Positions 1 to 64,000 of a stretch of 64,000 nt of DNA are shown in pieces. The translations under genes were made by a program, and so were the position numbers. How positions within the stretch are numbered: the stretch's first letter is position 1; the number at the start of each line of letters is the position of its first letter. The notes below the pieces were generated by a model. It saw only the letters and a program-made list of their open reading frames with translations. It had not been told where the DNA came from and ran no database searches. This DNA comes from Oscillospiraceae bacterium (lineage in GTDB: Bacteria; Bacillota; Clostridia; Oscillospirales; Oscillospiraceae), in contig JAFQZI010000035.1 in assembly GCA_017406005.1 (NCBI GenBank), positions 35,823 through 99,822 on the forward strand. The letters run 5' to 3'.

Positions 1-39
1 GAAATACACTTTTCTAATCAAATCCGTTCTTTTATTCAT
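1..39 (-). CDS. possible 5' end of a CDS running off the left edge (MNKRTDLIRKVYF...)
   Basis: ATG at 39-37 on the minus strand with AAAGGA just upstream, open to position 1. Only 13 codons are visible, so the product cannot be named. Confidence 0.2.
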   Translation of the reverse strand, partial: MNKRTDLIRKVYF

Positions 40-78
40 ATTCCTTTTCTCTTCAAATATTCGCTGCATTCCAATCAG

Positions 79-831
79 TCAGATTCCGGTTCGTCTTCGT
101 ATGATATCATAATCGCTATTCGAAACTTCAAGCTCAAGATCGGCATGCTTTGTCTTGTCGAGGCACAATCTTACATTTGGCATATCACTGAAATCAACAA
201 ACTTTTCTGCCGCTTCTTTTTTCATTCCGGTTGATACTTTTCTTGCTATCAGCCTTTCATGAAGCAATTCTTCGTCTGCAGATAGAGATATCGTATAATC
301 CGCATAATCGGATAATTCTCTCCAGCCATCCAGATCTAAAAGAAGATAATTTCCTTCCAGTAGGACGATATCAGCATCGATCATTATTGCATCTTCCACC
401 GGGTTATGGAGGAGCCTGTCATAACGCGGCCATTTACAAGGATGCCCATCTGTCACTTCTGCAATCTTTTCCCTAAGTCCGACCAGATCAAATGTAACAG
501 GAGCCCCTTTGATGTCAACCATGGGGATCGCCTTCCCATTTACTGTAACCGTATGTGACAGAAGATAGTCCTGTTGACGATGGAATCCGTCCATTCCTAT
601 AGCCTGAAATGATTTCTCCGATTCATTCTCTTCTGCCAGATGTTCCAGAAAACTTACAAGGGTGCTTTTCCCCGCACCGGGAGGAGCAGCAATCATAACA
701 AGAATACGCTTTTGTTTTTCTGAGTGCATTGCTGCCAAATCTTCCAGCAGAGGAATAAACAGACCGCTGATGGTTTTTTCGTTATAGTATGCATTGACTT
801 CTATTCCGTTAATATTGGCAATATAATTCAT
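79..831 (-). CDS. P-loop nucleoside/nucleotide kinase family protein (uridine kinase/PRK-like)
   Basis: Walker A motif AAPPGAGKST. The ORF-track start at 927 is a TTG. The first ATG at 831 (MNYIANING...) has GGAGG upstream, so 831 is preferred. Confidence 0.7.
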   Translation of the reverse strand: MNYIANINGIEVNAYYNEKTISGLFIPLLEDLAAMHSEKQKRILVMIAAPPGAGKSTLVSFLEHLAEENESEKSFQAIGMDGFHRQQDYLLSHTVTVNGKAIPMVDIKGAPVTFDLVGLREKIAEVTDGHPCKWPRYDRLLHNPVEDAIMIDADIVLLEGNYLLLDLDGWRELSDYADYTISLSADEELLHERLIARKVSTGMKKEAAEKFVDFSDMPNVRLCLDKTKHADLELEVSNSDYDIIRRRTGI

Positions 832-1173
832 GGCCTGTTCAGGAACCTCCGCATATATAACCTCTGCCTCTTGGCAGGGTTTACACTGGAGAAGCAGATT
901 TAAAGCGAGGTGTGAAGAGTGCGGCAAAACGGAAGTTGTTTAATTTCAAAAATTTCCGCCAGGGGAAACAGTCGTAAAACGTCCAATGCTTTACATAGAA
1001 AGCAGAAAAACGGCCGATGATCCAGCCGTCGATCAAAGCGCACAGGATGGTTTCCCACTTCACGCTTTCAAAGCGCCACAAACCGAACCAGATTATCATG
1101 TGCAATATGATTCATACTTCCCCCGGGACCAGAGCAATGCAGTAACAGAAATCATCGGGAAATGCATATTTGA

Positions 1174-2250
1174 TCAGTTTTGTGATCTGCTTTCCTGGGC
1201 CGGATACTGCGGGAACTGCCCCAGTAGCTGTGGAATGTATCTTTCAATAACAGCACATAACAGGAGTGAGGCAACAAAAGAAATGCACGTAGCGATGCAG
1301 GCGACCAGCAGCTGCGGCCCTGCCAGCCATGTGCGAATCCATGGGATAACCAGCTCCAGCTGGAAATTCTTGTGCAGGAGGAAAATACCCATGGTATGCT
1401 GTCCTGCATAGGTGATTGCCACTGTGCTGAAAGGCCTGGTCCCTTCCCTGGAAATCCGAAAAAGCAGCATGGAAATGCCGATTACGAGCATGCTGCCTGA
1501 AACAGCATTGAGCAAAAACAGGAAGAGATTGCCATAGGCGCTTCCACACATCAGGACTAGTTCCAGGGCATCGCTCCGCAGAACTGTCCCGCAGGCGAAT
1601 ACGATTGCGGAAGCTGCAGTCACTGCTCCGAGGATCCATCCCTTTGCCTGGGCAAGTATCAGGATTCTCTGCCGCAGCGCGATACCCAGCAGAATAAAGC
1701 CGCTTGCCACGAAGCTTATGTCAAGGCACCAGGGATATCCGTTTTCTATCTTCGGGAGCAGAAACCCGACGGCAAACATCGGAATTGCCAGGATGCCGAG
1801 AACGGCTTTCTTATTATTTGTTTTTATCCTGTCCACTGCATTCACCAGAATCTGGCAATAGATCCTGGCGACAAAGAAGGATGTCAGATACCACAGCGAG
1901 GTCAGTGTGCCGGCCTGCCCCAGTTTTTGCCAGGAACCATACAGAAATTTAGGCACATTGTAGAAGGTGAAAGGCGAGAAGATGAAAGCGAAGATCGCAT
2001 AGGGAACCACCAACGCCAGAATGTTTTTTTCGATATAGCTTTTCCAGGCCCCGAAAGATTTCAGCACTTTCGGTTTAATGGACATGCCGGCCAGAAAGAA
2101 GAACAGCGGCATATGAAAAGTATAAAGCACACGTCTGTACATGGGTGTTTCCAGGTTTCCTGTTGTGTGCCCAAGGATTACCAGAATAATCGTGATCGCT
2201 TTCGCAATGTCGATCAGTTCGATTCTGCTCTTCTTTTTCTTTTCGCTCAC
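1174..2250 (-). CDS. acyltransferase family 3 integral membrane protein (OafA/YrhL-like)
   Basis: 358 aa and multi-pass hydrophobic. The N-terminal IDIAKAITIILVILGHT signature is typical of acyltransferase_3. Confidence 0.75.
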   Translation of the reverse strand: MSEKKKKSRIELIDIAKAITIILVILGHTTGNLETPMYRRVLYTFHMPLFFFLAGMSIKPKVLKSFGAWKSYIEKNILALVVPYAIFAFIFSPFTFYNVPKFLYGSWQKLGQAGTLTSLWYLTSFFVARIYCQILVNAVDRIKTNNKKAVLGILAIPMFAVGFLLPKIENGYPWCLDISFVASGFILLGIALRQRILILAQAKGWILGAVTAASAIVFACGTVLRSDALELVLMCGSAYGNLFLFLLNAVSGSMLVIGISMLLFRISREGTRPFSTVAITYAGQHTMGIFLLHKNFQLELVIPWIRTWLAGPQLLVACIATCISFVASLLLCAVIERYIPQLLGQFPQYPAQESRSQN

Positions 2251-2483
2251 AGGTTTTCACACCTTTCTCCAGGCATTGCCTGATCATCTATGAAAAAAAC
2301 AAGGATACTTCCGGAAAACGATTACGATTGTTATCTCCAATAAATATTATAACATTCCATCTGAAATTCTGTAAAGGAGAAAAGTCCAAATGAACAAATG
2401 ATTATACTGACGCAAATCGCGAATGCAACGTTGCTCATAAGAAATTGCTTGCCCAGCTGGCTCGAAGGGATCTTGCCCAATAA

Positions 2484-2511
2484 ACAACAAGAAAAGACGG
2501 GTTTGCACCCG
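2484..2511 (-). terminator. rho-independent terminator after the PepSY gene
   Basis: Minus strand reads CGGGT-GCAA-ACCCG followed by TCTTTTCTTGTTGT. Confidence 0.5.
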
Positions 2512-2528
2512 CCTTTCATCTTAATGTT

Positions 2529-2798
2529 TTAGTCGTCCCAGTCTCTTTTCGCCTTCAGGACTTCACCGGTATTGGCATCGATTTTGTATTCATATTCCAA
2601 ACCGTTGAAGTAAAATTCTATTTCATAAACCTGCATGCCCCATTCATAGTCAAGCTCGCATTTTGTCATCATTGCCTGAGCACCGTTGACACCTGCATGG
2701 TTCATAGCAGCATACATTGCTTCATTCCGGGTGATCCCGCCGACTACGTTTTCGAGTTCCTTATCGTTGATTGCGTTTGCGTTGTTGATGTTTTTCAT
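2529..2798 (-). CDS. small PepSY-domain protein with a double-glycine type leader
   Basis: AAAGGAG RBS 8 nt upstream of the ATG at 2798. The N-terminus MKNINNANAINDKELENVVGG fits the GG-leader pattern. The rest (YEIEFYFNGLEYEYKIDANTGEVL) fits the PepSY fold signature. The ORF-track start at 2855 lacks an RBS. Confidence 0.7.
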   Translation of the reverse strand: MKNINNANAINDKELENVVGGITRNEAMYAAMNHAGVNGAQAMMTKCELDYEWGMQVYEIEFYFNGLEYEYKIDANTGEVLKAKRDWDD

Positions 2799-3003
2799 TC
2801 TTGTTTTCTCCTTTATTTTTGTTTTGTGAGCATATGATAGCACAAGAATCATCACACAACTGTCACACGAAAATTAAAAATTTTTTTTGGGGGCTGGGTG
2901 AGAAATGAGGTTCCTTATCTTTCTGTGGAGCCTGCGCAGTCGGATGAATTGCAAAGGCTGAAATACGAAGCCAATCAACAGTTTTGGTATGTTAACGAAG
3001 AGA

Positions 3004-3981
3004 TTAGGTAAGCGAGGCGCGGATGGATTCCTCTATATCTCTCGGGGAGTATCCGAACTCCCTTTCCGCTTTTTCGTGTGAAAAATGCCCGTTTGTATAC
3101 AGCGTATGCACGGAATACGGTGTAAAGAGAGGTGCCGGCTTTTTCAGAAGGACGGATATCCGCTCTGCCGCTGGAGCAAATGACTTTGCCACTCCGTAAG
3201 GCAGAATGGCTTTTCTGGCTTTTTTCCCTCGAATTGTTCTGACTGTATTGAGAAGATCGGGTACGGTGATATAATGCCCATTCAGGATATAGCATTCACC
3301 GGCGCGGCCTTTCTCTTCGCAAGCGAGAATTCCGTCCACAACGTCTCTCGAATCGACAAAATCATATCCGCCGTGAAAAGCAATCGGGATCAGTCCTTTC
3401 GCCATGGCGTGAATCGTTCGAATCATATGATTCCTTATCTGAATATCACCGGGCCCTATAATTCCGGAAGGGTGGACAATACTGACATTCAGTCCCTTTC
3501 CCACATAGTCCAGCACCTTCTGCGCAGCGGCGGCTTTGGATTTCGCATATTGCCCGTGGACCAGTTCCGGAGAAAAGCTGTCAACTTCCTTGATGACCTG
3601 CGGCTCCGGTTTCTCGGGGATGGCATGGACGGAGCTGACGTAGATTACGCGCTCGACACATGCGGCGAGAGCCTGCCGCATGACATTTTCCGTTCCGTTT
3701 ACGTTGATGTTCCAGACATGGGGATCCCGTTTGGATGCAACCGTGATCAGGGCGGCGCAATGGATCAGAGTAACACGGTCATAGTCGTGCCTGTCAAAGA
3801 ACGGAGCAAGCGAGATTTCATCGGTAATGTCGCCTTCAACAACTTCGATCCCCGCAGGCAGGTGCTTTCCGTGTCCCGGAAGAACAAGAACGCGTATCTG
3901 TTCGCCGCGCCTTTTAAGCTCGTCAACAAGAACTGTTCCCACATGGCCGGTTGCTCCGGTTACCAGATACAGCTTTTTCAT
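3004..3981 (-). CDS. NAD-dependent epimerase/dehydratase family (extended SDR) protein
   Basis: N-terminal Rossmann motif VTGATGHVG and a YxxxK motif (YAKSK). Start moved to MKKLY at 3981 on RBS spacing. Confidence 0.8.
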   Translation of the reverse strand: MKKLYLVTGATGHVGTVLVDELKRRGEQIRVLVLPGHGKHLPAGIEVVEGDITDEISLAPFFDRHDYDRVTLIHCAALITVASKRDPHVWNINVNGTENVMRQALAACVERVIYVSSVHAIPEKPEPQVIKEVDSFSPELVHGQYAKSKAAAAQKVLDYVGKGLNVSIVHPSGIIGPGDIQIRNHMIRTIHAMAKGLIPIAFHGGYDFVDSRDVVDGILACEEKGRAGECYILNGHYITVPDLLNTVRTIRGKKARKAILPYGVAKSFAPAAERISVLLKKPAPLFTPYSVHTLYTNGHFSHEKAEREFGYSPRDIEESIRASLT

Positions 3982-4007
3982 ATCATTGCACATCCTTGTA
4001 TAACGGA

Positions 4008-4041
4008 TTAAAAAGGATCAGGCATCCCGGAGGGATGCCTG
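4008..4041 (-). terminator. rho-independent terminator after cysS
   Basis: 10-bp inverted repeat CAGGCATCCC/GGGATGCCTG (4019-4041), followed on the minus strand by ATCCTTTTTAAT. Confidence 0.6.
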
Positions 4042-4057
4042 AAGGATTTTCAGGGGT

Positions 4058-5509
4058 TTAGATGCGTTTCCATTTTGCGCCGTTGGGAATATCCGTCACT
4101 TCAATGCCGGCAGCTTTCAGCTCCTCGCGGATCTGATCGGCGAGAGCAAAATTCTTGGCTTTTTTCGCATCACGGCGGGCATAGATTTTAGCTTCTACTT
4201 CCGCATTCGGAGTACCGTCTTCCGCGATAATGGTGAATTCACCTGCAGTGACGGCTTGCTTTTTCATTTCTTCCCGTTTTGCGGCGGCTTTTTCCAGCAG
4301 GCTGAGGGAGAGGACCCGATCAAAATCACCGATGCAAAAGAGCTTGGTGGCATCATTTGTTTTGGCTTTCAGAACATCATAGAGAGCGGTGATGCCGAGG
4401 GAGGTGTTGAGATCGTTGTCCAGAGCAGCGGTAAACTTCTGCTTCAGGGTAGCACAGGCGGCTTCATCAACGTCTCCGTCATCCGGCTTCAAAGAAGCGA
4501 TCCTGGCAATGAGCTTGTTATAGGCAAGCTGGGCATTGTCGAGATTTTCCCAGGTAAAGACAAGGGATTTGCGGTAATGGCTCTGCAGGCAGAAGAAACG
4601 GTACACCACCGGGTCATAGCCCTTCTCTTCCAGCAGGGAGACCGTGAGGAATTCTCCCTTGGATTTGGACATCTTTCCGTCTGTCGTGTTCAGATGGAGA
4701 ACGTGCATCCAGTAATTGCACCACTTGTGGCCGAGGTAGGATTCAGATTGTGCAATCTCATTGGTGTGGTGCGGAAAAGCGTTGTCAATTCCGCCGCAGT
4801 GGATATCCAGATGCTCACCGAGGTGCTTCATCGAGATGCCGGAGCATTCAATATGCCAGCCGGGGTAGCCCGTGCCCCAGGGGGAATCCCATTTCAGGGC
4901 CTGGTCTTCGAACTTGGATTTGGTGAACCAGAGAACGAAGTCGTTTTTGTTCCGTTTGTTGGCATCTTCCTCGACACCTTCGCGGACGCCTACTGCGAGA
5001 TCATCTTCGTTGAAGTCGTTGAAGACATAGTAGCGTTCGAGCTTTGAGGTGTCAAAGTAAACGTTTCCGCCGGCAAAATAGGCATAGCCGGTGTCCATGA
5101 GCTTTGTGATGATGCGGATATAGTCCTCAATGCAGTTCGTGGCGGGTTCTACGACATCAGGTGTTTTGATATTAAGCTTTCCGCAGTCGGAGAAGAAAGC
5201 ATCGGTATAGAATTTGGCGATCTCCATGACGGATTTGTGCTCGCGCTTTGCGCCCTTGAGCATCTTGTCCTCACCTTCATCGGCGTCGGAAGTCAGATGG
5301 CCGACGTCGGTGATATTCATGACACGCTTGACGTTATAACCGGAATAGCGCAGGTACTTCTCCAGCACGTCCTCCATAATGTAGGAGCGCAGGTTGCCGA
5401 TATGCGCAAAATGATAAACGGTAGGCCCGCAGGTATACATGCTGACGAGCTCTGGATTGTTCGGAACAAATTCTTCGCGTTTTCTGGAAGCAGAATTGTA
5501 AAGTATCAT
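4058..5509 (-). CDS. cysS: cysteine--tRNA ligase
   Basis: Class I HIGN motif (FAHIGNLRSY), KMSKS motif, 483 aa. Confidence 0.95.
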   Translation of the reverse strand: MILYNSASRKREEFVPNNPELVSMYTCGPTVYHFAHIGNLRSYIMEDVLEKYLRYSGYNVKRVMNITDVGHLTSDADEGEDKMLKGAKREHKSVMEIAKFYTDAFFSDCGKLNIKTPDVVEPATNCIEDYIRIITKLMDTGYAYFAGGNVYFDTSKLERYYVFNDFNEDDLAVGVREGVEEDANKRNKNDFVLWFTKSKFEDQALKWDSPWGTGYPGWHIECSGISMKHLGEHLDIHCGGIDNAFPHHTNEIAQSESYLGHKWCNYWMHVLHLNTTDGKMSKSKGEFLTVSLLEEKGYDPVVYRFFCLQSHYRKSLVFTWENLDNAQLAYNKLIARIASLKPDDGDVDEAACATLKQKFTAALDNDLNTSLGITALYDVLKAKTNDATKLFCIGDFDRVLSLSLLEKAAAKREEMKKQAVTAGEFTIIAEDGTPNAEVEAKIYARRDAKKAKNFALADQIREELKAAGIEVTDIPNGAKWKRI

Positions 5510-6069
5510 TTCAGACTCCTATCAATTTGTTTTTCGGAAGATTCTCTATCGGTCGTCAGAACACGGAAATTCTTCTGAAAGTATTCAAAACCGGACCAGA
5601 GTGTGGTTGCCACAATCAGGACGGTACAGACCAGATTTATCCAGCCGGGGGTTCGATTTAAAAAGAACAGCAGGATACAGAGGCATACCATGGTACAGGC
5701 TGTTTTGAACTTGCCCGACTGTGCAGCCGCTATCACGACGTTTTGCTCGGCTGCGACCAGCCTGAGGCCGGAGACAGCGAATTCCCGGAATAGTACCACA
5801 GCCACCGCCCAGCCGGGCATGATCCCTGCTTCGATCAGATAACACATGGCGGCCAGCACAAGCATTTTGTCGGCAAGGGGATCCATAAACTTTCCGAATA
5901 CGGTGATCTGGTTGTATGTGCGGGCGATGTATCCATCCAGAAGGTCGGTAAGGGAGGCGATAACAAACAGTGCAAAGGCTATATAAGGCTTCCCCGTATA
6001 TTCGAAAAGCAGGAAAAAGGGGATGAGAATGATCCGCAGAACCGTAATCTTATTGGCAGTCGTGTTCAT
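5506..6069 (-). CDS. pgsA: CDP-diacylglycerol--glycerol-3-phosphate 3-phosphatidyltransferase
   Basis: CDP-alcohol phosphatidyltransferase motif DLLDGYIAR...G...DPLADK. 4-nt overlap with cysS. Confidence 0.9.
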   Translation of the reverse strand: MNTTANKITVLRIILIPFFLLFEYTGKPYIAFALFVIASLTDLLDGYIARTYNQITVFGKFMDPLADKMLVLAAMCYLIEAGIMPGWAVAVVLFREFAVSGLRLVAAEQNVVIAAAQSGKFKTACTMVCLCILLFFLNRTPGWINLVCTVLIVATTLWSGFEYFQKNFRVLTTDRESSEKQIDRSLK

Positions 6070-7394
6070 GACCCAGCCTCCTCACCGTAAAGGATCCCGT
6101 CCTCCGCGGAAGTAACGAGAACCTTTGCAAATTCACCCGGAGGGCAGAATCCTTCGAAAAGGACGTAGCCGTCGATCTCCGGTGAATCGGCAAAACTTCT
6201 GCCCAACAGCAGCCCGCTTTCTTCATCCCGCCCCTCACAGAGTACGCGGATCGTTCTGCCGATAAAGCTTTTCGTAAAGGCATCCATGATGGGTGCCTGC
6301 AGCTCCATGATTAGATCTGCCCTTCGCTGTGCTTCTTCGGGGCAGACAGCCTGCATCTTCGCAGCCGGTGTGCCCTCCTCGGGAGAGAAGGGGAAAACGC
6401 CCGCCCGTTCAATACGTGCCTCACGCAGAAAGTCGCAGAGTTCTTCAAATTCCGCTTCGCCTTCCCCGGGCAGGCCGGCAATCAGGCTGGTCCGCAGCAC
6501 AAGACCGGGGATACGTTCCCGGAGCGTGGAAAACAGTGCCCGGATATCATCGCCCGTCCCGCGGCGGTTCATCCTTTTCAGGATGCCGGTGTTGATATGC
6601 TGGATCGGGATATCCAGATATTTGACGATTTTCTCATTCCCCGCAATTTCATCGATCAGTTCATCGTCAAACTGATCAGGGTAGAGGTAATGCAGGCGGA
6701 TCCATTCAATGCCTTCGATCTCCGAAAGCTTTCTGCAGAGCTGTGCCAGACATCGATGTCCGTACAGATCGGTCCCGTAGCGCGTAATATCCTGGGCGAT
6801 GACGATCAGTTCCTTTACACCGTGTGCCGCGAGATCCCTTGCTTCCTCGAGGATGTTTTCCATCTCACGAGAGCGGTATCGCCCGCGGATAAAGGGAATC
6901 GCGCAGAAGGCGCAGAAATTGTTGCAGCCCTCGGCGATACGCAGGTACGCCCAGGACGGCCCTGTGGATACCACACGGGGGATTTCATCTACTGCAGCGC
7001 TGTTGTCTGCAAAGGAGCGGAAACCGTTTCGCTCCAGCACCGCTTTCGCAGCTTCCACGATATCCCCGAAACTTCCGACGCCGAGTACGGCATCGATTTC
7101 GGGCAGTTCCTTCTGGATGGAATCCTGATATCGTTCCGCCAGGCAGCCCGTTACGATGATCCCTCCGAGGGTTCCGTTTTTTTTGTATTCAGCCGTCTCG
7201 AGAATGGTGTCAATGGCTTCGCTTTTTGCCGAGTCGATAAAACCGCAGGTGTTGATGATGGCGAGATCAGCGCCTTCCGGGTCAGGTACCAGCTGAAATC
7301 CGGCCTCCGTCATCAGATAGAGCATCTGCTCGCTGTTGACAAGGTTTTTCGGACAGCCGAGAGAAATCAGTGCAAATGTATGTTCCATGATCAA
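6066..7394 (-). CDS. rimO: ribosomal protein S12 methylthiotransferase
   Basis: MTTase N-terminal domain (LGCPKN), radical SAM CNNFCAFC motif, C-terminal TRAM-like domain. Classic position next to pgsA and recA. Confidence 0.88.
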   Translation of the reverse strand: MIMEHTFALISLGCPKNLVNSEQMLYLMTEAGFQLVPDPEGADLAIINTCGFIDSAKSEAIDTILETAEYKKNGTLGGIIVTGCLAERYQDSIQKELPEIDAVLGVGSFGDIVEAAKAVLERNGFRSFADNSAAVDEIPRVVSTGPSWAYLRIAEGCNNFCAFCAIPFIRGRYRSREMENILEEARDLAAHGVKELIVIAQDITRYGTDLYGHRCLAQLCRKLSEIEGIEWIRLHYLYPDQFDDELIDEIAGNEKIVKYLDIPIQHINTGILKRMNRRGTGDDIRALFSTLRERIPGLVLRTSLIAGLPGEGEAEFEELCDFLREARIERAGVFPFSPEEGTPAAKMQAVCPEEAQRRADLIMELQAPIMDAFTKSFIGRTIRVLCEGRDEESGLLLGRSFADSPEIDGYVLFEGFCPPGEFAKVLVTSAEDGILYGEEAGS

Positions 7395-7999
7395 TCCTCA
7401 GTCAGATCAGTATACCGGGCGATTGCGGAGCGGATTTCATCCCAGGAAAACCCTCTGCGTGCCAGTGCGGCCGATACTTTCCGGACCTGGTCCCTGTCAT
7501 GGGGATCTTTCAGCTTTGTCTGGACAAAGCGGTCGATTTTCTCGTCAGACTGCGGTGCACTCTCCAGAGCTTCTTCCCAGAGATCCCTGTCAATACCGCG
7601 CCGCGAGAATTCAGCGCGGATTCTCGCCGCGCCGTATCCTTTTGCCGTATAGTGCCGTGCGACGGCTGCGGCATATTCCGCATCGTCCAGAAGACGCAGA
7701 TCCTGAAGTTTTTCCACCACGGCCTCCGCCGTGTCGTATTCGATACCCTTGTGTACGAGTTTGTTTTTCAGTTCCCTGGATGACATTCTGCTGTAGGAAA
7801 GCAGATTGATTGCTTTTTCCAGTACCAGGGCACGTTCGGAAAGCCTGTGAAGCTTTTCCGCTTCCGGCCCGTCAAGGATTTTGCCGCTGTAAAGCATCAT
7901 CTCTGCGATGACACCCATTGTGGAAGGGACTTCCGTTCCGTCTTCAAAACAGACCGTCACATGCTCCGCCGTGGTACGGCGGAGGGAGGAGATGAGCAT
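7391..7999 (-). CDS. recX: recombination regulator RecX
   Basis: 202-aa helical-repeat protein immediately downstream of recA, with RecX-like repeats (...YAAAVARHYTAKGYGAARIRAEFSRRGI...). Confidence 0.85.
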   Translation of the reverse strand: MLISSLRRTTAEHVTVCFEDGTEVPSTMGVIAEMMLYSGKILDGPEAEKLHRLSERALVLEKAINLLSYSRMSSRELKNKLVHKGIEYDTAEAVVEKLQDLRLLDDAEYAAAVARHYTAKGYGAARIRAEFSRRGIDRDLWEEALESAPQSDEKIDRFVQTKLKDPHDRDQVRKVSAALARRGFSWDEIRSAIARYTDLTED

Positions 8000-8004
8000 C
8001 CCGG

Positions 8005-9147
8005 TCAGATGTCTTCGCCGATCACATCGTCGAAGTTGTCTTCGTCGAATCCTTCGGCACTCACATCAACGGCCTTTTTCGGGGAGGAGAGGGTTTCTCT
8101 CCGCATCTCCTGAAGCTTGAAAAAGTTTTCCTTGATCTGTTTTTCCACTTCTTCGCATTTGTCCGGATTCTTGGAAAGGAAGTCCTTCACGGCATCCTTC
8201 CCCTGGAAACGCTGCCCACAGCAGGTGAACCAGGCTCCCGCTTTGTCAATGATATCAAGCTTTACGCCGATATCGACGATTTCACCCAGCTTGGAGATCC
8301 CTTCGCCGTAGATAATGTCAAATTCCGCTTCACGGAAGGGGGGAGCGACTTTGTTTTTCACAACCTTGACTTTTGTTCTGTTGCCGACCATCAGTCCGTT
8401 CAGCTTCAGCGTCTCAATACGGCGTACATCAAGGCGTACGGAGGAATAATACTTCAGGGCAAGGCCGCCGGGAGTGGTTTCCGGGTTGCCGTACATCACG
8501 CCGATCTTCTGACGAAGCTGATTGATGAAGATCACCGTGCAGTTGTTTTTGGAAATAGCACCGGCCAGGCGGCGCATCGCCTGAGACATCAGCCTTGCCA
8601 GCGCACCGACCGTTACGTCGCCAACTTCACCTTCCAGCTCGGCACGCGGGATTAGGGCGGCAACAGAGTCGATGACAACGAGGTCGATTGCTCCGGAGCG
8701 CACAAGAGATTCCGCAATATCCAGAGCCTGTTCTCCGGTGTCCGGCTGGGAAATCAGAAGGCTGTCAATATCAACACCGAGGGCCTTGGCATAGGCGGGC
8801 TCGAGGGCATGTTCCACATCGATATAGGCGGCTTCCCCTCTGGCTTTCTGTGCCGAGGCTACCACGTGCAGCGCAAGCGTCGTTTTCCCTGACGCCTCAG
8901 GCCCGAAAATCTCTATGATGCGCCCTCTCGGCACACCGCCGATGCCCAGGGCCATATCCAGAGAAAGGGAACCAGTGGAAAGAGCCTCAACATTAACGGA
9001 GATATCGTCTCCGAGGCGCATGATGGTGCCTTTTCCGTAGTCCTTTTCAATTTTTGCGATCGCCGTGGCAAGTGCTTTTTTCTTCTCTTCCTCTGTGCTC
9101 AGAACGACTTTGGTCTGGACAGGCTGTTTGGTATTTTTTGTTGCCAT
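8005..9147 (-). CDS. recA: recombinase RecA
   Basis: Walker A motif GPEASGKTT and full-length RecA core, with an acidic C-terminal tail. Confidence 0.97.
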
Positions 9148-9166
9148 AACGGTAATTCCTTTCTTT

Positions 9167-10033
9167 TTATGAAACGGAAGCCATCCTGCCGATGACTACC
9201 CGGTCTACACCGATTGTATCCTTTCTGGTCTCTGCGGAGGAAAAACCGGCAGAGAGAAGCATTTCTTTCACTTCTTCCGCCTGGCCTTCGCCGACTTCAA
9301 AAAGCAGCAGGCCTTCCTTCCCGAGGAGAATCTTCCAGTTCTTAATGATTGCTTTATAGAATTTCAGCCCGTCCTCTCCGCCGTCGAGAGCCCAGAGCGG
9401 CTCAAAGTCTTTCACGGAGCTGTCGAGCGTGAACAGATCAAAAGTGGGGATATAGGGCGGGTTGCAGATGATCATATCGAAAACACCCAGCCCGAGAGGA
9501 GGTGCGGAGAGAGCATCTGCCTGCATGCAGATCGCCCTGGTGTTGAGTCGGTTGAGCGAGATGTTTTTCCGGCAGACCTCCAGTGCGCTGGTGCTGATAT
9601 CTACGGCAAGAAAACGGGTGGCAGGCATTTCATGTGCAATGGCACAGGTCAGGCAGCCGCTGCCGCAGCAGAGATCGAGAACGCGGGCATCCATTTTATA
9701 CCCGGTAAGCAGTTCTTTCGCGGCATCCACCAGTACTTCACTGTCGATCCGCGGGATGAGCACGTCGGGAGTTACAATCATCGGCAGCCCGTAAAACTCC
9801 CATGTGCCTGATATATAGGCAACCGGCTCTCCGCGGAGCCTGCGTGCAGTGTAGCTTTCCACACGCTCTTCGATTTCTTCGGAAGTATAGAGATTCAGAT
9901 CGCGCATCAGTGCGGACACCGTTTTGCCCGACGCTTTGGAAACAATCAGCTTTGCTTCCAGATTGTATCCTTCCACCCCGCGCTGCCGCAGGATGTTGCG
10001 CGTCTGCAGATAGATTTCATTATACGTTTTCAA
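9167..10033 (-). CDS. prmC: peptide chain release factor N(5)-glutamine methyltransferase
   Basis: NPPY motif (ICNPPYIP), SAM-binding DLCCGSG motif, HemK-type N-terminal domain. Confidence 0.9.
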
Positions 10034-10036
10034 GTG

Positions 10037-10993
10037 TTATTTTCCCCATTCGTCGCTGCCCTTTTCCTCGGGGATGACGAGCTCGATGGCACGGATGGCA
10101 CACTCGATCATCGAATCGTCCGGCTCATCCGTTGTAATACGCTGCAGCCACTTGCCGGGAGCAGAGAGAACGGAAGAGAGCAGGTTGTCATGCAGCCCGC
10201 ACCAGCGGTTGATCTCATAACTGATGCCGACAACGACCGGGAGCAGGAGAAGATGGCAACCGATCCTGCCGAAGGTGTTTGTCACCTTGACCACGGAGTT
10301 GACCAGTACACTGACGATGACCACTACCAGCAGAAAGCTCGTGCCGCAGCGGGGGTGGAAACGGCTCTCCGGACGGACATTTTCAACCGTGAGCTCCTTG
10401 CCGTGTTCATAACAGAAAATGGTTTTGTGTTCCGCCCCGTGATACCGGAACAGCCTCTGCACGTCAGGCACTTTGCGTGTCAGGCTCATATAGAGGAGCA
10501 GCAGGGCGATGCGTACAATGCCCTCTGTCAGGTTGCGGAGGAAGAAATTGTTATAGATCGGTTTGATGAACCCCACAAGAAAAGTCGGTAGAAAGACAAA
10601 CAGGAAAAGCGAAAGCGCGATGCCCAGCACCACAGCCGTGTAGATGATCACCTGTTTCGCTTTTTCGGCGGAAAAATGGGCCTCGATCCACTTGTCAAGA
10701 GGGTCGTCCTCCTGCATCTCCTCCGGAAGCAGCTCGGCGGAATAAAGCAGGGCACCCATACCTTTGATCATGGAATCCAGGAAAATAACCACACCGCGGA
10801 CAAGCGGCAGGCCAAAGAACGGATATTTGTCTTTCAGCAGTTTAAGATCTTCCACCTTTTCCACAAGGCCGTCAGCCGTTCTGCAGACGATCGCCTGCTT
10901 TTTCGGCCCGCGCATAAGGATACCCTCCATGAGAGCCTGTCCGCCGATGGATGTTTTAAAACTGCAGCTTTTATTCGGATTTTTTTCAGCCAT
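10037..10993 (-). CDS. DUF1385 (YqhQ-like) membrane protein
   Basis: Motifs GGQALMEGILMRG, YHGAEHK and HPRCGT. Start moved to the ATG at 10993 (AGGAG upstream). The ORF-track start at 11101 would overlap the kinase gene. Confidence 0.8.
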   Translation of the reverse strand: MAEKNPNKSCSFKTSIGGQALMEGILMRGPKKQAIVCRTADGLVEKVEDLKLLKDKYPFFGLPLVRGVVIFLDSMIKGMGALLYSAELLPEEMQEDDPLDKWIEAHFSAEKAKQVIIYTAVVLGIALSLFLFVFLPTFLVGFIKPIYNNFFLRNLTEGIVRIALLLLYMSLTRKVPDVQRLFRYHGAEHKTIFCYEHGKELTVENVRPESRFHPRCGTSFLLVVVIVSVLVNSVVKVTNTFGRIGCHLLLLPVVVGISYEINRWCGLHDNLLSSVLSAPGKWLQRITTDEPDDSMIECAIRAIELVIPEEKGSDEWGK

Positions 10994-11061
10994 AGAAATA
11001 TATGCTCCTGTATGAAAATGCGTTGCCTGTGCGAGGCCTGGATGACGGAAGTGCAGGGGAT

Positions 11062-12048
11062 TCAGTCGCTGCTCATCGGCAGAGAGATCGTCACGATACA
11101 TCCGCCTCCTTCGGCATTGCCGATATCCAGACGGCCGTTATGCCTTGTAATGATCTCATCGCAGACAGCCAACCCGATGCCTGTCCCGCGGTTTTTCGAG
11201 CTGCCTTTGTAAAACTTCTCTTTCACATGGGGCAACTCATCCTCCGGGATGCCGTTTCCGTAGTCCCGGAAAGAGATATGAACAAATTTTTTGTCTTCCC
11301 AGAGCGAAACGTCTATCTTTTCACTGTGCCCGTGTTTGGAGGCATTATCCAGCACATTGGTGAAAACCTGCTTGAGCCGTTCCGGATCACCCGGAATCAG
11401 GGGAATTTCAGACTTCGGCGAGGAATAGTTGATTTCGATACCGGCCTGTTTCATGATTTCCCCGTAAGTGAAAAGAGCGTCCTCCAGTTCGGCGGCAATG
11501 TCTATCAGCTCAATACGCAGATTGAAGCGCCCATCCTGAATTCTGGTGAACTCCAAAAGCTCAGCCACCATCCTCGTCAGGCGCTCCGATTCTTTTGTTA
11601 TAATATGGATGCCGCGCAGGGAATCTCCCTGTACGGCCGGGTCATAGGCAATGGTTTCACTCCAACCCGTGATAGCGGTAAGCGGCGTGCGCAGCTCGTG
11701 GGAGATCTGTGAGATAAACTCCGTGCGCGTTTTATCCGCCACAGCAATTTTCTTGGACATTTCGTTGATTGCGCTCGTGAGGTCCCCGATTTCGTTGTCA
11801 ATGACAACTTCTTCCTGCGTGCCGTATTTCCCGTCGGCAATCTTCTTGGAAAAGATAGTGAGCTTATCCAGAGGGTCGGCCACAAAAGTACGGAACCAGA
11901 GGTTGATCAGAATCACGTAAACGCACATTACCAGAAGGATGATGACGGCTGCCGTGATCGTTCCTCTCACAATCAGCCAGATGCCCAGCAGCAGCAAAAC
12001 CAGTGCGGCAGCTCCCGAAATCAGGAGCTGATTCTTCAGATTGATCAA
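11062..12048 (-). CDS. sensor histidine kinase (two TM segments, almost no external loop, HAMP-HisKA-HATPase)
   Basis: H-box SHELRTPLTAI, N-box NVLDNASKH, G-box GTGIGLAV. TTG start with a GGAAG RBS. Confidence 0.85.
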   Translation of the reverse strand: MINLKNQLLISGAAALVLLLLGIWLIVRGTITAAVIILLVMCVYVILINLWFRTFVADPLDKLTIFSKKIADGKYGTQEEVVIDNEIGDLTSAINEMSKKIAVADKTRTEFISQISHELRTPLTAITGWSETIAYDPAVQGDSLRGIHIITKESERLTRMVAELLEFTRIQDGRFNLRIELIDIAAELEDALFTYGEIMKQAGIEINYSSPKSEIPLIPGDPERLKQVFTNVLDNASKHGHSEKIDVSLWEDKKFVHISFRDYGNGIPEDELPHVKEKFYKGSSKNRGTGIGLAVCDEIITRHNGRLDIGNAEGGGCIVTISLPMSSD

Positions 12049-12109
12049 ATAAACTACTTCCTTGAAATTACAAATTTATAAAACTGCAAATTTCAAATTG
12101 CAAAAAGCA

Positions 12110-12799
12110 TCAGTATCCCCACTTGTAGCCGTAGCCCCATACCGTGGTGAGATATTCCGGTTCCGTCGGGTCATCTTCGATTTTCATGCGGAGGCGGCGG
12201 ATGTTGACGTCGACCGTCTTCAGTTCACCCGTAAAGTCGGAACCCCAGACAGCGGAAAGGATATCCTCGCGGGACATGGCTTTGCCGGGATTTTCCATAA
12301 ATAGCTTCATCAGCAAATACTCGATCTGTGTGAGTTTGAGGCGCGTAAAGTTCTTTTCAAGGGTGCGGTTTCTCGTGTTGAGCACGAAGGGACCGCTCTT
12401 GATTTCAATAGCAGCCTGCTCTTCTTCGTCCACTCCGAGGCGACGAATCAGGGCATCCACACGGGCCGTCAGCTCTGCAGGGGAGAAGGGTTTGGTAATA
12501 TAGTCGTCCGCACCGGTCATCAGGCCGGTAACCTTATCGATTTCCTGGCTCTTTGCCGTGAGCATAATAATGCCGATCTTGGAACCGGACGCACGGATAC
12601 GCCGGCAGACTTCAAATCCGTCAATATCGGGCAGCATAACGTCCAGCAGGGCAAGACAGATATCCGGGTTGACCTTCAGCTTTTCCAGAGCAGTCATCCC
12701 GTTTTCTGCTTCGATCGGTTCAAAGCCGCTGCGGCGGAGATTGATCACTACAAAACTCCGGATATTGTCTTCATCTTCCAGTACGAGTATTTTTTTCAT
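12110..12799 (-). CDS. OmpR-family response regulator
   Basis: Receiver domain (LLDVMLPDIDG) plus a winged-helix C-terminal domain (...VWGYGYKW). Confidence 0.9.
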   Translation of the reverse strand: MKKILVLEDEDNIRSFVVINLRRSGFEPIEAENGMTALEKLKVNPDICLALLDVMLPDIDGFEVCRRIRASGSKIGIIMLTAKSQEIDKVTGLMTGADDYITKPFSPAELTARVDALIRRLGVDEEEQAAIEIKSGPFVLNTRNRTLEKNFTRLKLTQIEYLLMKLFMENPGKAMSREDILSAVWGSDFTGELKTVDVNIRRLRMKIEDDPTEPEYLTTVWGYGYKWGY

Positions 12800-12952
12800 G
12801 TTCGTGACCCCTTATTTGAATTATGTAAACTAAAATGACGCTTATTTTTCGTCATTATAACATATCTTTTCCATATTTGGTAGATTAAGTTTTCAAATTT
12901 TCAATATTTTTTCCACATATAGATGACGAAGAGCAACACCGAAATGGTTTCA

Positions 12953-12990
12953 ACGGAAAACCGCAGCCTGTCCGGACGGGCAGACTGCGG
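12953..12990 (-). terminator. rho-independent terminator after the FMN-dependent dehydrogenase gene
   Basis: Near-perfect 30-nt palindrome CCGCAGCCTGTCCGGACGGGCAGACTGCGG, followed on the minus strand by TTTTCCGT. Confidence 0.55.
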
Positions 12991-13017
12991 AGAACGATGG
13001 TTCTGTTTCAGAAATCT

Positions 13018-14037
13018 TTATGAAAGAAAAACTTTTTCGCGGGTGATTTCTTTCAGAGAAGCCGCGCCGCACATCGTCATGGTAGACTTGAGCTCTCCGA
13101 CGATCTTGTTCATATAGACCCTGAAGCCTTCTTCGCCTGCACCGTAAATGCTTGTGAGAACCGGGCGGCCGATCAGCACCGCGTCTGCACCCAAAGCGAG
13201 AGCTCGGAAAACATCTACGCCCGAACGGATGCCGCCGTCAACGAAGATAACGGTCTCACCCTTTACGGCTTCCGCAATAGCCGGCAGGACTTCGCAGGTG
13301 GAGGGGGTTCCGCCCTGCACACGCCCGCCGTGGTTGGAAACCACAATGCCCTTAGCTCCGGATTCCACAGCTTTTTTCGCTCCGGCAACCGTCATGATGC
13401 CTTTGATGATGAACGGCATCTGAGCATAGCTGATGATTTCCTTCATCTCGGCAACCGTTTTGCTGCCGGCATTGGGGTTCATTTCCTTCAGGAAGGGAAG
13501 GCCAGCGCCGTCCACATCCATCGCCGCTGCAAAGATGCCGTTTACATTGAGAATGTCCAGCTTGTCAAAAACGGCTTCCTTGTTCCAGGGTTTGATGGTC
13601 GGTACACCGATTCCGCCGAGCGGGAGCATATCCTTTACGGCGTCCTTCATGATCTCCGGGTCAACGCCGTCCCCGGTGAAGCCTGCCACACCGTATTCCG
13701 CGGCTGCTTTGAGCATGATGCGGTTGTAGGTCTGGTCGGTATGCTTGTCGCCATAATGCATCGGCAGAGCACCGAGTGGGGCGACAAAAATCGGCGCGCT
13801 GAATGTTTTTCCGAAGAGTTCAAAGGAGATATCCGGATCTGCATTCGAGCAGAGTGTATCCATATTGACGCAGACTTCCTGCCATTTTTCAAAGTTTCTG
13901 GCTGCTACATTTCCGGGATATTTGCAGCCCGGACCGGGCATAGCGTTTCCGCAGGCCTTCCCGTTGCAGACAGGGCATGCCTTGCAGTATGGCCCGATGC
14001 ATCCTCTCGCATTTTCCAGTACTTCGTTGTAATTCAT
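13018..14037 (-). CDS. FMN-dependent alpha-hydroxy-acid dehydrogenase/oxidase family protein with a Cys-rich N-terminus
   Basis: TIM-barrel FMN signature (VSNHGGR, DGGIRSG). Six Cys residues in the first ~45 aa. GAAGGAG RBS before the ATG at 14037. Confidence 0.8.
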   Translation of the reverse strand: MNYNEVLENARGCIGPYCKACPVCNGKACGNAMPGPGCKYPGNVAARNFEKWQEVCVNMDTLCSNADPDISFELFGKTFSAPIFVAPLGALPMHYGDKHTDQTYNRIMLKAAAEYGVAGFTGDGVDPEIMKDAVKDMLPLGGIGVPTIKPWNKEAVFDKLDILNVNGIFAAAMDVDGAGLPFLKEMNPNAGSKTVAEMKEIISYAQMPFIIKGIMTVAGAKKAVESGAKGIVVSNHGGRVQGGTPSTCEVLPAIAEAVKGETVIFVDGGIRSGVDVFRALALGADAVLIGRPVLTSIYGAGEEGFRVYMNKIVGELKSTMTMCGAASLKEITREKVFLS

Positions 14038-14126
14038 TACTTTTCTCCTTCTCATATTATTATAGAATGGTTTTCAATCCGTTCAGATCTCTGTATCTGG
14101 TATCATAATCTTTCGTGAGGCGTTTG

Positions 14127-15038
14127 TCAATAAAGAATCATGCTTTCGATTCCGGTTCCGTCAAATGCGGGGATCATTTCCTCTGTGGCTGAGGCGGGTT
14201 CCTGCCAGTAACCGTTTTCGATCTTTCTTATTTTCATATAGTGGCAAAGCAGTTCGTTGCTTTCAGCCGAAACAGTCCTGCACAGTTCGGGGAATCGCGT
14301 GGAATCCGGCATCGGAGTATACTGGCTCATCAGAGAGAACAATACACTGTTTTGAGGGAAGGTATCTGCCACATAGTCGATCACATCCATGGAGGCTTCT
14401 TCACTGCCCGGCAAAATCAGATGCCGGATCAGGACACCGCTTAACAGCAGGCCATCTTTGTCAAGACGGTACGGGCCGGTCTGACGGAACATCTCTGAGA
14501 TGGCAGCTGAAGCAAATGTAAAGTAATCCGGTGCTGCACTGTAGCGTTTTGCAAGATCAGATCTGGTATACTTCAGATCCGGCAGGTAGATCTGCACGAG
14601 CCCTTCCAGCATCCGCAGCATTTCCACGGTTTCATAACCGGAACTGTTCCACACAACCGGTATCCCGAGATCAAGGCCATCAAGTGCCTGTGCGATGATC
14701 CTGATATAATGTGTCGGTGTGACGAGGTTGATATTATGTACACCCTTGTCACGCAGCCGAAGCAGGATTTCACGAAGCCCGTCAACCGTTACCCGGGTTC
14801 CGGTGCTCCCACGGCTGATTTCGTGATTCTGGCAGAAAACGCATTTCAGGTTGCACCCGGAAAAGAAGACGGTACCCGAACCTTTCGTCCCGCTGATGCA
14901 CGGTTCTTCACCGAAATGCGGAGCGGCGCGCACCAGAGAGGGAAGAGCGGCACACCCGCAAAATCCGTTTCCCGAGGTCTCATCCCGCCAGGCACCGCAT
15001 GCTCTCGGGCAATCTTTGCACAAATATCCAATTTTCAT
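14127..15038 (-). CDS. radical SAM protein (PflX/activase-like)
   Basis: CNLKCVFCQN (CxxxCxxC) motif plus N-terminal extra Cys residues. GGAGG RBS before the ATG at 15038. Confidence 0.8.
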   Translation of the reverse strand: MKIGYLCKDCPRACGAWRDETSGNGFCGCAALPSLVRAAPHFGEEPCISGTKGSGTVFFSGCNLKCVFCQNHEISRGSTGTRVTVDGLREILLRLRDKGVHNINLVTPTHYIRIIAQALDGLDLGIPVVWNSSGYETVEMLRMLEGLVQIYLPDLKYTRSDLAKRYSAAPDYFTFASAAISEMFRQTGPYRLDKDGLLLSGVLIRHLILPGSEEASMDVIDYVADTFPQNSVLFSLMSQYTPMPDSTRFPELCRTVSAESNELLCHYMKIRKIENGYWQEPASATEEMIPAFDGTGIESMILY

Positions 15039-15232
15039 CCGTTCCTCCGATGACTTTATGGGCAATATTACCAATATCATGCTGTGTTTTTTAAGTTATT
15101 ATAGCCCATATTTGGTAAAACTGCAAGAATCGATAAAAAGCATAAAAAAGTACATGATTTTTACATTTTTTGTGCTAAAATAGGGTGGAATTTGAAAGAG
15201 GGGTGCATTTTTGCTGAAGGGAGCATGGCTGT

Positions 15233-15715
15233 TTGGTTGATATTGTTCTTGTCGAACCTGAGATTCCGCACAATACAGGCGCAATAGCCAGGACGTGTGC
15301 TGCTACCGGTGCCCGCCTCCACCTGATTCGCCCTCTTGGTTTTGACATTTCGGACAAAATGGTGCGCCGCTGCGGTCTGGACTACTGGTATCTGGTAGAC
15401 ATTCAGGTTTACGACAATCTGGACGTCTATTTCCAAGCCAACGGGGACGATCATCTGTATCTCGCAACAACGAAAGCACCGCATGTCTACACGGAAGCTG
15501 ACTTCAGCGGGGACGTTACGCTGATGTTCGGCAAGGAGACGGCTGGCCTCCCGGAATGGCTGCGGGAAAAATATCGTGACAGATGCATCCGTATTCCGAT
15601 GATCTCGGAAGCACGCAGCCTCAACCTTTCCAATTCCGTAGCAGTTTTAGCTTACGAAGCACTGCGCCAGCAGGGCTTTGAAGGCCTGAAGAGCTTCGGC
15701 TCGATGGCAGAATAA
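15233..15715 (+). CDS. trmL: tRNA (cytidine/uridine-2'-O-)-methyltransferase TrmL (SpoU/SPOUT)
   Basis: N-terminal EPEIPHNTGAIARTC and C-terminal SLNLSNSVA motifs. TTG start with a GAAGGGAG RBS. Confidence 0.85.
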   Translation: MVDIVLVEPEIPHNTGAIARTCAATGARLHLIRPLGFDISDKMVRRCGLDYWYLVDIQVYDNLDVYFQANGDDHLYLATTKAPHVYTEADFSGDVTLMFGKETAGLPEWLREKYRDRCIRIPMISEARSLNLSNSVAVLAYEALRQQGFEGLKSFGSMAE

Positions 15716-15745
15716 AGTAAAAAATATTTTTAGGAGGATATGCAG

Positions 15746-17011
15746 ATGAACTACAACAAGAAAACCATTAACGATGTTGATGTTCGCGGCAAGAAGGTTC
15801 TTCTCCGCTGTGACTTCAATGTTCCCCAGGACAAAGTGACCGGCGAGATCACAAGTGACAAGCGCATTAAGGCCGCCATTCCCACAATCCGTCAGCTTCT
15901 CGACAACGGTGCAGCCGTTATCGCCTGCTCTCACCTCGGCAAGCCTGTTGCCACTTTCGATGCTTTTGTCAAAAAGCAGGTAGAAAAGGGTAAGAACGAA
16001 GCAGATGTTACCCGCGAAAGCTGGGAAAAGTCTCTTCGCAAGCTGACGCTCGCTCCCGTTGCTAAGCGTCTCTCCGAGCTCCTTGGCCAGGAAGTGATTT
16101 TTGCTACCGACACGATTGGCGAAGACGCAAAGGCGAAGGCAGCAGCTCTCCAGCCCGGCCAGATTCTTCTTCTTGAGAACCTCCGTTTTGCAAAGGGTGA
16201 GACGAAGAATGATGTCGAGTTTGCAAAAGCTCTTGCAAGCATGGCAGACGTTTTTGTTTCGGATGCTTTCGGCACCGTGCACAGAGCACATGCCTCCACA
16301 GCAGGCGTTGCTGCATTCCTTCCCGCATATTCCGGGCTCCTCGTTGCGAAAGAAATCGCCGTGATGGGCAAAGCACTTGACAATCCGGTCCGTCCGTTCG
16401 TGGCGATTCTCGGCGGTGCAAAAGTTTCCGACAAGATCGCCGTTATCAACAACCTCCTCGAGAAGGCTGACACCATTATCATCGGCGGCGGCATGGCATA
16501 TACCTTCAAGAAGGCCCAGGGTTTTGAGATCGGCAAGTCTCTCCTCGAGGCTGACCGTATCGACTATGCAAAAGAGATGATCGCCAAGGCGGAAGCCAAC
16601 GGCGTAAAGCTCCTTCTGCCGGTTGACAACTACTGTGCAAAAGAGTTCTCCGCAGATGCCGAGCCCGTTCTCTTTGAAGGCGATATTCCTGAAGATTATA
16701 TGGGCATGGACATCGGCCCCAAGACGGTTGCTCTCTTCTCCGAGGCAGTCAAGGGCGCAGGCACAATCGTTTGGAACGGCCCCATGGGCGTTTTCGAGTT
16801 CGATAAGTTTGCCAACGGCACCAAAGCAATGGCACAGGCTCTTGCCGATTCCGGAGCAGTTACGATTGTCGGCGACGGAGACAGCGCAGCAGCAGTTGAA
16901 AAGCTCGGTTTTGCCGATAAGATTACCCATATCTCCACGGGCGGCGGCGCATCCCTTGAGTTCCTTGAGGGAAAAGAGCTTCCGGGCGTTGCATGCCTGC
17001 TGGATGCTTAA
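15746..17011 (+). CDS. pgk: phosphoglycerate kinase
   Basis: Full-length PGK ([20 protein letters not shown] motifs). AGGAGG lies 8 nt upstream of the ATG at 15746, whereas the ATG at 15740 is only 2 nt from the RBS. Confidence 0.95.
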
Positions 17012-17030
17012 GGATCAGGAAGGAGAAAAA

Positions 17031-17801
17031 ATGAACAGAAAGTATCGTAAAGCTGTTATTGCCGGCAACTGGAAGATGAACCAGACGGCTTCCGGCATCA
17101 AGCCTTTTATGGATGCCCTAAAGGAAGAGCTTCCTCAGCCCAAGCCGTGTGAAATCGTGCTCTGCACACCGGCTGTTATGATCCCCGCCATGATCCGTGC
17201 CGGGAAAGACTGCAAGGTTGCAGCCGGCGGCCAGGATGTTTCCAAGTATGAAAAAGGTGCCTACACCGGTGAGATTTCTGCAGAACAGCTCGCTGATATC
17301 GGTGCAAAGTACTGCATTGTCGGCCATTCAGAGCGCCGTCAGTATCATCACGAGGATGATATGCTCGTCAATGCCAAGGCAAAAGCCCTTCTCGAAAAGG
17401 GAATTACCCCGATTATCTGTGTCGGTGAGAGCCTTGAGCAGCGCGAGATGGACCTTACCATTGAGTATATTGCTTACCAGGTTAAGGCAGCACTTTATGG
17501 TATCACCGCTCAGCAGCTCCGCCGCTGCATCATCGCCTATGAACCGATCTGGGCGATCGGCACGGGGCGTACGGCTACTGCCGAGCAGGCACAGGAAGTG
17601 TGCGAAGCCGTCCGCGGCGTGATCCGCAAAATGTACGGTGCCCGTCCTGCCCGTGCTGTCAGCATTCTCTACGGCGGCAGCATGAACGCAAAGAACGCTG
17701 CAGAGCTTCTTGCACAGCCTGATATCGACGGCGGTCTGATCGGCGGCGCATCTCTTAAGCCGGCTGACTTTGCAGCAATTGTAAAGGCTACCAATCAGTA
17801 A
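17031..17801 (+). CDS. tpiA: triose-phosphate isomerase
   Basis: Motifs IAGNWKMN, VGHSERR and AYEPIWAIGTG. GGAAGGAG RBS before the ATG at 17031. The ORF-track start at 16623 is an in-frame run-in across the pgk 3' end. Confidence 0.95.
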   Translation: MNRKYRKAVIAGNWKMNQTASGIKPFMDALKEELPQPKPCEIVLCTPAVMIPAMIRAGKDCKVAAGGQDVSKYEKGAYTGEISAEQLADIGAKYCIVGHSERRQYHHEDDMLVNAKAKALLEKGITPIICVGESLEQREMDLTIEYIAYQVKAALYGITAQQLRRCIIAYEPIWAIGTGRTATAEQAQEVCEAVRGVIRKMYGARPARAVSILYGGSMNAKNAAELLAQPDIDGGLIGGASLKPADFAAIVKATNQ

Positions 17802-17813
17802 GCAGAGGCTTCT

Positions 17814-19352
17814 ATGACGAATAAAGCTGTACTTATTATTATGGATGGTTATGGTATTGCCCCGGCTACTCCGGGCAATGCCATTACCACGGCAAACAAA
17901 CCGAATCTCGATAAACTGTTTGCGGAATATCCCAACTCCCAGCTTATTGCTTCCGGGCTCGATGTAGGTCTTCCGGAAGGGCAGATGGGCAACTCTGAAG
18001 TCGGCCATACAAATATCGGTGCCGGGCGCGTTGTTTTCCAGATCCTCCCGAAGATGTCGAAGGAGATTGAAGACGGTGAGTTCTTCAAAAATCCTGTCTA
18101 TGTAAAGTGCCTGGATGATGCCGTTGCCAATGACAGGCCACTTCATGTAATGGGCCTTGTATCCACCGGCGGTGTGCACAGCCACCTGAAGCATATCTTT
18201 GGGATGCTCGACATGGCAAAACAGCGCGGTGTGAAGCAGGTTTATGTGCATTGCTTCCTTGATGGGCGTGATGTTCCGCCAACCAGCGGTGCCGGTTTTG
18301 TAAAAGAACTGGACGAGAAGTGCAAAGAGATCGGAAATGCCAGAATCGCTACCATTCAGGGCCGATTCTGGGGTATGGATCGAGACAAGCGCTGGGACCG
18401 TGTGGAGAGAGGGTATAACTGCATCGTCTGCGGGGAAGGGAATCAGGATCCCGATCCCGTGCACGCTGTTGAAACCAGCTATCAGACCTGGGATGAAGAG
18501 GGCGAGAAGTATCTCACCGATGAGTTCATGATTCCGACTGTGATTTATCCTGAAGGTGTTATCAACCAGGGTGACAGCGTTGTATTCATGAACTTCCGTC
18601 CGGACCGTGCCCGCGAGATGACCTGGGCGCTCAATCTTCCGGAATTTGACGGTTTTGAGCGGAAAAAGAAGGTCTATCCGCTCAGCTATGTCTGCACGGC
18701 ACAGTATGATGAAAATCTCACCCTGCCGATCGCCTATCCTCCCGAAGTCATTGAAAACACGATCGGGGATCTGATCAGTTCCCTCGGGCTGAAGCAGTTC
18801 CGCGTTGCCGAGACGGAAAAGTATGCTCATGTTACGTTCTTCTTCAACGGCGGTGTGGAGAAACAGTGCGAAGGAGAAGACCGGTGCCTCGTTCCTTCTC
18901 CGAAAGAGTTTGCCACTTACGACCTCGTTCCTCAGATGAGTGCCGAGAAGGTTGCAGACAAGGTAGTGGAAGCAATCGCCGGTGATCAGTATGATCTTAT
19001 CGTCTGCAATTTTGCCAACTGCGACATGGTCGGCCATACAGGTGTGATGGAAGCAGCTGTCAAGGCGGTTGAAACGGTTGACGCCTGCATGGGCCGTATC
19101 GTGGAAGAGCTGAAGAAGCATCCCGATGTGGTTCTCATCGTAACGGCGGATCACGGAAATGCAGACTGCATGTTTGATGAGACCGGAAAAGTCAATACTG
19201 CGCATACCACGAACCCGGTTCCGTTCCTCGTCACCAAAAAAGGGATTACTCTTGAAAACGGCCGTCTGGCCGATATTTCCCCGACGATTCTTGATGTTAT
19301 GGGTATTGACCAGCCAAAAGAAATGACTGGTCGAAGCCTCATCAAAAAGTAA
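17814..19352 (+). CDS. gpmI: 2,3-bisphosphoglycerate-independent phosphoglycerate mutase
   Basis: 512 aa. Catalytic region GNSEVGH and C-terminal TADHGN motif. Confidence 0.95.
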   Translation: MTNKAVLIIMDGYGIAPATPGNAITTANKPNLDKLFAEYPNSQLIASGLDVGLPEGQMGNSEVGHTNIGAGRVVFQILPKMSKEIEDGEFFKNPVYVKCLDDAVANDRPLHVMGLVSTGGVHSHLKHIFGMLDMAKQRGVKQVYVHCFLDGRDVPPTSGAGFVKELDEKCKEIGNARIATIQGRFWGMDRDKRWDRVERGYNCIVCGEGNQDPDPVHAVETSYQTWDEEGEKYLTDEFMIPTVIYPEGVINQGDSVVFMNFRPDRAREMTWALNLPEFDGFERKKKVYPLSYVCTAQYDENLTLPIAYPPEVIENTIGDLISSLGLKQFRVAETEKYAHVTFFFNGGVEKQCEGEDRCLVPSPKEFATYDLVPQMSAEKVADKVVEAIAGDQYDLIVCNFANCDMVGHTGVMEAAVKAVETVDACMGRIVEELKKHPDVVLIVTADHGNADCMFDETGKVNTAHTTNPVPFLVTKKGITLENGRLADISPTILDVMGIDQPKEMTGRSLIKK

Positions 19353-19366
19353 AATCCTACAATCAT

Positions 19367-19398
19367 ACCGGGAAGAGACTGCTCCTCCCGGTTTTTTA
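19367..19398 (+). terminator. rho-independent terminator after gpmI
   Basis: Stem CCGGGAAGAG/CTCCTCCCGG followed by TTTTTT. Confidence 0.65.
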
Positions 19399-19424
19399 CA
19401 AATGATTATTCATTAAGGAGTAGA

Positions 19425-21233
19425 ATGAGCGCATTTAATGTTATTTCCCTCCTCGGCGGGCTCGCAATGTTCCTTTACGGCATGCGCCTGATGGGGGATT
19501 CCCTTAAAGAAAATTCCGGTGCTACCATGCGGCTTGTCATGGAGAAGGTAACGGATAATCCCATCAAAGCCTTCTTCCTTGGTGTGCTCGTCACGGCTTT
19601 GATTCAGTCCTCAACGGCGACCATTGTGATAACTTCCGGTCTGGTAGGTGCAGGAATTCTGACACTTCACCAGGCTCTTGGCGTGATCATAGGAGCGAAT
19701 GTGGGGACAACGGTTACGGGCCAGATCATCCGGCTTCTTGACCTGAACGCATCCGGCGGCACGTCTTTTCTGCGCTATCTGCAGCCGTCTACATTAGCGC
19801 CTGTTGCTTTGATAATCGGTATGATCCTCATAATGACAGGCCTTGTCAAAAACGCAAAATCCATCGGGAGCATAGCCGTGGGATTCGGGATTCTCTTTAC
19901 CGGGTTGATGAACATGACCGGAGCAGTCCAGAGTCTTACACAGTCCGGCCTTGTGGAAAAACTTTTCTCCGGGCTTGGAGACAATCCCTTGATCGGGTAT
20001 CTGACAGGTGCGGGTGTTGCATTTGCATTGCAGAGTTCCTCAGCTACCATCGGTATTCTGCAGGCGTTCTCTGCCGGAGGCGTGCTCACGTTTAAGGCTA
20101 TTTATGCCGTTATTGTCGGTATTTACCTGGGTGACTGCGTAACCACAGCAATCGTCTGCTCTATTGGTGCCCGTCCGGAAGCTAAACGTGTCGGTGTCGT
20201 TAATATTCTTTTTAACCTCAGCGAGACGGTGGTGGTTCTGGTTGGCATCACAATTATCCACAAACTCGGTTTGCTGGATTCACTATGGGATAAGACCGTC
20301 AACTCCGGTATTATTGCAAACACCAACACGGTTTTCAATCTGGCTTGCGCTGTTCTCCTCTTTCCGATGATCGGTGTATACGAAAAGCTGAGCCGCAAGA
20401 TTGTTCCGAGCGAACCGGAAAAAGAAGACAAGTACAAAGAAGTGCTCGAAGGTCTCAACCCGGCTTTCTTTAACACGCCAATGCTTTCTCTTCGTTCCTG
20501 CTACGAGGTGCTGATGGCTATGTTTACAGCTGCACGTTCCAATCTTGAAGCCGGATTTGAACTGCTGAATAGCTTTAAAGAATCCAGATACCGGGAGGTG
20601 CTGGTCGAAGAAGGAGATATTGACCGCCTGACCGACCATTTAAGCCGCTACATGGTAGACCTTTCTCCGCATTTGCATCAGGAATTGCACGCCGGTATCC
20701 TGAACCAGTATTACAAGGTGACAACCGAATTTGAACGTCTCGGAGACCATGCTGTGAATATTGCCGACAGTGCGGCAGGCCTTGCAAAGAACAACACAGC
20801 TTTTTCTCCTGAGGCCCTGAAAGAAATCAGTGTGCTCCAGCAGCTTATTAATGATTTGCTTGACCATACCCGGGCGGCTTTTCAAAAGCGTAGCCTGAGG
20901 GAAGCAGAAAGCATTGAGCCGCATGTTCGTGTTCTCAATGAGTTTATAAACCAACTGCAGAAAAACCATTTCAAACGTATGGGAGAGGGAATCTGTTCAC
21001 TCTATGCAGATGCTGCTTTTTCAAACCTGATGGGGGACTGTAAAAGAATCGGAGCTATCTGCTCCAATGTCGGGATTGCCACGCTGGTTCGTGCCCATCC
21101 GGAGCTTGCTGATCATGAACATCTCTATTTTGAAAACATCCAGAACAGCGGAGACGGTACCTTCAATCAACTCTTTGAGGAAGCTCACAATCGATATTTT
21201 GATATGCTGAATACTGTTACAAAAACAGAATAA
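19425..21233 (+). CDS. Na/Pi cotransporter family protein with C-terminal PhoU-like domains
   Basis: 602 aa. Duplicated QSSSAT-type motifs (IQSSTAT, LQSSSAT) in the membrane part and a helical PhoU-like tail. Confidence 0.85.
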   Translation: MSAFNVISLLGGLAMFLYGMRLMGDSLKENSGATMRLVMEKVTDNPIKAFFLGVLVTALIQSSTATIVITSGLVGAGILTLHQALGVIIGANVGTTVTGQIIRLLDLNASGGTSFLRYLQPSTLAPVALIIGMILIMTGLVKNAKSIGSIAVGFGILFTGLMNMTGAVQSLTQSGLVEKLFSGLGDNPLIGYLTGAGVAFALQSSSATIGILQAFSAGGVLTFKAIYAVIVGIYLGDCVTTAIVCSIGARPEAKRVGVVNILFNLSETVVVLVGITIIHKLGLLDSLWDKTVNSGIIANTNTVFNLACAVLLFPMIGVYEKLSRKIVPSEPEKEDKYKEVLEGLNPAFFNTPMLSLRSCYEVLMAMFTAARSNLEAGFELLNSFKESRYREVLVEEGDIDRLTDHLSRYMVDLSPHLHQELHAGILNQYYKVTTEFERLGDHAVNIADSAAGLAKNNTAFSPEALKEISVLQQLINDLLDHTRAAFQKRSLREAESIEPHVRVLNEFINQLQKNHFKRMGEGICSLYADAAFSNLMGDCKRIGAICSNVGIATLVRAHPELADHEHLYFENIQNSGDGTFNQLFEEAHNRYFDMLNTVTKTE

Positions 21234-21312
21234 GTACCTCAGGTATTATCCGGGAATGGTTTTTGAACCGTTTCCGGTTATTTCTTTCCCTGCGAGTTTC
21301 CAAAAATACGTG

Positions 21313-21341
21313 TTGATTTCTTGACTGCAGTTCTTTATAAT
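21313..21341 (+). promoter_or_regulatory. candidate sigma-A promoter for the phoH operon
   Basis: TTGATT, 17-nt spacer, TATAAT. Lies 49 nt upstream of the phoH ATG. Confidence 0.45.
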
Positions 21342-21389
21342 TCTATTGGTTCTGATGAAGTTTATTTCTTTGATTGGTAAGGAAAGTGT

Positions 21390-22409
21390 ATGATCGATAA
21401 AATTATTGAGGTCGAAAGAATTGAAGATGTAATCAATGTTTTCGGTTCTTTCGATCAGAATTTGAGAATTCTGGAAAATGAACTCGGCGTCAAGGTTCTC
21501 GACAGGGAAAACGCTCTGCATGTTTGCGGGGAGGCGGAGGATGTACTGCTCGCTGAGAAGGCAATCGGCGGTCTTTTGACACTTGCTGCAAAAGGAGAAA
21601 CGATAAGTGACCAGAACGTGCGCTATGTTCTGCGTCTGGTTCAGCAGGGCAGAGAAGATAAGATTCAGGAACTTGTGGGAGATGTTATCTGCATTACTGC
21701 AAACGGAAAACCCATAAAACCGAAAACTCTCGGCCAAAAGCTGTATTGTGATGCCATCGCTTCCAACACGATTACGGTCGGAGAAGGCCCCGCAGGAACG
21801 GGAAAATCCTATCTTGCAGTTGCAGCCGCAGTTGCTGCTTTCCGGGCGGAGGAAGTAAACCGTATCATTCTTACACGTCCGGCTGTAGAAGCAGGGGAGC
21901 GCCTCGGCTTTCTTCCGGGAGACCTTCAAAGCAAGGTAGATCCTTATCTGCGGCCGCTCTATGATGCCCTGTTTGATATGCTCGGGGTTGAAACATATCA
22001 GAAGTATCTTGAACGCGGTAATATTGAAGTGGCTCCGTTGGCTTATATGCGTGGCAGGACGCTTGATGACAGCTTTATTATTCTGGATGAAGCCCAGAAT
22101 ACATCCGGCGAGCAAATGAAAATGTTTCTTACGAGGCTCGGATTCGGATCCAAAATGGTTATCACCGGTGATGTTTCGCAGATTGATCTGCCGGAGGAGA
22201 AGACCAGCGGACTGAAGGTTGCCATGAAAGTCCTTGAAGGGATTGACGATGTTGCAATCTGCACGCTTACCGGGGCTGACGTTGTGCGGCACCGCCTTGT
22301 GCAAAGGATTATTGAGTCCTATGAAGAATATGAAAAGAAGAATCCTGCCGGAAGCTCTTCCGGTAAGTCAAAACCGCCGCAGAAATTCAGGAGGAAGTTT
22401 GAGAAATGA
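21390..22409 (+). CDS. phoH: PhoH-family ATPase
   Basis: Walker A GPAGTGKSY and Walker B ILDEAQN motifs, with a KH-like N-terminal domain. Confidence 0.9.
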   Translation: MIDKIIEVERIEDVINVFGSFDQNLRILENELGVKVLDRENALHVCGEAEDVLLAEKAIGGLLTLAAKGETISDQNVRYVLRLVQQGREDKIQELVGDVICITANGKPIKPKTLGQKLYCDAIASNTITVGEGPAGTGKSYLAVAAAVAAFRAEEVNRIILTRPAVEAGERLGFLPGDLQSKVDPYLRPLYDALFDMLGVETYQKYLERGNIEVAPLAYMRGRTLDDSFIILDEAQNTSGEQMKMFLTRLGFGSKMVITGDVSQIDLPEEKTSGLKVAMKVLEGIDDVAICTLTGADVVRHRLVQRIIESYEEYEKKNPAGSSSGKSKPPQKFRRKFEK

Positions 22410-22891
22410 ATGAAGTCTATATCAGCCGGGCGAAAAGGAATCTGGGGCATCCGCAGAGCGCCCGCCTCATCCGAAAGGCTGTTGAAAAGGTGCTGGAGGC
22501 AGAAGATATACCGGAGCTTTGCATCGTCTCCGTCCTTCTCTGTGATGATGAGGACATCCGGGCTGCGAATAAACAGTTCCGGAATTGCGACAGTGTCACT
22601 GACGTGCTTTCTTTCCCGTTTAACGACCTCGTTCCCGGTTCCTTTTGCAGCGAAGGCTGTGACTGTGAGATTGAAACAGGAGCCATTCTTCTGGGAGATA
22701 TTATGCTTAACCTGAAACGCTGTGAGAAACAGGGAGAAGAATACGGACACGGATTCAACCATGAAATACAATACCTCACGGTACATTCTGTCCTGCATCT
22801 GCTCGGGTATGATCATACGGACGAGGGAGAAATGAAAAAGCAAATGCGCACACGCGAAAAAGCAATTATGGGGGAGCTGACAGATGACTGA
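22406..22891 (+). CDS. ybeY: rRNA maturation RNase YbeY
   Basis: Metal-binding motif HSVLHLLGYDH. 4-nt overlap with phoH. Confidence 0.9.
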   Translation: MNEVYISRAKRNLGHPQSARLIRKAVEKVLEAEDIPELCIVSVLLCDDEDIRAANKQFRNCDSVTDVLSFPFNDLVPGSFCSEGCDCEIETGAILLGDIMLNLKRCEKQGEEYGHGFNHEIQYLTVHSVLHLLGYDHTDEGEMKKQMRTREKAIMGELTDD

Positions 22892-23771
22892 GACAGCAAT
22901 CATCACAATTTGCGGAAGGCCGAATGTAGGAAAGTCGACTTTGACAAATGCTCTTGTTGGGGAAAAGATCACCATTGTATCCAGCAAACCGCAGACGACG
23001 CGCAATCGCATTATGGGAGTTGTTACAAAAGGCGAAACACAGTTTGTTCTGCTCGATACTCCCGGCTTTATCAAACCGCGCAATCGCCTCGGGGACTATA
23101 TGGTTAACGTGGTGAAAGAAAGTGTAACGGATGTTGACTGTATCCTGTTCCTTGTTGAACCGGTTCCGGAAATCGGTCCGGGAGAGATGTCACTCCTGGA
23201 GAAAATCCGGGAGAGCAGTGTTCCGGCAATTCTGGTAATCAACAAGATCGACACGATTGAAAAGGAAAAACTTCTTGCGGTCATTGCAGAGTGGACGCAG
23301 GCTTTTCCGTTTGATGCGGTAGTACCCGTATCTGCAAAAGACGGAGATGGGCTGGACATTCTCCTTGATGAAATGCATAAATATGTAACAGAGGGCCCGC
23401 ATCTCTTCCCGGAAGACAGCATTACCGATCAGCCGGAGCGACAGATCTGTGCAGAACTGATCCGGGAAAAGATCCTTCAGTGTATTGAAAAGGAAGTGCC
23501 CCATGGAACCGCTGTGGAAATCAGCAAGTTTTCCGAAAGAGAAAACGGCATTCTGGATATCGAAGCCATTATTTATTGTGAAAAACCGAGCCATAAGGGA
23601 ATTCTGATTGGAAAAAACGGTTCCATGCTGCGGCAGATCGGAGCAGAGGCGAGAGAAGAAATGGAAGATCTTCTCGGCGCGAAAGTATTCCTGCAGACCT
23701 GGGTAAAGGTAAAAGAAAACTGGCGTGACAGCGAAATTCAGCTTCGAAATTTCGGTTACCGGAACGAGTGA
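22884..23771 (+). CDS. era: GTPase Era
   Basis: G1 motif GRPNVGKST, G3 DTPG, G4 NKID, and a C-terminal KH domain. Confidence 0.95.
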   Translation: MTETAIITICGRPNVGKSTLTNALVGEKITIVSSKPQTTRNRIMGVVTKGETQFVLLDTPGFIKPRNRLGDYMVNVVKESVTDVDCILFLVEPVPEIGPGEMSLLEKIRESSVPAILVINKIDTIEKEKLLAVIAEWTQAFPFDAVVPVSAKDGDGLDILLDEMHKYVTEGPHLFPEDSITDQPERQICAELIREKILQCIEKEVPHGTAVEISKFSERENGILDIEAIIYCEKPSHKGILIGKNGSMLRQIGAEAREEMEDLLGAKVFLQTWVKVKENWRDSEIQLRNFGYRNE

Positions 23772-24547
23772 TGGCTTTTTCCAGGTCTGATGCACTGGTT
23801 CTCCGTGAGGTGCGATACAAGGAAGCGGACAGGATCCTGACACTGTTTACATATGATCGCGGAATTGTGACTGCAAAAGCCCGCGGGGCGGTGAGGAAGA
23901 GCAGCAGAATTGCTGCTGCAACACAGCAGCTTACGCTTTCGGAAATGGATTTTTTCGAGAATAAAGGGAGGCTGACCGTTCAGGAGGCTGTCGTAAAGGA
24001 GCCATTTGAAGGGCTCCGGATGAATTTTGAGAATTATGCCCTCGGCTGTTACTTCGCCGAATGTATCGAAGCATTTGTGCAGGAAGAGCAGCCGGATGCC
24101 GACGCCTTCCAGCTTATCCTAAATTCCCTTTATGCGATCAGCCATGAATTGTGCAGCCCGTTACTGGTGAAAGCGGCTTTTGAGATTCGGCTGATGTGTC
24201 TGATGGGCTATGCACCTGATCTGTCAGGGTGCTGTTATTGCGGAAAAACGGATCCGGTTCTGCCGGTTCTCGGCGTGCAGTCCGGACATATATGCTGCAG
24301 AGAATGCAGAAAGAACGGACTCGGAGAGGGTATGTATTTGTGCAATGCCTCTCTTGGTGCTATGCGGTATATTGCGGCTGCTCCGGCGAAACGCCTGTTT
24401 TCCTTTACCCTGCCGGAAGAGGCTCTGACGCGCCTGAATCTGGCCACTGAGAACTATCTGGCAGCACAGTCGGGACGCCGCTTTTCCACTCTGGAATACT
24501 GGAAGAAAACTTTGTCCCAGTCCAATGCTTTAAAGGTGAAAATATGA
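23768..24547 (+). CDS. recO: DNA repair protein RecO
   Basis: OB-fold N-terminus plus a zinc-finger-like CxxC...CxxC region (CCYCGK...CCRECR). Canonical position after era. Confidence 0.85.
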   Translation: MMAFSRSDALVLREVRYKEADRILTLFTYDRGIVTAKARGAVRKSSRIAAATQQLTLSEMDFFENKGRLTVQEAVVKEPFEGLRMNFENYALGCYFAECIEAFVQEEQPDADAFQLILNSLYAISHELCSPLLVKAAFEIRLMCLMGYAPDLSGCCYCGKTDPVLPVLGVQSGHICCRECRKNGLGEGMYLCNASLGAMRYIAAAPAKRLFSFTLPEEALTRLNLATENYLAAQSGRRFSTLEYWKKTLSQSNALKVKI

Positions 24548-26916
24548 GCTTTTTTGAAAAATCTTTATCCACGCTGGAACTGCCGGTTGTTCTGAAAATG
24601 CTTTCCGAACAGGCGGTAAGCGCTCCTGCCAAGGAAGAATGCCTTTCACTGAAACCGTCTGTCGAGCAGGCTGAAGTTGCTTTGCGGCTTGAAGAGACAA
24701 GCTGTGCCTGTACGATGATGACGGTGCGTGGAAGCCCTTCCTTTTCCGGAGTAAAAGATATAAGGCCTTCCCTCGCAAGAGCGGATCTTGGGGGTGCGCT
24801 CAATACGCGGGAACTGTTGAATATTGCAGCGCTTTTGCGCTGCGCAAGGCTGGTACGCACTTATGTAGCGGATGACAGCGTCGGAAAAACAAAAATCGAT
24901 CATCTGTTTTCGGCACTCCGTGCCAACAAATATCTGGAGGAAAAGATCACTTCCTCTATTTCCGGAGAAGATGAGATCTCCGACAGTGCTTCTTCGGATT
25001 TGGCAGATATTCGACGTAAAATGCGTGCGGCAGCGGCAAGAGCAAGGGAAGCTCTGCAAAAGATTATATCTTCGCCATCTTATGCAAAAGTCCTGCAGGA
25101 ACCGATCATCACTATGCGCTCGGAACGCTATGTCGTTCCGGTAAAGGCGGAATACAAGAATTCGGTACCCGGTCTTGTGCATGATATTTCCGCAACCGGT
25201 GCCACACTTTTCATCGAGCCGATGGGTGCAGTCAAAGCAAATAACGAGCTGCGGGAGCTCGCTGCGAAAGAAAAGCTTGAAATTGAGCGGATCCTTGCAG
25301 AGCTTTCGGCAGAATGCGCAGCACACCGGACAGACATGGAGTCTGACTGGTTTTTGCTGGTTCGACTGGACGTGATCTTTGCCAAAGCAAAGCTTTCCTA
25401 TGCATTGAACTGCTGTGCAGCTGCAGCAGGAGAGGATGGAATCCTTCTTCGCAAAGCCCGGCATCCGTTCCTAAACCGAGATACTGCAGTCCCTATCGAT
25501 GTAGAACTCGGCCGTGGGTTTGACACGATGGTTATCACAGGTTCCAATACGGGAGGCAAAACGGTCGCCTTGAAGACGATCGGGCTGCTTGCCGCCATGA
25601 ATCAGTGCGGATTGCACATTCCCGCCTCTGACGGAAGCACGCTTCCTGTCTTCAGCCATATTCTTGCTGATATCGGTGATGAACAGAGCATCGAACAGAA
25701 CCTTTCCACTTTTTCCGCACATATGACAAATATAGTCAGTATTCTTGAGGAATGTGATGAAAAGTCCCTTGTTCTCTTCGATGAACCGGGTGCAGGAACC
25801 GATCCTGCAGAAGGAGCTGCCCTTGCTGTTTCAATTATCGAACATGTGAGAGCGAAAGGTGCGCTGATTGCAGCCACTACGCACTATACCGAACTAAAGT
25901 TTTATGCGACAAATGAACGCGGTGTAATCAATGCATCCTGTGAATTTGACATCGAAACTCTTCGCCCGACCTACCGTCTGTTAATGGGTATTCCCGGGAA
26001 ATCCAATGCTTTTGCGATTTCCAGGCGCCTCGGCCTTCCTGATGAGATCATCAACGATGCGAAAAACCGTGTAAGCACGGAAAATGCCAGCTTTGAAGCA
26101 ACAGTAGAAAAGCTTGAGCAGATGCGGGTTCTGCTGGAAAAAGACCGGGATGCCGAGCGATTGAAACTGCGGGAAGCTGAGGAAAACGCGAAACAGTCCG
26201 CCCGCCTGAAGGCAGAGCTTGATGTCCGTTTGGAAAAGGCAGATGTTAAAGCCCGGCGCGAAGCCGAACGCATTCTTGAAGAAGCACGGGAAACGGCAGA
26301 ACAGGTCTTTTCCGAACTTGATGAAATGAAAAAACGTCTCAATGAGGAGGACGATATACACCGTATCAACACAGCCCGAAATGAACTGCGTCGCCGGCTG
26401 AACGAGGCAAAAGACAGTCTTGACCCGGGTTCCTTCCGTCAGGAAGATACCAGGCAATCTGCCCGTGAAATCCGGGAAGGCGATGTGGTGGAAATCCGCT
26501 CTATGGGAATTCAGGCAGAGGTGGTCTCCGTTTCGGCTGACAGGACGCTTACACTAAAAGCCGGAAGGATGACGGTAACGGCTAAGGAAAACGAGGTATA
26601 TTTGCTCGAAGGAAAATCGGTAAAACCAAAAAAGAACATCACTTCTTCCGGTGCCTCTCTGCGTGCTTCCTCTTTCAAACCGGAAATTGACCTCCGCGGT
26701 ATGGAGTCGATTGAAGCCGTAGCAACGGCCGAGCAATTTATCGATGGGGCTGTTATGGCCAAAGTTTCTCCGATCCGTATTATCCATGGGAAAGGCACAG
26801 GTGCCCTGCGTACAGCCATTCATCAGATGTTGAAACGGAACAAGGCAGTTCGTTCCTTCCGCCTCGGAGTATTCGGAGAAGGAGAGACGGGCGTAACGAT
26901 TGTTGAGCTGAAATAA
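24544..26916 (+). CDS. mutS2: endonuclease MutS2
   Basis: 790 aa. MutS ATPase Walker A motif GSNTGGKT, a coiled-coil middle region, and a C-terminal Smr domain (IHGKGTGALR). Confidence 0.95.
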   Translation: MSFFEKSLSTLELPVVLKMLSEQAVSAPAKEECLSLKPSVEQAEVALRLEETSCACTMMTVRGSPSFSGVKDIRPSLARADLGGALNTRELLNIAALLRCARLVRTYVADDSVGKTKIDHLFSALRANKYLEEKITSSISGEDEISDSASSDLADIRRKMRAAAARAREALQKIISSPSYAKVLQEPIITMRSERYVVPVKAEYKNSVPGLVHDISATGATLFIEPMGAVKANNELRELAAKEKLEIERILAELSAECAAHRTDMESDWFLLVRLDVIFAKAKLSYALNCCAAAAGEDGILLRKARHPFLNRDTAVPIDVELGRGFDTMVITGSNTGGKTVALKTIGLLAAMNQCGLHIPASDGSTLPVFSHILADIGDEQSIEQNLSTFSAHMTNIVSILEECDEKSLVLFDEPGAGTDPAEGAALAVSIIEHVRAKGALIAATTHYTELKFYATNERGVINASCEFDIETLRPTYRLLMGIPGKSNAFAISRRLGLPDEIINDAKNRVSTENASFEATVEKLEQMRVLLEKDRDAERLKLREAEENAKQSARLKAELDVRLEKADVKARREAERILEEARETAEQVFSELDEMKKRLNEEDDIHRINTARNELRRRLNEAKDSLDPGSFRQEDTRQSAREIREGDVVEIRSMGIQAEVVSVSADRTLTLKAGRMTVTAKENEVYLLEGKSVKPKKNITSSGASLRASSFKPEIDLRGMESIEAVATAEQFIDGAVMAKVSPIRIIHGKGTGALRTAIHQMLKRNKAVRSFRLGVFGEGETGVTIVELK

Positions 26917-27050
26917 CAGTACGTCTGCTTTAACAGTGTTTGGCAGACTGCTCCAGGTATTCAATAATTGGCAACTGTGGTCGAATTGATATAAAAAACG
27001 ATATATTTTATGGCAAAAAATGGTAAAATCTAACAAATATGAACTGCTTG

Positions 27051-27079
27051 TTGACGATTGGAAAAAAATCTGCTATTCT
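27051..27079 (+). promoter_or_regulatory. candidate sigma-A promoter for ptsH
   Basis: TTGACG, 17-nt spacer, TATTCT. Lies 35 nt upstream of the ptsH ATG. Confidence 0.4.
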
Positions 27080-27113
27080 TACCCTGTACTTTATTGTATA
27101 AGGAGAGGGAACT

Positions 27114-27377
27114 ATGGTCTCTAAAGAAGTAGTTATTAACAATCAGGTTGGTCTTCATGCAAGACCTGCGACTTTCTTCATCCAGAAAGCCAATGAGTTC
27201 AAGAGCAGCATCTGGGTCGAAAAGGACGAGCGCCGTGTCAATGCGAAGAGCCTTCTCGGTGTTCTTTCCCTCGGTATCGTGAAAGGAACGACGATTAATC
27301 TCATTGCTGACGGTCCTGATCAGGATGAAGCAATTGATACGCTTTCCGCGCTGATCGATTCTGACTTCTCTGAGTAA
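27114..27377 (+). CDS. ptsH: phosphocarrier protein HPr
   Basis: 87 aa. His-15 site GLHARPA and Ser-46 site NAKSLLGV. No ptsI is adjacent. Confidence 0.9.
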   Translation: MVSKEVVINNQVGLHARPATFFIQKANEFKSSIWVEKDERRVNAKSLLGVLSLGIVKGTTINLIADGPDQDEAIDTLSALIDSDFSE

Positions 27378-27395
27378 TCTCAAATGCTAAAAAAG

Positions 27396-27422
27396 GGCGT
27401 GCTGGTAGGGCACGCTTTTTTT
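27396..27422 (+). terminator. rho-independent terminator after ptsH
   Basis: Stem GCGTGC/GCACGC followed by TTTTTTT. Confidence 0.7.
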
Positions 27423-27465
27423 ATACTTTGAGGAATTATCCCAGTGGTTGCAATAACAGTAAGGT

Positions 27466-29346
27466 ATGCTCTTGATAACGGAAAACGGGAGGCGGCGCTT
27501 GAAACCTGAATTGGAAACACTCCGGTCAAAGGCGAATAATCTGCCTCTTCTGCCCGGTGTCTATATTATGCTCGACAGCAAGTCCGAAGTCATTTATGTC
27601 GGGAAAGCGAAAAAGCTGAAAAACCGTGTCGGCAGCTATTTCCACGGAGAGCATCTCCCGAAAGTCGCCGCCATGATCGACAAGATTGCGGACTTCAACG
27701 TGATTGTCGCAAACAGTGAGTTTGAAGCCCTCATTCTTGAGAATTCTTTGATCAAACGGCATAAACCGCATTACAACATTTTACTCAAGGATGATAAAGG
27801 GTACCCTTTTATCCGAATAGATTTAAACAAACCTTACCCTGTATTGACGGTTGCCTCCAGGCGTCTCAACGACGGAGCTTCCTATTTCGGTCCTTTCGGC
27901 GGCCGCGGTGTCGTTCATGAGATCATACGCTCCATCTGCCGCACACTACTCCTTCCGGATTGTACACGGTCTTTTCCCGCCGAGATCGGAAAGGAGCGTC
28001 CCTGCCTGAACTACCATCTTGGTACATGTGATGGCTGGTGTCTTCCTGAGCTGAGTGAAGAAGATTATAGAAACAGGATACAGCAGGCTGTTTTGATCCT
28101 GGAAGGTCGCAGTGATGATCTGATTACTGAATTACGGAGCAGAATGGAAGCTGCTGCTGAGGATTATCGTTTTGAACTGGCTGCCCGCCTGCGAGACAGG
28201 ATGCGCTCTGTGGAAGCGCTTGTGAACAAACAGCGTGTCATCTCTACTGCCTTTACGGATACCGATGCCCTTGCTTTCTGCCGCGGTGCGATCTGCTGTT
28301 TTTCAGTGATGCATTTCTCAGAGGGAGATCTTGTCGGTAAGGAAACTGTCGTGATCGACGAGCCGATCGAGGACGATGCCGGAGCAATTTCCGAAATCGT
28401 CAAGCAGTATTATCTTCCGAGAGAAGGGATGCGCCCCGGCCTGATTCTGCTGCAGGCGGAGCCGGAAGACAGGGAAGATCTCGAACAGCTTCTTTCGGAA
28501 GGCAATCGCCGCAAAGTACATCTGGAAGTTCCGCAGCGTGGTGAAAGGCGCCGTCTGTTGGAAATGGCGGAGATGAATGCGTCTGAGGAGATCCTCCGCC
28601 GTACCACCGAAAACCGGAGACGCTCAAAAACATTAGAACTCCTGCAGAAAAGCCTCTCACTCGATCGTTTTCCGGAAAGGATAGAATCCTTTGATATCTC
28701 CAATCTGGGCAACACGGGAATTGTGGCGGCTATGGTTGTTTTTCGCAACGGAAAACCGCTGAAAAAGGATTACCGTAAATTCCGCATGAAGGACATGGAT
28801 TTTCAGGATGACTACGCGTCCATGTACCAGGCTGTTTTCCGCAGGTTCCGCCGTGCGTCAGACGGTGACGAAAAGTTTTCCGATTTGCCGGATCTTCTGC
28901 TGATCGACGGCGGTGAAGTTCATGCCGCGACGGCCCGACGCGCGCTTGCAGACCTCGGCATCAGTCTGCCGGTTTTCGGTATGGTGAAAGATGACAGGCA
29001 TCGCACGCGTGCTCTCATTACACCGGAAGGGATGGAAATAGGCATCCAGAGTACTCAGGCTGTCTTTTCCCTGATCGGCAGGATTCAGGAAGAAACGCAC
29101 CGGTTTGCCATTGAATATCAGCGCTCTCTGAGGCTCGAGCATTACGGATCCGAGCTGGACAGGATTCCGGGAGTAGGGGAAAAGCGAAAGGCAGATCTCC
29201 TCAAAGCATATAAAACCGTGAAGGCAGTTCGTTCCGCTACACTTGAAGAGCTGTGTTCTGTTGTGCCTAAAAACGTTGCAGCAGCCGTCTATGGCTATTT
29301 TCATGGCGAAGAGGAAAACCAATCGAAGGAGATGTATGAGCTATGA
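27466..29346 (+). CDS. uvrC: excinuclease ABC subunit C
   Basis: GIY-YIG domain (PGVYIM...VIYVGKAK), a UVR domain, and a C-terminal (HhH)2 domain. Confidence 0.95.
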   Translation: MLLITENGRRRLKPELETLRSKANNLPLLPGVYIMLDSKSEVIYVGKAKKLKNRVGSYFHGEHLPKVAAMIDKIADFNVIVANSEFEALILENSLIKRHKPHYNILLKDDKGYPFIRIDLNKPYPVLTVASRRLNDGASYFGPFGGRGVVHEIIRSICRTLLLPDCTRSFPAEIGKERPCLNYHLGTCDGWCLPELSEEDYRNRIQQAVLILEGRSDDLITELRSRMEAAAEDYRFELAARLRDRMRSVEALVNKQRVISTAFTDTDALAFCRGAICCFSVMHFSEGDLVGKETVVIDEPIEDDAGAISEIVKQYYLPREGMRPGLILLQAEPEDREDLEQLLSEGNRRKVHLEVPQRGERRRLLEMAEMNASEEILRRTTENRRRSKTLELLQKSLSLDRFPERIESFDISNLGNTGIVAAMVVFRNGKPLKKDYRKFRMKDMDFQDDYASMYQAVFRRFRRASDGDEKFSDLPDLLLIDGGEVHAATARRALADLGISLPVFGMVKDDRHRTRALITPEGMEIGIQSTQAVFSLIGRIQEETHRFAIEYQRSLRLEHYGSELDRIPGVGEKRKADLLKAYKTVKAVRSATLEELCSVVPKNVAAAVYGYFHGEEENQSKEMYEL

Positions 29347-29885
29347 GAGTCATCACCGGTTCTTGCCGCGGTCGCAGGCTGAAAACGCCGGCAGGGGATG
29401 ACGTTCGCCCGACGACGGACAATGTCAAGGAGGCTGTTTTCAACATTATCGCTTCCGATGTGGAAGGCAGACGCGTGCTTGATCTGTTTGCCGGTACCGG
29501 GCAGCTCGGGATCGAAGCACTCTCAAGAGGTGCCCGGGAGGCAGTATTTGTAGACTCTTCACCCGCTTCCCTGAAGATTGTAAGAGAAAACCTGCAGCTT
29601 TGTTCGATGGAGGCACAGGTGGTTCGTTCGGATGCGATAGCCTATTTAAAACACTGCGCGCCTTTTGATCTGATCTTTGTTGATCCGCCTTATGCTTCCG
29701 GTTTGTATGAAAAAGTTCTGGAATGTATCAATTTATTTGACATCCTGTCGGAAGGTGGTATAATAATTGTTGAGGCTGATCGTGACTGCGCGCTTCCCGA
29801 ACTGTCGCCGCCTTATCGGCGCCTCAGGGAGTACCGTTACGGGAAAGTAAAAATCTGTACCTATACCAAGGAGAGCGCGGTATGA
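29343..29885 (+). CDS. rsmD: 16S rRNA (guanine966-N2)-methyltransferase
   Basis: Motifs DLFAGTGQLGIEALSRG and VDPPY. 4-nt overlaps on both sides. Confidence 0.85.
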   Translation: MRVITGSCRGRRLKTPAGDDVRPTTDNVKEAVFNIIASDVEGRRVLDLFAGTGQLGIEALSRGAREAVFVDSSPASLKIVRENLQLCSMEAQVVRSDAIAYLKHCAPFDLIFVDPPYASGLYEKVLECINLFDILSEGGIIIVEADRDCALPELSPPYRRLREYRYGKVKICTYTKESAV

Positions 29886-30373
29886 GCATAGCAATTTGCC
29901 CCGGCAGTTTCGATCCGATCACCCTGGGGCATCTCAATATCATACGACGCACGGCTAACATTTTTGACGAAGTGATTGTCTGTATCATGAACAACTCTTC
30001 GAAGACTTCACCGATGTTTACGGTGGAGGAAAGGCTGGATATGGTTCGCCGGGCAGTTTCACGCTACTCCAATGTGCGGGTGGATGCCCAGTCCTGTCTG
30101 CTGGCAGAATATGCCAGGCAGTTCGAGGGAGCCGTGATTGTCAAAGGGCTGCGCGCTGCGTCCGACTTTGAATATGAGTTTCAGATGAATCTCATTAACA
30201 AAAATATTAATCCCGGCCTGGAAACGATGTTTCTCACTGCCGACGGAAAGTATACCTTTCTCAGTTCCTCTGTCGTGCGGGAGATGGCAACTTACGGAGC
30301 TGACATTACAGGCCTTGTCCCTAATGAGCTGATCAAAGAAATTGAAAATAAAGCCAAACAACGGAGGAACTGA
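29882..30373 (+). CDS. coaD: pantetheine-phosphate adenylyltransferase
   Basis: Motif CPGSFDPITLGH, 163 aa. Confidence 0.95.
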   Translation: MSIAICPGSFDPITLGHLNIIRRTANIFDEVIVCIMNNSSKTSPMFTVEERLDMVRRAVSRYSNVRVDAQSCLLAEYARQFEGAVIVKGLRAASDFEYEFQMNLINKNINPGLETMFLTADGKYTFLSSSVVREMATYGADITGLVPNELIKEIENKAKQRRN

Positions 30374-30378
30374 AACCA

Positions 30379-30909
30379 ATGGATAATTCAAACGATATCA
30401 TCGAACTGCTGGACATTCTGTATGGAATGGTAAATGAAGCGTGGGGGGTTCCCCTCGGCAATGACAAGTGCATCATCGAACGCGAAAAAGCAATAGATAT
30501 CATCAATGATATTAAAGCCGCACTTCCGTCTTCCATTTCCGAATCCAAGCGCCTTGTTGCTGCGCGCGATGAATTCATCGGCAATGCCAAAAGGGAAGCT
30601 GAAGCGCTGAGGAAAAATGCCGAAGAGCAGGCTGCCCGCATGGTGGATGAACAGGAAATCGTCCGTGTGGCGAGAGAAAAAAGCGCACAAATGGTGGAGG
30701 AGGCCGAGAAGAAATCCGGTGAGCTCAAACGTATCGCCAGTCAGTATGTTGATGAGATCATCCGCCGTGCTGAATCTACCCTGAATGATGCTCTGACTAC
30801 CGTTCGTCAGACGCAGTCCGCCTTCCAGGGAACCAATCCGCTTGCTGCGGCTCCTACTGTACAGGAAGCGGAAGAACCTGAAGAAGAAGACGAGGAAGGG
30901 TGGGCCTGA
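30379..30909 (+). CDS. hypothetical coiled-coil protein with an acidic tail
   Basis: 176 aa, Glu/Ala/Arg-rich helical core, EEPEEEDEEGWA C-terminus. No catalytic motif recognised. Confidence 0.55.
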   Translation: MDNSNDIIELLDILYGMVNEAWGVPLGNDKCIIEREKAIDIINDIKAALPSSISESKRLVAARDEFIGNAKREAEALRKNAEEQAARMVDEQEIVRVAREKSAQMVEEAEKKSGELKRIASQYVDEIIRRAESTLNDALTTVRQTQSAFQGTNPLAAAPTVQEAEEPEEEDEEGWA

Positions 30910-30977
30910 GAGCACAATACAAGGTTTTGTGCTTTGTTACAAACATTGGCACCAAGTCCTGTACCGAAACAAAAAAC

Positions 30978-31000
30978 AGCGCCGAAAAGGCGCTTTTTTT
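30978..31000 (+). terminator. rho-independent terminator
   Basis: Stem AGCGCC/GGCGCT with loop GAAAA, followed by a T7 run. Confidence 0.7.
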
Positions 31001-31068
31001 GTTCCCAAAAACAATCGGAAAGGCGGAAATGTGGAATAAAAAAGACGAAAAAATACAAAAAGTTTCAC

Positions 31069-31097
31069 TTGCAATTTAAGGATACACCCCATATAAT
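31069..31097 (+). promoter_or_regulatory. candidate Pmra promoter
   Basis: TTGCAA, 17-nt spacer, TATAAT. Confidence 0.55.
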
Positions 31098-31098
31098 A

Positions 31099-31134
31099 GT
31101 GGTGGAAAATGGTTAAAAGTGGTGAAAAGTGGGG
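31099..31134 (+). promoter_or_regulatory. four 10-bp-phased direct repeats (GTGG/ATGG), candidate MraZ operator
   Basis: xTGG motifs start at 31099, 31109, 31119 and 31129 (GTGGTGGAAA ATGGTTAAAA GTGGTGAAAA GTGGGG), immediately downstream of the -10 box. Confidence 0.5.
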
Positions 31135-31143
31135 TATAGCAAA

Positions 31144-31560
31144 GTGACAGGGGAGTATAAACATTCATTAGACAGCAAGGGTCGTATCTTTATTCCTGCT
31201 CGCCTCAGGGAAGAATTGGGAGAAGTTTTTTATATCACCCTTTCGATGGACAGATGTCTCAATGCATACAGCAGTGCCAGCTGGCAGGAGCTGTCTGAAA
31301 GAGTCAGCGCAATGCCGTATGTAAACCAGAGAAAAATGCGTCCGTTGTTTGCATATGCGGCACGTTGTGAGCTCGATGCCCAGGGGCGTGCATTAATCCC
31401 TGCTCCCTTAAGAGAATATGCGGGATTGGACAAAAATGTTATTGTGATCGGCTGCAACAATCACGCAGAGCTTTGGGATCCTGAAGAATGGGAAAAAGTC
31501 TGCGGACTGGAAAAGAGTGCGGAAAACATTGCTGCCGTTATGCAGGAGCTCAGTTTCTGA
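31144..31560 (+). CDS. mraZ: division/cell wall cluster transcriptional regulator MraZ
   Basis: Duplicated SpoVT/AbrB-like halves with DSKGRIFIPARLRE and DAQGRALIPAPLRE. A GTG at 31144 gives the usual short N-terminus (MTGEY...). The ORF-track GTG at 31129 lies inside the operator repeats. Confidence 0.88.
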   Translation: MTGEYKHSLDSKGRIFIPARLREELGEVFYITLSMDRCLNAYSSASWQELSERVSAMPYVNQRKMRPLFAYAARCELDAQGRALIPAPLREYAGLDKNVIVIGCNNHAELWDPEEWEKVCGLEKSAENIAAVMQELSF

Positions 31561-32495
31561 TGGAAGATGCACTTCATGTTCCCGTCCTTCTGCAGGAATG
31601 TCTGGATGGGCTCGCAATCGACACCGATGGGGTATATTTGGATGGAACACTTGGCCTCGGCGGGCATTCTTTTGAAATCGCATCCCGTTTGACGAAGGGT
31701 CGGTTGATCTGTATCGATAAGGATGACTTTGCTCTGAAGCGTGCGTCCGAACGTCTGGCACCGTTTGCCGGCAGAGTTACGTTCGTCCATTCTGATTTTC
31801 GATATGCATCTTCCGTTGTCAGGGATCTCGGTGTCGGGAGTGTGAACGGCATGCTGTTTGATCTCGGGGCCTCCTCGCCTCAGCTGGATGACGCCGAACG
31901 TGGCTTTTCTTATATGCAGGATGCTCCCCTTGATATGCGTATGGACAGGACGTCTTCACTTACGGCTTACGATGTGGTAAATACGTATCCTGCAGAGGAT
32001 CTTGCACGGATTTTTTTCGAGTATGGAGAAGAAAAGTTCTCCCGGAAGATTGCAGCCGCTATCGAAAAGGTGAGAATGGCCCACCCTCTGGAGACTACTT
32101 CGGAACTTGTCAGTGTGATCAAGGGAGCCATGCCTGCTTCTGCCTTGAGGGAGAAACAGCATCCGGCCAAACGGTGTTTTCAGGCCATACGTATAGAAGT
32201 GAATGATGAGCTCGGTGCAGTGCGTGAAATGATGCGTACTGCACCGGATGCGCTTGCACCCGGCGGGCGTCTGTGTGTCATCAGTTTTCATTCCCTGGAA
32301 GACAGGATTGTGAAAACGGAAATACAGAAGCGGGAAAACGGCTGTACCTGCCCGCGGGAAGCACCGATCTGCACCTGCGGCTTTGTAAGGACGTTGCGCA
32401 GCGTCACGCGAAAACCGATTACCGCTTCGGAAGCAGAACTTAAATCCAATCCGCGCTCACGTAGCGCAAAACTAAGAATCGCAGAGCGGGTATAA
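31560..32495 (+). CDS. rsmH: 16S rRNA (cytosine1402-N4)-methyltransferase
   Basis: Motifs HVPVLL, DGTLGLGGHS and SFHSLEDR. The ATG overlaps the mraZ TGA by 1 nt. Confidence 0.93.
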   Translation: MEDALHVPVLLQECLDGLAIDTDGVYLDGTLGLGGHSFEIASRLTKGRLICIDKDDFALKRASERLAPFAGRVTFVHSDFRYASSVVRDLGVGSVNGMLFDLGASSPQLDDAERGFSYMQDAPLDMRMDRTSSLTAYDVVNTYPAEDLARIFFEYGEEKFSRKIAAAIEKVRMAHPLETTSELVSVIKGAMPASALREKQHPAKRCFQAIRIEVNDELGAVREMMRTAPDALAPGGRLCVISFHSLEDRIVKTEIQKRENGCTCPREAPICTCGFVRTLRSVTRKPITASEAELKSNPRSRSAKLRIAERV

Positions 32496-32504
32496 AAAGA
32501 GATC

Positions 32505-33959
32505 ATGAAACTCAAAGCCTTAACAGAAAACTTGACATTGCTCAAGAATACTGCTGATCCGGAAACTGAAATTGAGGGCATTGCATATGATTCCCGTTCC
32601 GTTCGGCAGGGCTACGTGTTTGTGGCAATCAGAGGTTTCCAGTCTGACGGCCATCGTTTTATCCCTGATGCCGTAAAAGCGGGTGCATCGGTTATTATTT
32701 GTGAAGAAGCCCCTGAGGATGGGGTTCCGTTCCTTCAGGTTGAAAACAGCCGCCTTGCCCTGGCTTTGATCAGTGTCGCATGGTATAGTGCTCCAGCCTG
32801 TGGAATGAAGCTCATCGGCGTGACGGGGACAAGCGGCAAAACCACGACGACGCATCTCATCAAGCATATTCTGGAAGTGGTTGTCGGTGCGAAAGTCGGT
32901 CTGGTAGGGACGAATGGGAACAGAATCGGCAGTGAGCTGATCCACACCGAATTCACTACACCGGAAAGTCTGGAGCTTCAGGGGCTGTTTCGCCGCATGG
33001 CGGACGAGGGATGCTCTTATGTGGTGATGGAAGTCTCATCCCATTCTCTTGCGCTTGAACGCGTCAGCGGAAACCTCTTTGATGTGGCTGCTTTTACAAA
33101 TCTAACGCAGGACCATCTTGATTTTCATAAGACGATGGAGGAATATGCCACTGCCAAACGTCGGCTCTTTTCTATGTGCAAAGCGGCCTGTATCAATCTG
33201 GATGACGCACATGCTTCCTGTATGATGGAAGGTATGTCCTGTCCGTGTTTGACGACTTCTGCTTTCGACCGCTCTGCGGATCTCTTTGCCGATCAGATTT
33301 CCCTCACGGCAGACGGAGTCTCTTTCACGGCCGTTTACAGAGAAGAGCGTGTTCCTGTCACGCTTGCTATTCCGGGGCTGTTTTCCGTTCATAATGCTCT
33401 TACGGCGCTTTCCGTCTGTATGCAGGCCGGCATCCCGCTTTCGGAGGCAGCTGCTGCTCTTGCTACGGCAAAGGGAGTTAAGGGCAGGGTGGAAACGGTG
33501 CCGACAGGGAAAGACTATACCATTATTATAGACTATTCTCATAAACCGGATGCACTGGAAAATGTGCTGAAAACGCTGCGCCCTGTTACACGCGGCCGCC
33601 TGATTACGCTTTTTGGTTGCGGCGGCGACAGGGATCGCCAAAAGCGTCCCATCATGGGGAGAGTTGCCGCAAAATTCTCCGATTTTGTGATTGTCACAAG
33701 CGATAATCCCCGTACAGAAGACCCGGATGCTATTATTTCGGAAATCGTGGAAGGCCTCCGCGACACTGCAACACCATACCATGTCTTGACTGACAGAATA
33801 GAAGCGATCCATTATGCTATTGACAACGCAGCCTCAGGTGATGTAATATTACTTGCCGGAAAAGGGCATGAAGACTATCAGATTGTCGGTCACGAGAAGC
33901 ATCATATGGATGAAAGGGAAATCGTTGCCGATTATCTGAAAGAAAAGAGCAGCTTATGA
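32505..33959 (+). CDS. murE: UDP-N-acetylmuramoyl-L-alanyl-D-glutamate--2,6-diaminopimelate ligase
   Basis: Mur ligase P-loop GVTGTSGKTT and the DNPR motif (TSDNPRTEDP) typical of meso-DAP-adding MurE. Confidence 0.93.
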   Translation: MKLKALTENLTLLKNTADPETEIEGIAYDSRSVRQGYVFVAIRGFQSDGHRFIPDAVKAGASVIICEEAPEDGVPFLQVENSRLALALISVAWYSAPACGMKLIGVTGTSGKTTTTHLIKHILEVVVGAKVGLVGTNGNRIGSELIHTEFTTPESLELQGLFRRMADEGCSYVVMEVSSHSLALERVSGNLFDVAAFTNLTQDHLDFHKTMEEYATAKRRLFSMCKAACINLDDAHASCMMEGMSCPCLTTSAFDRSADLFADQISLTADGVSFTAVYREERVPVTLAIPGLFSVHNALTALSVCMQAGIPLSEAAAALATAKGVKGRVETVPTGKDYTIIIDYSHKPDALENVLKTLRPVTRGRLITLFGCGGDRDRQKRPIMGRVAAKFSDFVIVTSDNPRTEDPDAIISEIVEGLRDTATPYHVLTDRIEAIHYAIDNAASGDVILLAGKGHEDYQIVGHEKHHMDEREIVADYLKEKSSL

Positions 33960-34963
33960 GTATCAGGCTTATTACAGCGTTTGTCATCGGAATTCTGTTT
34001 GCAACAGTCTTCGGGAAGTTCTACATTCCCTGGCTTCGGAAACAGAGAGCCGGGCAGGAAATCCGACAGGACGGTCCGAGCTGGCACAGTGCCAAGGCGG
34101 GCACGCCGACCATGGGTGGGGTTATGTTCATTCTTGCTTCCGCTCTCGGCATTTTGACCGTCGGTTTCGAAGACATGCTGCATGGCCGTTTTCTTCATCT
34201 CTTTGTGTTTCTTTTCGCACTGGTGTTCGGTGCAATCGGTTTTCTGGACGACTGGGAAAAGCTCAAAAAAAAGCAGAATCTCGGTCTTACCGCAAAAATG
34301 AAGTTCCTTCTCCAGCTTGGCGCGGCACTTCTCTTTGTCATCCTGATGGAACGTTTCCATATCATCAGCAGCCGGGTTTATCTTCCGTTCTTTAATGTGT
34401 ATTTTACCGTTCCCCGCTGGTTCTATTATGTTGCTTCTGCCTTTATCATCTGCGGAACCGTAAATGCGGTGAATATTACGGATGGAATTGACGGGCTGGC
34501 TGCAGGGACATCGCTTCCTGTTTTTCTCTTCTTTGTCACCATCGTTTTTATGACTGGGAAGTATGTGGAACTCGGTGTTTTCGCCTCTTCTCTGCTCGGT
34601 GGTCTTCTCGGTTTCCTGTTCTATAATTTTAATCCGGCGCAGGTATTTATGGGCGATACCGGATCCCTTTTTCTCGGCGGTGCGCTTGCAGCCATGGCAT
34701 TTGCGTACGATATGCCGCTCATTCTGGTTACGCTCGGGTTTGTCTTCCTGGTGGAGACACTTTCGGATATCATCCAGATCGTTTACTTCAAGCTGACACA
34801 CGGCAAACGCGTATTCAAGATGGCACCGTTCCATCATCACCTTGAAATGGGCGGCTGGACAGGAAAGAAATGGAGGGAAAAAGAACTCTTCTTTCTCTTT
34901 ACAGGGGTTTCGTTCCTCTTCGCCATCCTTTCCTTACTCGGTGTATCCGGCCGGGCATTCTGA
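33956..34963 (+). CDS. mraY: phospho-N-acetylmuramoyl-pentapeptide-transferase
   Basis: 335-aa polytopic protein with TPTMGG, NITDGIDGLA and HHHLE motifs. Confidence 0.95.
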   Translation: MSIRLITAFVIGILFATVFGKFYIPWLRKQRAGQEIRQDGPSWHSAKAGTPTMGGVMFILASALGILTVGFEDMLHGRFLHLFVFLFALVFGAIGFLDDWEKLKKKQNLGLTAKMKFLLQLGAALLFVILMERFHIISSRVYLPFFNVYFTVPRWFYYVASAFIICGTVNAVNITDGIDGLAAGTSLPVFLFFVTIVFMTGKYVELGVFASSLLGGLLGFLFYNFNPAQVFMGDTGSLFLGGALAAMAFAYDMPLILVTLGFVFLVETLSDIIQIVYFKLTHGKRVFKMAPFHHHLEMGGWTGKKWREKELFFLFTGVSFLFAILSLLGVSGRAF

Positions 34964-34974
34964 ACAGAAATGAC

Positions 34975-35001
34975 AAAACCTCCGGTTTCCCGGAGGTTTT
35001 T
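34975..35001 (+). terminator. rho-independent terminator after mraY
   Basis: Stem AAACCTCCGG/CCGGAGGTTT followed by a T-run. Confidence 0.75.
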
Positions 35002-35049
35002 GCATTAGTGTAAAACTATCCTAAATCGTAATTACTTAGTCCCAGCCAA

Positions 35050-35149
35050 CCCACTTTAATGAGCTCGCGACGGAGCACAAAATTGAGGTACAATGTTAAC
35101 TTCGCGAGCCATAGAATGCAGTTATTACGAAGCGCCTGATCAGTTACAT
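35050..35149 (+). repeat. structured intergenic element, copy A (core hairpin 35063-35109 plus right module)
   Basis: GCTCGCGACGGAGCACAAAATTGAGGTACAATGTTAACTTCGCGAGC, then ATAGAATGCAGTTATTACGAAGCGCCTGATCAGTTACAT. Homologous to the copies at 45939, 48194, 50472 and 53952. Confidence 0.85.
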
Positions 35150-36067
35150 TAATTCTATAAATGCTTTTGGAAGAAATCGAATCAGATCTGAAGGGGCAAG
35201 CGAATACTCTCCCGTTTCTTTACGGGCCAGATCTCCCGCCCGCCCGTGCAGCCATGCAGCACGGCGCACGGCAGATAGAGGCTCAAATCCCTGCGCCAAA
35301 AGAGCGCAGAGAATGCCGCAAAGGACATCGCCGCTGCCTCCTTTTGCCATTGCTGCATTTCCCATCGGATTTACGGAAACAGCATCTCCTTTGCAGATCA
35401 AAGTGCCGTGACCCTTCAGCAACAGGATAACATCCGGATGAATCTGCCCGAAGTGCAGAACCCCTGCCAGCCTGCCTTTTTCCAGAATTCCGCCGATTCT
35501 GCGAAATTCCCCCTCATGAGGCGTCAGGATCAGCTGCGTACGGCATACAGAAAAAAGATCCGGCATCCTGCCGAGAATGGTCAGTGCATCCGCGTCCAGA
35601 ACAAGCGGGCATTCTGCTCTTTTGATTACGGCAGCCAGAATCTCTGCGCTGCTGTTACCTGTTCCGAAGCCCGGCCCGATAACGCAGGCATTTGCACGCT
35701 TCAAAGCCGGGAGGATGATGTCAAGCGCTGCCGGCGAAGCACAGCCGGATTCGGAAGGAAGCGGCGTTACAACCGACCCGTCACAACGGGAGGCGACAAT
35801 CGTATAAATGTTGTCCGGAACCATCAGTGTTGTCAGCCCAGCTCCGCTTCTTTCGCAGGCGTTAGCTGCCAGCACCGGAGCACCGGAAAACCCGACAGAT
35901 CCTGCAACGATCAAAGCCCGGCCGTAGCTGTATTTGTGCGTATCGTTTTTCCGCGGGGGAAGTATAAGGTCTTCTTTTTCCGGCAGAAGTACTTTTACAT
36001 TTCCAGCGGAGTCCGTATCCCGGTCCGGATAAAGCGCTTTATATTTTTCTAAAGACAGGTTTTTCAT
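35144..36067 (-). CDS. ADP/ATP-dependent NAD(P)H-hydrate dehydratase (YjeF C-terminal type)
   Basis: Motifs HKYSYGRALIVAGS and GGSGDVLCG. Dehydratase domain only, with no epimerase domain. Confidence 0.85.
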   Translation of the reverse strand: MKNLSLEKYKALYPDRDTDSAGNVKVLLPEKEDLILPPRKNDTHKYSYGRALIVAGSVGFSGAPVLAANACERSGAGLTTLMVPDNIYTIVASRCDGSVVTPLPSESGCASPAALDIILPALKRANACVIGPGFGTGNSSAEILAAVIKRAECPLVLDADALTILGRMPDLFSVCRTQLILTPHEGEFRRIGGILEKGRLAGVLHFGQIHPDVILLLKGHGTLICKGDAVSVNPMGNAAMAKGGSGDVLCGILCALLAQGFEPLSAVRRAAWLHGRAGDLARKETGEYSLAPSDLIRFLPKAFIELM

Positions 36068-36870
36068 CCATCCGTACTCCGTGATGCCTGTTTAACATTT
36101 TCATCCTTATGCGCAGTGAGCTCAAAAGGAGTCGTAACGAGAAGCATATAGATTCCGAGAATAGCAACACTCGGTGCCTGATACAGCAGGGGATAAGGAA
36201 TCCAGCGGTAAAAAACCTCAAGCAGGAAGTTTCCTTCTGTTTCCACGGTGTAAAAGTAATTAGCATTTGCGTACACACCGGTAAAGCGCAAAAGCATATT
36301 GAAGCCGAAAAGGCATACCATAATCAGTACGGCAGTCAGGAGAGTACGCGGCAGATCACGGTATCTCGGGCGGTAGAGGCCGAAGGTGACGAGAGCCAGC
36401 CCTTCCATTACAATCATGAAATGTGTTCCAAAGTAGCCGATCATTCGAGGAAGGAAGATAGAATAACCGCTGAAGCCGGTTCCGGGCATTGCAAGTGCCA
36501 TGAGCCCTCCGAGCGGAGCACAGAAAAAACAGAAGCACATGATCGCTCTGTTTTTCTTCAGCACGGCAATCGGAATCAGGATCATATTGATGTTGCACAT
36601 ATGCAGCGGCAGCTCGCCCCACCAGTTAAATCCGCCGAATTCTGCCTTGATAATATTATAATCGCTGTCGAGAGAGAGTGCGTATTTATAGATAAAAAAC
36701 CCGACAAGTGTGATGAGGCAGGCCGTGACCAGCACGGTCTGCTTTGCTTTTTCGCTCTTCCCTTTCAGCAGCAGGCTCGCAGCTGTAAGAAGCAGCAGAA
36801 AGAGCGCAAACACAGCATTGAACAGCGTGTTAAACGGTCTCAGGATCCAGAAATCGGCAGACAGATCCAT
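36064..36870 (-). CDS. YwaF/TMEM164-like integral membrane protein (TIGR02206-like)
   Basis: Multi-pass membrane protein with an LPLHMCN motif. GGAGG RBS 10 nt upstream of the ATG at 36870. Confidence 0.55.
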   Translation of the reverse strand: MDLSADFWILRPFNTLFNAVFALFLLLLTAASLLLKGKSEKAKQTVLVTACLITLVGFFIYKYALSLDSDYNIIKAEFGGFNWWGELPLHMCNINMILIPIAVLKKNRAIMCFCFFCAPLGGLMALAMPGTGFSGYSIFLPRMIGYFGTHFMIVMEGLALVTFGLYRPRYRDLPRTLLTAVLIMVCLFGFNMLLRFTGVYANANYFYTVETEGNFLLEVFYRWIPYPLLYQAPSVAILGIYMLLVTTPFELTAHKDENVKQASRSTDG

Positions 36871-36983
36871 AATCCGATATCCTCCGAAAATACGATAAAA
36901 ATAATATATCACGGCCATTGCTTAAATTCAACATTCCATTTATAATAGTGCCATGAATACTCATTTCAGAGAGGAATGCAACT

Positions 36984-37643
36984 ATGCAGTATCGCTATGT
37001 ATTTTTTGATATGGACGGGACCCTTCTGGACACTCTTGACGATCTGCGGGATTCCGTCAACACCATATTGTCAAATTACGGCCTTCCCCCAATTACACGC
37101 TATGAAGCGGCGCATTTTCTCGGCAATGGAGCAAAGCATCTTGTGCACTGTTCCCTGAAGCAGCAGGTTTCACCTGAGCAGGAAGAAAAGATCCTTGAGG
37201 AATATAAAGTCTGGTATCAGGATCACTGCAGGATCAAAACCGCACCCTATCCCGGTGTGATGGATCTGCTTGCGCATCTGAAGGCAGCCGGCTGCCGTAT
37301 GGCAGTGGTTTCCAACAAGCCGGATCCTGCCGTCAGCGAACTCAATGAGTACTTTTTCGGTGATCTGATTGAAACAGCTATAGGGGAAAAAACAGGAATC
37401 CACCGCAAGCCCGCGCCGGATACCCTTCTGGAAGCCATGCGCCTGCTTGAAGCGGATCGGAAAGAGTGCGTCTATGTCGGTGATACGGAGGTCGACCTGC
37501 AGACAGCTGAGAATGCCGGTCTCAATTGTATCTGTGTTGCCTGGGGTTTTCGCAGTGTGGAAGAGCTTCAAACCGCCGGTGCCGATACGATCATCAATAC
37601 CGCCGACGAACTGGAGAAGCTGATCACAGGGGGTTCTTCTTGA
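36984..37643 (+). CDS. HAD-IA family hydrolase (phosphoglycolate phosphatase-like)
   Basis: Motif I FFDMDGTLLDT, motif II VSNK, motif III/IV K...GDTEVD. Confidence 0.8.
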   Translation: MQYRYVFFDMDGTLLDTLDDLRDSVNTILSNYGLPPITRYEAAHFLGNGAKHLVHCSLKQQVSPEQEEKILEEYKVWYQDHCRIKTAPYPGVMDLLAHLKAAGCRMAVVSNKPDPAVSELNEYFFGDLIETAIGEKTGIHRKPAPDTLLEAMRLLEADRKECVYVGDTEVDLQTAENAGLNCICVAWGFRSVEELQTAGADTIINTADELEKLITGGSS

Positions 37644-38334
37644 TTTGTGCCCATCTGCGCGGATAGTTTTCCGGTGTTTTCCGGATCTTCCGGACCAGCA
37701 GTGCACTGTGCTGGATCTCTGTCCCTGGAATGGTATAGAGAAAACATTTTTCCGTTTTCCCGCCGAGTGCCTTAATGGCCGGTTTGGCCTGTTCCAGCTC
37801 TTCTTCATAGGAAGGCCCTTTCATGGCGAGGAAAAGCCCTCCCTCTTTCACAAACGGCAGGCAGAGCTCTGCCAGCACATTGAGCCCCGCCACTGCGCGG
37901 GAAGTCACAACGTCCGCCGTTTCCCGGTAGTCTTTGGCGGCTTCCTCCGCACGCGCATGCACGCATTCCACGTTACCAAACCCGAGCATGCTGCAGGTTT
38001 CCCGCAGAAAGGCAATGCGCTTGTCCAGGCTGTCGAGCAGCATCAGATTCATTTCCGGGCAGGCAATCTTCAAAGACAGACCCGGAAACCCGGCACCCGT
38101 CCCGATATCATAGACGGTTTTGCCGCGCATTTCCGCAAAACACAGAAGAGCCGCACAGTCAAGAAAATGCAGCTGTGCAACCTCTGTTTCTCCGGTGATG
38201 GCCGTGAGGTTCATCACCCTGTTTTTTTCTTCCAGCGTATGAAAGTACAGACGGTAACGCGCAAGCGCTTCCTCCGTCAGTGGCAGGCCGAGCGTTTCAA
38301 AGCCGGTCTGCAGAACTTCTTCCAGCGTGTTCAC
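37624..38334 (-). CDS. rsmG: 16S rRNA (guanine527-N7)-methyltransferase
   Basis: GidB-type motifs DIGTGAGFPG and LLDSLDKR. Its 3' end overlaps the HAD gene by 20 nt in convergent orientation. Confidence 0.9.
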   Translation of the reverse strand: MNTLEEVLQTGFETLGLPLTEEALARYRLYFHTLEEKNRVMNLTAITGETEVAQLHFLDCAALLCFAEMRGKTVYDIGTGAGFPGLSLKIACPEMNLMLLDSLDKRIAFLRETCSMLGFGNVECVHARAEEAAKDYRETADVVTSRAVAGLNVLAELCLPFVKEGGLFLAMKGPSYEEELEQAKPAIKALGGKTEKCFLYTIPGTEIQHSALLVRKIRKTPENYPRRWAQIKKNPL

Positions 38335-38594
38335 GCTTCTTGTTCCGTTTTCGCCTTAATCTGCTTGAGTGCCTGTGCAAGCTGATCCGGGCAGGAGGTG
38401 CTTTTAAAACCGCAGCGGATGCCGTCCATCTTTTCAATGGCAGTGTCAAGGTCCATGCCTTGCACCAGGCGGGCTACGCCCTGGCCGTTGCCTGAGCACC
38501 CCCCGATAATACGCACATTCTTGATAATATTGCCCTCTGTCTCTATTTCCATCTGCTGGGAGCAGACACCTCTCGGCCTGTATGTGAATTCCAT
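38331..38594 (-). CDS. TSCPD-domain protein (TIGR03905-like)
   Basis: 87 aa with GGCSGNGQG and KSTSCPDQLA motifs. AAAGGAA RBS before the ATG at 38594. Confidence 0.75.
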   Translation of the reverse strand: MEFTYRPRGVCSQQMEIETEGNIIKNVRIIGGCSGNGQGVARLVQGMDLDTAIEKMDGIRCGFKSTSCPDQLAQALKQIKAKTEQEA

Positions 38595-38831
38595 AATCTG
38601 TTTCCTTTCGGATAATCCATATTTCTGCACACAGAATATACCATGGCGGTGCAATTCTTTCAACACGAAAGTTATTTTCCTTCTGTTTTCTTATTTCAGG
38701 CTCCTGCATTTCTGCCTGCCTGAATTCAAAGAAAATTCACTTTACAAACATGAGGAGTTATGTCATAATGCCATCAGCAGAACAACCTGTTAAAAACTTT
38801 TAAAACTATTAATGGAAAAGGAGAAGTTCTA

Positions 38832-39398
38832 ATGAAAAAATGGGTTTGCCCTGTATGCGGCTATGTTCACGAAGGCGATCAGCCGCCTGAGAAGTGCCCA
38901 GTCTGCAAGGTTCCCGGCAGCAAGTTCACGGAGGTCGTAGGAGAGATGACGTGGGCTGCTGAGCATGTTGTGGGTGTCGGCAAGCAGTTTGGGGAAGATG
39001 TTCCCGCTGAAGTGAAAGAGGAGATCATTGCAGGGCTGCGCTCCAATTTTGAAGGCGAGTGCTCCGAAGTCGGCATGTATCTCGCAATGGCACGTGTTGC
39101 CTTCCGTGAAGGCTATCCGGAAGTCGGCATGTACTGGGAGAAGGCCGGTCTGGAAGAGGCTGAGCATGCTGCCAAGTTCGCCGAACTCCTCGGCGAGGTT
39201 GTGACAGACAGTACGAAGAAGAATCTCCAGATGCGTGTTGATGCCGAAAACGGCGCCACCCAGGGAAAGACGGACCTTGCAAAGCTCTGCAAGAAGTACA
39301 ACCTCGACGCTCTGCATGACACCATTCATGAAATGGCTCGTGACGAAGCCCGCCACGGCAAGGCATTCAAGGGCCTCCTTGAAAGATATTTCAAGTAA
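38832..39398 (+). CDS. reverse rubrerythrin (N-terminal rubredoxin-like domain, C-terminal di-iron ferritin-like domain)
   Basis: CPVCGY...CPVCK at the N-terminus, followed by ExxH-type di-iron ligands ([25 protein letters not shown]). Confidence 0.85.
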
Positions 39399-39439
39399 TT
39401 CCGATTTTTTATTTCATATCTGAGAAAGGAGCACTGAGA

Positions 39440-39574
39440 ATGGTATACGTTTGCAACGTCTGCGGCTGGGAATACGACGAAGACGAGCAGGGCACCAAGT
39501 GGGAAGATCTCCCTGATGATTTCGTCTGCGAAGTCTGCGGTGTCGGCAAGGAAGATTTCTCTCCCGCTGAATAA
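39440..39574 (+). CDS. rubredoxin (short, 44 aa). Not in the ORF track because it is under 60 aa.
   Basis: Hand translation gives [44 protein letters not shown]. It has two CxxCG knuckles, and AAGGAG lies 8 nt upstream. Confidence 0.85.
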
Positions 39575-39590
39575 TAGCAAAATAAAAGAG

Positions 39591-39621
39591 CAGGGTGCCG
39601 GTTTTCCGACACCCTGTTTTT
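39591..39621. terminator. bidirectional terminator between rubredoxin and cls
   Basis: Stem CAGGGTG/CACCCTG, flanked by an A-run upstream and TTTTT downstream. Confidence 0.65.
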
Positions 39622-39623
39622 CA

Positions 39624-41216
39624 TTACATCAGCGGAGCTACAAACTTCATCAGTTTTCCCGCTATTTTGTAGAAACGTTTTTCATTTGGAAGCGTTTTGA
39701 GCGTTACTTCACGGCATTTGCAGAGCGTTTCCTGAAAATCCTTTTCCATATCCGAAATACAGGCGCAGCGATAGAGATAGGCAGCGCACTCAAAATGATG
39801 ATAAAGGCTTCTGTAGTCAAGGTTGATGGTGCCTACCACCGCCTTCACATCATCGCTCACAAAAACCTTGGCATGGATAAAACCCGGTGAATATTCATAG
39901 ATCTTTACTCCTGCTTCCAGCAAAGCCTGATAGTGTGATTTGGCGAGGGCATAAGCCATCTTCTTGTCCGGGATGCCCGGCAGGATCAGCTTCACATCCA
40001 CTCCGCGCTTGGCGGCATATTCCAGAGACGCCTGCATTTCTCCGTCAAGGATCAGATACGGCGTCATAATGTGCACATAATCAGTAGCCCGGTTGAGAAT
40101 ATCCATATACACGGTTTCGCCCACTTTTTCCGCATCGAGCGGGCAGTCGGCGTAGGGGATCACGTATCCGCTGGGATGTTCCGGTACATCCTCCGGTTCT
40201 TGCAGATAAGGGAGAAAGTCAGGGCTTTTTTCACCCTCTTCATCTACTGTCCACATCTGCAGGAACATCAGCGTAAAGCTTTTTACAGCACTCCCACGCA
40301 GCAGCACGGAGGTATCCTTCCAGTGGCCGAAGCGTTTGACCCGGTTGATGTACTCATCCGCGAGATTGAAACCGCCGGTAAAAGCCGTTTTTCCGTCTAT
40401 AATCACGATTTTTCGGTGATCCCGGTAATTATAGCGAGAAGAGACAAAGGGATGGATCGGTGCAAAGGTTTTTGCCCGGATGCCCTGCTTCTCCAGAAGC
40501 TGATAATAGTTTTTTGGAAGCGTGAAGATTTCACTCAGGCCGTCATACAATACGCGCACATCCACGCCGGAAGCAGCCTTTTCAACAAGAATTTTCAGCA
40601 CTTCGCTCCACATATATCCTTCTTCGATGAGGAAGAATTCCATAAAAATATAATGCTCGGCCTTTTTCAGCTCCTCAAGCAGCATGCGGAAAGAATCCTC
40701 TCCCTGCGGGAAGTAGACTACTTCCGTGTTCTTATAAATCGGAAAGCATCCGGTGAGGTTGAGATAAGTGGCAAGATCATCTGTCCCCGAGCCATCCGCC
40801 TCCAGCTCTTCCCGAACGCCTTCAGGCTGCCTGATCAGGGCCTTCGTCTCACGGATCAGCTCCTCTACACGCCGCTTCAGCACGCGGTGGCCGAGATTTG
40901 TCTGCGTATAAAGCAGGAAAAACGCACCGGAAATGGGCATGATGGCAATCAGGAACATCCATGTCAGCTTTGCCGCGGAGTCCATGGAATTGTTGAACAG
41001 ATAGATGACCATCGCGGCAGAAAAGATGAACTCAAAGATTCGGAAATGCGGAATATATTCCGTTATCCACCAGAAGATCCCGACCAGGATTCCAACCTGC
41101 AGGAGAAGCAGTGTGAGAATAACGAGAAAGCGGCTGAAGATCAGGCGTAGGAAGCCTTTTCGCATCGGTTTTGCCAGCCGTAATATTTCGGAACCGCTCA
41201 TTTTGGAACTGCCCAA
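39624..41216 (-). CDS. cls: cardiolipin synthase
   Basis: Two N-terminal TM segments and two HKD motifs (HRKIVIIDG, HAKVFVSDD). Confidence 0.9.
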   Translation of the reverse strand: MGSSKMSGSEILRLAKPMRKGFLRLIFSRFLVILTLLLLQVGILVGIFWWITEYIPHFRIFEFIFSAAMVIYLFNNSMDSAAKLTWMFLIAIMPISGAFFLLYTQTNLGHRVLKRRVEELIRETKALIRQPEGVREELEADGSGTDDLATYLNLTGCFPIYKNTEVVYFPQGEDSFRMLLEELKKAEHYIFMEFFLIEEGYMWSEVLKILVEKAASGVDVRVLYDGLSEIFTLPKNYYQLLEKQGIRAKTFAPIHPFVSSRYNYRDHRKIVIIDGKTAFTGGFNLADEYINRVKRFGHWKDTSVLLRGSAVKSFTLMFLQMWTVDEEGEKSPDFLPYLQEPEDVPEHPSGYVIPYADCPLDAEKVGETVYMDILNRATDYVHIMTPYLILDGEMQASLEYAAKRGVDVKLILPGIPDKKMAYALAKSHYQALLEAGVKIYEYSPGFIHAKVFVSDDVKAVVGTINLDYRSLYHHFECAAYLYRCACISDMEKDFQETLCKCREVTLKTLPNEKRFYKIAGKLMKFVAPLM

Positions 41217-41366
41217 TCCTCTGCCCCCTTTCGGTTTTATGGGCTATCGCCCCCTGTTTGCCTATACTAACACAAAGGCCTGAACTTGGCAACTGTTTTG
41301 ATACGGTTGCATTCCTCTCTGCGTCTTGGTACAATGATCAAAAAAAGAGGGAACGGAGCTTACACC

Positions 41367-42224
41367 ATGGATCAGGAAGTTCTTTTTCATATCAGGCCTC
41401 TCTTCGCCGATGCATTTGCCTGCAAGGCAGGGGAGTGCCGTCACAGCTGCTGCAGAGGCTGGGAAATTGACATCGATGAAAACACCCTTTCACACTATCG
41501 GCAGTTGTCCGGCGCCTGGCGCGAGCGAATGGATGCTGCCATCTGTGAGGATAAATACGGCGCCCATTTTCGCCTCACATCGGAGAATGCCTGCCCTTTT
41601 CTCCGTTCCGACGGCCTGTGCGACCTGATCCTTGCTTTCGGAGAGGATGCCCTCTGTGATATATGCGCCCTGCATCCGCGCTTTTATGAGCTGATCGGGC
41701 AGTTTGAGCTTTCCGGCCTCGGGCTGAGCTGCGAAGCGGTCTGTGAACTTCTCCTCTCGGAAAACGGAGAACTTTTGTACTTCTGTGAAGAAACGGAAGA
41801 ATCCTTTCCGATCTTCGCTCTCCTCTCCCGCCTCGGCTTTCCGGCAGAAAATCATTCTCTGTCTTTTCTCCCTGTTGAAGATCCCGCCCGAATGCTTGCC
41901 CGGCTGGAGAAAACCGAGCCCATTGATGAAGCCTGGCCGCTCGAGCTTGCCCGCATCCGTCGGGACTGGGCTGAGCACCCTGTTCCGCTGCCGATCGGGC
42001 CGCGATACGACAGGATTTTTTCCTATCTCCTATTCCGCGTCCTGGAGGAAGTTCCTCTCCGCGGGCTTGATGCCGTCCTTTCCTATGTGCGTGACGGAGT
42101 GAGCTTTGTCGCCCTGCATGATGCCCTGTACGGCGAGGATGCGGAAGCGATGAGGCGCTGGTCGGAACAGATCGAATACAGCACCGAAAATATCCCCTAC
42201 CTGCTATCCTGTTTCGAGGCCTGA
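41367..42224 (+). CDS. FliB-like lysine-N-methylase / Cys-rich metal-binding protein
   Basis: CKAGECRHSCCRGWEIDID and CPFLRSDGLCDL motifs, as in the flagellin lysine methylase family. GGAG RBS before the ATG at 41367. The ORF-track TTG at 41286 is not supported. Confidence 0.65.
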   Translation: MDQEVLFHIRPLFADAFACKAGECRHSCCRGWEIDIDENTLSHYRQLSGAWRERMDAAICEDKYGAHFRLTSENACPFLRSDGLCDLILAFGEDALCDICALHPRFYELIGQFELSGLGLSCEAVCELLLSENGELLYFCEETEESFPIFALLSRLGFPAENHSLSFLPVEDPARMLARLEKTEPIDEAWPLELARIRRDWAEHPVPLPIGPRYDRIFSYLLFRVLEEVPLRGLDAVLSYVRDGVSFVALHDALYGEDAEAMRRWSEQIEYSTENIPYLLSCFEA

Positions 42225-42271
42225 GAAGGGAAAACTGCTACAGGCCTAAGAAGGGAAAACTGCATTTCTCC

Positions 42272-42300
42272 TTGAAGAAAAGGGAATTCTGTGGTATGAT
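42272..42300 (+). promoter_or_regulatory. candidate sigma-A promoter for the 42342-45100 gene pair
   Basis: TTGAAG, 17-nt spacer, TATGAT. Confidence 0.45.
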
Positions 42301-42341
42301 ATACTATCCCGTAACAGGTTCTATTGCGAGGTTGATTATTC

Positions 42342-43256
42342 ATGAAAAACCGGCAACTTAAATATACATATAATCGCAAAAGCTTCTTTGGCAAAGCAGC
42401 CGCGCTCTGTCTGATCCTCTCAATTGTGTTCCGTGCCGTCGGCGGCCTCCTGAACAGGACGATTTTTGAAGACAGATTTGCAACCTTTGAGTTTGCTCTG
42501 CCTATTCTTTGCGCTTTGCTTTATCTTTTATGCCTGATCTGCTTCGGCAGAAGATGGTTTAAGATTACGGTGTTTCCGTTCGTGCTTGGTGTGATGGCAT
42601 GTGTGGTGCGTCTATTCTCCTATGATAACCTAATGCAGCAGGAGATGCCGGTGGAACGCATCCTGGTCACCGTGTTCTTCGTATTAATTCTCACGGCGGT
42701 CTATTCTGCCGTTGCCTTTAACGGCCTTCGGGCAAGGATCCTGCTCTTCCTGCTGTTCCTTGTGCCGCTTGCCTATCATGCGGTTTTTGAAATCTATCCC
42801 GTGATCAAAGCGGGTTATGGGCTGAATGCCTCACTTGTCCTGATGGAACTGAGCGTGCTTTCGGTGATTTTTGCCATGCTCTTTGTCTCTCTCGCTTTAA
42901 GCAGCAAACCACGCGTAACCGATGTGGATCCCGACAGCGGGAAGACCGTTGTTCCGCCTCTGCCGGGCGACAAGCTGGATGAAAAGCCTCCTGTTGTTAC
43001 CGGTGGCGCACCGGCTCAGACACCCGAAAAGCCGGGGCCGGCTCCCGAAAAACCGGCGGAAGTCCGCCCCGAGCCGGAAGTTGTCCCTGAACCTGAAAAG
43101 GAAGAAGCCGCTCCTTCGCCTGTCGAGGCTCCTGCCGCTTCTGTCAATGCTTTCGAAGAGCCGGAATATGATCCCTTTGCGCCTTCTTCCGGGCCCATTA
43201 AACTGACGTTGAATCCCGATCTCGGCTTTGATAACGCAGAAGGAGAAGATGCCTGA
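42342..43256 (+). CDS. hypothetical polytopic membrane protein with a Pro/Glu-rich disordered C-terminal tail
   Basis: About 6 hydrophobic segments, then about 110 aa of PEKP/EPEV low complexity. The stop overlaps the next ATG by 1 nt. Confidence 0.6.
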   Translation: MKNRQLKYTYNRKSFFGKAAALCLILSIVFRAVGGLLNRTIFEDRFATFEFALPILCALLYLLCLICFGRRWFKITVFPFVLGVMACVVRLFSYDNLMQQEMPVERILVTVFFVLILTAVYSAVAFNGLRARILLFLLFLVPLAYHAVFEIYPVIKAGYGLNASLVLMELSVLSVIFAMLFVSLALSSKPRVTDVDPDSGKTVVPPLPGDKLDEKPPVVTGGAPAQTPEKPGPAPEKPAEVRPEPEVVPEPEKEEAAPSPVEAPAASVNAFEEPEYDPFAPSSGPIKLTLNPDLGFDNAEGEDA

Positions 43257-45100
43257 TGAAACAGGCGAAAAACGTTTCTTCGCTTGACAGCTTTGAGAGC
43301 TATATTGCGCGGAAGCGTGCTGAAGATGACAGGGTATCCCTCCAGGTTTATCGGAGGGAACTGACGCCTGTCCTGCGAAGGCGGCGCATGAGGATTCTCC
43401 TTATTGTGCTGGCTGTTGCAGCCGTTGCCATCCTGACGCTTGCGTTTCTGATCCGCAGCATACAGGACAGCCGTGCTTATGACCGCTATATCGAAGAAGC
43501 GCAGATGAGCACCCTCAGCGGCGATTATGACAGCGCGCTTTCTCTTCTTCGGAAAGCTGCTATGATTGACCCCTCTGATGAATGCCTTCTGATGATGGCG
43601 CAGTGCTATGAGGCACAGGGCAATTACGACCGTGCTATTGAAGCCCTTCGCACCATGAAGTCAACAGAGTCGGCAATCACCTCCAAAATAGCCTCCATTG
43701 AGGCGAAAAAGAAGATCAAGGCCAATGCGGGCCTTGTGTCGATCAACGGCCGTTCTCACAGCATCACCGAGACAAGCCTTGTGCTCGACAACCAGAACCT
43801 GGGGGACGGGGTGCTCTCCGAGGTTTCTAAAATGTACGCCCTGAGCAACCTTTCCCTTGCAGGGAACGGCATTACGGACATCAGCCCCATCACGGCTCTC
43901 GGTGGGCTCACCACACTCAATCTCAGCAACAACTCTGTGCAGGATATCACACCACTCTCCGAACTCCCTGCGCTGCGCACGCTCTATCTTGACAACAATC
44001 CGATTCGTGATTTCTCTCCGCTTTATTCCATACCGTCTCTTACAACGCTCAGCATCAAAGGTGTTCCCATTACAGAAGATGCCCTGAAAGCGCTTTCCAA
44101 TGCACTGCCGAACTGTGCCATCAACGGTGCTGCGACGGAAGAGAAAAATCAGCTCATTGCCCTCGGGGGTGAAACGTTCCAGGCCGATATCACCACGCTC
44201 GATCTCAGCGGCCGCGGGCTGACGGATATTTCGGCTCTGTCCGCTTGCCAGAATCTCACATCGCTCAATCTCAGCGGCAACAGTATTTCTGACCTGACGC
44301 CGCTTATGGATATTCCCGGATTGCAGACGCTTACGCTGGCCTATAACAACGTTTCCGATCTGCGCCCGCTGATGGGCCTTGCTTCCATCCGCACGCTCGA
44401 TGTCTCCTACAACTCCGTGTCGTCCACGGTCCCGCTTGGGTCTCTTGCCTCACTGCAGGAGCTGAATCTTGCCGGCAACGGCCTGAGCAATTTTACCGGG
44501 CTGAGCAAACTCACCAACCTCACATCCCTCAACCTTGCCGCTACGGGCTTTTCGGATGCAAATGTTGACCAGCTCCTTTCCCTCCGCCTGCTCCGTACTC
44601 TCAATGTGGAGAACAACGGAGGCTTCACGGGCACAGGATATGATACCCTGCGCTATAATCTGCCCGGCTGCAACATTGTCCATTCCAGCCTGGCATATGC
44701 CGTACCTGCCGAGACTTACACCATACAGACGGATGCAACCGAGCTTGACCTCTCCAATACCGGCGTGAGTGATCTCTCATTCCTCATGCAGATGAACAAC
44801 CTGTCGACGCTTCGGCTTTCCGGCAACGGCATTACCTCCATTTCCGCTTTCCAGTTTACCGAGTCCTGGCGCACGCTATCCGTGCTGGATCTCAGCTATA
44901 ACAATATTCTCGATCCCACGCCTCTCACAGGTCTCGTGAATCTGACATCGCTTGACTTGTCCTACAACCAGATCACAAATATTATGCCGCTTTATGTTCT
45001 GCGGAACTTGCGTGAACTCAACCTGACGGGCAATCCCGTCCCTGCTGACCAGATTCGCGATCTCAACTCCATCCTTCCGTACTGTTTTATCATCCACTGA
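43256..45100 (+). CDS. single-pass membrane protein with TPR region and internalin-like leucine-rich repeats
   Basis: TM segment ILLIVLAVAAVAILTLAFLI, TPR-like helices, then many ~22-aa units of the form LxxLxLxxNxIxDIxPL. Confidence 0.8.
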   Translation: MKQAKNVSSLDSFESYIARKRAEDDRVSLQVYRRELTPVLRRRRMRILLIVLAVAAVAILTLAFLIRSIQDSRAYDRYIEEAQMSTLSGDYDSALSLLRKAAMIDPSDECLLMMAQCYEAQGNYDRAIEALRTMKSTESAITSKIASIEAKKKIKANAGLVSINGRSHSITETSLVLDNQNLGDGVLSEVSKMYALSNLSLAGNGITDISPITALGGLTTLNLSNNSVQDITPLSELPALRTLYLDNNPIRDFSPLYSIPSLTTLSIKGVPITEDALKALSNALPNCAINGAATEEKNQLIALGGETFQADITTLDLSGRGLTDISALSACQNLTSLNLSGNSISDLTPLMDIPGLQTLTLAYNNVSDLRPLMGLASIRTLDVSYNSVSSTVPLGSLASLQELNLAGNGLSNFTGLSKLTNLTSLNLAATGFSDANVDQLLSLRLLRTLNVENNGGFTGTGYDTLRYNLPGCNIVHSSLAYAVPAETYTIQTDATELDLSNTGVSDLSFLMQMNNLSTLRLSGNGITSISAFQFTESWRTLSVLDLSYNNILDPTPLTGLVNLTSLDLSYNQITNIMPLYVLRNLRELNLTGNPVPADQIRDLNSILPYCFIIH

Positions 45101-45147
45101 GATTTTTCAATTCTATCCCGGGAGGTCTTCTGTTTTCCCTGGAATTA

Positions 45148-45156
45148 TGCTATAAT
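45148..45156 (+). promoter_or_regulatory. extended -10 element (TGCTATAAT) upstream of hpf
   Basis: TGnTATAAT about 80 nt upstream of the hpf ATG. The -35 is weak (TTCTGT). Confidence 0.35.
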
Positions 45157-45236
45157 AAAATCACCGATTGGTGTTTTATGTTTTCCCTTGGCAGACACCC
45201 GCAACACAATACGCAAAAAAGAAAGGAGCAACCACC

Positions 45237-45803
45237 ATGAAGTTCACATTTACCGAAAAAAGAATGGGTTCGTCCGAAGAACTAAGAGAGTATACCCGCC
45301 GCAAAGTCGGCAAGCTCGACAGGTTTTTCAAGACGGAAGCAGAGGCTTTTGTAACCTTCAGCCTTGAAAGAGGCAGATATCTCGCTGAAATCACGATCCA
45401 CAACAACGGCATGTACTACAGGGCAAGCGAGCTTACCTCTGATATGTATGCCTCTGTCGATTCCGGCGTGGCCGCTATTGAAAGGCAGATCCGCCGCAAC
45501 AAGACGCGTTTGGAGAAGCGCCTGAGAGACGGTGCTTTTGACAAAGAAAGCAGCTACGTCCCGTCGTATGCCCCTGTTGAGGCGAAGGAAGAGAAGGAAG
45601 ACGAGGAATTCAAAATCGTCCGCAGCAAGCACTTCTCCATCAAGCCCATGTCTCCGGAAGAGGCTATCCTGCAGATGAATCTCCTCGGCCATGAGTTTTT
45701 TGTGTTCAAAAACATGCAGGAAGACGATGCTGTCTCTGTCGTTTACAAGCGCAAACAGGGCGGCTACGGCATGATCTGCGACGACGGAACGCAGGAAGCC
45801 TGA
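45237..45803 (+). CDS. hpf: ribosome hibernation promoting factor, long form
   Basis: S30AE/YfiA N-terminal domain plus a C-terminal dimerisation domain (FFVFKN...VVYKRKQGGYGMI). AAAGGAG RBS before the ATG at 45237. Confidence 0.92.
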   Translation: MKFTFTEKRMGSSEELREYTRRKVGKLDRFFKTEAEAFVTFSLERGRYLAEITIHNNGMYYRASELTSDMYASVDSGVAAIERQIRRNKTRLEKRLRDGAFDKESSYVPSYAPVEAKEEKEDEEFKIVRSKHFSIKPMSPEEAILQMNLLGHEFFVFKNMQEDDAVSVVYKRKQGGYGMICDDGTQEA

Positions 45804-45814
45804 ATAAACGTTTT

Positions 45815-46018
45815 TTCCCCTCTACTTTTGCTTGCGACATCGCACGAATGTACTTGCCATACTTCTTGATTCCCCTACTTTAGTTCGCGCGTCTGAGCAC
45901 CAATATATTTGAAATACGCTATATTCCACTCTACTTATGCTCGCGACGGAGCATTAAAATCGAAGTACAATGTTGCCTTCGCGAGCCCTGGTATGCACCA
46001 ATTACAAGTTGACTGACC
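45815..46018 (+). repeat. structured intergenic element, locus B: three tandem ~55-nt units, with only the last intact (core 45939-45986)
   Basis: Units begin near 45815, 45870 and 45924, each with a TTCC(C/A)CT(C)TACTT... left end. The core reads GCTCGCGACGGAGCATTAAAATCGAAGTACAATGTTGCCTTCGCGAGC. Confidence 0.85.
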
Positions 46019-46119
46019 AAAAAAGATTAAAAATCCATCAACCCTATTGAAGTTCCCGCGTTTTCGTTGTATAATCTCTTATCTCTATGAAAGAAATCTA
46101 GCAGGAGAGTAATTGACTT

Positions 46120-48078
46120 ATGGCTGACAAAGAAAAGAAGTCCGCTTCCGCCGGGAAGACGGACTATACCAAAATCATTGCAATCGCTCTTGCAGTCTGT
46201 GCCATCATTGCGCTGATTCTCGGCATCAATCTTGGCAATGTTTCCGGTAAGCTGAAGGAAAGCGTCAATGAAGCTGCTGAGCTGCAGGAAACCGTAACCC
46301 AGAAGGAAGAAGAAATCAAAACAATCGCCGCGGAGAAAGAAGAAGCCGTTGCTGCTGTCGTAGCGGAGAAGGAAGAGGCTGTTGCAGCTGTCGTTGCCGA
46401 GAAGGAAGAGGCTGTTGCAGCTGTCGTTGCCGAGAAGGAAGAAGCCGTTGCAGCCGTCGTGGCCGAAAAGGAAGAGGCCGTCGCCGCCGCTGTTGCGGAA
46501 AAGGATGTTGCCGTAGCTGAAAAAGAAGAGGCCGTCTCCACTCTGAAAATGTATAACGAGGAGCCTGATACCTACGTTAAAAAAGAATTAGAGAAACAGA
46601 TGGCCGAAAAGGAAGCTGCTTTCCAGGCTGAAATCGAAGCAATGAAGGCCGACGCGAAGGAAGCTGCCGCCGTAGCGGAGAAAAAACTCACTGACCTCGC
46701 TTACGATAAAGGCATTGAGTTGAACAATGCCCTTGCCGAGCATGAAGAAGCTCTGACGGTTGCCTTCGCTGCCGACAAGCAGGAAGCTCTCGATGCTGCC
46801 GCAGCTGACAAGGCAGAAGCTCTTGAAGCCGCTGCTGTCGAGAAGGAAGAAGCCGTTGCCGCTGTTGTAGCCGAGAAAGAAGAAGCTCTCGAAGCTGCCG
46901 CAGCTGATAAGGCTCAGGCGCTCGAAGCTGCAGCCGCCGATAAGGAAGAAGCTGTCGCTGCCGTCGTTGCGGAGAAGGATGAAGCTGTCGCAGCCCTTAC
47001 AGCTGAGAAAGAGGAAGCAGTCGCAGCCCTCACAGCCGAGAAGGAAGAAGCCCTTGAAGCTGCTGCTGCCGACAAGGCTCAGGCCCTTGAAGAAGCTGCA
47101 ACCGATAAGGCCCAGGCTCTCGAAGAGGCCGCTGCCGACAAGGCAAAGGCTCTGGATGAAGCTGCTGCTGACAAAGCTCAGGCTCTGGAAGAGGCTGCTG
47201 CCGACAAGAAGGCCGCTCTCGAAGAAGCTGCCGCCGACAAAGCTCAGGCTCTGGAAGAAGCCGCAGCCGATAAGAAAGCCGCTCTCGAAGATGCAGCTGC
47301 CGACAAGGCTCAGGCTCTTGATGAAGCCGCAGCTGACAAGGCAAAGGCTCTTGAAGATGCTGCAGCTGACAAAGCAAAAGCTCTGGAAGAAGCCGCAGCC
47401 GACAAGGCAAAGGCTCTGGATGATGCTGCTGCCGATAAAGCAAAAGCTCTTGATGAAGCTGCTGCTGATAAGGCCAAGGCACTCGAAGAAGCCGCAGCTG
47501 ACAAGGCAAAGGCTCTGGATGAAGCTGCTGCTGATAAGAAGGCTGCTTTGGAAGAGGCCGCTGCCGACAAGAAGGCCGCCCTCGAACAGGCTGCCGCCGA
47601 GAAGGAGGCAGCTCTCCTCAAGCTCGCTGAAGAGCATGATATTGAGGTTAAGAGTATCAAGAAAGCACATCGTGCCGATCTCCTGAAGCTGAGAAAGATT
47701 CTGGAAGCTGATCTTGAGAAGATGCAGGATGAATATGAAATCACCGAAGAAGAGCTTAAAAATGCTTCCGAGGATGACACCGTCCTCATCGCAGATCTGA
47801 AAGACAGGATTGTCGGCATCAAAGAAAAGATGGCGCAGCAGGCTGCCCTGATTGAAGAGCTGAACGTGCTCCTCGGCAACCGTGGCTATGAGTATACCGA
47901 TGATGGCGATGTGGTTTACACCGTCACCAGAGGCGATACGCTTGCCATCATTTGCACCAAGTGCGGTGTTGACTACTGGAAGAACCGTGACGATATCCTT
48001 GAGGTCAACGGCCTTGATAATGAGAACCAGATCATGGTCGGCCAGATCCTCAAGATCCCCGGATGGTCCTTCGATTGA
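46120..48078 (+). CDS. membrane-anchored Ala/Glu/Lys-rich hendecad-repeat protein with a C-terminal LysM domain
   Basis: N-terminal TM segment (IIAIALAVCAIIALILGI), 6 plus 26 uninterrupted 11-aa repeats, and a LysM signature YTVTRGDTLAIIC...NQIMVGQILKIP. Confidence 0.8.
   Translation: MADKEKKSASAGKTDYTKIIAIALAVCAIIALILGINLGNVSGKLKESVNEAAELQETVTQKEEEIKTIAAEKEEAVAAVVAEKEEAVAAVVAEKEEAVAAVVAEKEEAVAAVVAEKEEAVAAAVAEKDVAVAEKEEAVSTLKMYNEEPDTYVKKELEKQMAEKEAAFQAEIEAMKADAKEAAAVAEKKLTDLAYDKGIELNNALAEHEEALTVAFAADKQEALDAAAADKAEALEAAAVEKEEAVAAVVAEKEEALEAAAADKAQALEAAAADKEEAVAAVVAEKDEAVAALTAEKEEAVAALTAEKEEALEAAAADKAQALEEAATDKAQALEEAAADKAKALDEAAADKAQALEEAAADKKAALEEAAADKAQALEEAAADKKAALEDAAADKAQALDEAAADKAKALEDAAADKAKALEEAAADKAKALDDAAADKAKALDEAAADKAKALEEAAADKAKALDEAAADKKAALEEAAADKKAALEQAAAEKEAALLKLAEEHDIEVKSIKKAHRADLLKLRKILEADLEKMQDEYEITEEELKNASEDDTVLIADLKDRIVGIKEKMAQQAALIEELNVLLGNRGYEYTDDGDVVYTVTRGDTLAIICTKCGVDYWKNRDDILEVNGLDNENQIMVGQILKIPGWSFD
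46324..46521 (+). repeat. in-frame 33-nt tandem repeat, about 6 units (VVAEKEEAVAA)
   Basis: Read directly from the DNA and the translation. Confidence 0.9.
46765..47622 (+). repeat. in-frame 33-nt tandem repeat, 26 units (AAADKAKALEE type)
   Basis: 26 consecutive 11-codon units counted by hand with no phase break. Units differ at synonymous sites. Confidence 0.9.
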
Positions 48079-48094
48079 GTAACTGAATAATGTA

Positions 48095-48127
48095 AAAAAT
48101 CCAGCCCCCAAAGGGCTGGATTTTTTC
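48095..48127 (+). terminator. rho-independent terminator after the LysM repeat gene
   Basis: Stem CCAGCCC/GGGCTGG with flanking A and T runs (AAAAAATCCAGCCCCCAAAGGGCTGGATTTTTT). Confidence 0.8.
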
Positions 48128-48180
48128 ATTTCCGGAATCTATTCGGTTCACTATTTCCCGCAAAACTTTAAAGTTCAGTC

Positions 48181-48308
48181 TTTCAAAAACTTAGCTCGCG
48201 ACGGAGCACTAAAATCGAAGTGCAGTGATGTCTTCGCGAACATCCTGACCCGCGATGATCCTTGCTTCGCACAGAATGCACTTGTTACAAAGCGCCTAAA
48301 CAGTCACA
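48181..48308 (+). repeat. structured intergenic element, copy C, long form (core 48194-48241)
   Basis: GCTCGCGACGGAGCACTAAAATCGAAGTGCAGTGATGTCTTCGCGAAC, then the insert ATCCTGACCCGCGATGATCCTTGCTTCGCA, then the right module GAATGCACTTGTTACAAAGCGCCTAAACAGTCACA. Confidence 0.85.
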
Positions 48309-49082
48309 AATCCATTCAACTGACTTCCTTAACCCCTCCAGCATATGTTCGGGGCTATAATCATAAAGCTCGGCAATAACGGGAATATTGCCGGAGAGCT
48401 CCAGTATCTCCTTTATCTTGATAAATCCGCTTCCGACCGGGCACGGATACCGCACGGTACCATCTGCAATAATTCTCCCGATATCATCCGCATTGTCGGC
48501 TTCTCTTGTCCTGTCTTTCAAGTGCATCGCACACACTCTGCTTTGAAAATGCCGAAAAGCCTCCAACTCATCTTCCTGATGCATGATGAAGTTCCCCGTG
48601 TCAAAACAGCAGTACAGCCCTGAGATGTTTGAAAGAAAGCTCTCCAGCCCCGCAACGCTGTTGTAAGGAGAATCCAGCCTGTCCATATCCTCCATACATA
48701 CCTTGATGCCGCGCTTTCGGCCATACGCCACAGCAGCCTGTACCCCGTCAAGCAATGTTTTCATTGGCCCTTCCGGATGCGTTTCCGAACAATAGGGGAC
48801 AATCAGCACATTATCCGTGTTTACCTTCACAGCAGCGTCAATCAGTTCCTTGTATCCTTCCGGGTTTCTGTCAAGATCGATCCATGCGTGCAGGCCTGAT
48901 ACGGTTACCCCTGTGTTCTCCATCACAGCGTCGATTTCCGGCATATAATCTCTCAGGCTGTCAAGACAAACATAGATCCCGTTTAGCCCGGCTTCCTGGA
49001 GCATGGCTACTGCCTCGGTCATTGTGACACCGCAGAACTCTGCCCCGGTTCGTATATTCTCATAAAAAACAGATATGTTCAT
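48285..49082 (-). CDS. sugar phosphate isomerase/epimerase (xylose isomerase-like TIM barrel)
   Basis: 265-aa TIM-barrel family pattern (HAWIDL..., CFDTGNF, HLKD). The last 7 codons plus the stop lie inside repeat copy C. Confidence 0.75.
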   Translation of the reverse strand: MNISVFYENIRTGAEFCGVTMTEAVAMLQEAGLNGIYVCLDSLRDYMPEIDAVMENTGVTVSGLHAWIDLDRNPEGYKELIDAAVKVNTDNVLIVPYCSETHPEGPMKTLLDGVQAAVAYGRKRGIKVCMEDMDRLDSPYNSVAGLESFLSNISGLYCCFDTGNFIMHQEDELEAFRHFQSRVCAMHLKDRTREADNADDIGRIIADGTVRYPCPVGSGFIKIKEILELSGNIPVIAELYDYSPEHMLEGLRKSVEWICDCLGAL

Positions 49083-49101
49083 AACTCCTCCTTTTCTCGC
49101 C

Positions 49102-49806
49102 TTACCCCTTCAACAGCCAGCCGTTATCCCCATGATAAATCATCTGTTTTGTCATGCCGCCGTCGATGCAGATGTTCTCTCCGGTGATGAAGCCTGCTTT
49201 GTCCGAACATAGATACAGCACCATATTTGCAATGTCCATCGGATTCCCGACTCTGCCTGCAGGCTGCTGGACAGCATCCGGCCCCTTATAAGTAATGCCG
49301 TTTGTGTCAATCCACCCTGGAGAGATCGAATTAACGCGTACCTTTCCGGCAAAACTCACTGCCAAAGCATGGGTCAGCGCCGCAATTCCGCCTTTTGCCG
49401 CTGTATAGCTTTCAGTCTGCGGCTGGCTCATTCTGTCCCGGGAGGAAGAGATGTTGACAATGCTAGCCCCTTTAGCAAAATACGGGGCGAATAGCTTTGA
49501 AAGGTAAAAAGGTGCAGTTATGCCTACGGCAAGGGCGTACTGAAATTCCTCATACGTGCATGTGTCAATGCCCTTCATCAGTGGTAGTGCATTGTTGATA
49601 AGATAATCTACATGACCGTATTGTTCAATCACGGAGCTGGCAAAAGCTTCCAGCGCTTCTTTGTCTGCAAGATCTCCCACGAAAGTAGTTCCTGGTGTTC
49701 TGGAAATCGTACACACAACAGCCCCGCTTTTCCTGAATTCCTCAGCTATACATTTCCCAATCCCGCGAGATCCACCTGTCACTACTGCTATTTTTCCGGA
49801 AAACAT
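49102..49806 (-). CDS. SDR family oxidoreductase
   Basis: Motifs TGGSRGIG, NNA and YTAAKGG (YxxxK). Start at MFSGKIAVV. Confidence 0.88.
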   Translation of the reverse strand: MFSGKIAVVTGGSRGIGKCIAEEFRKSGAVVCTISRTPGTTFVGDLADKEALEAFASSVIEQYGHVDYLINNALPLMKGIDTCTYEEFQYALAVGITAPFYLSKLFAPYFAKGASIVNISSSRDRMSQPQTESYTAAKGGIAALTHALAVSFAGKVRVNSISPGWIDTNGITYKGPDAVQQPAGRVGNPMDIANMVLYLCSDKAGFITGENICIDGGMTKQMIYHGDNGWLLKG

Positions 49807-49854
49807 GGCATTTATTCCTTTCACAGGTATTTTATAGCCTGATAATTTTTTCAG

Positions 49855-50430
49855 CTAGTATCCGATACTACTTAATACCTCGTTAAGGCCTTTTGCAAAG
49901 GCCGCGTGACCATTTTCCGTGAAGTGTACTCCGTCATAGGTCAGTTCAACCTTCCATTCCTCTGCATCCGCATGGAAAATCCCGAGATGTTCCGCAACAG
50001 CCTTATAAGTTTTTCCCAGCTTCCGGGAGGCATCAATGAGTTCCTGCGAAGGCACCCAGCTCCCGCGTTTCATAACCGGCGGTGAAATGAGGAGAATTTT
50101 TGTGTCCGGAAAGGATTCCTGAAGAACTCTCAGAAAACGTTCCAGATTCAAAGCGATTTCATCCACAGGCTCCTCTTCCAGCAGATCGTTGCTGCCGAGC
50201 ATGACGATGATCAGATCCAGCGGCAGATAACTACGTATGGCATCGCAGTTAATCGCATACTGATATTCCCGTGGGATGCAGAGCCCGTTCTGCCCGCAGT
50301 TGATGATCTCCCTGCCATCTTTCTGCAGAAGGCATGTCCAGCGCACTGTTTCAGGATACCTGGATCCGATGTATGACCTCGGGTCAAAACCGTAGGTATT
50401 TGAATCGCCGATACAAAGAACACGTTTCAT
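49855..50430 (-). CDS. SGNH/GDSL hydrolase family protein
   Basis: Block I CIGDSNTYG, block III GSND, block V DGVH. The ORF-track N-terminal extension (to 50571) runs through repeat copy D and is rejected. Confidence 0.8.
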   Translation of the reverse strand: MKRVLCIGDSNTYGFDPRSYIGSRYPETVRWTCLLQKDGREIINCGQNGLCIPREYQYAINCDAIRSYLPLDLIIVMLGSNDLLEEEPVDEIALNLERFLRVLQESFPDTKILLISPPVMKRGSWVPSQELIDASRKLGKTYKAVAEHLGIFHADAEEWKVELTYDGVHFTENGHAAFAKGLNEVLSSIGY

Positions 50431-50459
50431 CATAATATAATCTATTCGGTCGCATCCTT

Positions 50460-50599
50460 CCCATTTTATTAGCTCGCGACGGAGCACTGAAATCGAAGTA
50501 CAGTGTTGTCTTCGCGAGCATCCTGACGCGCGACCTGACGTACGACGATCCTTGCCTCGCATAATATGCACCAGTTACGAAACGCCTGAACAGGTACAT
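50460..50599 (+). repeat. structured intergenic element, copy D, long form (core 50472-50519)
   Basis: GCTCGCGACGGAGCACTGAAATCGAAGTACAGTGTTGTCTTCGCGAGC, then the insert ATCCTGACGCGCGACCTGACGTACGACGATCCTTGCCTCGCA, then the right module TAATATGCACCAGTTACGAAACGCCTGAACAGGTACAT. Confidence 0.85.
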
Positions 50600-50628
50600 T
50601 ATAAACAATATTCCGCCTGATGAATAGT

Positions 50629-51381
50629 TTACTTATTTGCAAGCCAATGGGCGATATTCTGCCATAATCTGCCGTAATACTTCCAGTTGCAAAGCGTCAA
50701 AGGGGCCCAGTGCGGTGCACAGTCACAGGTATAAGCCATAGTTCTTCCTTTGCCGTATGTTGCTACAGCAATGATTGGGTCGCCATTATGCTCGGCAAGC
50801 AAAGTGCTGTCTGCTTTCAGGTTTGTACTGTTGTATCCGAGCATATTCGGGATTTGTTCATCAATACCGTCAAATACAGGATGATTCGGGGCAACGATAT
50901 CAGGAGAAAACCCTTCAGGCAGTTCTGCCCGGTCATCTGACTCGTAGAATTCTACCGGCATGATTTCCTCGATTGGCGTCCTCTTATAGCGTCCTTTTCC
51001 CTCAAAGCCCATGAAAGTAAGATAGCCGCCTATCATGCAAAAACTGCCGCCGTCAGCAACGTAATCCCGTACAAGAGCAAGCTTGTTAACGGATGGGTTT
51101 CCGTGTATAAAAGTCTTTGTGGGGAGCAGGAAAGTGTTGGCACCGACGTCACTGAACATCACGATGTCATATTTCCGAAGTTCCTCTGAACTCTCCGGAA
51201 AATCAAATTCAACTCTGTGGCTCGGAATATGGGTGAAATCGATTCCGCCGGCTTCAAAAAGATCCTTCATGATATAAGCGCATTCTTCATAGCGGTAGGT
51301 AGTGAAATAATCCACACCTTTTGTCTCTGTTGTCTGGATGAACCATGATTCACCGACAAACAATACATGGATCTTATCCAT
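50629..51381 (-). CDS. GATase1-like / ThuA-like domain protein (function unknown)
   Basis: 250 aa with a class-I glutamine amidotransferase-like fold pattern (VLFVGESW..., DIVMFSDVG, GGSFCMIGG). AAGGAGG RBS. Confidence 0.5.
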   Translation of the reverse strand: MDKIHVLFVGESWFIQTTETKGVDYFTTYRYEECAYIMKDLFEAGGIDFTHIPSHRVEFDFPESSEELRKYDIVMFSDVGANTFLLPTKTFIHGNPSVNKLALVRDYVADGGSFCMIGGYLTFMGFEGKGRYKRTPIEEIMPVEFYESDDRAELPEGFSPDIVAPNHPVFDGIDEQIPNMLGYNSTNLKADSTLLAEHNGDPIIAVATYGKGRTMAYTCDCAPHWAPLTLCNWKYYGRLWQNIAHWLANK

Positions 51382-51451
51382 TTTTGCCTCCTTAATAGAA
51401 AATATAATGTTTTGGATGACTGATGTTAAACGTTTTTTCGGGTTTTAGAGA

Positions 51452-51748
51452 TTATTCCTCTTCTTCCCGGCCAATTTTCGGCATTTTAATTGTGATAAAC
51501 TGAAGCAGATGCTTCTGTTTCAATATTTTGATCATCATTTTCTCCGCCAATGTCATCTGAGCCCGCTTGATCAGGCTGTACTGTTCCACAGCGGCGAGAA
51601 CAATGGGCATATCTCCCGGATGGACTGCTGCATCCAGCAGTTTGGTTATATCAATAATCTCCTGGCCGATCTCTTTATCTATTTCCGTGCGCTCTTCCAC
51701 ATTTTTTGCGCTTTTCCATTCATTTATCAGACTGCGGTTTTGATTCAT
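51452..51748 (-). CDS. hypothetical small protein (98 aa)
   Basis: Fits the gap between neighbouring genes on the same strand and has a weak AAAGG RBS. No motif recognised. Confidence 0.45.
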   Translation of the reverse strand: MNQNRSLINEWKSAKNVEERTEIDKEIGQEIIDITKLLDAAVHPGDMPIVLAAVEQYSLIKRAQMTLAEKMMIKILKQKHLLQFITIKMPKIGREEEE

Positions 51749-51848
51749 CGTTTTCTTTACCTTTCTTCTGGCTGCGCTATTTCCGTACCCGTTTTTTGTA
51801 TCTCCTGAAGAAAATCTCTCTCTTTACAGATATTATTGCTGTAATTGT

Positions 51849-52470
51849 CTAAGAGCATTCTTCGTACACACAATCCGTGATCGCGAGAGGGAGAATGCTG
51901 TTTGCGCTATACTTTGGATTGATCCAGTCTTGAATGACATCTTCCGGCAGGATCAGGGGCATCCTGTCATGGATAAACGCAATGTCTTCACCCGGCTCCC
52001 GTGTGAGGACTACGAAATGCGGATAATTGTTTTCCAGCCGATAGAGCCCGCAGAGCCAGGTGAGCTCCTGTCCTTTCGGCATTATTGCGTATTTCTTGCC
52101 AAGATCTTTTTTTTTCGTCCGGCCGCAGGTGATGCGCCCATTCATAATACCAGGAAGCCGGAACAATGCAGCGGTGGTTCATCCACGATTCCCGAAAGGT
52201 CTTCTTTGCCATTGCGGTTTCGGAACGTGCATTGATGATCGGCCGGTTGAGGCCTTCCATATGATATCCCCAGACCATGGGGAAGACTTTCTTTCCTCCG
52301 CTTTTGCCCGTGGCGATCACAGGCACAAGGTTATCCGGATAGATTTCTCCCTGTGTGATTAATCCTTTGCTGAGCCAGTTTAAATTGTTTTCCCGCAGCT
52401 TAGAGCGTTCTGCCGCCTCGACGATCGGCCGCAGCTCAGGGGACATTTCCATATAATATCTGCAGCACAT
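51849..52470 (-). pseudogene. SOS response-associated peptidase (SRAP/YedK family) interrupted by a +1 frameshift in an A9 run
   Basis: Two overlapping ORFs (51988-52563 and 51849-52166) carry consecutive SRAP motifs: MC at the N-terminus, IINARSET and RCIVPASWYYEW in the first, then LCGLYR and IHDRMPLIL in the second. They join in frame if the T9 run at 52107-52115 (A9 on the coding strand) is shortened by one base. Confidence 0.8.
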
Positions 52471-52786
52471 AGCATAAACCCGCTTGTTCAGTTTCCTTAT
52501 GTAGGCTTTGTTTTTTGAGGAGCCAGGGGATTTCCTGTTCATAATCGGAAAAAGCCTGATCAAATTATCTCATTTCATTCGTATTACGTCAAGGGAAAAA
52601 CATCGAAGAGTATTTCTTTTCAGAATACTCTTCGATCTTGTAATATATGGGTGATTTCAAATCAACCGAAATAACGTATACTGTACCTGAAAATGGCTCT
52701 GAGTACCCGTTTTTCTTGACGAACAGAGAGCTGAGTGAGATAATACTGATAATAAGATTATCCGATAGAGGAGTATGGTTATAACC

Positions 52787-53290
52787 ATGAGTAATATAAT
52801 ATTTGTAGGTATGCCGGCATCCGGAAAAAGTACAGTAGGTGTACTTTTAGCAAAAGCTTTAGCTATGGATTTTGTAGATACAGATATTCTGATTCAAAAG
52901 AAAACAGGAAAAAGACTTGAAGAGCTCATCAGGGAAAACGGAGTTGACGGCTTTCTCCGAATCGAAGAGAAAGTATGTGCTGCGCTGGAAGCAAATGATT
53001 CTGTGATTGCCACAGGTGGGAGCGTGGTATATAGTCAGGATGCCGTGGATCATTTAAAGTCTATCGGAACGGTTGTTTATCTTCAGGTAGATTTTGATGT
53101 TTTGAAAAATCGATTGAAGGATGTTATAGAGAGGGGAGTAATCATAAAAAACGGTCAGACCTTAGAGGATTTGTATAACGAGCGAGTACTTCTTTATGAG
53201 AAATACGCAGATATCACCATACAGGAAAAAAGAATGTCATTAGATGAAACGGTTAAAGAAGTGCATAAAATTGTTGTAATGTTGAGATAA
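52787..53290 (+). CDS. aroK: shikimate kinase
   Basis: Walker A motif GMPASGKST plus DTD and GGS motifs. The ATG at 52787 is preferred over 52775 on RBS spacing. Confidence 0.88.
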   Translation: MSNIIFVGMPASGKSTVGVLLAKALAMDFVDTDILIQKKTGKRLEELIRENGVDGFLRIEEKVCAALEANDSVIATGGSVVYSQDAVDHLKSIGTVVYLQVDFDVLKNRLKDVIERGVIIKNGQTLEDLYNERVLLYEKYADITIQEKRMSLDETVKEVHKIVVMLR

Positions 53291-53345
53291 ACAAATACTG
53301 TTTGCAAAAAAAGCAGAAGCTGATATTATCTCTGACTAAAAAACA

Positions 53346-53382
53346 GCGGCCTGAAGCGGATGACAAGTCTCGCTTCAGGCCG
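53346..53382. terminator. strong hairpin, probable bidirectional terminator
   Basis: Stem GCGGCCTGAAGCG/CGCTTCAGGCCG (12-13 bp). A T6 run follows on the minus strand and TTTAT follows on the plus strand. Confidence 0.55.
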
Positions 53383-53537
53383 TTTATCGTGATGAAGAAG
53401 GATCCGCTGATCTGCATGGTTCCGGTCAGTTCCCGAGATCATCGATTACAGCCGGAGGGTATCACAGGCGTTATGCATAGAGGTTTTCTATGAAATGAAT
53501 AAAGCCGCCTGAAAAATAGCGGCTTCCGGTATGTGAA

Positions 53538-53717
53538 TTATAATGAATTTCTTGCCTGCATTTTGGAAATAAGAGTACAGGATGATCTTTTGTATTCCGC
53601 TTCTGAAATAGCGTGGTGCTCGTAGATCGTCTTCAGCATTTCCAGCTGCTTCTGCAGTAGATCATTCCTGGAGTTGATTGTCCTTGACGTTGCTTTCGCC
53701 TCTGCAATGATATCCAT
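53538..53717 (-). CDS. small SHOCT-like protein (59 aa). Not in the ORF track because it is under 60 aa.
   Basis: AGGAGG lies 7 nt upstream of the ATG at 53717. Hand translation gives MDIIAEAKATSRTINSRNDLLQKQLEMLKTIYEHHAISEAEYKRSSCTLISKMQARNSL. The tail resembles the SHOCT pattern (L..L...G.IseaEY...). Confidence 0.55.
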   Translation of the reverse strand: MDIIAEAKATSRTINSRNDLLQKQLEMLKTIYEHHAISEAEYKRSSCTLISKMQARNSL

Positions 53718-53951
53718 CGTAAAACCTCCTGATGAACATTCTTGTTATCAGCAAAATCATTATATCGAAAAAGCATCAGGAAATGAAGATGGCAAGGTTT
53801 ACAATATTCAGTTAACATAAAGTCCTTTTTTCGGCAAAACTCCAAATTGACAATGACAGGTTGTTATGCTGTGCCAGGAAACGGAAACAGAATAGTAAAA
53901 CAAAAGTTTACTGGTAAATTTTCTGTCTTTTTTTATAAGTTCAGCCTAACT

Positions 53952-53999
53952 GCTCGCGAAGACAACATTCTACTTCGCCTTTAATGCTCCGTCGCGAGC
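53952..53999 (-). repeat. structured intergenic element, copy E (core only, inverted orientation)
   Basis: The reverse complement reads GCTCGCGACGGAGCATTAAAGGCGAAGTAGAATGTTGTCTTCGCGAGC. Confidence 0.85.
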
Positions 54000-54121
54000 T
54001 AATTCCAGGTGCAAGAATGAACTGAATGGTTTAGTTTAGAAGTTTTTCTTTCCTTTTTCCCACTGTACGTTTATAATAAAAACATAACAAGCGTCAGTTC
54101 CGGAAAGGAGTTGAGAAGGCC

Positions 54122-55237
54122 ATGAAAGTTGTCCTTCAGAATCTTACCAAGAGGTTCCCCAATCGAAACAAAAAGGGTGCGGATGTCATCGCTGTCAACA
54201 ATTTCTCTTTGGAAATCCCGGACGGAAAGCTGATCGGGCTTTTGGGGAGTTCGGGATGCGGGAAATCCACCTGTCTGAATCTGATCAGCGGTCTTGAAAA
54301 ACCAACAGCAGGGAAGATCTTCTTCGGTGATGATGACGTCACGGATCTCCCGCCCGAAAACAGAGGCGTGGGTCTTGTTTTTCAGAATTATGCGCTTTAC
54401 CCGCATCTGACGGTGCGCCAGAACATTCTTTTCCCGCTGCAGAATCTCAAGGGGGCCGACAGGCCGTCCAAGCCCGAGATGGAGAAGAGGGCACTGGAGG
54501 CTGCAAAACTGGTGCAGATTGATTCCCTGATGGATCGCCGCCCGAATGAGCTTTCCGGCGGGCAGCAGCAGCGCGTCGCCATTGCTCGCGCTCTGGTCAA
54601 GATGCCGCGAGTTCTCCTTCTGGATGAACCGCTTTCCAACCTCGATGCCCGCCTCCGCCTGCAAACGCGCGAGGAAATCCGCCGTATCCAGCGTGAGACC
54701 GGTATTACGACGGTATTTGTCACACACGATCAGGACGAAGCCATGAGTATCTCCGATCTGATTGTAATCATGAATGCCGGTGTTATCAACCAGGTCGGCA
54801 AACCGCAGGATGTTTATGACGATCCGGCTAATCTCTTCGTTGCAAAGTTTTTGGGTACTCCCGGCATTAATCTTTTCCGCGGAAAAGTCCTGAATGAACA
54901 GCTCCTGATCGGCGGGGAATCGGTGATGCCGGCAAAAGGCATTAAAGACGGTCCTGTCATTGCAGGCATCCGGCCGGAAGGATTTGTTCTCAATCCGCAG
55001 GGTGCTTTTTCCTGCACGCTTGACAGGGTAGAAGTCATGGGGCGGGATACCAGCATTGTTTCACACCACAGTGAATCTCTCAATGATACGATTCGTTCGA
55101 TCATCCCTGCAGAGAACACGGTGGATCCGGACGTCGGTACAGTACATTTTGACCTGAAACCGGCAAAGGTCTTTCTGTTTGATCCGGAATCTGAAGTTCG
55201 GATACCCGTTGCCGGTTCACTGGGCGGGAGAGAATAA
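54122..55237 (+). CDS. ABC transporter ATP-binding protein (MalK/UgpC/MsmK-like)
   Basis: Walker A GSSGCGKST, signature LSGGQQQR, Walker B LLLDEP, and a C-terminal TOBE-like regulatory domain. Confidence 0.92.
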   Translation: MKVVLQNLTKRFPNRNKKGADVIAVNNFSLEIPDGKLIGLLGSSGCGKSTCLNLISGLEKPTAGKIFFGDDDVTDLPPENRGVGLVFQNYALYPHLTVRQNILFPLQNLKGADRPSKPEMEKRALEAAKLVQIDSLMDRRPNELSGGQQQRVAIARALVKMPRVLLLDEPLSNLDARLRLQTREEIRRIQRETGITTVFVTHDQDEAMSISDLIVIMNAGVINQVGKPQDVYDDPANLFVAKFLGTPGINLFRGKVLNEQLLIGGESVMPAKGIKDGPVIAGIRPEGFVLNPQGAFSCTLDRVEVMGRDTSIVSHHSESLNDTIRSIIPAENTVDPDVGTVHFDLKPAKVFLFDPESEVRIPVAGSLGGRE

Positions 55238-55239
55238 CC

Positions 55240-56130
55240 ATGGGCGGACGTAATGCTAAAGCCTGGCTCTATCTGCTGCCGGCTGTGCTTTTCCTGGGTT
55301 TTTTCATGGTCTATCCGCTGTTTGATGTGTTTATCTATTCTTTCGAGGAGGGATATAATTCCGCATCGCAGACGTATTTCGGAACAGGCCTGTATAACTA
55401 TTCCTATGTCCTGCATGATCCGTATTTTCTCCAGGCTGTGAAAAACACCTTTATCATTGTCATCATCACGGTGCCGGTATCCACGGGGATAGCCCTGCTG
55501 ATTTCCCTGGCGCTGAGTTCCATCCGGAAGGTTCAGGATCTGTACCAGACAGTGTTTTTCCTGCCTTATGTCACCAACACCCTGGCTGTCGGTCTCGTTT
55601 TTATGATCCTTTTCAAAAAAACCGCTTATTCGGATGGTTTGATCAATCTGCTGATCCGCTTTTTCGGAGGCAGGACAGTTGACTTTATCGACGGGCCTTA
55701 CTGGGCCAAGATGTTTGTCATGTGCTTTTACACCGTCTGGGTGGTCATGCCTTTTAAAATCCTCATCCTGACGAGTGCGCTTGCCTCCGTCAACCAGGAT
55801 TATTATCGTGCAGCGCGCATTGACGCTACCCCGAAGTGGCGCATTTTCACGCGCATTACACTGCCGATGATCTCTCCGATGATCTTCTATCTCATCATTA
55901 CCGGCTTTATCGGCGCGTTCAAGGCATACAGCGATGAGGTTGCCCTTTTCGGCACGGATCTGAATTCCGCCGGTATGAATACCATTGTGGGCTACGTCTA
56001 TGATATGCTGTACGGCAACAGCGGGGGATATCCTTCGTATGCATCCTCTGCGGCTATTATCCTCTTTGCCATAGTCCTGACCATCACGTGCATCAATCTG
56101 CTCGTGAGCGGCAGGAATGTGAGAACCTGA
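55240..56130 (+). CDS. carbohydrate ABC transporter permease (MalF/UgpA-like)
   Basis: 296 aa, 6 TM segments, EAA-type loop (YYRAARIDATPKWRIFTRITLP). Confidence 0.9.
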   Translation: MGGRNAKAWLYLLPAVLFLGFFMVYPLFDVFIYSFEEGYNSASQTYFGTGLYNYSYVLHDPYFLQAVKNTFIIVIITVPVSTGIALLISLALSSIRKVQDLYQTVFFLPYVTNTLAVGLVFMILFKKTAYSDGLINLLIRFFGGRTVDFIDGPYWAKMFVMCFYTVWVVMPFKILILTSALASVNQDYYRAARIDATPKWRIFTRITLPMISPMIFYLIITGFIGAFKAYSDEVALFGTDLNSAGMNTIVGYVYDMLYGNSGGYPSYASSAAIILFAIVLTITCINLLVSGRNVRT

Positions 56131-56139
56131 GGTACCGCC

Positions 56140-57015
56140 ATGAAAACTAACACCGATTATGATCAGATTGCCCGTGCCGCCAGAGTACGGGAGAGGGCAA
56201 GAAAGACGGTTCTCTATGTGTTCCTGACCGTCTGGGCGCTGATGGTTCTCTTCCCGTTTTACTGGATGCTTCTCACCTCCGTGAAGAGCTACAGTTCTTA
56301 CAACTCCGAATATATCCCGAAGTTCTTTACCCTCGCCCCGACGATCCAGAATTATATAGACGCGTTTACCACCGTCCCGCTTGCGAGGTATTTTACCAAC
56401 ACGATCATCTTTACCCTGGCCACCACAGCGCTGATGATGCTTGTTATCATTCCTGCAGCTTTTGCCTTTTCACGGCTGGAATTTCGGGGAAAAAACCTTG
56501 TTTTTACACTGTTTCTCTCCCTGATGATGATCCCCAATGAACTGGTCATCATCACCAATTTTCAGACGATTACAAACTGGGGCATGCGCAATACCTTCTG
56601 GGGGCTGATCCTCCCGTCGGTCACATCCGTCTTTTATATCTATCTGTTGAAAGAGAATTTTGAACAGATCCCTGATGAGCTTTACAAAGCTGCCAAGGTG
56701 GACGGGACCTCCGATCTCAAATATCTTCTCCGTGTCATGATTCCGATCTGCCGGCCGACGATCATAACCATCACCATCCTCAAAGTGATTGAATGCTGGA
56801 ATTCTTATGTGTGGCCACGCCTGATCACAGATAACGAGAATTATTTTCTCGTTTCCAACGGCATACAGGAAATCCGCGAAAACGGCTTCGGGCGTGAAAA
56901 TATCCCTGCTATGATGGCAGCTGTTGTCGTGATATCTATTCCGCTGATCCTTATCTTTCTGATTTTCCACAAGAAGATCATGGAAGGAGTTTCGAGAGGA
57001 GGGACGAAGGGATGA
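56140..57015 (+). CDS. carbohydrate ABC transporter permease (MalG/UgpE-like)
   Basis: 291 aa, EAA loop (LYKAAKVDGTSDLKYLLRVMIP). Confidence 0.9.
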   Translation: MKTNTDYDQIARAARVRERARKTVLYVFLTVWALMVLFPFYWMLLTSVKSYSSYNSEYIPKFFTLAPTIQNYIDAFTTVPLARYFTNTIIFTLATTALMMLVIIPAAFAFSRLEFRGKNLVFTLFLSLMMIPNELVIITNFQTITNWGMRNTFWGLILPSVTSVFYIYLLKENFEQIPDELYKAAKVDGTSDLKYLLRVMIPICRPTIITITILKVIECWNSYVWPRLITDNENYFLVSNGIQEIRENGFGRENIPAMMAAVVVISIPLILIFLIFHKKIMEGVSRGGTKG

Positions 57016-58634
57016 CCGGTTCCTTAAAACGCAGGGTTGCCTCTCTGCTGCTCCTGGTCATGCTTGTTTTCGGTGCGCTGATTCTGCCGGGATGCCACGG
57101 TTCCCGTAACCGCTCCGCTTTCAGCCTTCCGGAAACCTTTGATGAATCACGCCCTATCAGCATTACCTTCTGGGCAAAAAATGATACCAATAAAGTACAG
57201 ACCGCCATTTATGAAAAGGCAATCCGTGATTTTGAAGCGCTTTATCCCAGCATCACGGTCACTATGCGCCTTTATACCGATTACGGCCGCATCTATAATG
57301 ACGTGATTACCAACATCGCAACCGACACCACACCAAATGTCTGTATCACATACCCGGATCATATCGCTACCTATCTCACGGGCAGTGACGTGGTAGTGCC
57401 TCTGGATGATCTCCTCACCGACCCGCGATATGGTCTCGGCGGCAGTGAGATCCGGTTTGATTCTCCGAAAAAAGAAGAGGTGGTTCCGGAGTTTCTGCAG
57501 GAGTGCAGTATCGGCGGGCAGATCTATGCTCTTCCGTATATGCGCTCTACGGAGGCATGTTATGTTAACAAGACTTTCGTGGAAAAACTGGGCTACACGC
57601 TTCCGGAAGTGCTGACGTGGGATTTTGTCTGGGAGGTTTCCGATGCCGCTGCAAAGAAGGACTCCTCCGGAACTTATCTGGTAAACGGCCAGAAGGTTAT
57701 GATCCCTTTCCTTTATAAATCCACCGACAACATGATGATTCAGATGCTCCGCCAGCTCGATGCCGGATACTCTGACGAGAACGGAAAAATCGAAATCTTC
57801 AACGATACCACCAGGTCCCTTCTGCAGACGATAGCTGAACATGTAAAACAGGGTTCCTTCTCAACCTTTAAAATATCCAGTTATCCTGCAAACTTTCTCA
57901 ACGCGGGGCAGTGCGTCTTTGCAGTGGATTCCACAGCCGGTTCCACCTGGATGGGCACCAATGCGCCGCTGCTTGACATCAGTGCCGATAAAGTGGTAGA
58001 CTTTGAAACGGTTGTAATGACGATCCCGCAGTTTGATCCTTCCCATCAGCGTATGATCTCCCAAGGGCCGTCTGTATGCATGTTCAACAAGCCGGACAGG
58101 CAGGAAGTTCTTGCCTCCTGGCTCTTCTTGCAGTACCTTCTCTCCAACGAAGTGCAGATAGCCTATGCCGAGACGGAAGGCTATGTTCCCGTCACGCTGA
58201 AGGCACAGCAGGCACCTGAATATCAGGACTATCTCTCCCGCATCGGTGAGGATAACAATCTGTACTACGATGTAAAGATCCTCGCCTCACAGCTTCTGCT
58301 CTCCCATACGGAAGACACGTTCGTCACTCCGGTTTTCAACGGCTCCGCCTCTCTGCGTGATGCTGCCGGGCAGATGATCGAAAATGTTACCAAGTCTGTC
58401 CGCAGGAAGGAAGCCGTCAACGATGCGTATTATGAGAAGCTTTATGCGGATATGGTTTCCCTCTATCACCTGAATCTCGAAGGCACTGGTGCTTCCGCAT
58501 CTTCCCGGCAGGAACTCGGTCCGCTGCCGCACACAGCAGTGGTGCTGCTTACATCCATTGCTTGTGCCTGGTTGCTGATAGCGCTGTATTTCTGCGTAAA
58601 ACAGTTCAAAAAAAGAAAGGCTGAACATTCATGA
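57012..58634 (+). CDS. extracellular solute-binding protein with an N-terminal lipobox-like signal and a C-terminal LPHTA plus TM plus basic tail
   Basis: Signal peptide ending ILPGC. A family-1 SBP-sized body (540 aa). C-terminus LPHTAVVLLTSIACAWLLIALYFCVKQFKKRKAEHS. Confidence 0.85.
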   Translation: MTGSLKRRVASLLLLVMLVFGALILPGCHGSRNRSAFSLPETFDESRPISITFWAKNDTNKVQTAIYEKAIRDFEALYPSITVTMRLYTDYGRIYNDVITNIATDTTPNVCITYPDHIATYLTGSDVVVPLDDLLTDPRYGLGGSEIRFDSPKKEEVVPEFLQECSIGGQIYALPYMRSTEACYVNKTFVEKLGYTLPEVLTWDFVWEVSDAAAKKDSSGTYLVNGQKVMIPFLYKSTDNMMIQMLRQLDAGYSDENGKIEIFNDTTRSLLQTIAEHVKQGSFSTFKISSYPANFLNAGQCVFAVDSTAGSTWMGTNAPLLDISADKVVDFETVVMTIPQFDPSHQRMISQGPSVCMFNKPDRQEVLASWLFLQYLLSNEVQIAYAETEGYVPVTLKAQQAPEYQDYLSRIGEDNNLYYDVKILASQLLLSHTEDTFVTPVFNGSASLRDAAGQMIENVTKSVRRKEAVNDAYYEKLYADMVSLYHLNLEGTGASASSRQELGPLPHTAVVLLTSIACAWLLIALYFCVKQFKKRKAEHS

Positions 58635-59806
58635 ACCAGTTTATTCCGCTTTCCATCCCTAATTTTGAGGGGAATGAGAAGGCATATGTTAACGAGGCAC
58701 TCGATCTCGGCTGGGTGTCTACCGGCGGCGCGTTTATTACCCGTCTTGAAAAAGATCTGGCTTCTTTTCTGCATGTGAAGGATGTGGCTGCCTGTCAGAG
58801 CGGCACGGCCGCCCTCCATCTCTCTCTTGTCGAGGCCGGCGTCCGCCCGGGAGATGTGGTTCTCGTCCCGCCGCTGACGTTTATTGCCGCCGTTAACCCG
58901 GTAAAATATCAGTTTGCCACCCCCGTTTTTATTGACTGTGATGATTCCTTCTGTATGGATCCGCAAAAACTCCGTTCTTTTTGTGAGCAGGAGTGCCTTT
59001 TTGACGGCAGGGTTCTCACCTGGCATGGGAAGCCGGTCAAGGCTGTAGTTGTCGTCCATGTCTTCGGGAATATGGCGGATATGGCCTCCATCATGGAGAT
59101 TGCCGAAACCTATCATCTTTTCGTGATCGAAGATGCCACGGAAGCCCTCGGCACCATTTATACGGAAGGGCCTTTTGCCGGCCGTTTTGCCGGAACGATA
59201 GGCCATTTCGGGGCTTTCAGTTTCAACGGAAACAAGATTATTACCACAGGAGGCGGGGGAGCTGTCACTTCACGCAACTTGGAGACCGTTAGCCATCTCC
59301 GTTACCTCTCTACACAGGCGAAAAATGATCCTCATTATTATATCCACGATGAAATCGGCTTCAACTACCGTATGACAAATCTACAGGCAGCCCTCGGCGT
59401 TGCCCAGATGGAAGAACTGCCGGAATTCATCCGTCGCAAGCAGCACAATTATGAGCTTTATTGTCGTGAATTTGTGGGGTTCTCTCTTGCCTCGATGATG
59501 CCTTTCCGTGAGGGGACTTCTTCCAATCATTGGTTTTACTCTCTGAAGATCAACCGTGATGCAGTTTCTGCCTCTATGCGTACCATTATTACATCCCTCG
59601 GAGAGAAAGGCATTCAGACCAGGGCGATTTGGGGCCTGATCAACGAACAGAAGCCCTATGAAGGGGAGGAGACGTATCTCCTCGAGAAGGCTCCGTACTA
59701 CGCCTCACGCATTCTCAATCTGCCCTGCAGCACGCAGATTACCGAGGATGAGATTCTCACTGTCTGTCGCGAAGTCAAACAGCTTCTGACGGAATTGTCA
59801 GAGTAA
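58631..59806 (+). CDS. DegT/DnrJ/EryC1/StrS family PLP-dependent aminotransferase
   Basis: 391 aa. Motifs IPL..P.F.G.E..YV..ALD.GW, VIEDATEALG and FSFNGNKIITTGGGGAV (PLP lysine). 4-nt ATGA overlap with the SBP gene. Confidence 0.9.
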   Translation: MNQFIPLSIPNFEGNEKAYVNEALDLGWVSTGGAFITRLEKDLASFLHVKDVAACQSGTAALHLSLVEAGVRPGDVVLVPPLTFIAAVNPVKYQFATPVFIDCDDSFCMDPQKLRSFCEQECLFDGRVLTWHGKPVKAVVVVHVFGNMADMASIMEIAETYHLFVIEDATEALGTIYTEGPFAGRFAGTIGHFGAFSFNGNKIITTGGGGAVTSRNLETVSHLRYLSTQAKNDPHYYIHDEIGFNYRMTNLQAALGVAQMEELPEFIRRKQHNYELYCREFVGFSLASMMPFREGTSSNHWFYSLKINRDAVSASMRTIITSLGEKGIQTRAIWGLINEQKPYEGEETYLLEKAPYYASRILNLPCSTQITEDEILTVCREVKQLLTELSE

Positions 59807-59843
59807 GAATTACGAATCAAAAACAAAATTCATCATTTTTTGC

Positions 59844-59871
59844 TTGCATTGTAGCTGAAAAGGGTTATAAT
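59844..59871 (+). promoter_or_regulatory. candidate sigma-A promoter for the lipoprotein gene
   Basis: TTGCAT, 16-nt spacer, TATAAT. Confidence 0.45.
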
Positions 59872-59940
59872 GGAATGCGTTTGTTGCCGGTGTTTTTGCA
59901 CCCGGGCAAAAAATACTCTTTATAAAAGGAGATAAGATCT

Positions 59941-60852
59941 ATGAAAAAGATTCTCGTCCTGATGCTTGTGCTTGCTCTTGTCTTTACGTCTGCTGCATGC
60001 GGTACCGCAAAGCCTGCCGCAACGCCTGAACCGACTCCTGCTCCGACGGCTGAGCCCACTCCCGAGCCGACCCCGGAACCGACTCCCGAACCTACTCCTG
60101 AGCCCACTCCGGAACCGACCCCTGAACCCACGGAAGCCCCTGCAGAAGAAGCTCCGGCAGAAGAAGAACCTGCGGAGGAAGCTCCTGCTGAGGCAGAGGA
60201 AGCTGCGGAAGAAGCTGCTCCCGCTCTCATGACCTATGCTGAATACGCTGCAGCCGATATCGATACGCCTGTCTGTGTTGAAACCTATGTGCAGGCTCAC
60301 CAGTCCTGGTGGGACGGTAAAGTTACCGTGTACACCCAGGATAAGGACGGCGCCTACTTCGTTTACAACATGGCCTGCTCTGAAGAAGATGCAGCCAAGC
60401 TTGTTCCCGGCACAAAAATCAAGGTTACCGGATATAAGGCAGAATGGTCCGGCGAGATTGAAATTGTTGATGCAACGTTTGAATTTGTAGAAGGTGACTC
60501 TTTTGTTGCCGAAGCAACTGATGTTACCGAACTTCTCGGTACCGATGATCTCGTCGCTCACCAGAATCAGCTGGTCTCCCTCAAAGGCATGACGGTCGAA
60601 GCTTATGATGATGCAGGTGCTGCGTTTGCTTACAAGAATGAGACCGAGAAAACAGATGACCTTTATTTCAAGGTCTCCAAGGACGGCAAAACCTTTGAGT
60701 TCTGTGTGGAATTCTACCTCTGCGGTAAGGACACCGATGTCTATAAAGCTGTTGAAGCAATGAAAGTCGGCGATGTTGTCGATCTCGAAGGCTTCCTCTA
60801 CTGGTATGAGGGTGCAAACCTCCACACCACAAGTCTCAAGGCAGCTGCCTGA
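59941..60852 (+). CDS. lipoprotein with an (EPTP)n/acidic linker and a C-terminal globular domain of unknown function
   Basis: Signal peptide MKKILVLMLVLALVFTSAAC (lipobox), an EPTP repeat linker, and a ~200-aa beta-rich domain. Confidence 0.7.
   Translation: MKKILVLMLVLALVFTSAACGTAKPAATPEPTPAPTAEPTPEPTPEPTPEPTPEPTPEPTPEPTEAPAEEAPAEEEPAEEAPAEAEEAAEEAAPALMTYAEYAAADIDTPVCVETYVQAHQSWWDGKVTVYTQDKDGAYFVYNMACSEEDAAKLVPGTKIKVTGYKAEWSGEIEIVDATFEFVEGDSFVAEATDVTELLGTDDLVAHQNQLVSLKGMTVEAYDDAGAAFAYKNETEKTDDLYFKVSKDGKTFEFCVEFYLCGKDTDVYKAVEAMKVGDVVDLEGFLYWYEGANLHTTSLKAAA
60022..60132 (+). repeat. in-frame 12-nt tandem repeat encoding (EPTP)n
   Basis: TPEPTPAPTAEPTPEPTPEPTPEPTPEPTPEPTPEPT, read from the DNA. 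Confidence 0.9.
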
Positions 60853-60866
60853 TTATAGTTATGTTA

Positions 60867-60894
60867 ATCAGCCGCTCTATCACGAGCGGCTGAT
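60867..60894 (+). terminator. hairpin after the lipoprotein gene (no clear U tract)
   Basis: 11-bp stem ATCAGCCGCTC/GAGCGGCTGAT. Confidence 0.35.
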
Positions 60895-60966
60895 CTTACA
60901 AAATGAGTTTACAATTTCTTAACAAAACAATGGAAAAACAAAGTTATAGCTTTCTGGAAACCACTG

Positions 60967-60996
60967 TGCTATAATCACGTTAACATTATGTTAACG
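60967..60996 (+). promoter_or_regulatory. extended -10 (TGCTATAAT) followed by a 19-bp perfect palindrome, upstream of murA
   Basis: TGnTATAAT at 60967-60975. CGTTAACATTATGTTAACG at 60978-60996. Confidence 0.45.
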
Positions 60997-61042
60997 CTAA
61001 TATTTTTAACTTAATTATAGAATACTTAGGTGGTGTTTTCCT

Positions 61043-62353
61043 TTGGAAAGATACGGATATGTCATCAACGGCGGAACGCCTCTGAAAGGTGAAGTCGTAA
61101 TCAGCGGTGCAAAAAATGCTGCTGTTGCTATGATTCCCGCAGCCCTGTTGGTTGACGGCGTTTGCCGCATTGAGAATATGCCGCACATCAGTGATACCGA
61201 TATGCTCCTTACCATCGTTTCCGAGCTCGGTGCAAAAGTCCGGTTTGTGAACCGTTCCACTGTTGATATTGATTGTACGCATGTCTCCTTCCGTGATACC
61301 CCGTTTGATCTGATGCGTAAAATTCGCGCATCCTATTATCTCATCGGTGCTATGCTGGGCCGGTTCGGTGTTTCAAAAACGACGATGCCGGGCGGATGTA
61401 ATTTCGGCGAACGCCCGATTGATCAGCATATCAAGGGCATGGAAGCTCTCGGTGCCGATGTCTCCATTCAGCATGGTTTTGTCTATGCTTCCGCACGTGA
61501 CGGAAAGATGCACGGTTCCAAAGTCTATCTGGACAAGGTTTCCGTAGGCGCTACCATCAATATTATTCTGGCTGCTGTTCTTGCTTCCGGCAGGACGATT
61601 ATTGAAAATGCAGCGCGTGAACCGCATATCGTCGACCTTGCGAACTTCCTGAACTCTATGGGAGCGGATGTCCGCGGCGCCGGTACAGACACAATTAAGA
61701 TTTACGGTGTTGAAAAACTGCATGGCGGCACTTATGCTGTTATTCCCGATCAAATAGAAGCCGGTACGTATATGGTTGCGGCTGCCGCAACCGGCGGAGA
61801 AGTTCTGATTAAAAACGTTATCCCCAAGCACCTTGAGTGCATCAGCGACAAGCTGCGTGAAACCGGCACCATCGTTCAGAAGTATGAAGACGCTGTCCTT
61901 GTAAAGGGAGCGAGCAATCTCCATAAAACCAATGTAAAAACAATGCCTTATCCCGGATTCCCGACGGATATGCAGCCTCAGATGGCAGTTCTTCTCACCA
62001 TGGCCAGCGGGACGTCCGTCATCACCGAAGGCATCTACGACAATCGTTTTAAATATGCACAGGAACTGCTGAAAATGGGCGCCGACATCCATGTTGAAGG
62101 GAAAGTCTGCATCATTTCCGGTGTAAAGACGCTGACCGGTGCACCCGTTATGGCGTGCGATCTCCGTGCAGGTGCAGCCATGGTTATTGCAGGCCTTTGT
62201 GCAGAGGGCGAAACTGTTATTGAAGACGTGCATTATATTGAGCGCGGCTATGAAGACTTTGTCGGAAAACTAAAACGGCTCGGTGCCGATATCTCAGCTG
62301 TCTGGTTCCCTGACCGGGACGATGCTCCGGCCAGAATCACCATCGCAGGCTGA
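61043..62353 (+). CDS. murA: UDP-N-acetylglucosamine 1-carboxyvinyltransferase
   Basis: 436 aa. Active-site loop PGGCNFGERPIDQH with Cys retained. TTG start with an AGGTGG RBS. Confidence 0.95.
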   Translation: MERYGYVINGGTPLKGEVVISGAKNAAVAMIPAALLVDGVCRIENMPHISDTDMLLTIVSELGAKVRFVNRSTVDIDCTHVSFRDTPFDLMRKIRASYYLIGAMLGRFGVSKTTMPGGCNFGERPIDQHIKGMEALGADVSIQHGFVYASARDGKMHGSKVYLDKVSVGATINIILAAVLASGRTIIENAAREPHIVDLANFLNSMGADVRGAGTDTIKIYGVEKLHGGTYAVIPDQIEAGTYMVAAAATGGEVLIKNVIPKHLECISDKLRETGTIVQKYEDAVLVKGASNLHKTNVKTMPYPGFPTDMQPQMAVLLTMASGTSVITEGIYDNRFKYAQELLKMGADIHVEGKVCIISGVKTLTGAPVMACDLRAGAAMVIAGLCAEGETVIEDVHYIERGYEDFVGKLKRLGADISAVWFPDRDDAPARITIAG

Positions 62354-62371
62354 ACTGAATTTGAAAATTCC

Positions 62372-62400
62372 GGGGTGCTTATCGGCACCCTTTTTCTTTT
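62372..62400 (+). terminator. rho-independent terminator after murA
   Basis: Stem GGGTGC/GCACCC followed by TTTTTCTTTT. Confidence 0.7.
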
Positions 62401-62419
62401 TAAAGCGAGGTTATAAACC

Positions 62420-62902
62420 ATGTTATCTGTAAAACTCATCTGTGTTGGCCGTCTTCGCGAGAAATTCTACATAGATGCTTTTGCTGAATATGCAAAACGC
62501 CTGAACCCCTACTGTCATTTTGAATGTCTTGAACTACCGGAAGTCCGTCTATCCGAGCGACCATCTGATGCAGAAATTGCTGCAGCTCTTGACAAAGAAG
62601 CAGATCTTGTGGTAAAAAATATACCACAGGGCAGTTATCTTGTAGCACTTTGCATCGAGGGTAAAAAGTTATCCAGCGAAGACCTTGCTTCCGTAATCCG
62701 GAAGCGGGAGAGCTCCGGAAAACCAAAGCTCTGTTTTGTTATAGGGTCCTCTTATGGCCTTTCCGATAAGATCAAGGGCGTTTCCGATCTCCGCCTTTCC
62801 ATGTCGGATATGACGTTTCCGCATCATCTTGCGCGCGTTATGCTCGCCGAACAGATTTACCGCGGATTCAAGATAAATGAAGGCTCTTCCTATCACAAAT
62901 AA
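62420..62902 (+). CDS. rlmH: 23S rRNA (pseudouridine1915-N3)-methyltransferase
   Basis: 160-aa SPOUT protein with the C-terminal motif FPHHLARVMLAEQIYRG. Confidence 0.92.
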   Translation: MLSVKLICVGRLREKFYIDAFAEYAKRLNPYCHFECLELPEVRLSERPSDAEIAAALDKEADLVVKNIPQGSYLVALCIEGKKLSSEDLASVIRKRESSGKPKLCFVIGSSYGLSDKIKGVSDLRLSMSDMTFPHHLARVMLAEQIYRGFKINEGSSYHK

Positions 62903-62962
62903 AAACACAAAAAAATACTTATATTATAATCAAAAAGAAATTATTTAGGAGGACAATTGTAT

Positions 62963-64000
62963 ATGGGAACCTACATGGAAGAATACCAGAAGTGGCTTGA
63001 CAGCCCGTCTCTCACCGAAGCGGAGTGGAGCGAACTCAATGCTATTTCCGAAGATGACAACGAGATTAAAAACCGTTTCTTTGCTCCGCTGGAATTCGGC
63101 ACAGCGGGTCTCCGCGGCACTATGAAAACCGGTCTGCACAACATGAACATCCACATTATCCGCCATGCCACACAGGCATTTGCCGATGTTATCTGTGCAG
63201 AAGGTCCTGAAGCGATGCAAAAGGGCATTGCCATCGCGCATGACTGCCGCCTCAACAGCCGCCTCTTCGCAGAAGAAGCTGCCTGTGTCATGGCGGCAAA
63301 CGGTATCCACGTCCGTCTGTTCGATGCCCTTCGTCCTACGCCGGAGCTCAGCTTTGCTGTTATTTATTACCATACGGCAGCCGGCCTTAACATCACGGCA
63401 AGCCACAACCCCAAGGAGTATAACGGCTATAAAGTCTACTGGTCTGACGGTGCTCAGCTTCCTCCGCAGAAGGCGGAAGCCATTGCCAAACGAATGGCGG
63501 AGACCGACATCTTTACCTGCTATAAAACCTGTGACTATGAAACCGCTCTTGCAGAAGGAAATATAGAGCTCCTCGGTGCCGAGACGGACGAGCTGTTCCT
63601 TGATCGCGTCCTCTCTCAGGCCATCGATAAGAAAGTGGTTTCCGAAGTAGCGGATGATTTCAAAATCGTGTATACACCGTTCCATGGTTGCGGCTACAAA
63701 ATGGTTCCGGAAGCGCTTCACCGCCTCGGTATCAAACATCTCTATCCGGTCGAAGAGCAGATGGTGATTGACGGCAACTTCCCGACCGTTGTCAGCCCGA
63801 ATCCCGAAAATCCGGAAGGCTTCTACCTGGCGGTTGATCTTGCAAAAAAGGTTGGCAGCGACCTGATTATCGGCACCGACCCGGATTCTGACCGTATCGG
63901 TACCATGGTGCGCAATGCGGATGGGGAGTATGTCACCATTACCGGCAACCAGCTCGGCGTTCTCCTGCTGGATTATATTATCAATGCACGCAAAAAGGAA
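62963..64000 (+). CDS. phospho-sugar mutase (alpha-D-phosphohexomutase family, PgcA-like). 3' end lies beyond the window.
   Basis: Hand translation from the ATG at 62963 (AGGAGG RBS) is open to 64000. It contains FGTAGLRG and the active-site motif TASHNPKEYNGYK. It is absent from the ORF track because no stop is reached. Confidence 0.9.
   Translation, partial: MGTYMEEYQKWLDSPSLTEAEWSELNAISEDDNEIKNRFFAPLEFGTAGLRGTMKTGLHNMNIHIIRHATQAFADVICAEGPEAMQKGIAIAHDCRLNSRLFAEEAACVMAANGIHVRLFDALRPTPELSFAVIYYHTAAGLNITASHNPKEYNGYKVYWSDGAQLPPQKAEAIAKRMAETDIFTCYKTCDYETALAEGNIELLGAETDELFLDRVLSQAIDKKVVSEVADDFKIVYTPFHGCGYKMVPEALHRLGIKHLYPVEEQMVIDGNFPTVVSPNPENPEGFYLAVDLAKKVGSDLIIGTDPDSDRIGTMVRNADGEYVTITGNQLGVLLLDYIINARKKE

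Follow-up and report, generated by a model that had tools for sequence, protein, structure and literature searches.

The window analysed here, a 64,000-nt stretch of DNA from an uncultured Oscillospiraceae bacterium of the rumen, carries five copies of an imperfect palindrome whose cores (hairpin P1) lie at 35063-35109 (c1, 47 nt by direct reading of the sequence), 45939-45986 (c2), 48194-48241 (c3) and 50472-50519 (c4) on the plus strand and at 53952-53999 (c5) on the minus strand. The pattern GCTCGCGA-N32-TCGCGAGC, with up to two mismatches, matched c2 to c5, and at least four matches were obtained in 0 of 100 shuffles. Covariance models run with filters off recovered exactly the five copies at 55-87 bits (next-best other site, ~10 bits), with both the first 35 kb and the last 10 kb free of copies. 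An earlier note on this DNA had described a five-copy family absent from both of these end regions, and both points hold. A sixth copy, with a compensatory GCGCGGA/TCCGCGC stem, was found 8 kb past the window end on the same scaffold, and the copies cluster inside a 38-kb region of the chromosome. Pfam and NCBIfam scans of ~50 of the ~60 open reading frames (ORFs) in the window (all but the ABC-transporter operon at 55240-59806 and a few others) identified housekeeping genes but neither a transposase nor an integrase or RAYT, which agrees with the note's claim that it contains no mobility gene. The few neighbouring ORFs scanned at other loci also lacked these three types of gene.

Hairpin-centred units at gene ends

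The note had described a ~48-nt element. The palindrome is real, but 48 nt is only the core, as similarity reaches ~15 nt further 5' and 40-70 nt further 3'. Unit c1 (35043-35150, plus strand, ~108 nt, 76 bits), whose boundaries were set from empty sites in L088 and L089, comprises leader CAGCCAACCCACTTTAATGA, P1 and tail CATAGAATGCAGTTATTACGAAGCGCCTGATCAGTTACATT. Unit c2 (45926-46031, plus strand, 87 bits) has a tail ending in GCACCAATTACAAGTTGACTGACCAAAAAAGATTAAA, followed by AATCC. The spacer upstream of c2 (45806-45925, plus strand) is window-specific and, in the alignment, stands in place of the ordinary HPF terminator of sister species. It contains degenerate element fragments, one tail-like (~45826-45850) and one like the 5' half of P1 (~45877-45915), a resemblance judged by eye against the L024 and L046 copies and below the covariance-model threshold. 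Two plus-strand units are of a long form. The first, c3 (48136-48308, ~173 nt, 55-68 bits), consists of a AATCTATTCGGT module, P1, an insert module ATCCTGACCCGCGATGATCCTTGCTTCGCA and a tail ending in GCACTTGTTACAAAGCGCCTAAACAGTCACA. Its closest relative is c4 (50439-50606, ~168 nt, 69-74 bits), which is 92% identical over a 65-nt core and has both extra modules. These direct repeats bound a minus-strand three-gene block (48285-50433) encoding TIM-barrel/AP_endonuc_2, SDR and GDSL hydrolase proteins (Pfam). The inverted unit c5 (53917-54033, minus strand, 76-78 bits) has a degenerate tail, GAACTTATAAAAAAAGACAG, and an 88-nt arm with 75% complementarity to c4.

Not all copies are strictly intergenic, as the note had them: c1 and c3 run into the final codons and stop of neighbouring minus-strand ORFs. 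The 3' end of c1 covers the last codon and TAA stop of ORF 35144-36067, which ends ...KAFIELM* in the window and ...KAFMELE* in relatives (...IELM* versus ...MELE* or ...LELQ* across four relatives). The c3 tail encodes the last seven codons and stop (CDCLGAL*) of the TIM-barrel ORF 48285-49082, which ends ...VEWI-CDCLGAL*, whereas the L082 orthologue ends ...VEWI-VNLLKKNP*. The c1 and c3 units thus overwrite ORF ends, with the new codons and stop coming from the element tail. Of 16 copies for which context was determined, the majority are flanked by convergent or tandem genes, and one or two at most (c5 and L019, for which neighbour calls are uncertain) could be flanked by a divergent pair. 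In 10 of 13 cases the copy shares the strand of its 5' neighbour, and c4 and c5 are antisense to flanking genes. The c1, c3 and L019 units each follow closely on a terminator, a bidirectional one for c1 and c3, and abut a convergent ORF.

Structure and strand of the repeat family

We aligned 27 distinct copies, taken from the window and its scaffold, from three Oscillospiraceae metagenome-assembled genomes (MAGs) and from metagenome contigs. Further members are present in other Oscillospiraceae MAGs of rumen and yak-gut origin, and the family, as far as could be searched, is confined to rumen and gut Oscillospiraceae. An Rfam scan gave no match even at E ≤ 5, in keeping with the note's view that this is not a known RNA family, and BLAST and pattern searches found no sequence relation in phage, plasmid and viral collections. 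This 100-175 bp hairpin-centred repeat is previously undescribed.

Each whole unit (100-175 nt) runs from a short leader (CCC followed by A/T-rich sequence ending in TTA) through P1 and a variable linker to a conserved tail of the form GCAC-N5-TTACGAAG...CTGAWCAGKTACA. P1 is a 47-48-nt imperfect hairpin with an 8-bp outer stem, a C/U mismatch and an inner stem that has a bulged G and a conserved G.T. The linker is fast-evolving (8-11 nt) and sometimes carries an extra 30-45-nt module, and the unpaired tail reads GCAC-N5-TTACGAAG-YG-MCTGAWCAG-KTACA. A candidate second helix was paired in only 56% of cells, leaving P1 as the only supported hairpin. The units have no protein-coding potential, with 1-nt indels in the loop and an in-frame stop in one copy.

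Across the 27 copies, 93% of P1 cells are paired. Two pairs covary, 4-52 (GC20/UA4/AU1) and 6-50 (UA21/GC5), with a covariation score reached by 0 of 500 shuffles. Pairing is further supported because divergent copies have compensatory outer stems (GCGCGGA/TCCGCGC, TTCGCGCGA/TCGCGCGAA and GCTCGGA/TCCGAGC). A conserved imperfect hairpin in a genuine repeat family, as proposed in the note, is therefore borne out, but its covariation lies in the outer stem of divergent copies and not at the CAYT/ARTG pairs that had been cited: that compensatory change is real in the window, but two of the pairs are unpaired in 10 of 18 and 14 of 18 family copies. The outer arms are not exact reverse complements in c3, which has one mismatch (GAAC), and the loop is nearly invariant in c2 to c4 but not in c1, c5 or the wider family.

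In the main subfamily, the outer arms CTCGCGA/TCGCGAG are invariant while the interior varies. Because TCGCGA is itself palindromic and the copies are clustered in one chromosomal region, P1 could be read as two TCGCGA palindromes 38 bp apart that are bound as double-stranded DNA by a regulator or chromosome-organising protein. We give this reading very little credence, as divergent copies change both arms compensatorily, keeping pairing and not the motif. It also fits poorly with copies located at gene 3' ends, hardly ever in divergent promoter regions (one or two uncertain cases at most), and missing from syntenic sites in sister species, and it leaves the conserved asymmetric tail unexplained.

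The note had also argued, from G:T pairs, for an RNA transcribed in the written orientation. Such a multi-copy structured non-coding RNA might act as a sibling small RNA, serve as a 3'-UTR element for stability or processing, or represent a new RNA that cleaves itself or binds protein, with copy gain and loss reflecting mere duplication. Several features would suit it. Pair 17-39 is G.U in 20 of 27 copies and never G-C, and pair 14-42 alternates between G-C and G-U. Both the loop (AAUCGARGUA) and the tail (UUACGAAG) have been conserved between genera, intrinsic terminators lie directly 3' of the unit in L007a, L011/L028, L017/L046, L012 and L070, and L007b is preceded, at a distance of 45-50 nt, by a perfect extended -10 (TGTTATAAT) that comes just after the terminator of the upstream gene. 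Some copies are old: they have been kept at orthologous positions in loci that are 85% identical, and their P1 is about as conserved as coding sequence. The L007b copy does not vary among three strains, and a selected function would be compatible with either observation. Small ribozymes, too, typically show tandem arrays and patchy distribution. We nevertheless regard this explanation as unlikely. Folding is about as favourable on one strand as on the other (mean -18.7 versus -17.7 kcal/mol), no recurrent promoter motif was found upstream of copies, and Rfam holds no matching family. The near-invariant outer stem of the main subfamily implies conservation of sequence and not of shape. Copies lie in either orientation relative to genes, including the antisense c4 and c5, and the positions of c1, c3 and L019 behind terminators, together with the overwritten ORF ends, also argue against a transcribed RNA in the written orientation, as do the four window copies that are missing, with no replacement, in sister species.

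Presence and absence of copies in sister species

Comparison with sister species gives the decisive evidence for a mobile repeat. Copy c1 is absent in L088 and L089, which have the same convergent gene pair (83% and 81% amino acid identity) separated by 75-79 nt, compared with 180 nt in the window. Copies c2, c3 and c4 are absent in L077-L081, in which gene order is the same (91% amino acid identity), and c4 is absent in L082 as well. At the c2 site, the HPF-LysM spacer is 123 nt in sister species versus 316 nt in the window. A broadened model, R2, found no match in any sister or related locus. Thus, four of five copies are absent at sister-species sites, the pattern expected of a mobile DNA repeat, although for c2 to c4 this might conceivably reflect loss in the sister lineages instead of gain here.

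The three-gene block is missing, along with the element, from L077-L081, where a GATase1-like gene directly precedes a bidirectional terminator that is the counterpart of window positions 48095-48125. A block absent from sister species and bounded by two direct, mutually closest copies raises the idea that P1 is a folded-DNA site for site-specific recombination, an analogue of integron attC that marks cassette boundaries, with the block being an integrated cassette. P1 has a fixed mismatch and an extrahelical G, as in attC; copies are clustered at spacings of 2.1-2.3 kb in five loci, most of them pointing the same way; and arrays elsewhere adjoin toxin-antitoxin genes, a frequent cassette cargo. 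We consider this quite improbable, however, as RYYYAAC/GTTRRRY core sites are lacking and neither an integrase nor attI was found in the window or loci examined. Cassette recombination would make neither solo units in ORF ends (c1) nor gene-free tandem arrays. Moreover, sister species have the LysM gene that separates c2 from c3 in the same place with no flanking copies. In L082 the GATase and TIM genes are already neighbours, with GDSL, SDR and the element all missing, so a single simple cassette does not describe the block.

A mobile element, and not a dedicated RNA gene, is the most likely source of the palindrome family. The palindromes are probably, if by no means certainly, the cores of small non-coding, non-autonomous interspersed repeats, REP/BIME- or MITE-like, that inserted at gene ends. 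The sister species are ~10-15% diverged, so insertion ends could not be fixed to the nucleotide. Neither a clean target-site duplication nor a terminal inverted repeat was definable. AATTC or AATCC immediately follows the unit in 10 of 27 copies (13% background; 2 of 27 upstream), and this AATYC motif, which was noticed post hoc and is in only ~40% of copies, is found in empty sites too.

Known repeats and a possible route of spread

REPs are found predominantly 3' of ORFs, where the flanking genes converge or run in one direction, and can supply stop codons (PMC3733652). The repeats described here resemble REP/BIME elements in being imperfect palindromes, short and non-coding, that recur in intergenic DNA and are sometimes clustered, in lying mostly 3' of ORFs to which their termini can give stop codons, and in forming families common to related species but missing in others (PMC3733652). 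However, REPs are 20-40 nt, whereas a unit of this family spans 100-175 nt, of which the hairpin takes up 48 nt and a non-palindromic conserved tail ~40 nt; it has no unpaired GTAG or CGTC tag, its clusters are direct tandem repeats and not head-to-head dimers, and no RAYT was found among the ORFs scanned. The host is a Firmicute (Clostridia), a phylum not mentioned in the text of the REP/RAYT survey (PMC3733652). MITE-like repeats of Firmicutes and other bacteria include RUP, BOX, Bcr1, EFAR, Correia/NEMIS and ERIC (PMC3733652). Like these, the units are ~100-170 bp with a stable hairpin, insert beside coding sequences, are modular or mosaic in build and vary in presence between related genomes, but they lack terminal inverted repeats and TA-type duplication. 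Integron attC sites, such as the Vibrio cholerae repeats, share imperfect hairpins with extrahelical bases and same-orientation clusters flanking small gene sets, including a two-copy-bounded block that differs between relatives. Unlike attC, the units have no R'/R'' core sites, are not limited to one array and had no integrase in the window or loci examined.

IS200/IS605 elements (for example, IS608 and ISDra2) usually have one hairpin at each end. Like these elements and their miniature derivatives, the units lack terminal inverted repeats and evident target duplication, have a subterminal imperfect hairpin with conserved irregularities, and are strongly polar, with insertion beside a short specific sequence (tentatively GRATT on the complement). 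Unlike them, the units have a hairpin about twice as long, and no transposase was found among the ORFs scanned. A single supported hairpin, compared with the usual one per end, counts against an IS200/IS605-like route.

We propose that units spread by transposition in trans, most plausibly through single-stranded DNA, with P1 and its irregularities serving as the recognition hairpin. The hypothetical mobilising enzyme would be of HUH/Y1 type (IS200/IS605- or RAYT-like), encoded elsewhere in the genome, and insertion would be polar, next to AATYC as written. A copy co-transcribed with its neighbouring gene may place a stable 3' hairpin on that mRNA, although the case for a functional RNA role is weak. 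Resident copies could then act as recombination substrates, giving arrays, gene conversion of linkers and cassette-like rearrangements. Mosaic, truncated and duplicated element fragments do occur, contigs of related strains end at copies, and direct tandem arrays with a period of ~90-97 nt are present in L018 and L024, where they adjoin HicB and HipA toxin-antitoxin genes and phage replication genes.

Copies in the window and the anatomy of a unit

A pattern for the palindrome matched four times in the window, at 45939, 48194, 50472 and 53952 (copies c2 to c5), a count reached in none of 100 shuffles, and a fifth copy of 47 nt (c1) lies at 35063-35109. Two covariance models, run with filters off over the 64-kb window, returned exactly these five at 55-87 bits; the remaining hits were these sites again, read on the reverse strand, or noise at around 10 bits. 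The five-copy palindrome family of the earlier note was thus recovered in full by pattern and covariance models, with no member elsewhere in the window, and the copies are real, non-random and restricted to 35-54 kb. On the window's own scaffold, a sixth copy lies 8 kb beyond the window end, and the 6 kb flanking the window on the other side contain none. The locus was also found on several rumen-type metagenome scaffolds in ENA.

Alignment of the copies with their flanks revealed that the 48-nt palindrome is only the core of a larger unit of 100-175 nt, comprising a hairpin of 47-48 nt (P1) and a conserved unpaired tail. Read on the plus strand (that of c1-c4), a unit begins with a pyrimidine-rich leader containing CCC followed by A/T, usually TTA. 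P1 comes next, with TTA, TCA or TAT at its 5' flank and outer arms GCTCGCGA/TCGCGAGC, and is followed by a linker of 8-11 nt, the most variable part of the unit, by a conserved block (GCAC, five nucleotides, then TTACGAAG) and by the 3' end of the tail, ...CTGAWCAG-KTACA. The termini of c1, set from empty sites, are CAGCCAACCCAC... and ...CAGTTACATT, and are mutually unrelated. Two copies, c3 and c4, have a long form, which gains an extra AATCTATTCGGT module at its 5' side and, separating P1 from the tail, a second module of 30-45 nt (ATCCTGAC...GATCCTTGCYTCGCA); the extra module also occurs in L018 and L015, two of the loci (L-numbers) drawn from other genomes and metagenome contigs. The tail of c5 is degenerate, and upstream of c2 are fragments similar to a tail and to one half of P1. 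Together, these features indicate that units are modular and mosaic in build.

The earlier note had cited pairing-preserving changes between copies. The pair it named as compensatory is unpaired in most copies, but P1 does covary, at the outer stem of divergent copies. This stem is invariant within the main subfamily, and several copies have a weak inner helix. Divergent copies carry compensatory outer stems, namely GCGCGGA/TCCGCGC (L018 and the sixth copy of the window's genome), TTCGCGCGA/TCGCGCGAA (L024) and GCTCGGA/TCCGAGC (L018), which establishes that the hairpin is real. Across 27 distinct copies, 93% of P1 cells were paired, compared with 30-50% in slid controls; pairs 4-52 and 6-50 covaried, and the observed covariation score was reached by none of 500 shuffles. 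A G.T(U) at pair 17-39 is retained in 20 of the 27. Folded as single-stranded DNA, the cores had z-scores of -1 to -3. A second helix (GCAC/GYGC) and linker-tail pairings were not supported, with only 56% of cells paired and RNAalifold predicting P1 alone.

Presence and absence in relatives

The decisive part of the case is comparative. At the c1 site, two relatives (83% and 81% protein identity) preserve the convergent gene pair of NAD(P)HX dehydratase and MraY, with a 75-79-nt spacer and the same terminator, and the element is absent from both. Homology between the window and these relatives ends inside the last codons of the neighbouring ORF, the product of which terminates in ...IELM* in the window versus ...MELE* or ...LELQ* in four relatives; its last codon and TAA come from the element tail.

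For c2-c4, the comparison is with a sister species (91% identity) in which the gene order is GATase, convergent LysM-repeat protein, HPF and LRR protein, with an ordinary HPF terminator and no element copies. Its GATase stop directly precedes the bidirectional terminator found at 48095-48125 in the window. In the window, the HPF gene has lost its hairpin terminator (45803-45925 versus L077:3170-3293 in the sister species), in place of which about 225 nt derived from the element follow the gene. Three window genes, the GDSL-SDR-TIM block, are bounded by c4 and c3, direct repeats that are closer to each other than to any other copy; in L082, a further relative, GATase is adjacent to TIM without GDSL, SDR or element. 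The TIM C-terminus reads VEWI-VNLLKKNP* in L082 versus VEWI-CDCLGAL* in the window, where the last seven codons are supplied by the c3 tail. At the other border, the start codon of the GDSL hydrolase lies about 6 nt from the c4 end (50428-50439, minus strand) and lacks a recognisable Shine-Dalgarno sequence; the block may rely on read-through across c4 for its expression.

Contigs of related strains break exactly at copies. Two loci with 97.5% overall identity hold orthologous copies (L019:7200-7240 and L039:1632-1680) whose 11-nt linkers differ at 8 positions and by a 6-nt indel. The linker in L039 is similar to that of a different copy, L008, which points to gene conversion among copies. Some copies must be old, as two loci of 85% identity (L012 and L070) both retain one, in which only P1 is still alignable. 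Just beyond element and terminator, these two loci also have in common a 23-nt palindrome of perfect type, ATCTATGAAATWTTCTCATAGAT, with GTTTACTCTT after it (L012:~215-260; minus strand in L070, downstream of the copy). This palindrome, unrelated to the element, probably serves the neighbouring gene as an operator or promoter.

Of 16 copies with gene context, about 8 have a convergent and 6 a tandem gene pair as neighbours; at most c5 and L019 are possibly divergent, with uncertain neighbour calls. In the convergent cases, the neighbour's stop codon falls mostly within or at the edge of the tail. A tail built to carry stops in all antisense frames was considered and dropped, such stops not being enriched relative to shuffles. 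The motif AATTC/AATCC, chosen post hoc, abuts the 3' end of the unit in 10 of 27 copies (background 13%) and occurs upstream in 2 of 27 windows. It is already present at two alignable empty sites (...TTATTCC^AATTCCAT in the c1 relatives L088/L089; GATCC in L082), making it a tentative candidate for the insertion target. Neither terminal inverted repeats nor a clear duplication were found at the termini of c1 and c4, where the divergence of the relatives blurs any duplication. Inverted termini of the long c3/c4 form were likewise not supported (a weak similarity, 7 of 13 matches, between the unit ends of c4).

Distribution and comparison with known elements

When one genome per species was scanned with the pattern, true copies came solely from Oscillospiraceae MAGs of rumen or yak gut (Ca. 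Limivicinus with 6 loci, RGIG9615 with 3, and one other), and a metagenome scan added seven, all on JAEEG* contigs. In both scans, pattern hits from high-GC organisms were mostly chance matches in coding sequence, which were discarded. With covariance models, divergent copies also came to light in these loci, some of them in direct tandem arrays of three units each in L018 (period ~97 nt) and L024 (~90 nt). Both arrays (L018:721-1528 and L024:929-2470) lie just downstream of toxin-antitoxin genes (a HicB antitoxin and a HipA-like kinase, respectively), that in L024 also next to phage replication genes (a G39P-like loader and a replisome organiser). We also observed that same-orientation pairs recur 2.1-2.3 kb apart, in the window (c2-c3, c3-c4) and in L007, L011 and L018 (spacings of 2255, 2278, 2106, 2183 and ~1.8-2.1 kb), and that copies cluster far more than expected from their density overall. 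A phage or plasmid origin found no support: BLAST gave no hits in phage or plasmid collections, and three pattern scans of viral contigs in IMG/VR gave chance hits alone.

By gene content the window is ordinary chromosome, encoding CysRS, MiaB, RecA/RecX, PrmC, Era, RecO, MutS2, UvrC, RsmH, a Mur ligase, MraY, HPF and an ABC transporter. As the earlier note had stated, no transposase, integrase or RAYT is present among the ~50 window ORFs scanned. Its failure to recognise an RNA family also held against Rfam 15, which gave no hits in the window at the gathering threshold, nothing over the copies at E<=5 and nothing at E<=1 in four other loci. The window contains no tRNA or tmRNA, and full-text literature searches yielded nothing specific on the element sequence or on REP/RAYT in Firmicutes.

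A REP is a 20-40-nt imperfect palindrome that makes up the whole unit, with a cognate RAYT in the genome that is usually REP-flanked. REPs bear an unpaired GTAG or CGTC tag at one end and, like hairpin-forming MITEs, lie downstream of ORFs in convergent or unidirectional spacers and donate stop codons (PMC3733652). The element resembles both in lying downstream of ORFs, between convergent or unidirectional genes, and in providing stop codons. As a REP it would be too large, its hairpin alone spanning 47-48 nt within a tailed unit of 100-175 nt; it lacks GTAG and has CGTC only inside a paired arm, on the complement. Neither a RAYT nor a Y1 (HUH) transposase was seen among the ORFs scanned in ~80 kb of the source genome and 8-kb pieces of others. 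Such a Y1 enzyme serves IS200/IS605-type elements, which have no terminal inverted repeats, carry an imperfect subterminal hairpin at each end and insert at a specific target of 4-5 nt, always on the same side of it and with no duplication. The element, with the unrelated termini of c1, shares the lack of terminal inverted repeats but has one supported hairpin, P1, rather than one per end. Classical MITEs have terminal inverted repeats and a target-site duplication, whereas the element lacks the former and shows no duplication at c1. Integron attC sites have R''/R' core sites, RYYYAAC ... GTTRRRY, in an array beside an integrase and attI; the element has arms GCTCGCGA/TCGCGAGC, its tail GTTAC does not fit GTTRRRY, and no Phage_integrase-family protein is among the window ORFs scanned. 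By the defining features of each class, the element is not a REP, a classical MITE, an attC site or, strictly, an IS200/IS605 end. The family is new as a family; the kind of genomic element is already known.

Proposed mobility, transcription and consequences

The simplest account is a small non-autonomous mobile repeat. This reading draws on the lineage-specific occurrence and the polarity of the units, on their insertion at ORF ends, on the conservation of both the unpaired tail and the hairpin, whose irregularities are fixed, and on the arrays, the mosaicism and the breaks in assemblies. Most likely, the element would move as single-stranded DNA, mobilised in trans by a putative HUH-type enzyme that reads P1, as suggested by the absence of inverted termini, polar insertion beside a short motif and the conserved irregularities of the hairpin. 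We consider it improbable that the hairpin unit instead represents the recognition site of a gene-capture or recombination system as yet undescribed in Clostridia, or a new class of mobile structured RNA. As the former, it could support integron-like or HUH-driven movement of small gene blocks, with the GDSL-SDR-TIM block and the toxin-antitoxin-adjacent arrays as possible examples; as the latter, it could be, for example, a self-processing RNA with specificity carried by the fast-evolving linker.

There is thin evidence for a dedicated plus-strand RNA: terminators directly follow the unit in five loci, and one copy (L007b), invariant in three strains, has a perfect extended -10 upstream. Against this, the strands fold nearly alike (mean energies of -18.7 kcal/mol for plus and -17.7 kcal/mol for minus); the asymmetry was not supported as evidence for an RNA, with a mean difference of <1 kcal/mol and inconsistent sign. 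An own sigma-70 promoter was likewise not supported, as the upstream flanks lack common hexamers and no motif recurs; the sole promoter-like site near a window copy (46047-46075) belongs to the LysM gene. Moreover, c1, c3 and L019 sit directly after the upstream gene's terminator (bidirectional for c1 and c3) and abut a convergent ORF, and c4 and c5 are antisense to both neighbours. The earlier note's suggestion of an RNA transcribed in the orientation written there was therefore not borne out, and an RNA interpretation of the family is only partly supported. A tRNA-like reading, prompted by the resemblance of GCUC-GCGACG-GAGC to a D-arm, was rejected after ARAGORN gave no hits. Some differences between copies look synonymous; a small protein-coding ORF on either strand was rejected because the loop, which separates the two blocks of highest conservation, has 1-nt indels in two copies and because one copy has an in-frame stop. 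Linker length also varies.

Secondary consequences can be read straight from the sequence: two protein C-termini are altered, the HPF terminator is replaced, transcripts reading through a unit gain a stable hairpin, and rearrangement can be mediated by the direct repeats. Good catalogues of small non-autonomous repeats exist for Proteobacteria and a few pathogens; to our knowledge, such repeats are hardly catalogued in the uncultured Clostridia that dominate rumen and gut communities, and this family provides a concrete, well-delimited example from that group. It changes C-termini and stop codons of housekeeping genes, replaces terminators, lies where synteny breaks, as at the two borders of a three-gene insertion, and breaks metagenome assemblies, which makes it a marker of strain-level variation and a handle on the putative mobilising enzyme. 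If what that enzyme acts on is a lone DNA hairpin of 48 nt with a polar tail and a short target, it would widen the known range of hairpin-guided transposition; if the element were an RNA, it would be a new, widespread class in Oscillospiraceae.

Other repeats and unusual genes were observed in the window. The LysM gene (46120-48078, plus strand) encodes a 652-aa protein that consists mostly of at least 22 tandem 33-nt repeats, each an 11-residue unit rich in Ala, Glu, Lys and Asp, with a C-terminal LysM domain; its length varies between strains (641 versus 652 aa) and is 627 aa in the sister species. A 12-nt-period repeat rich in Pro, Thr and Glu (TPEP-like) lies at 60010-60153 within an ORF (59941-60852, plus strand) whose product has no Pfam hit and only a weak TonB-like hit in NCBIfam. 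Finally, the ORF at 41286-42224 (plus strand) has no Pfam hit and matches the NCBIfam model for flagellin lysine-N-methylase (FliB) at 139 bits; it adjoins two unannotated ORFs and a TPR/LRR protein.
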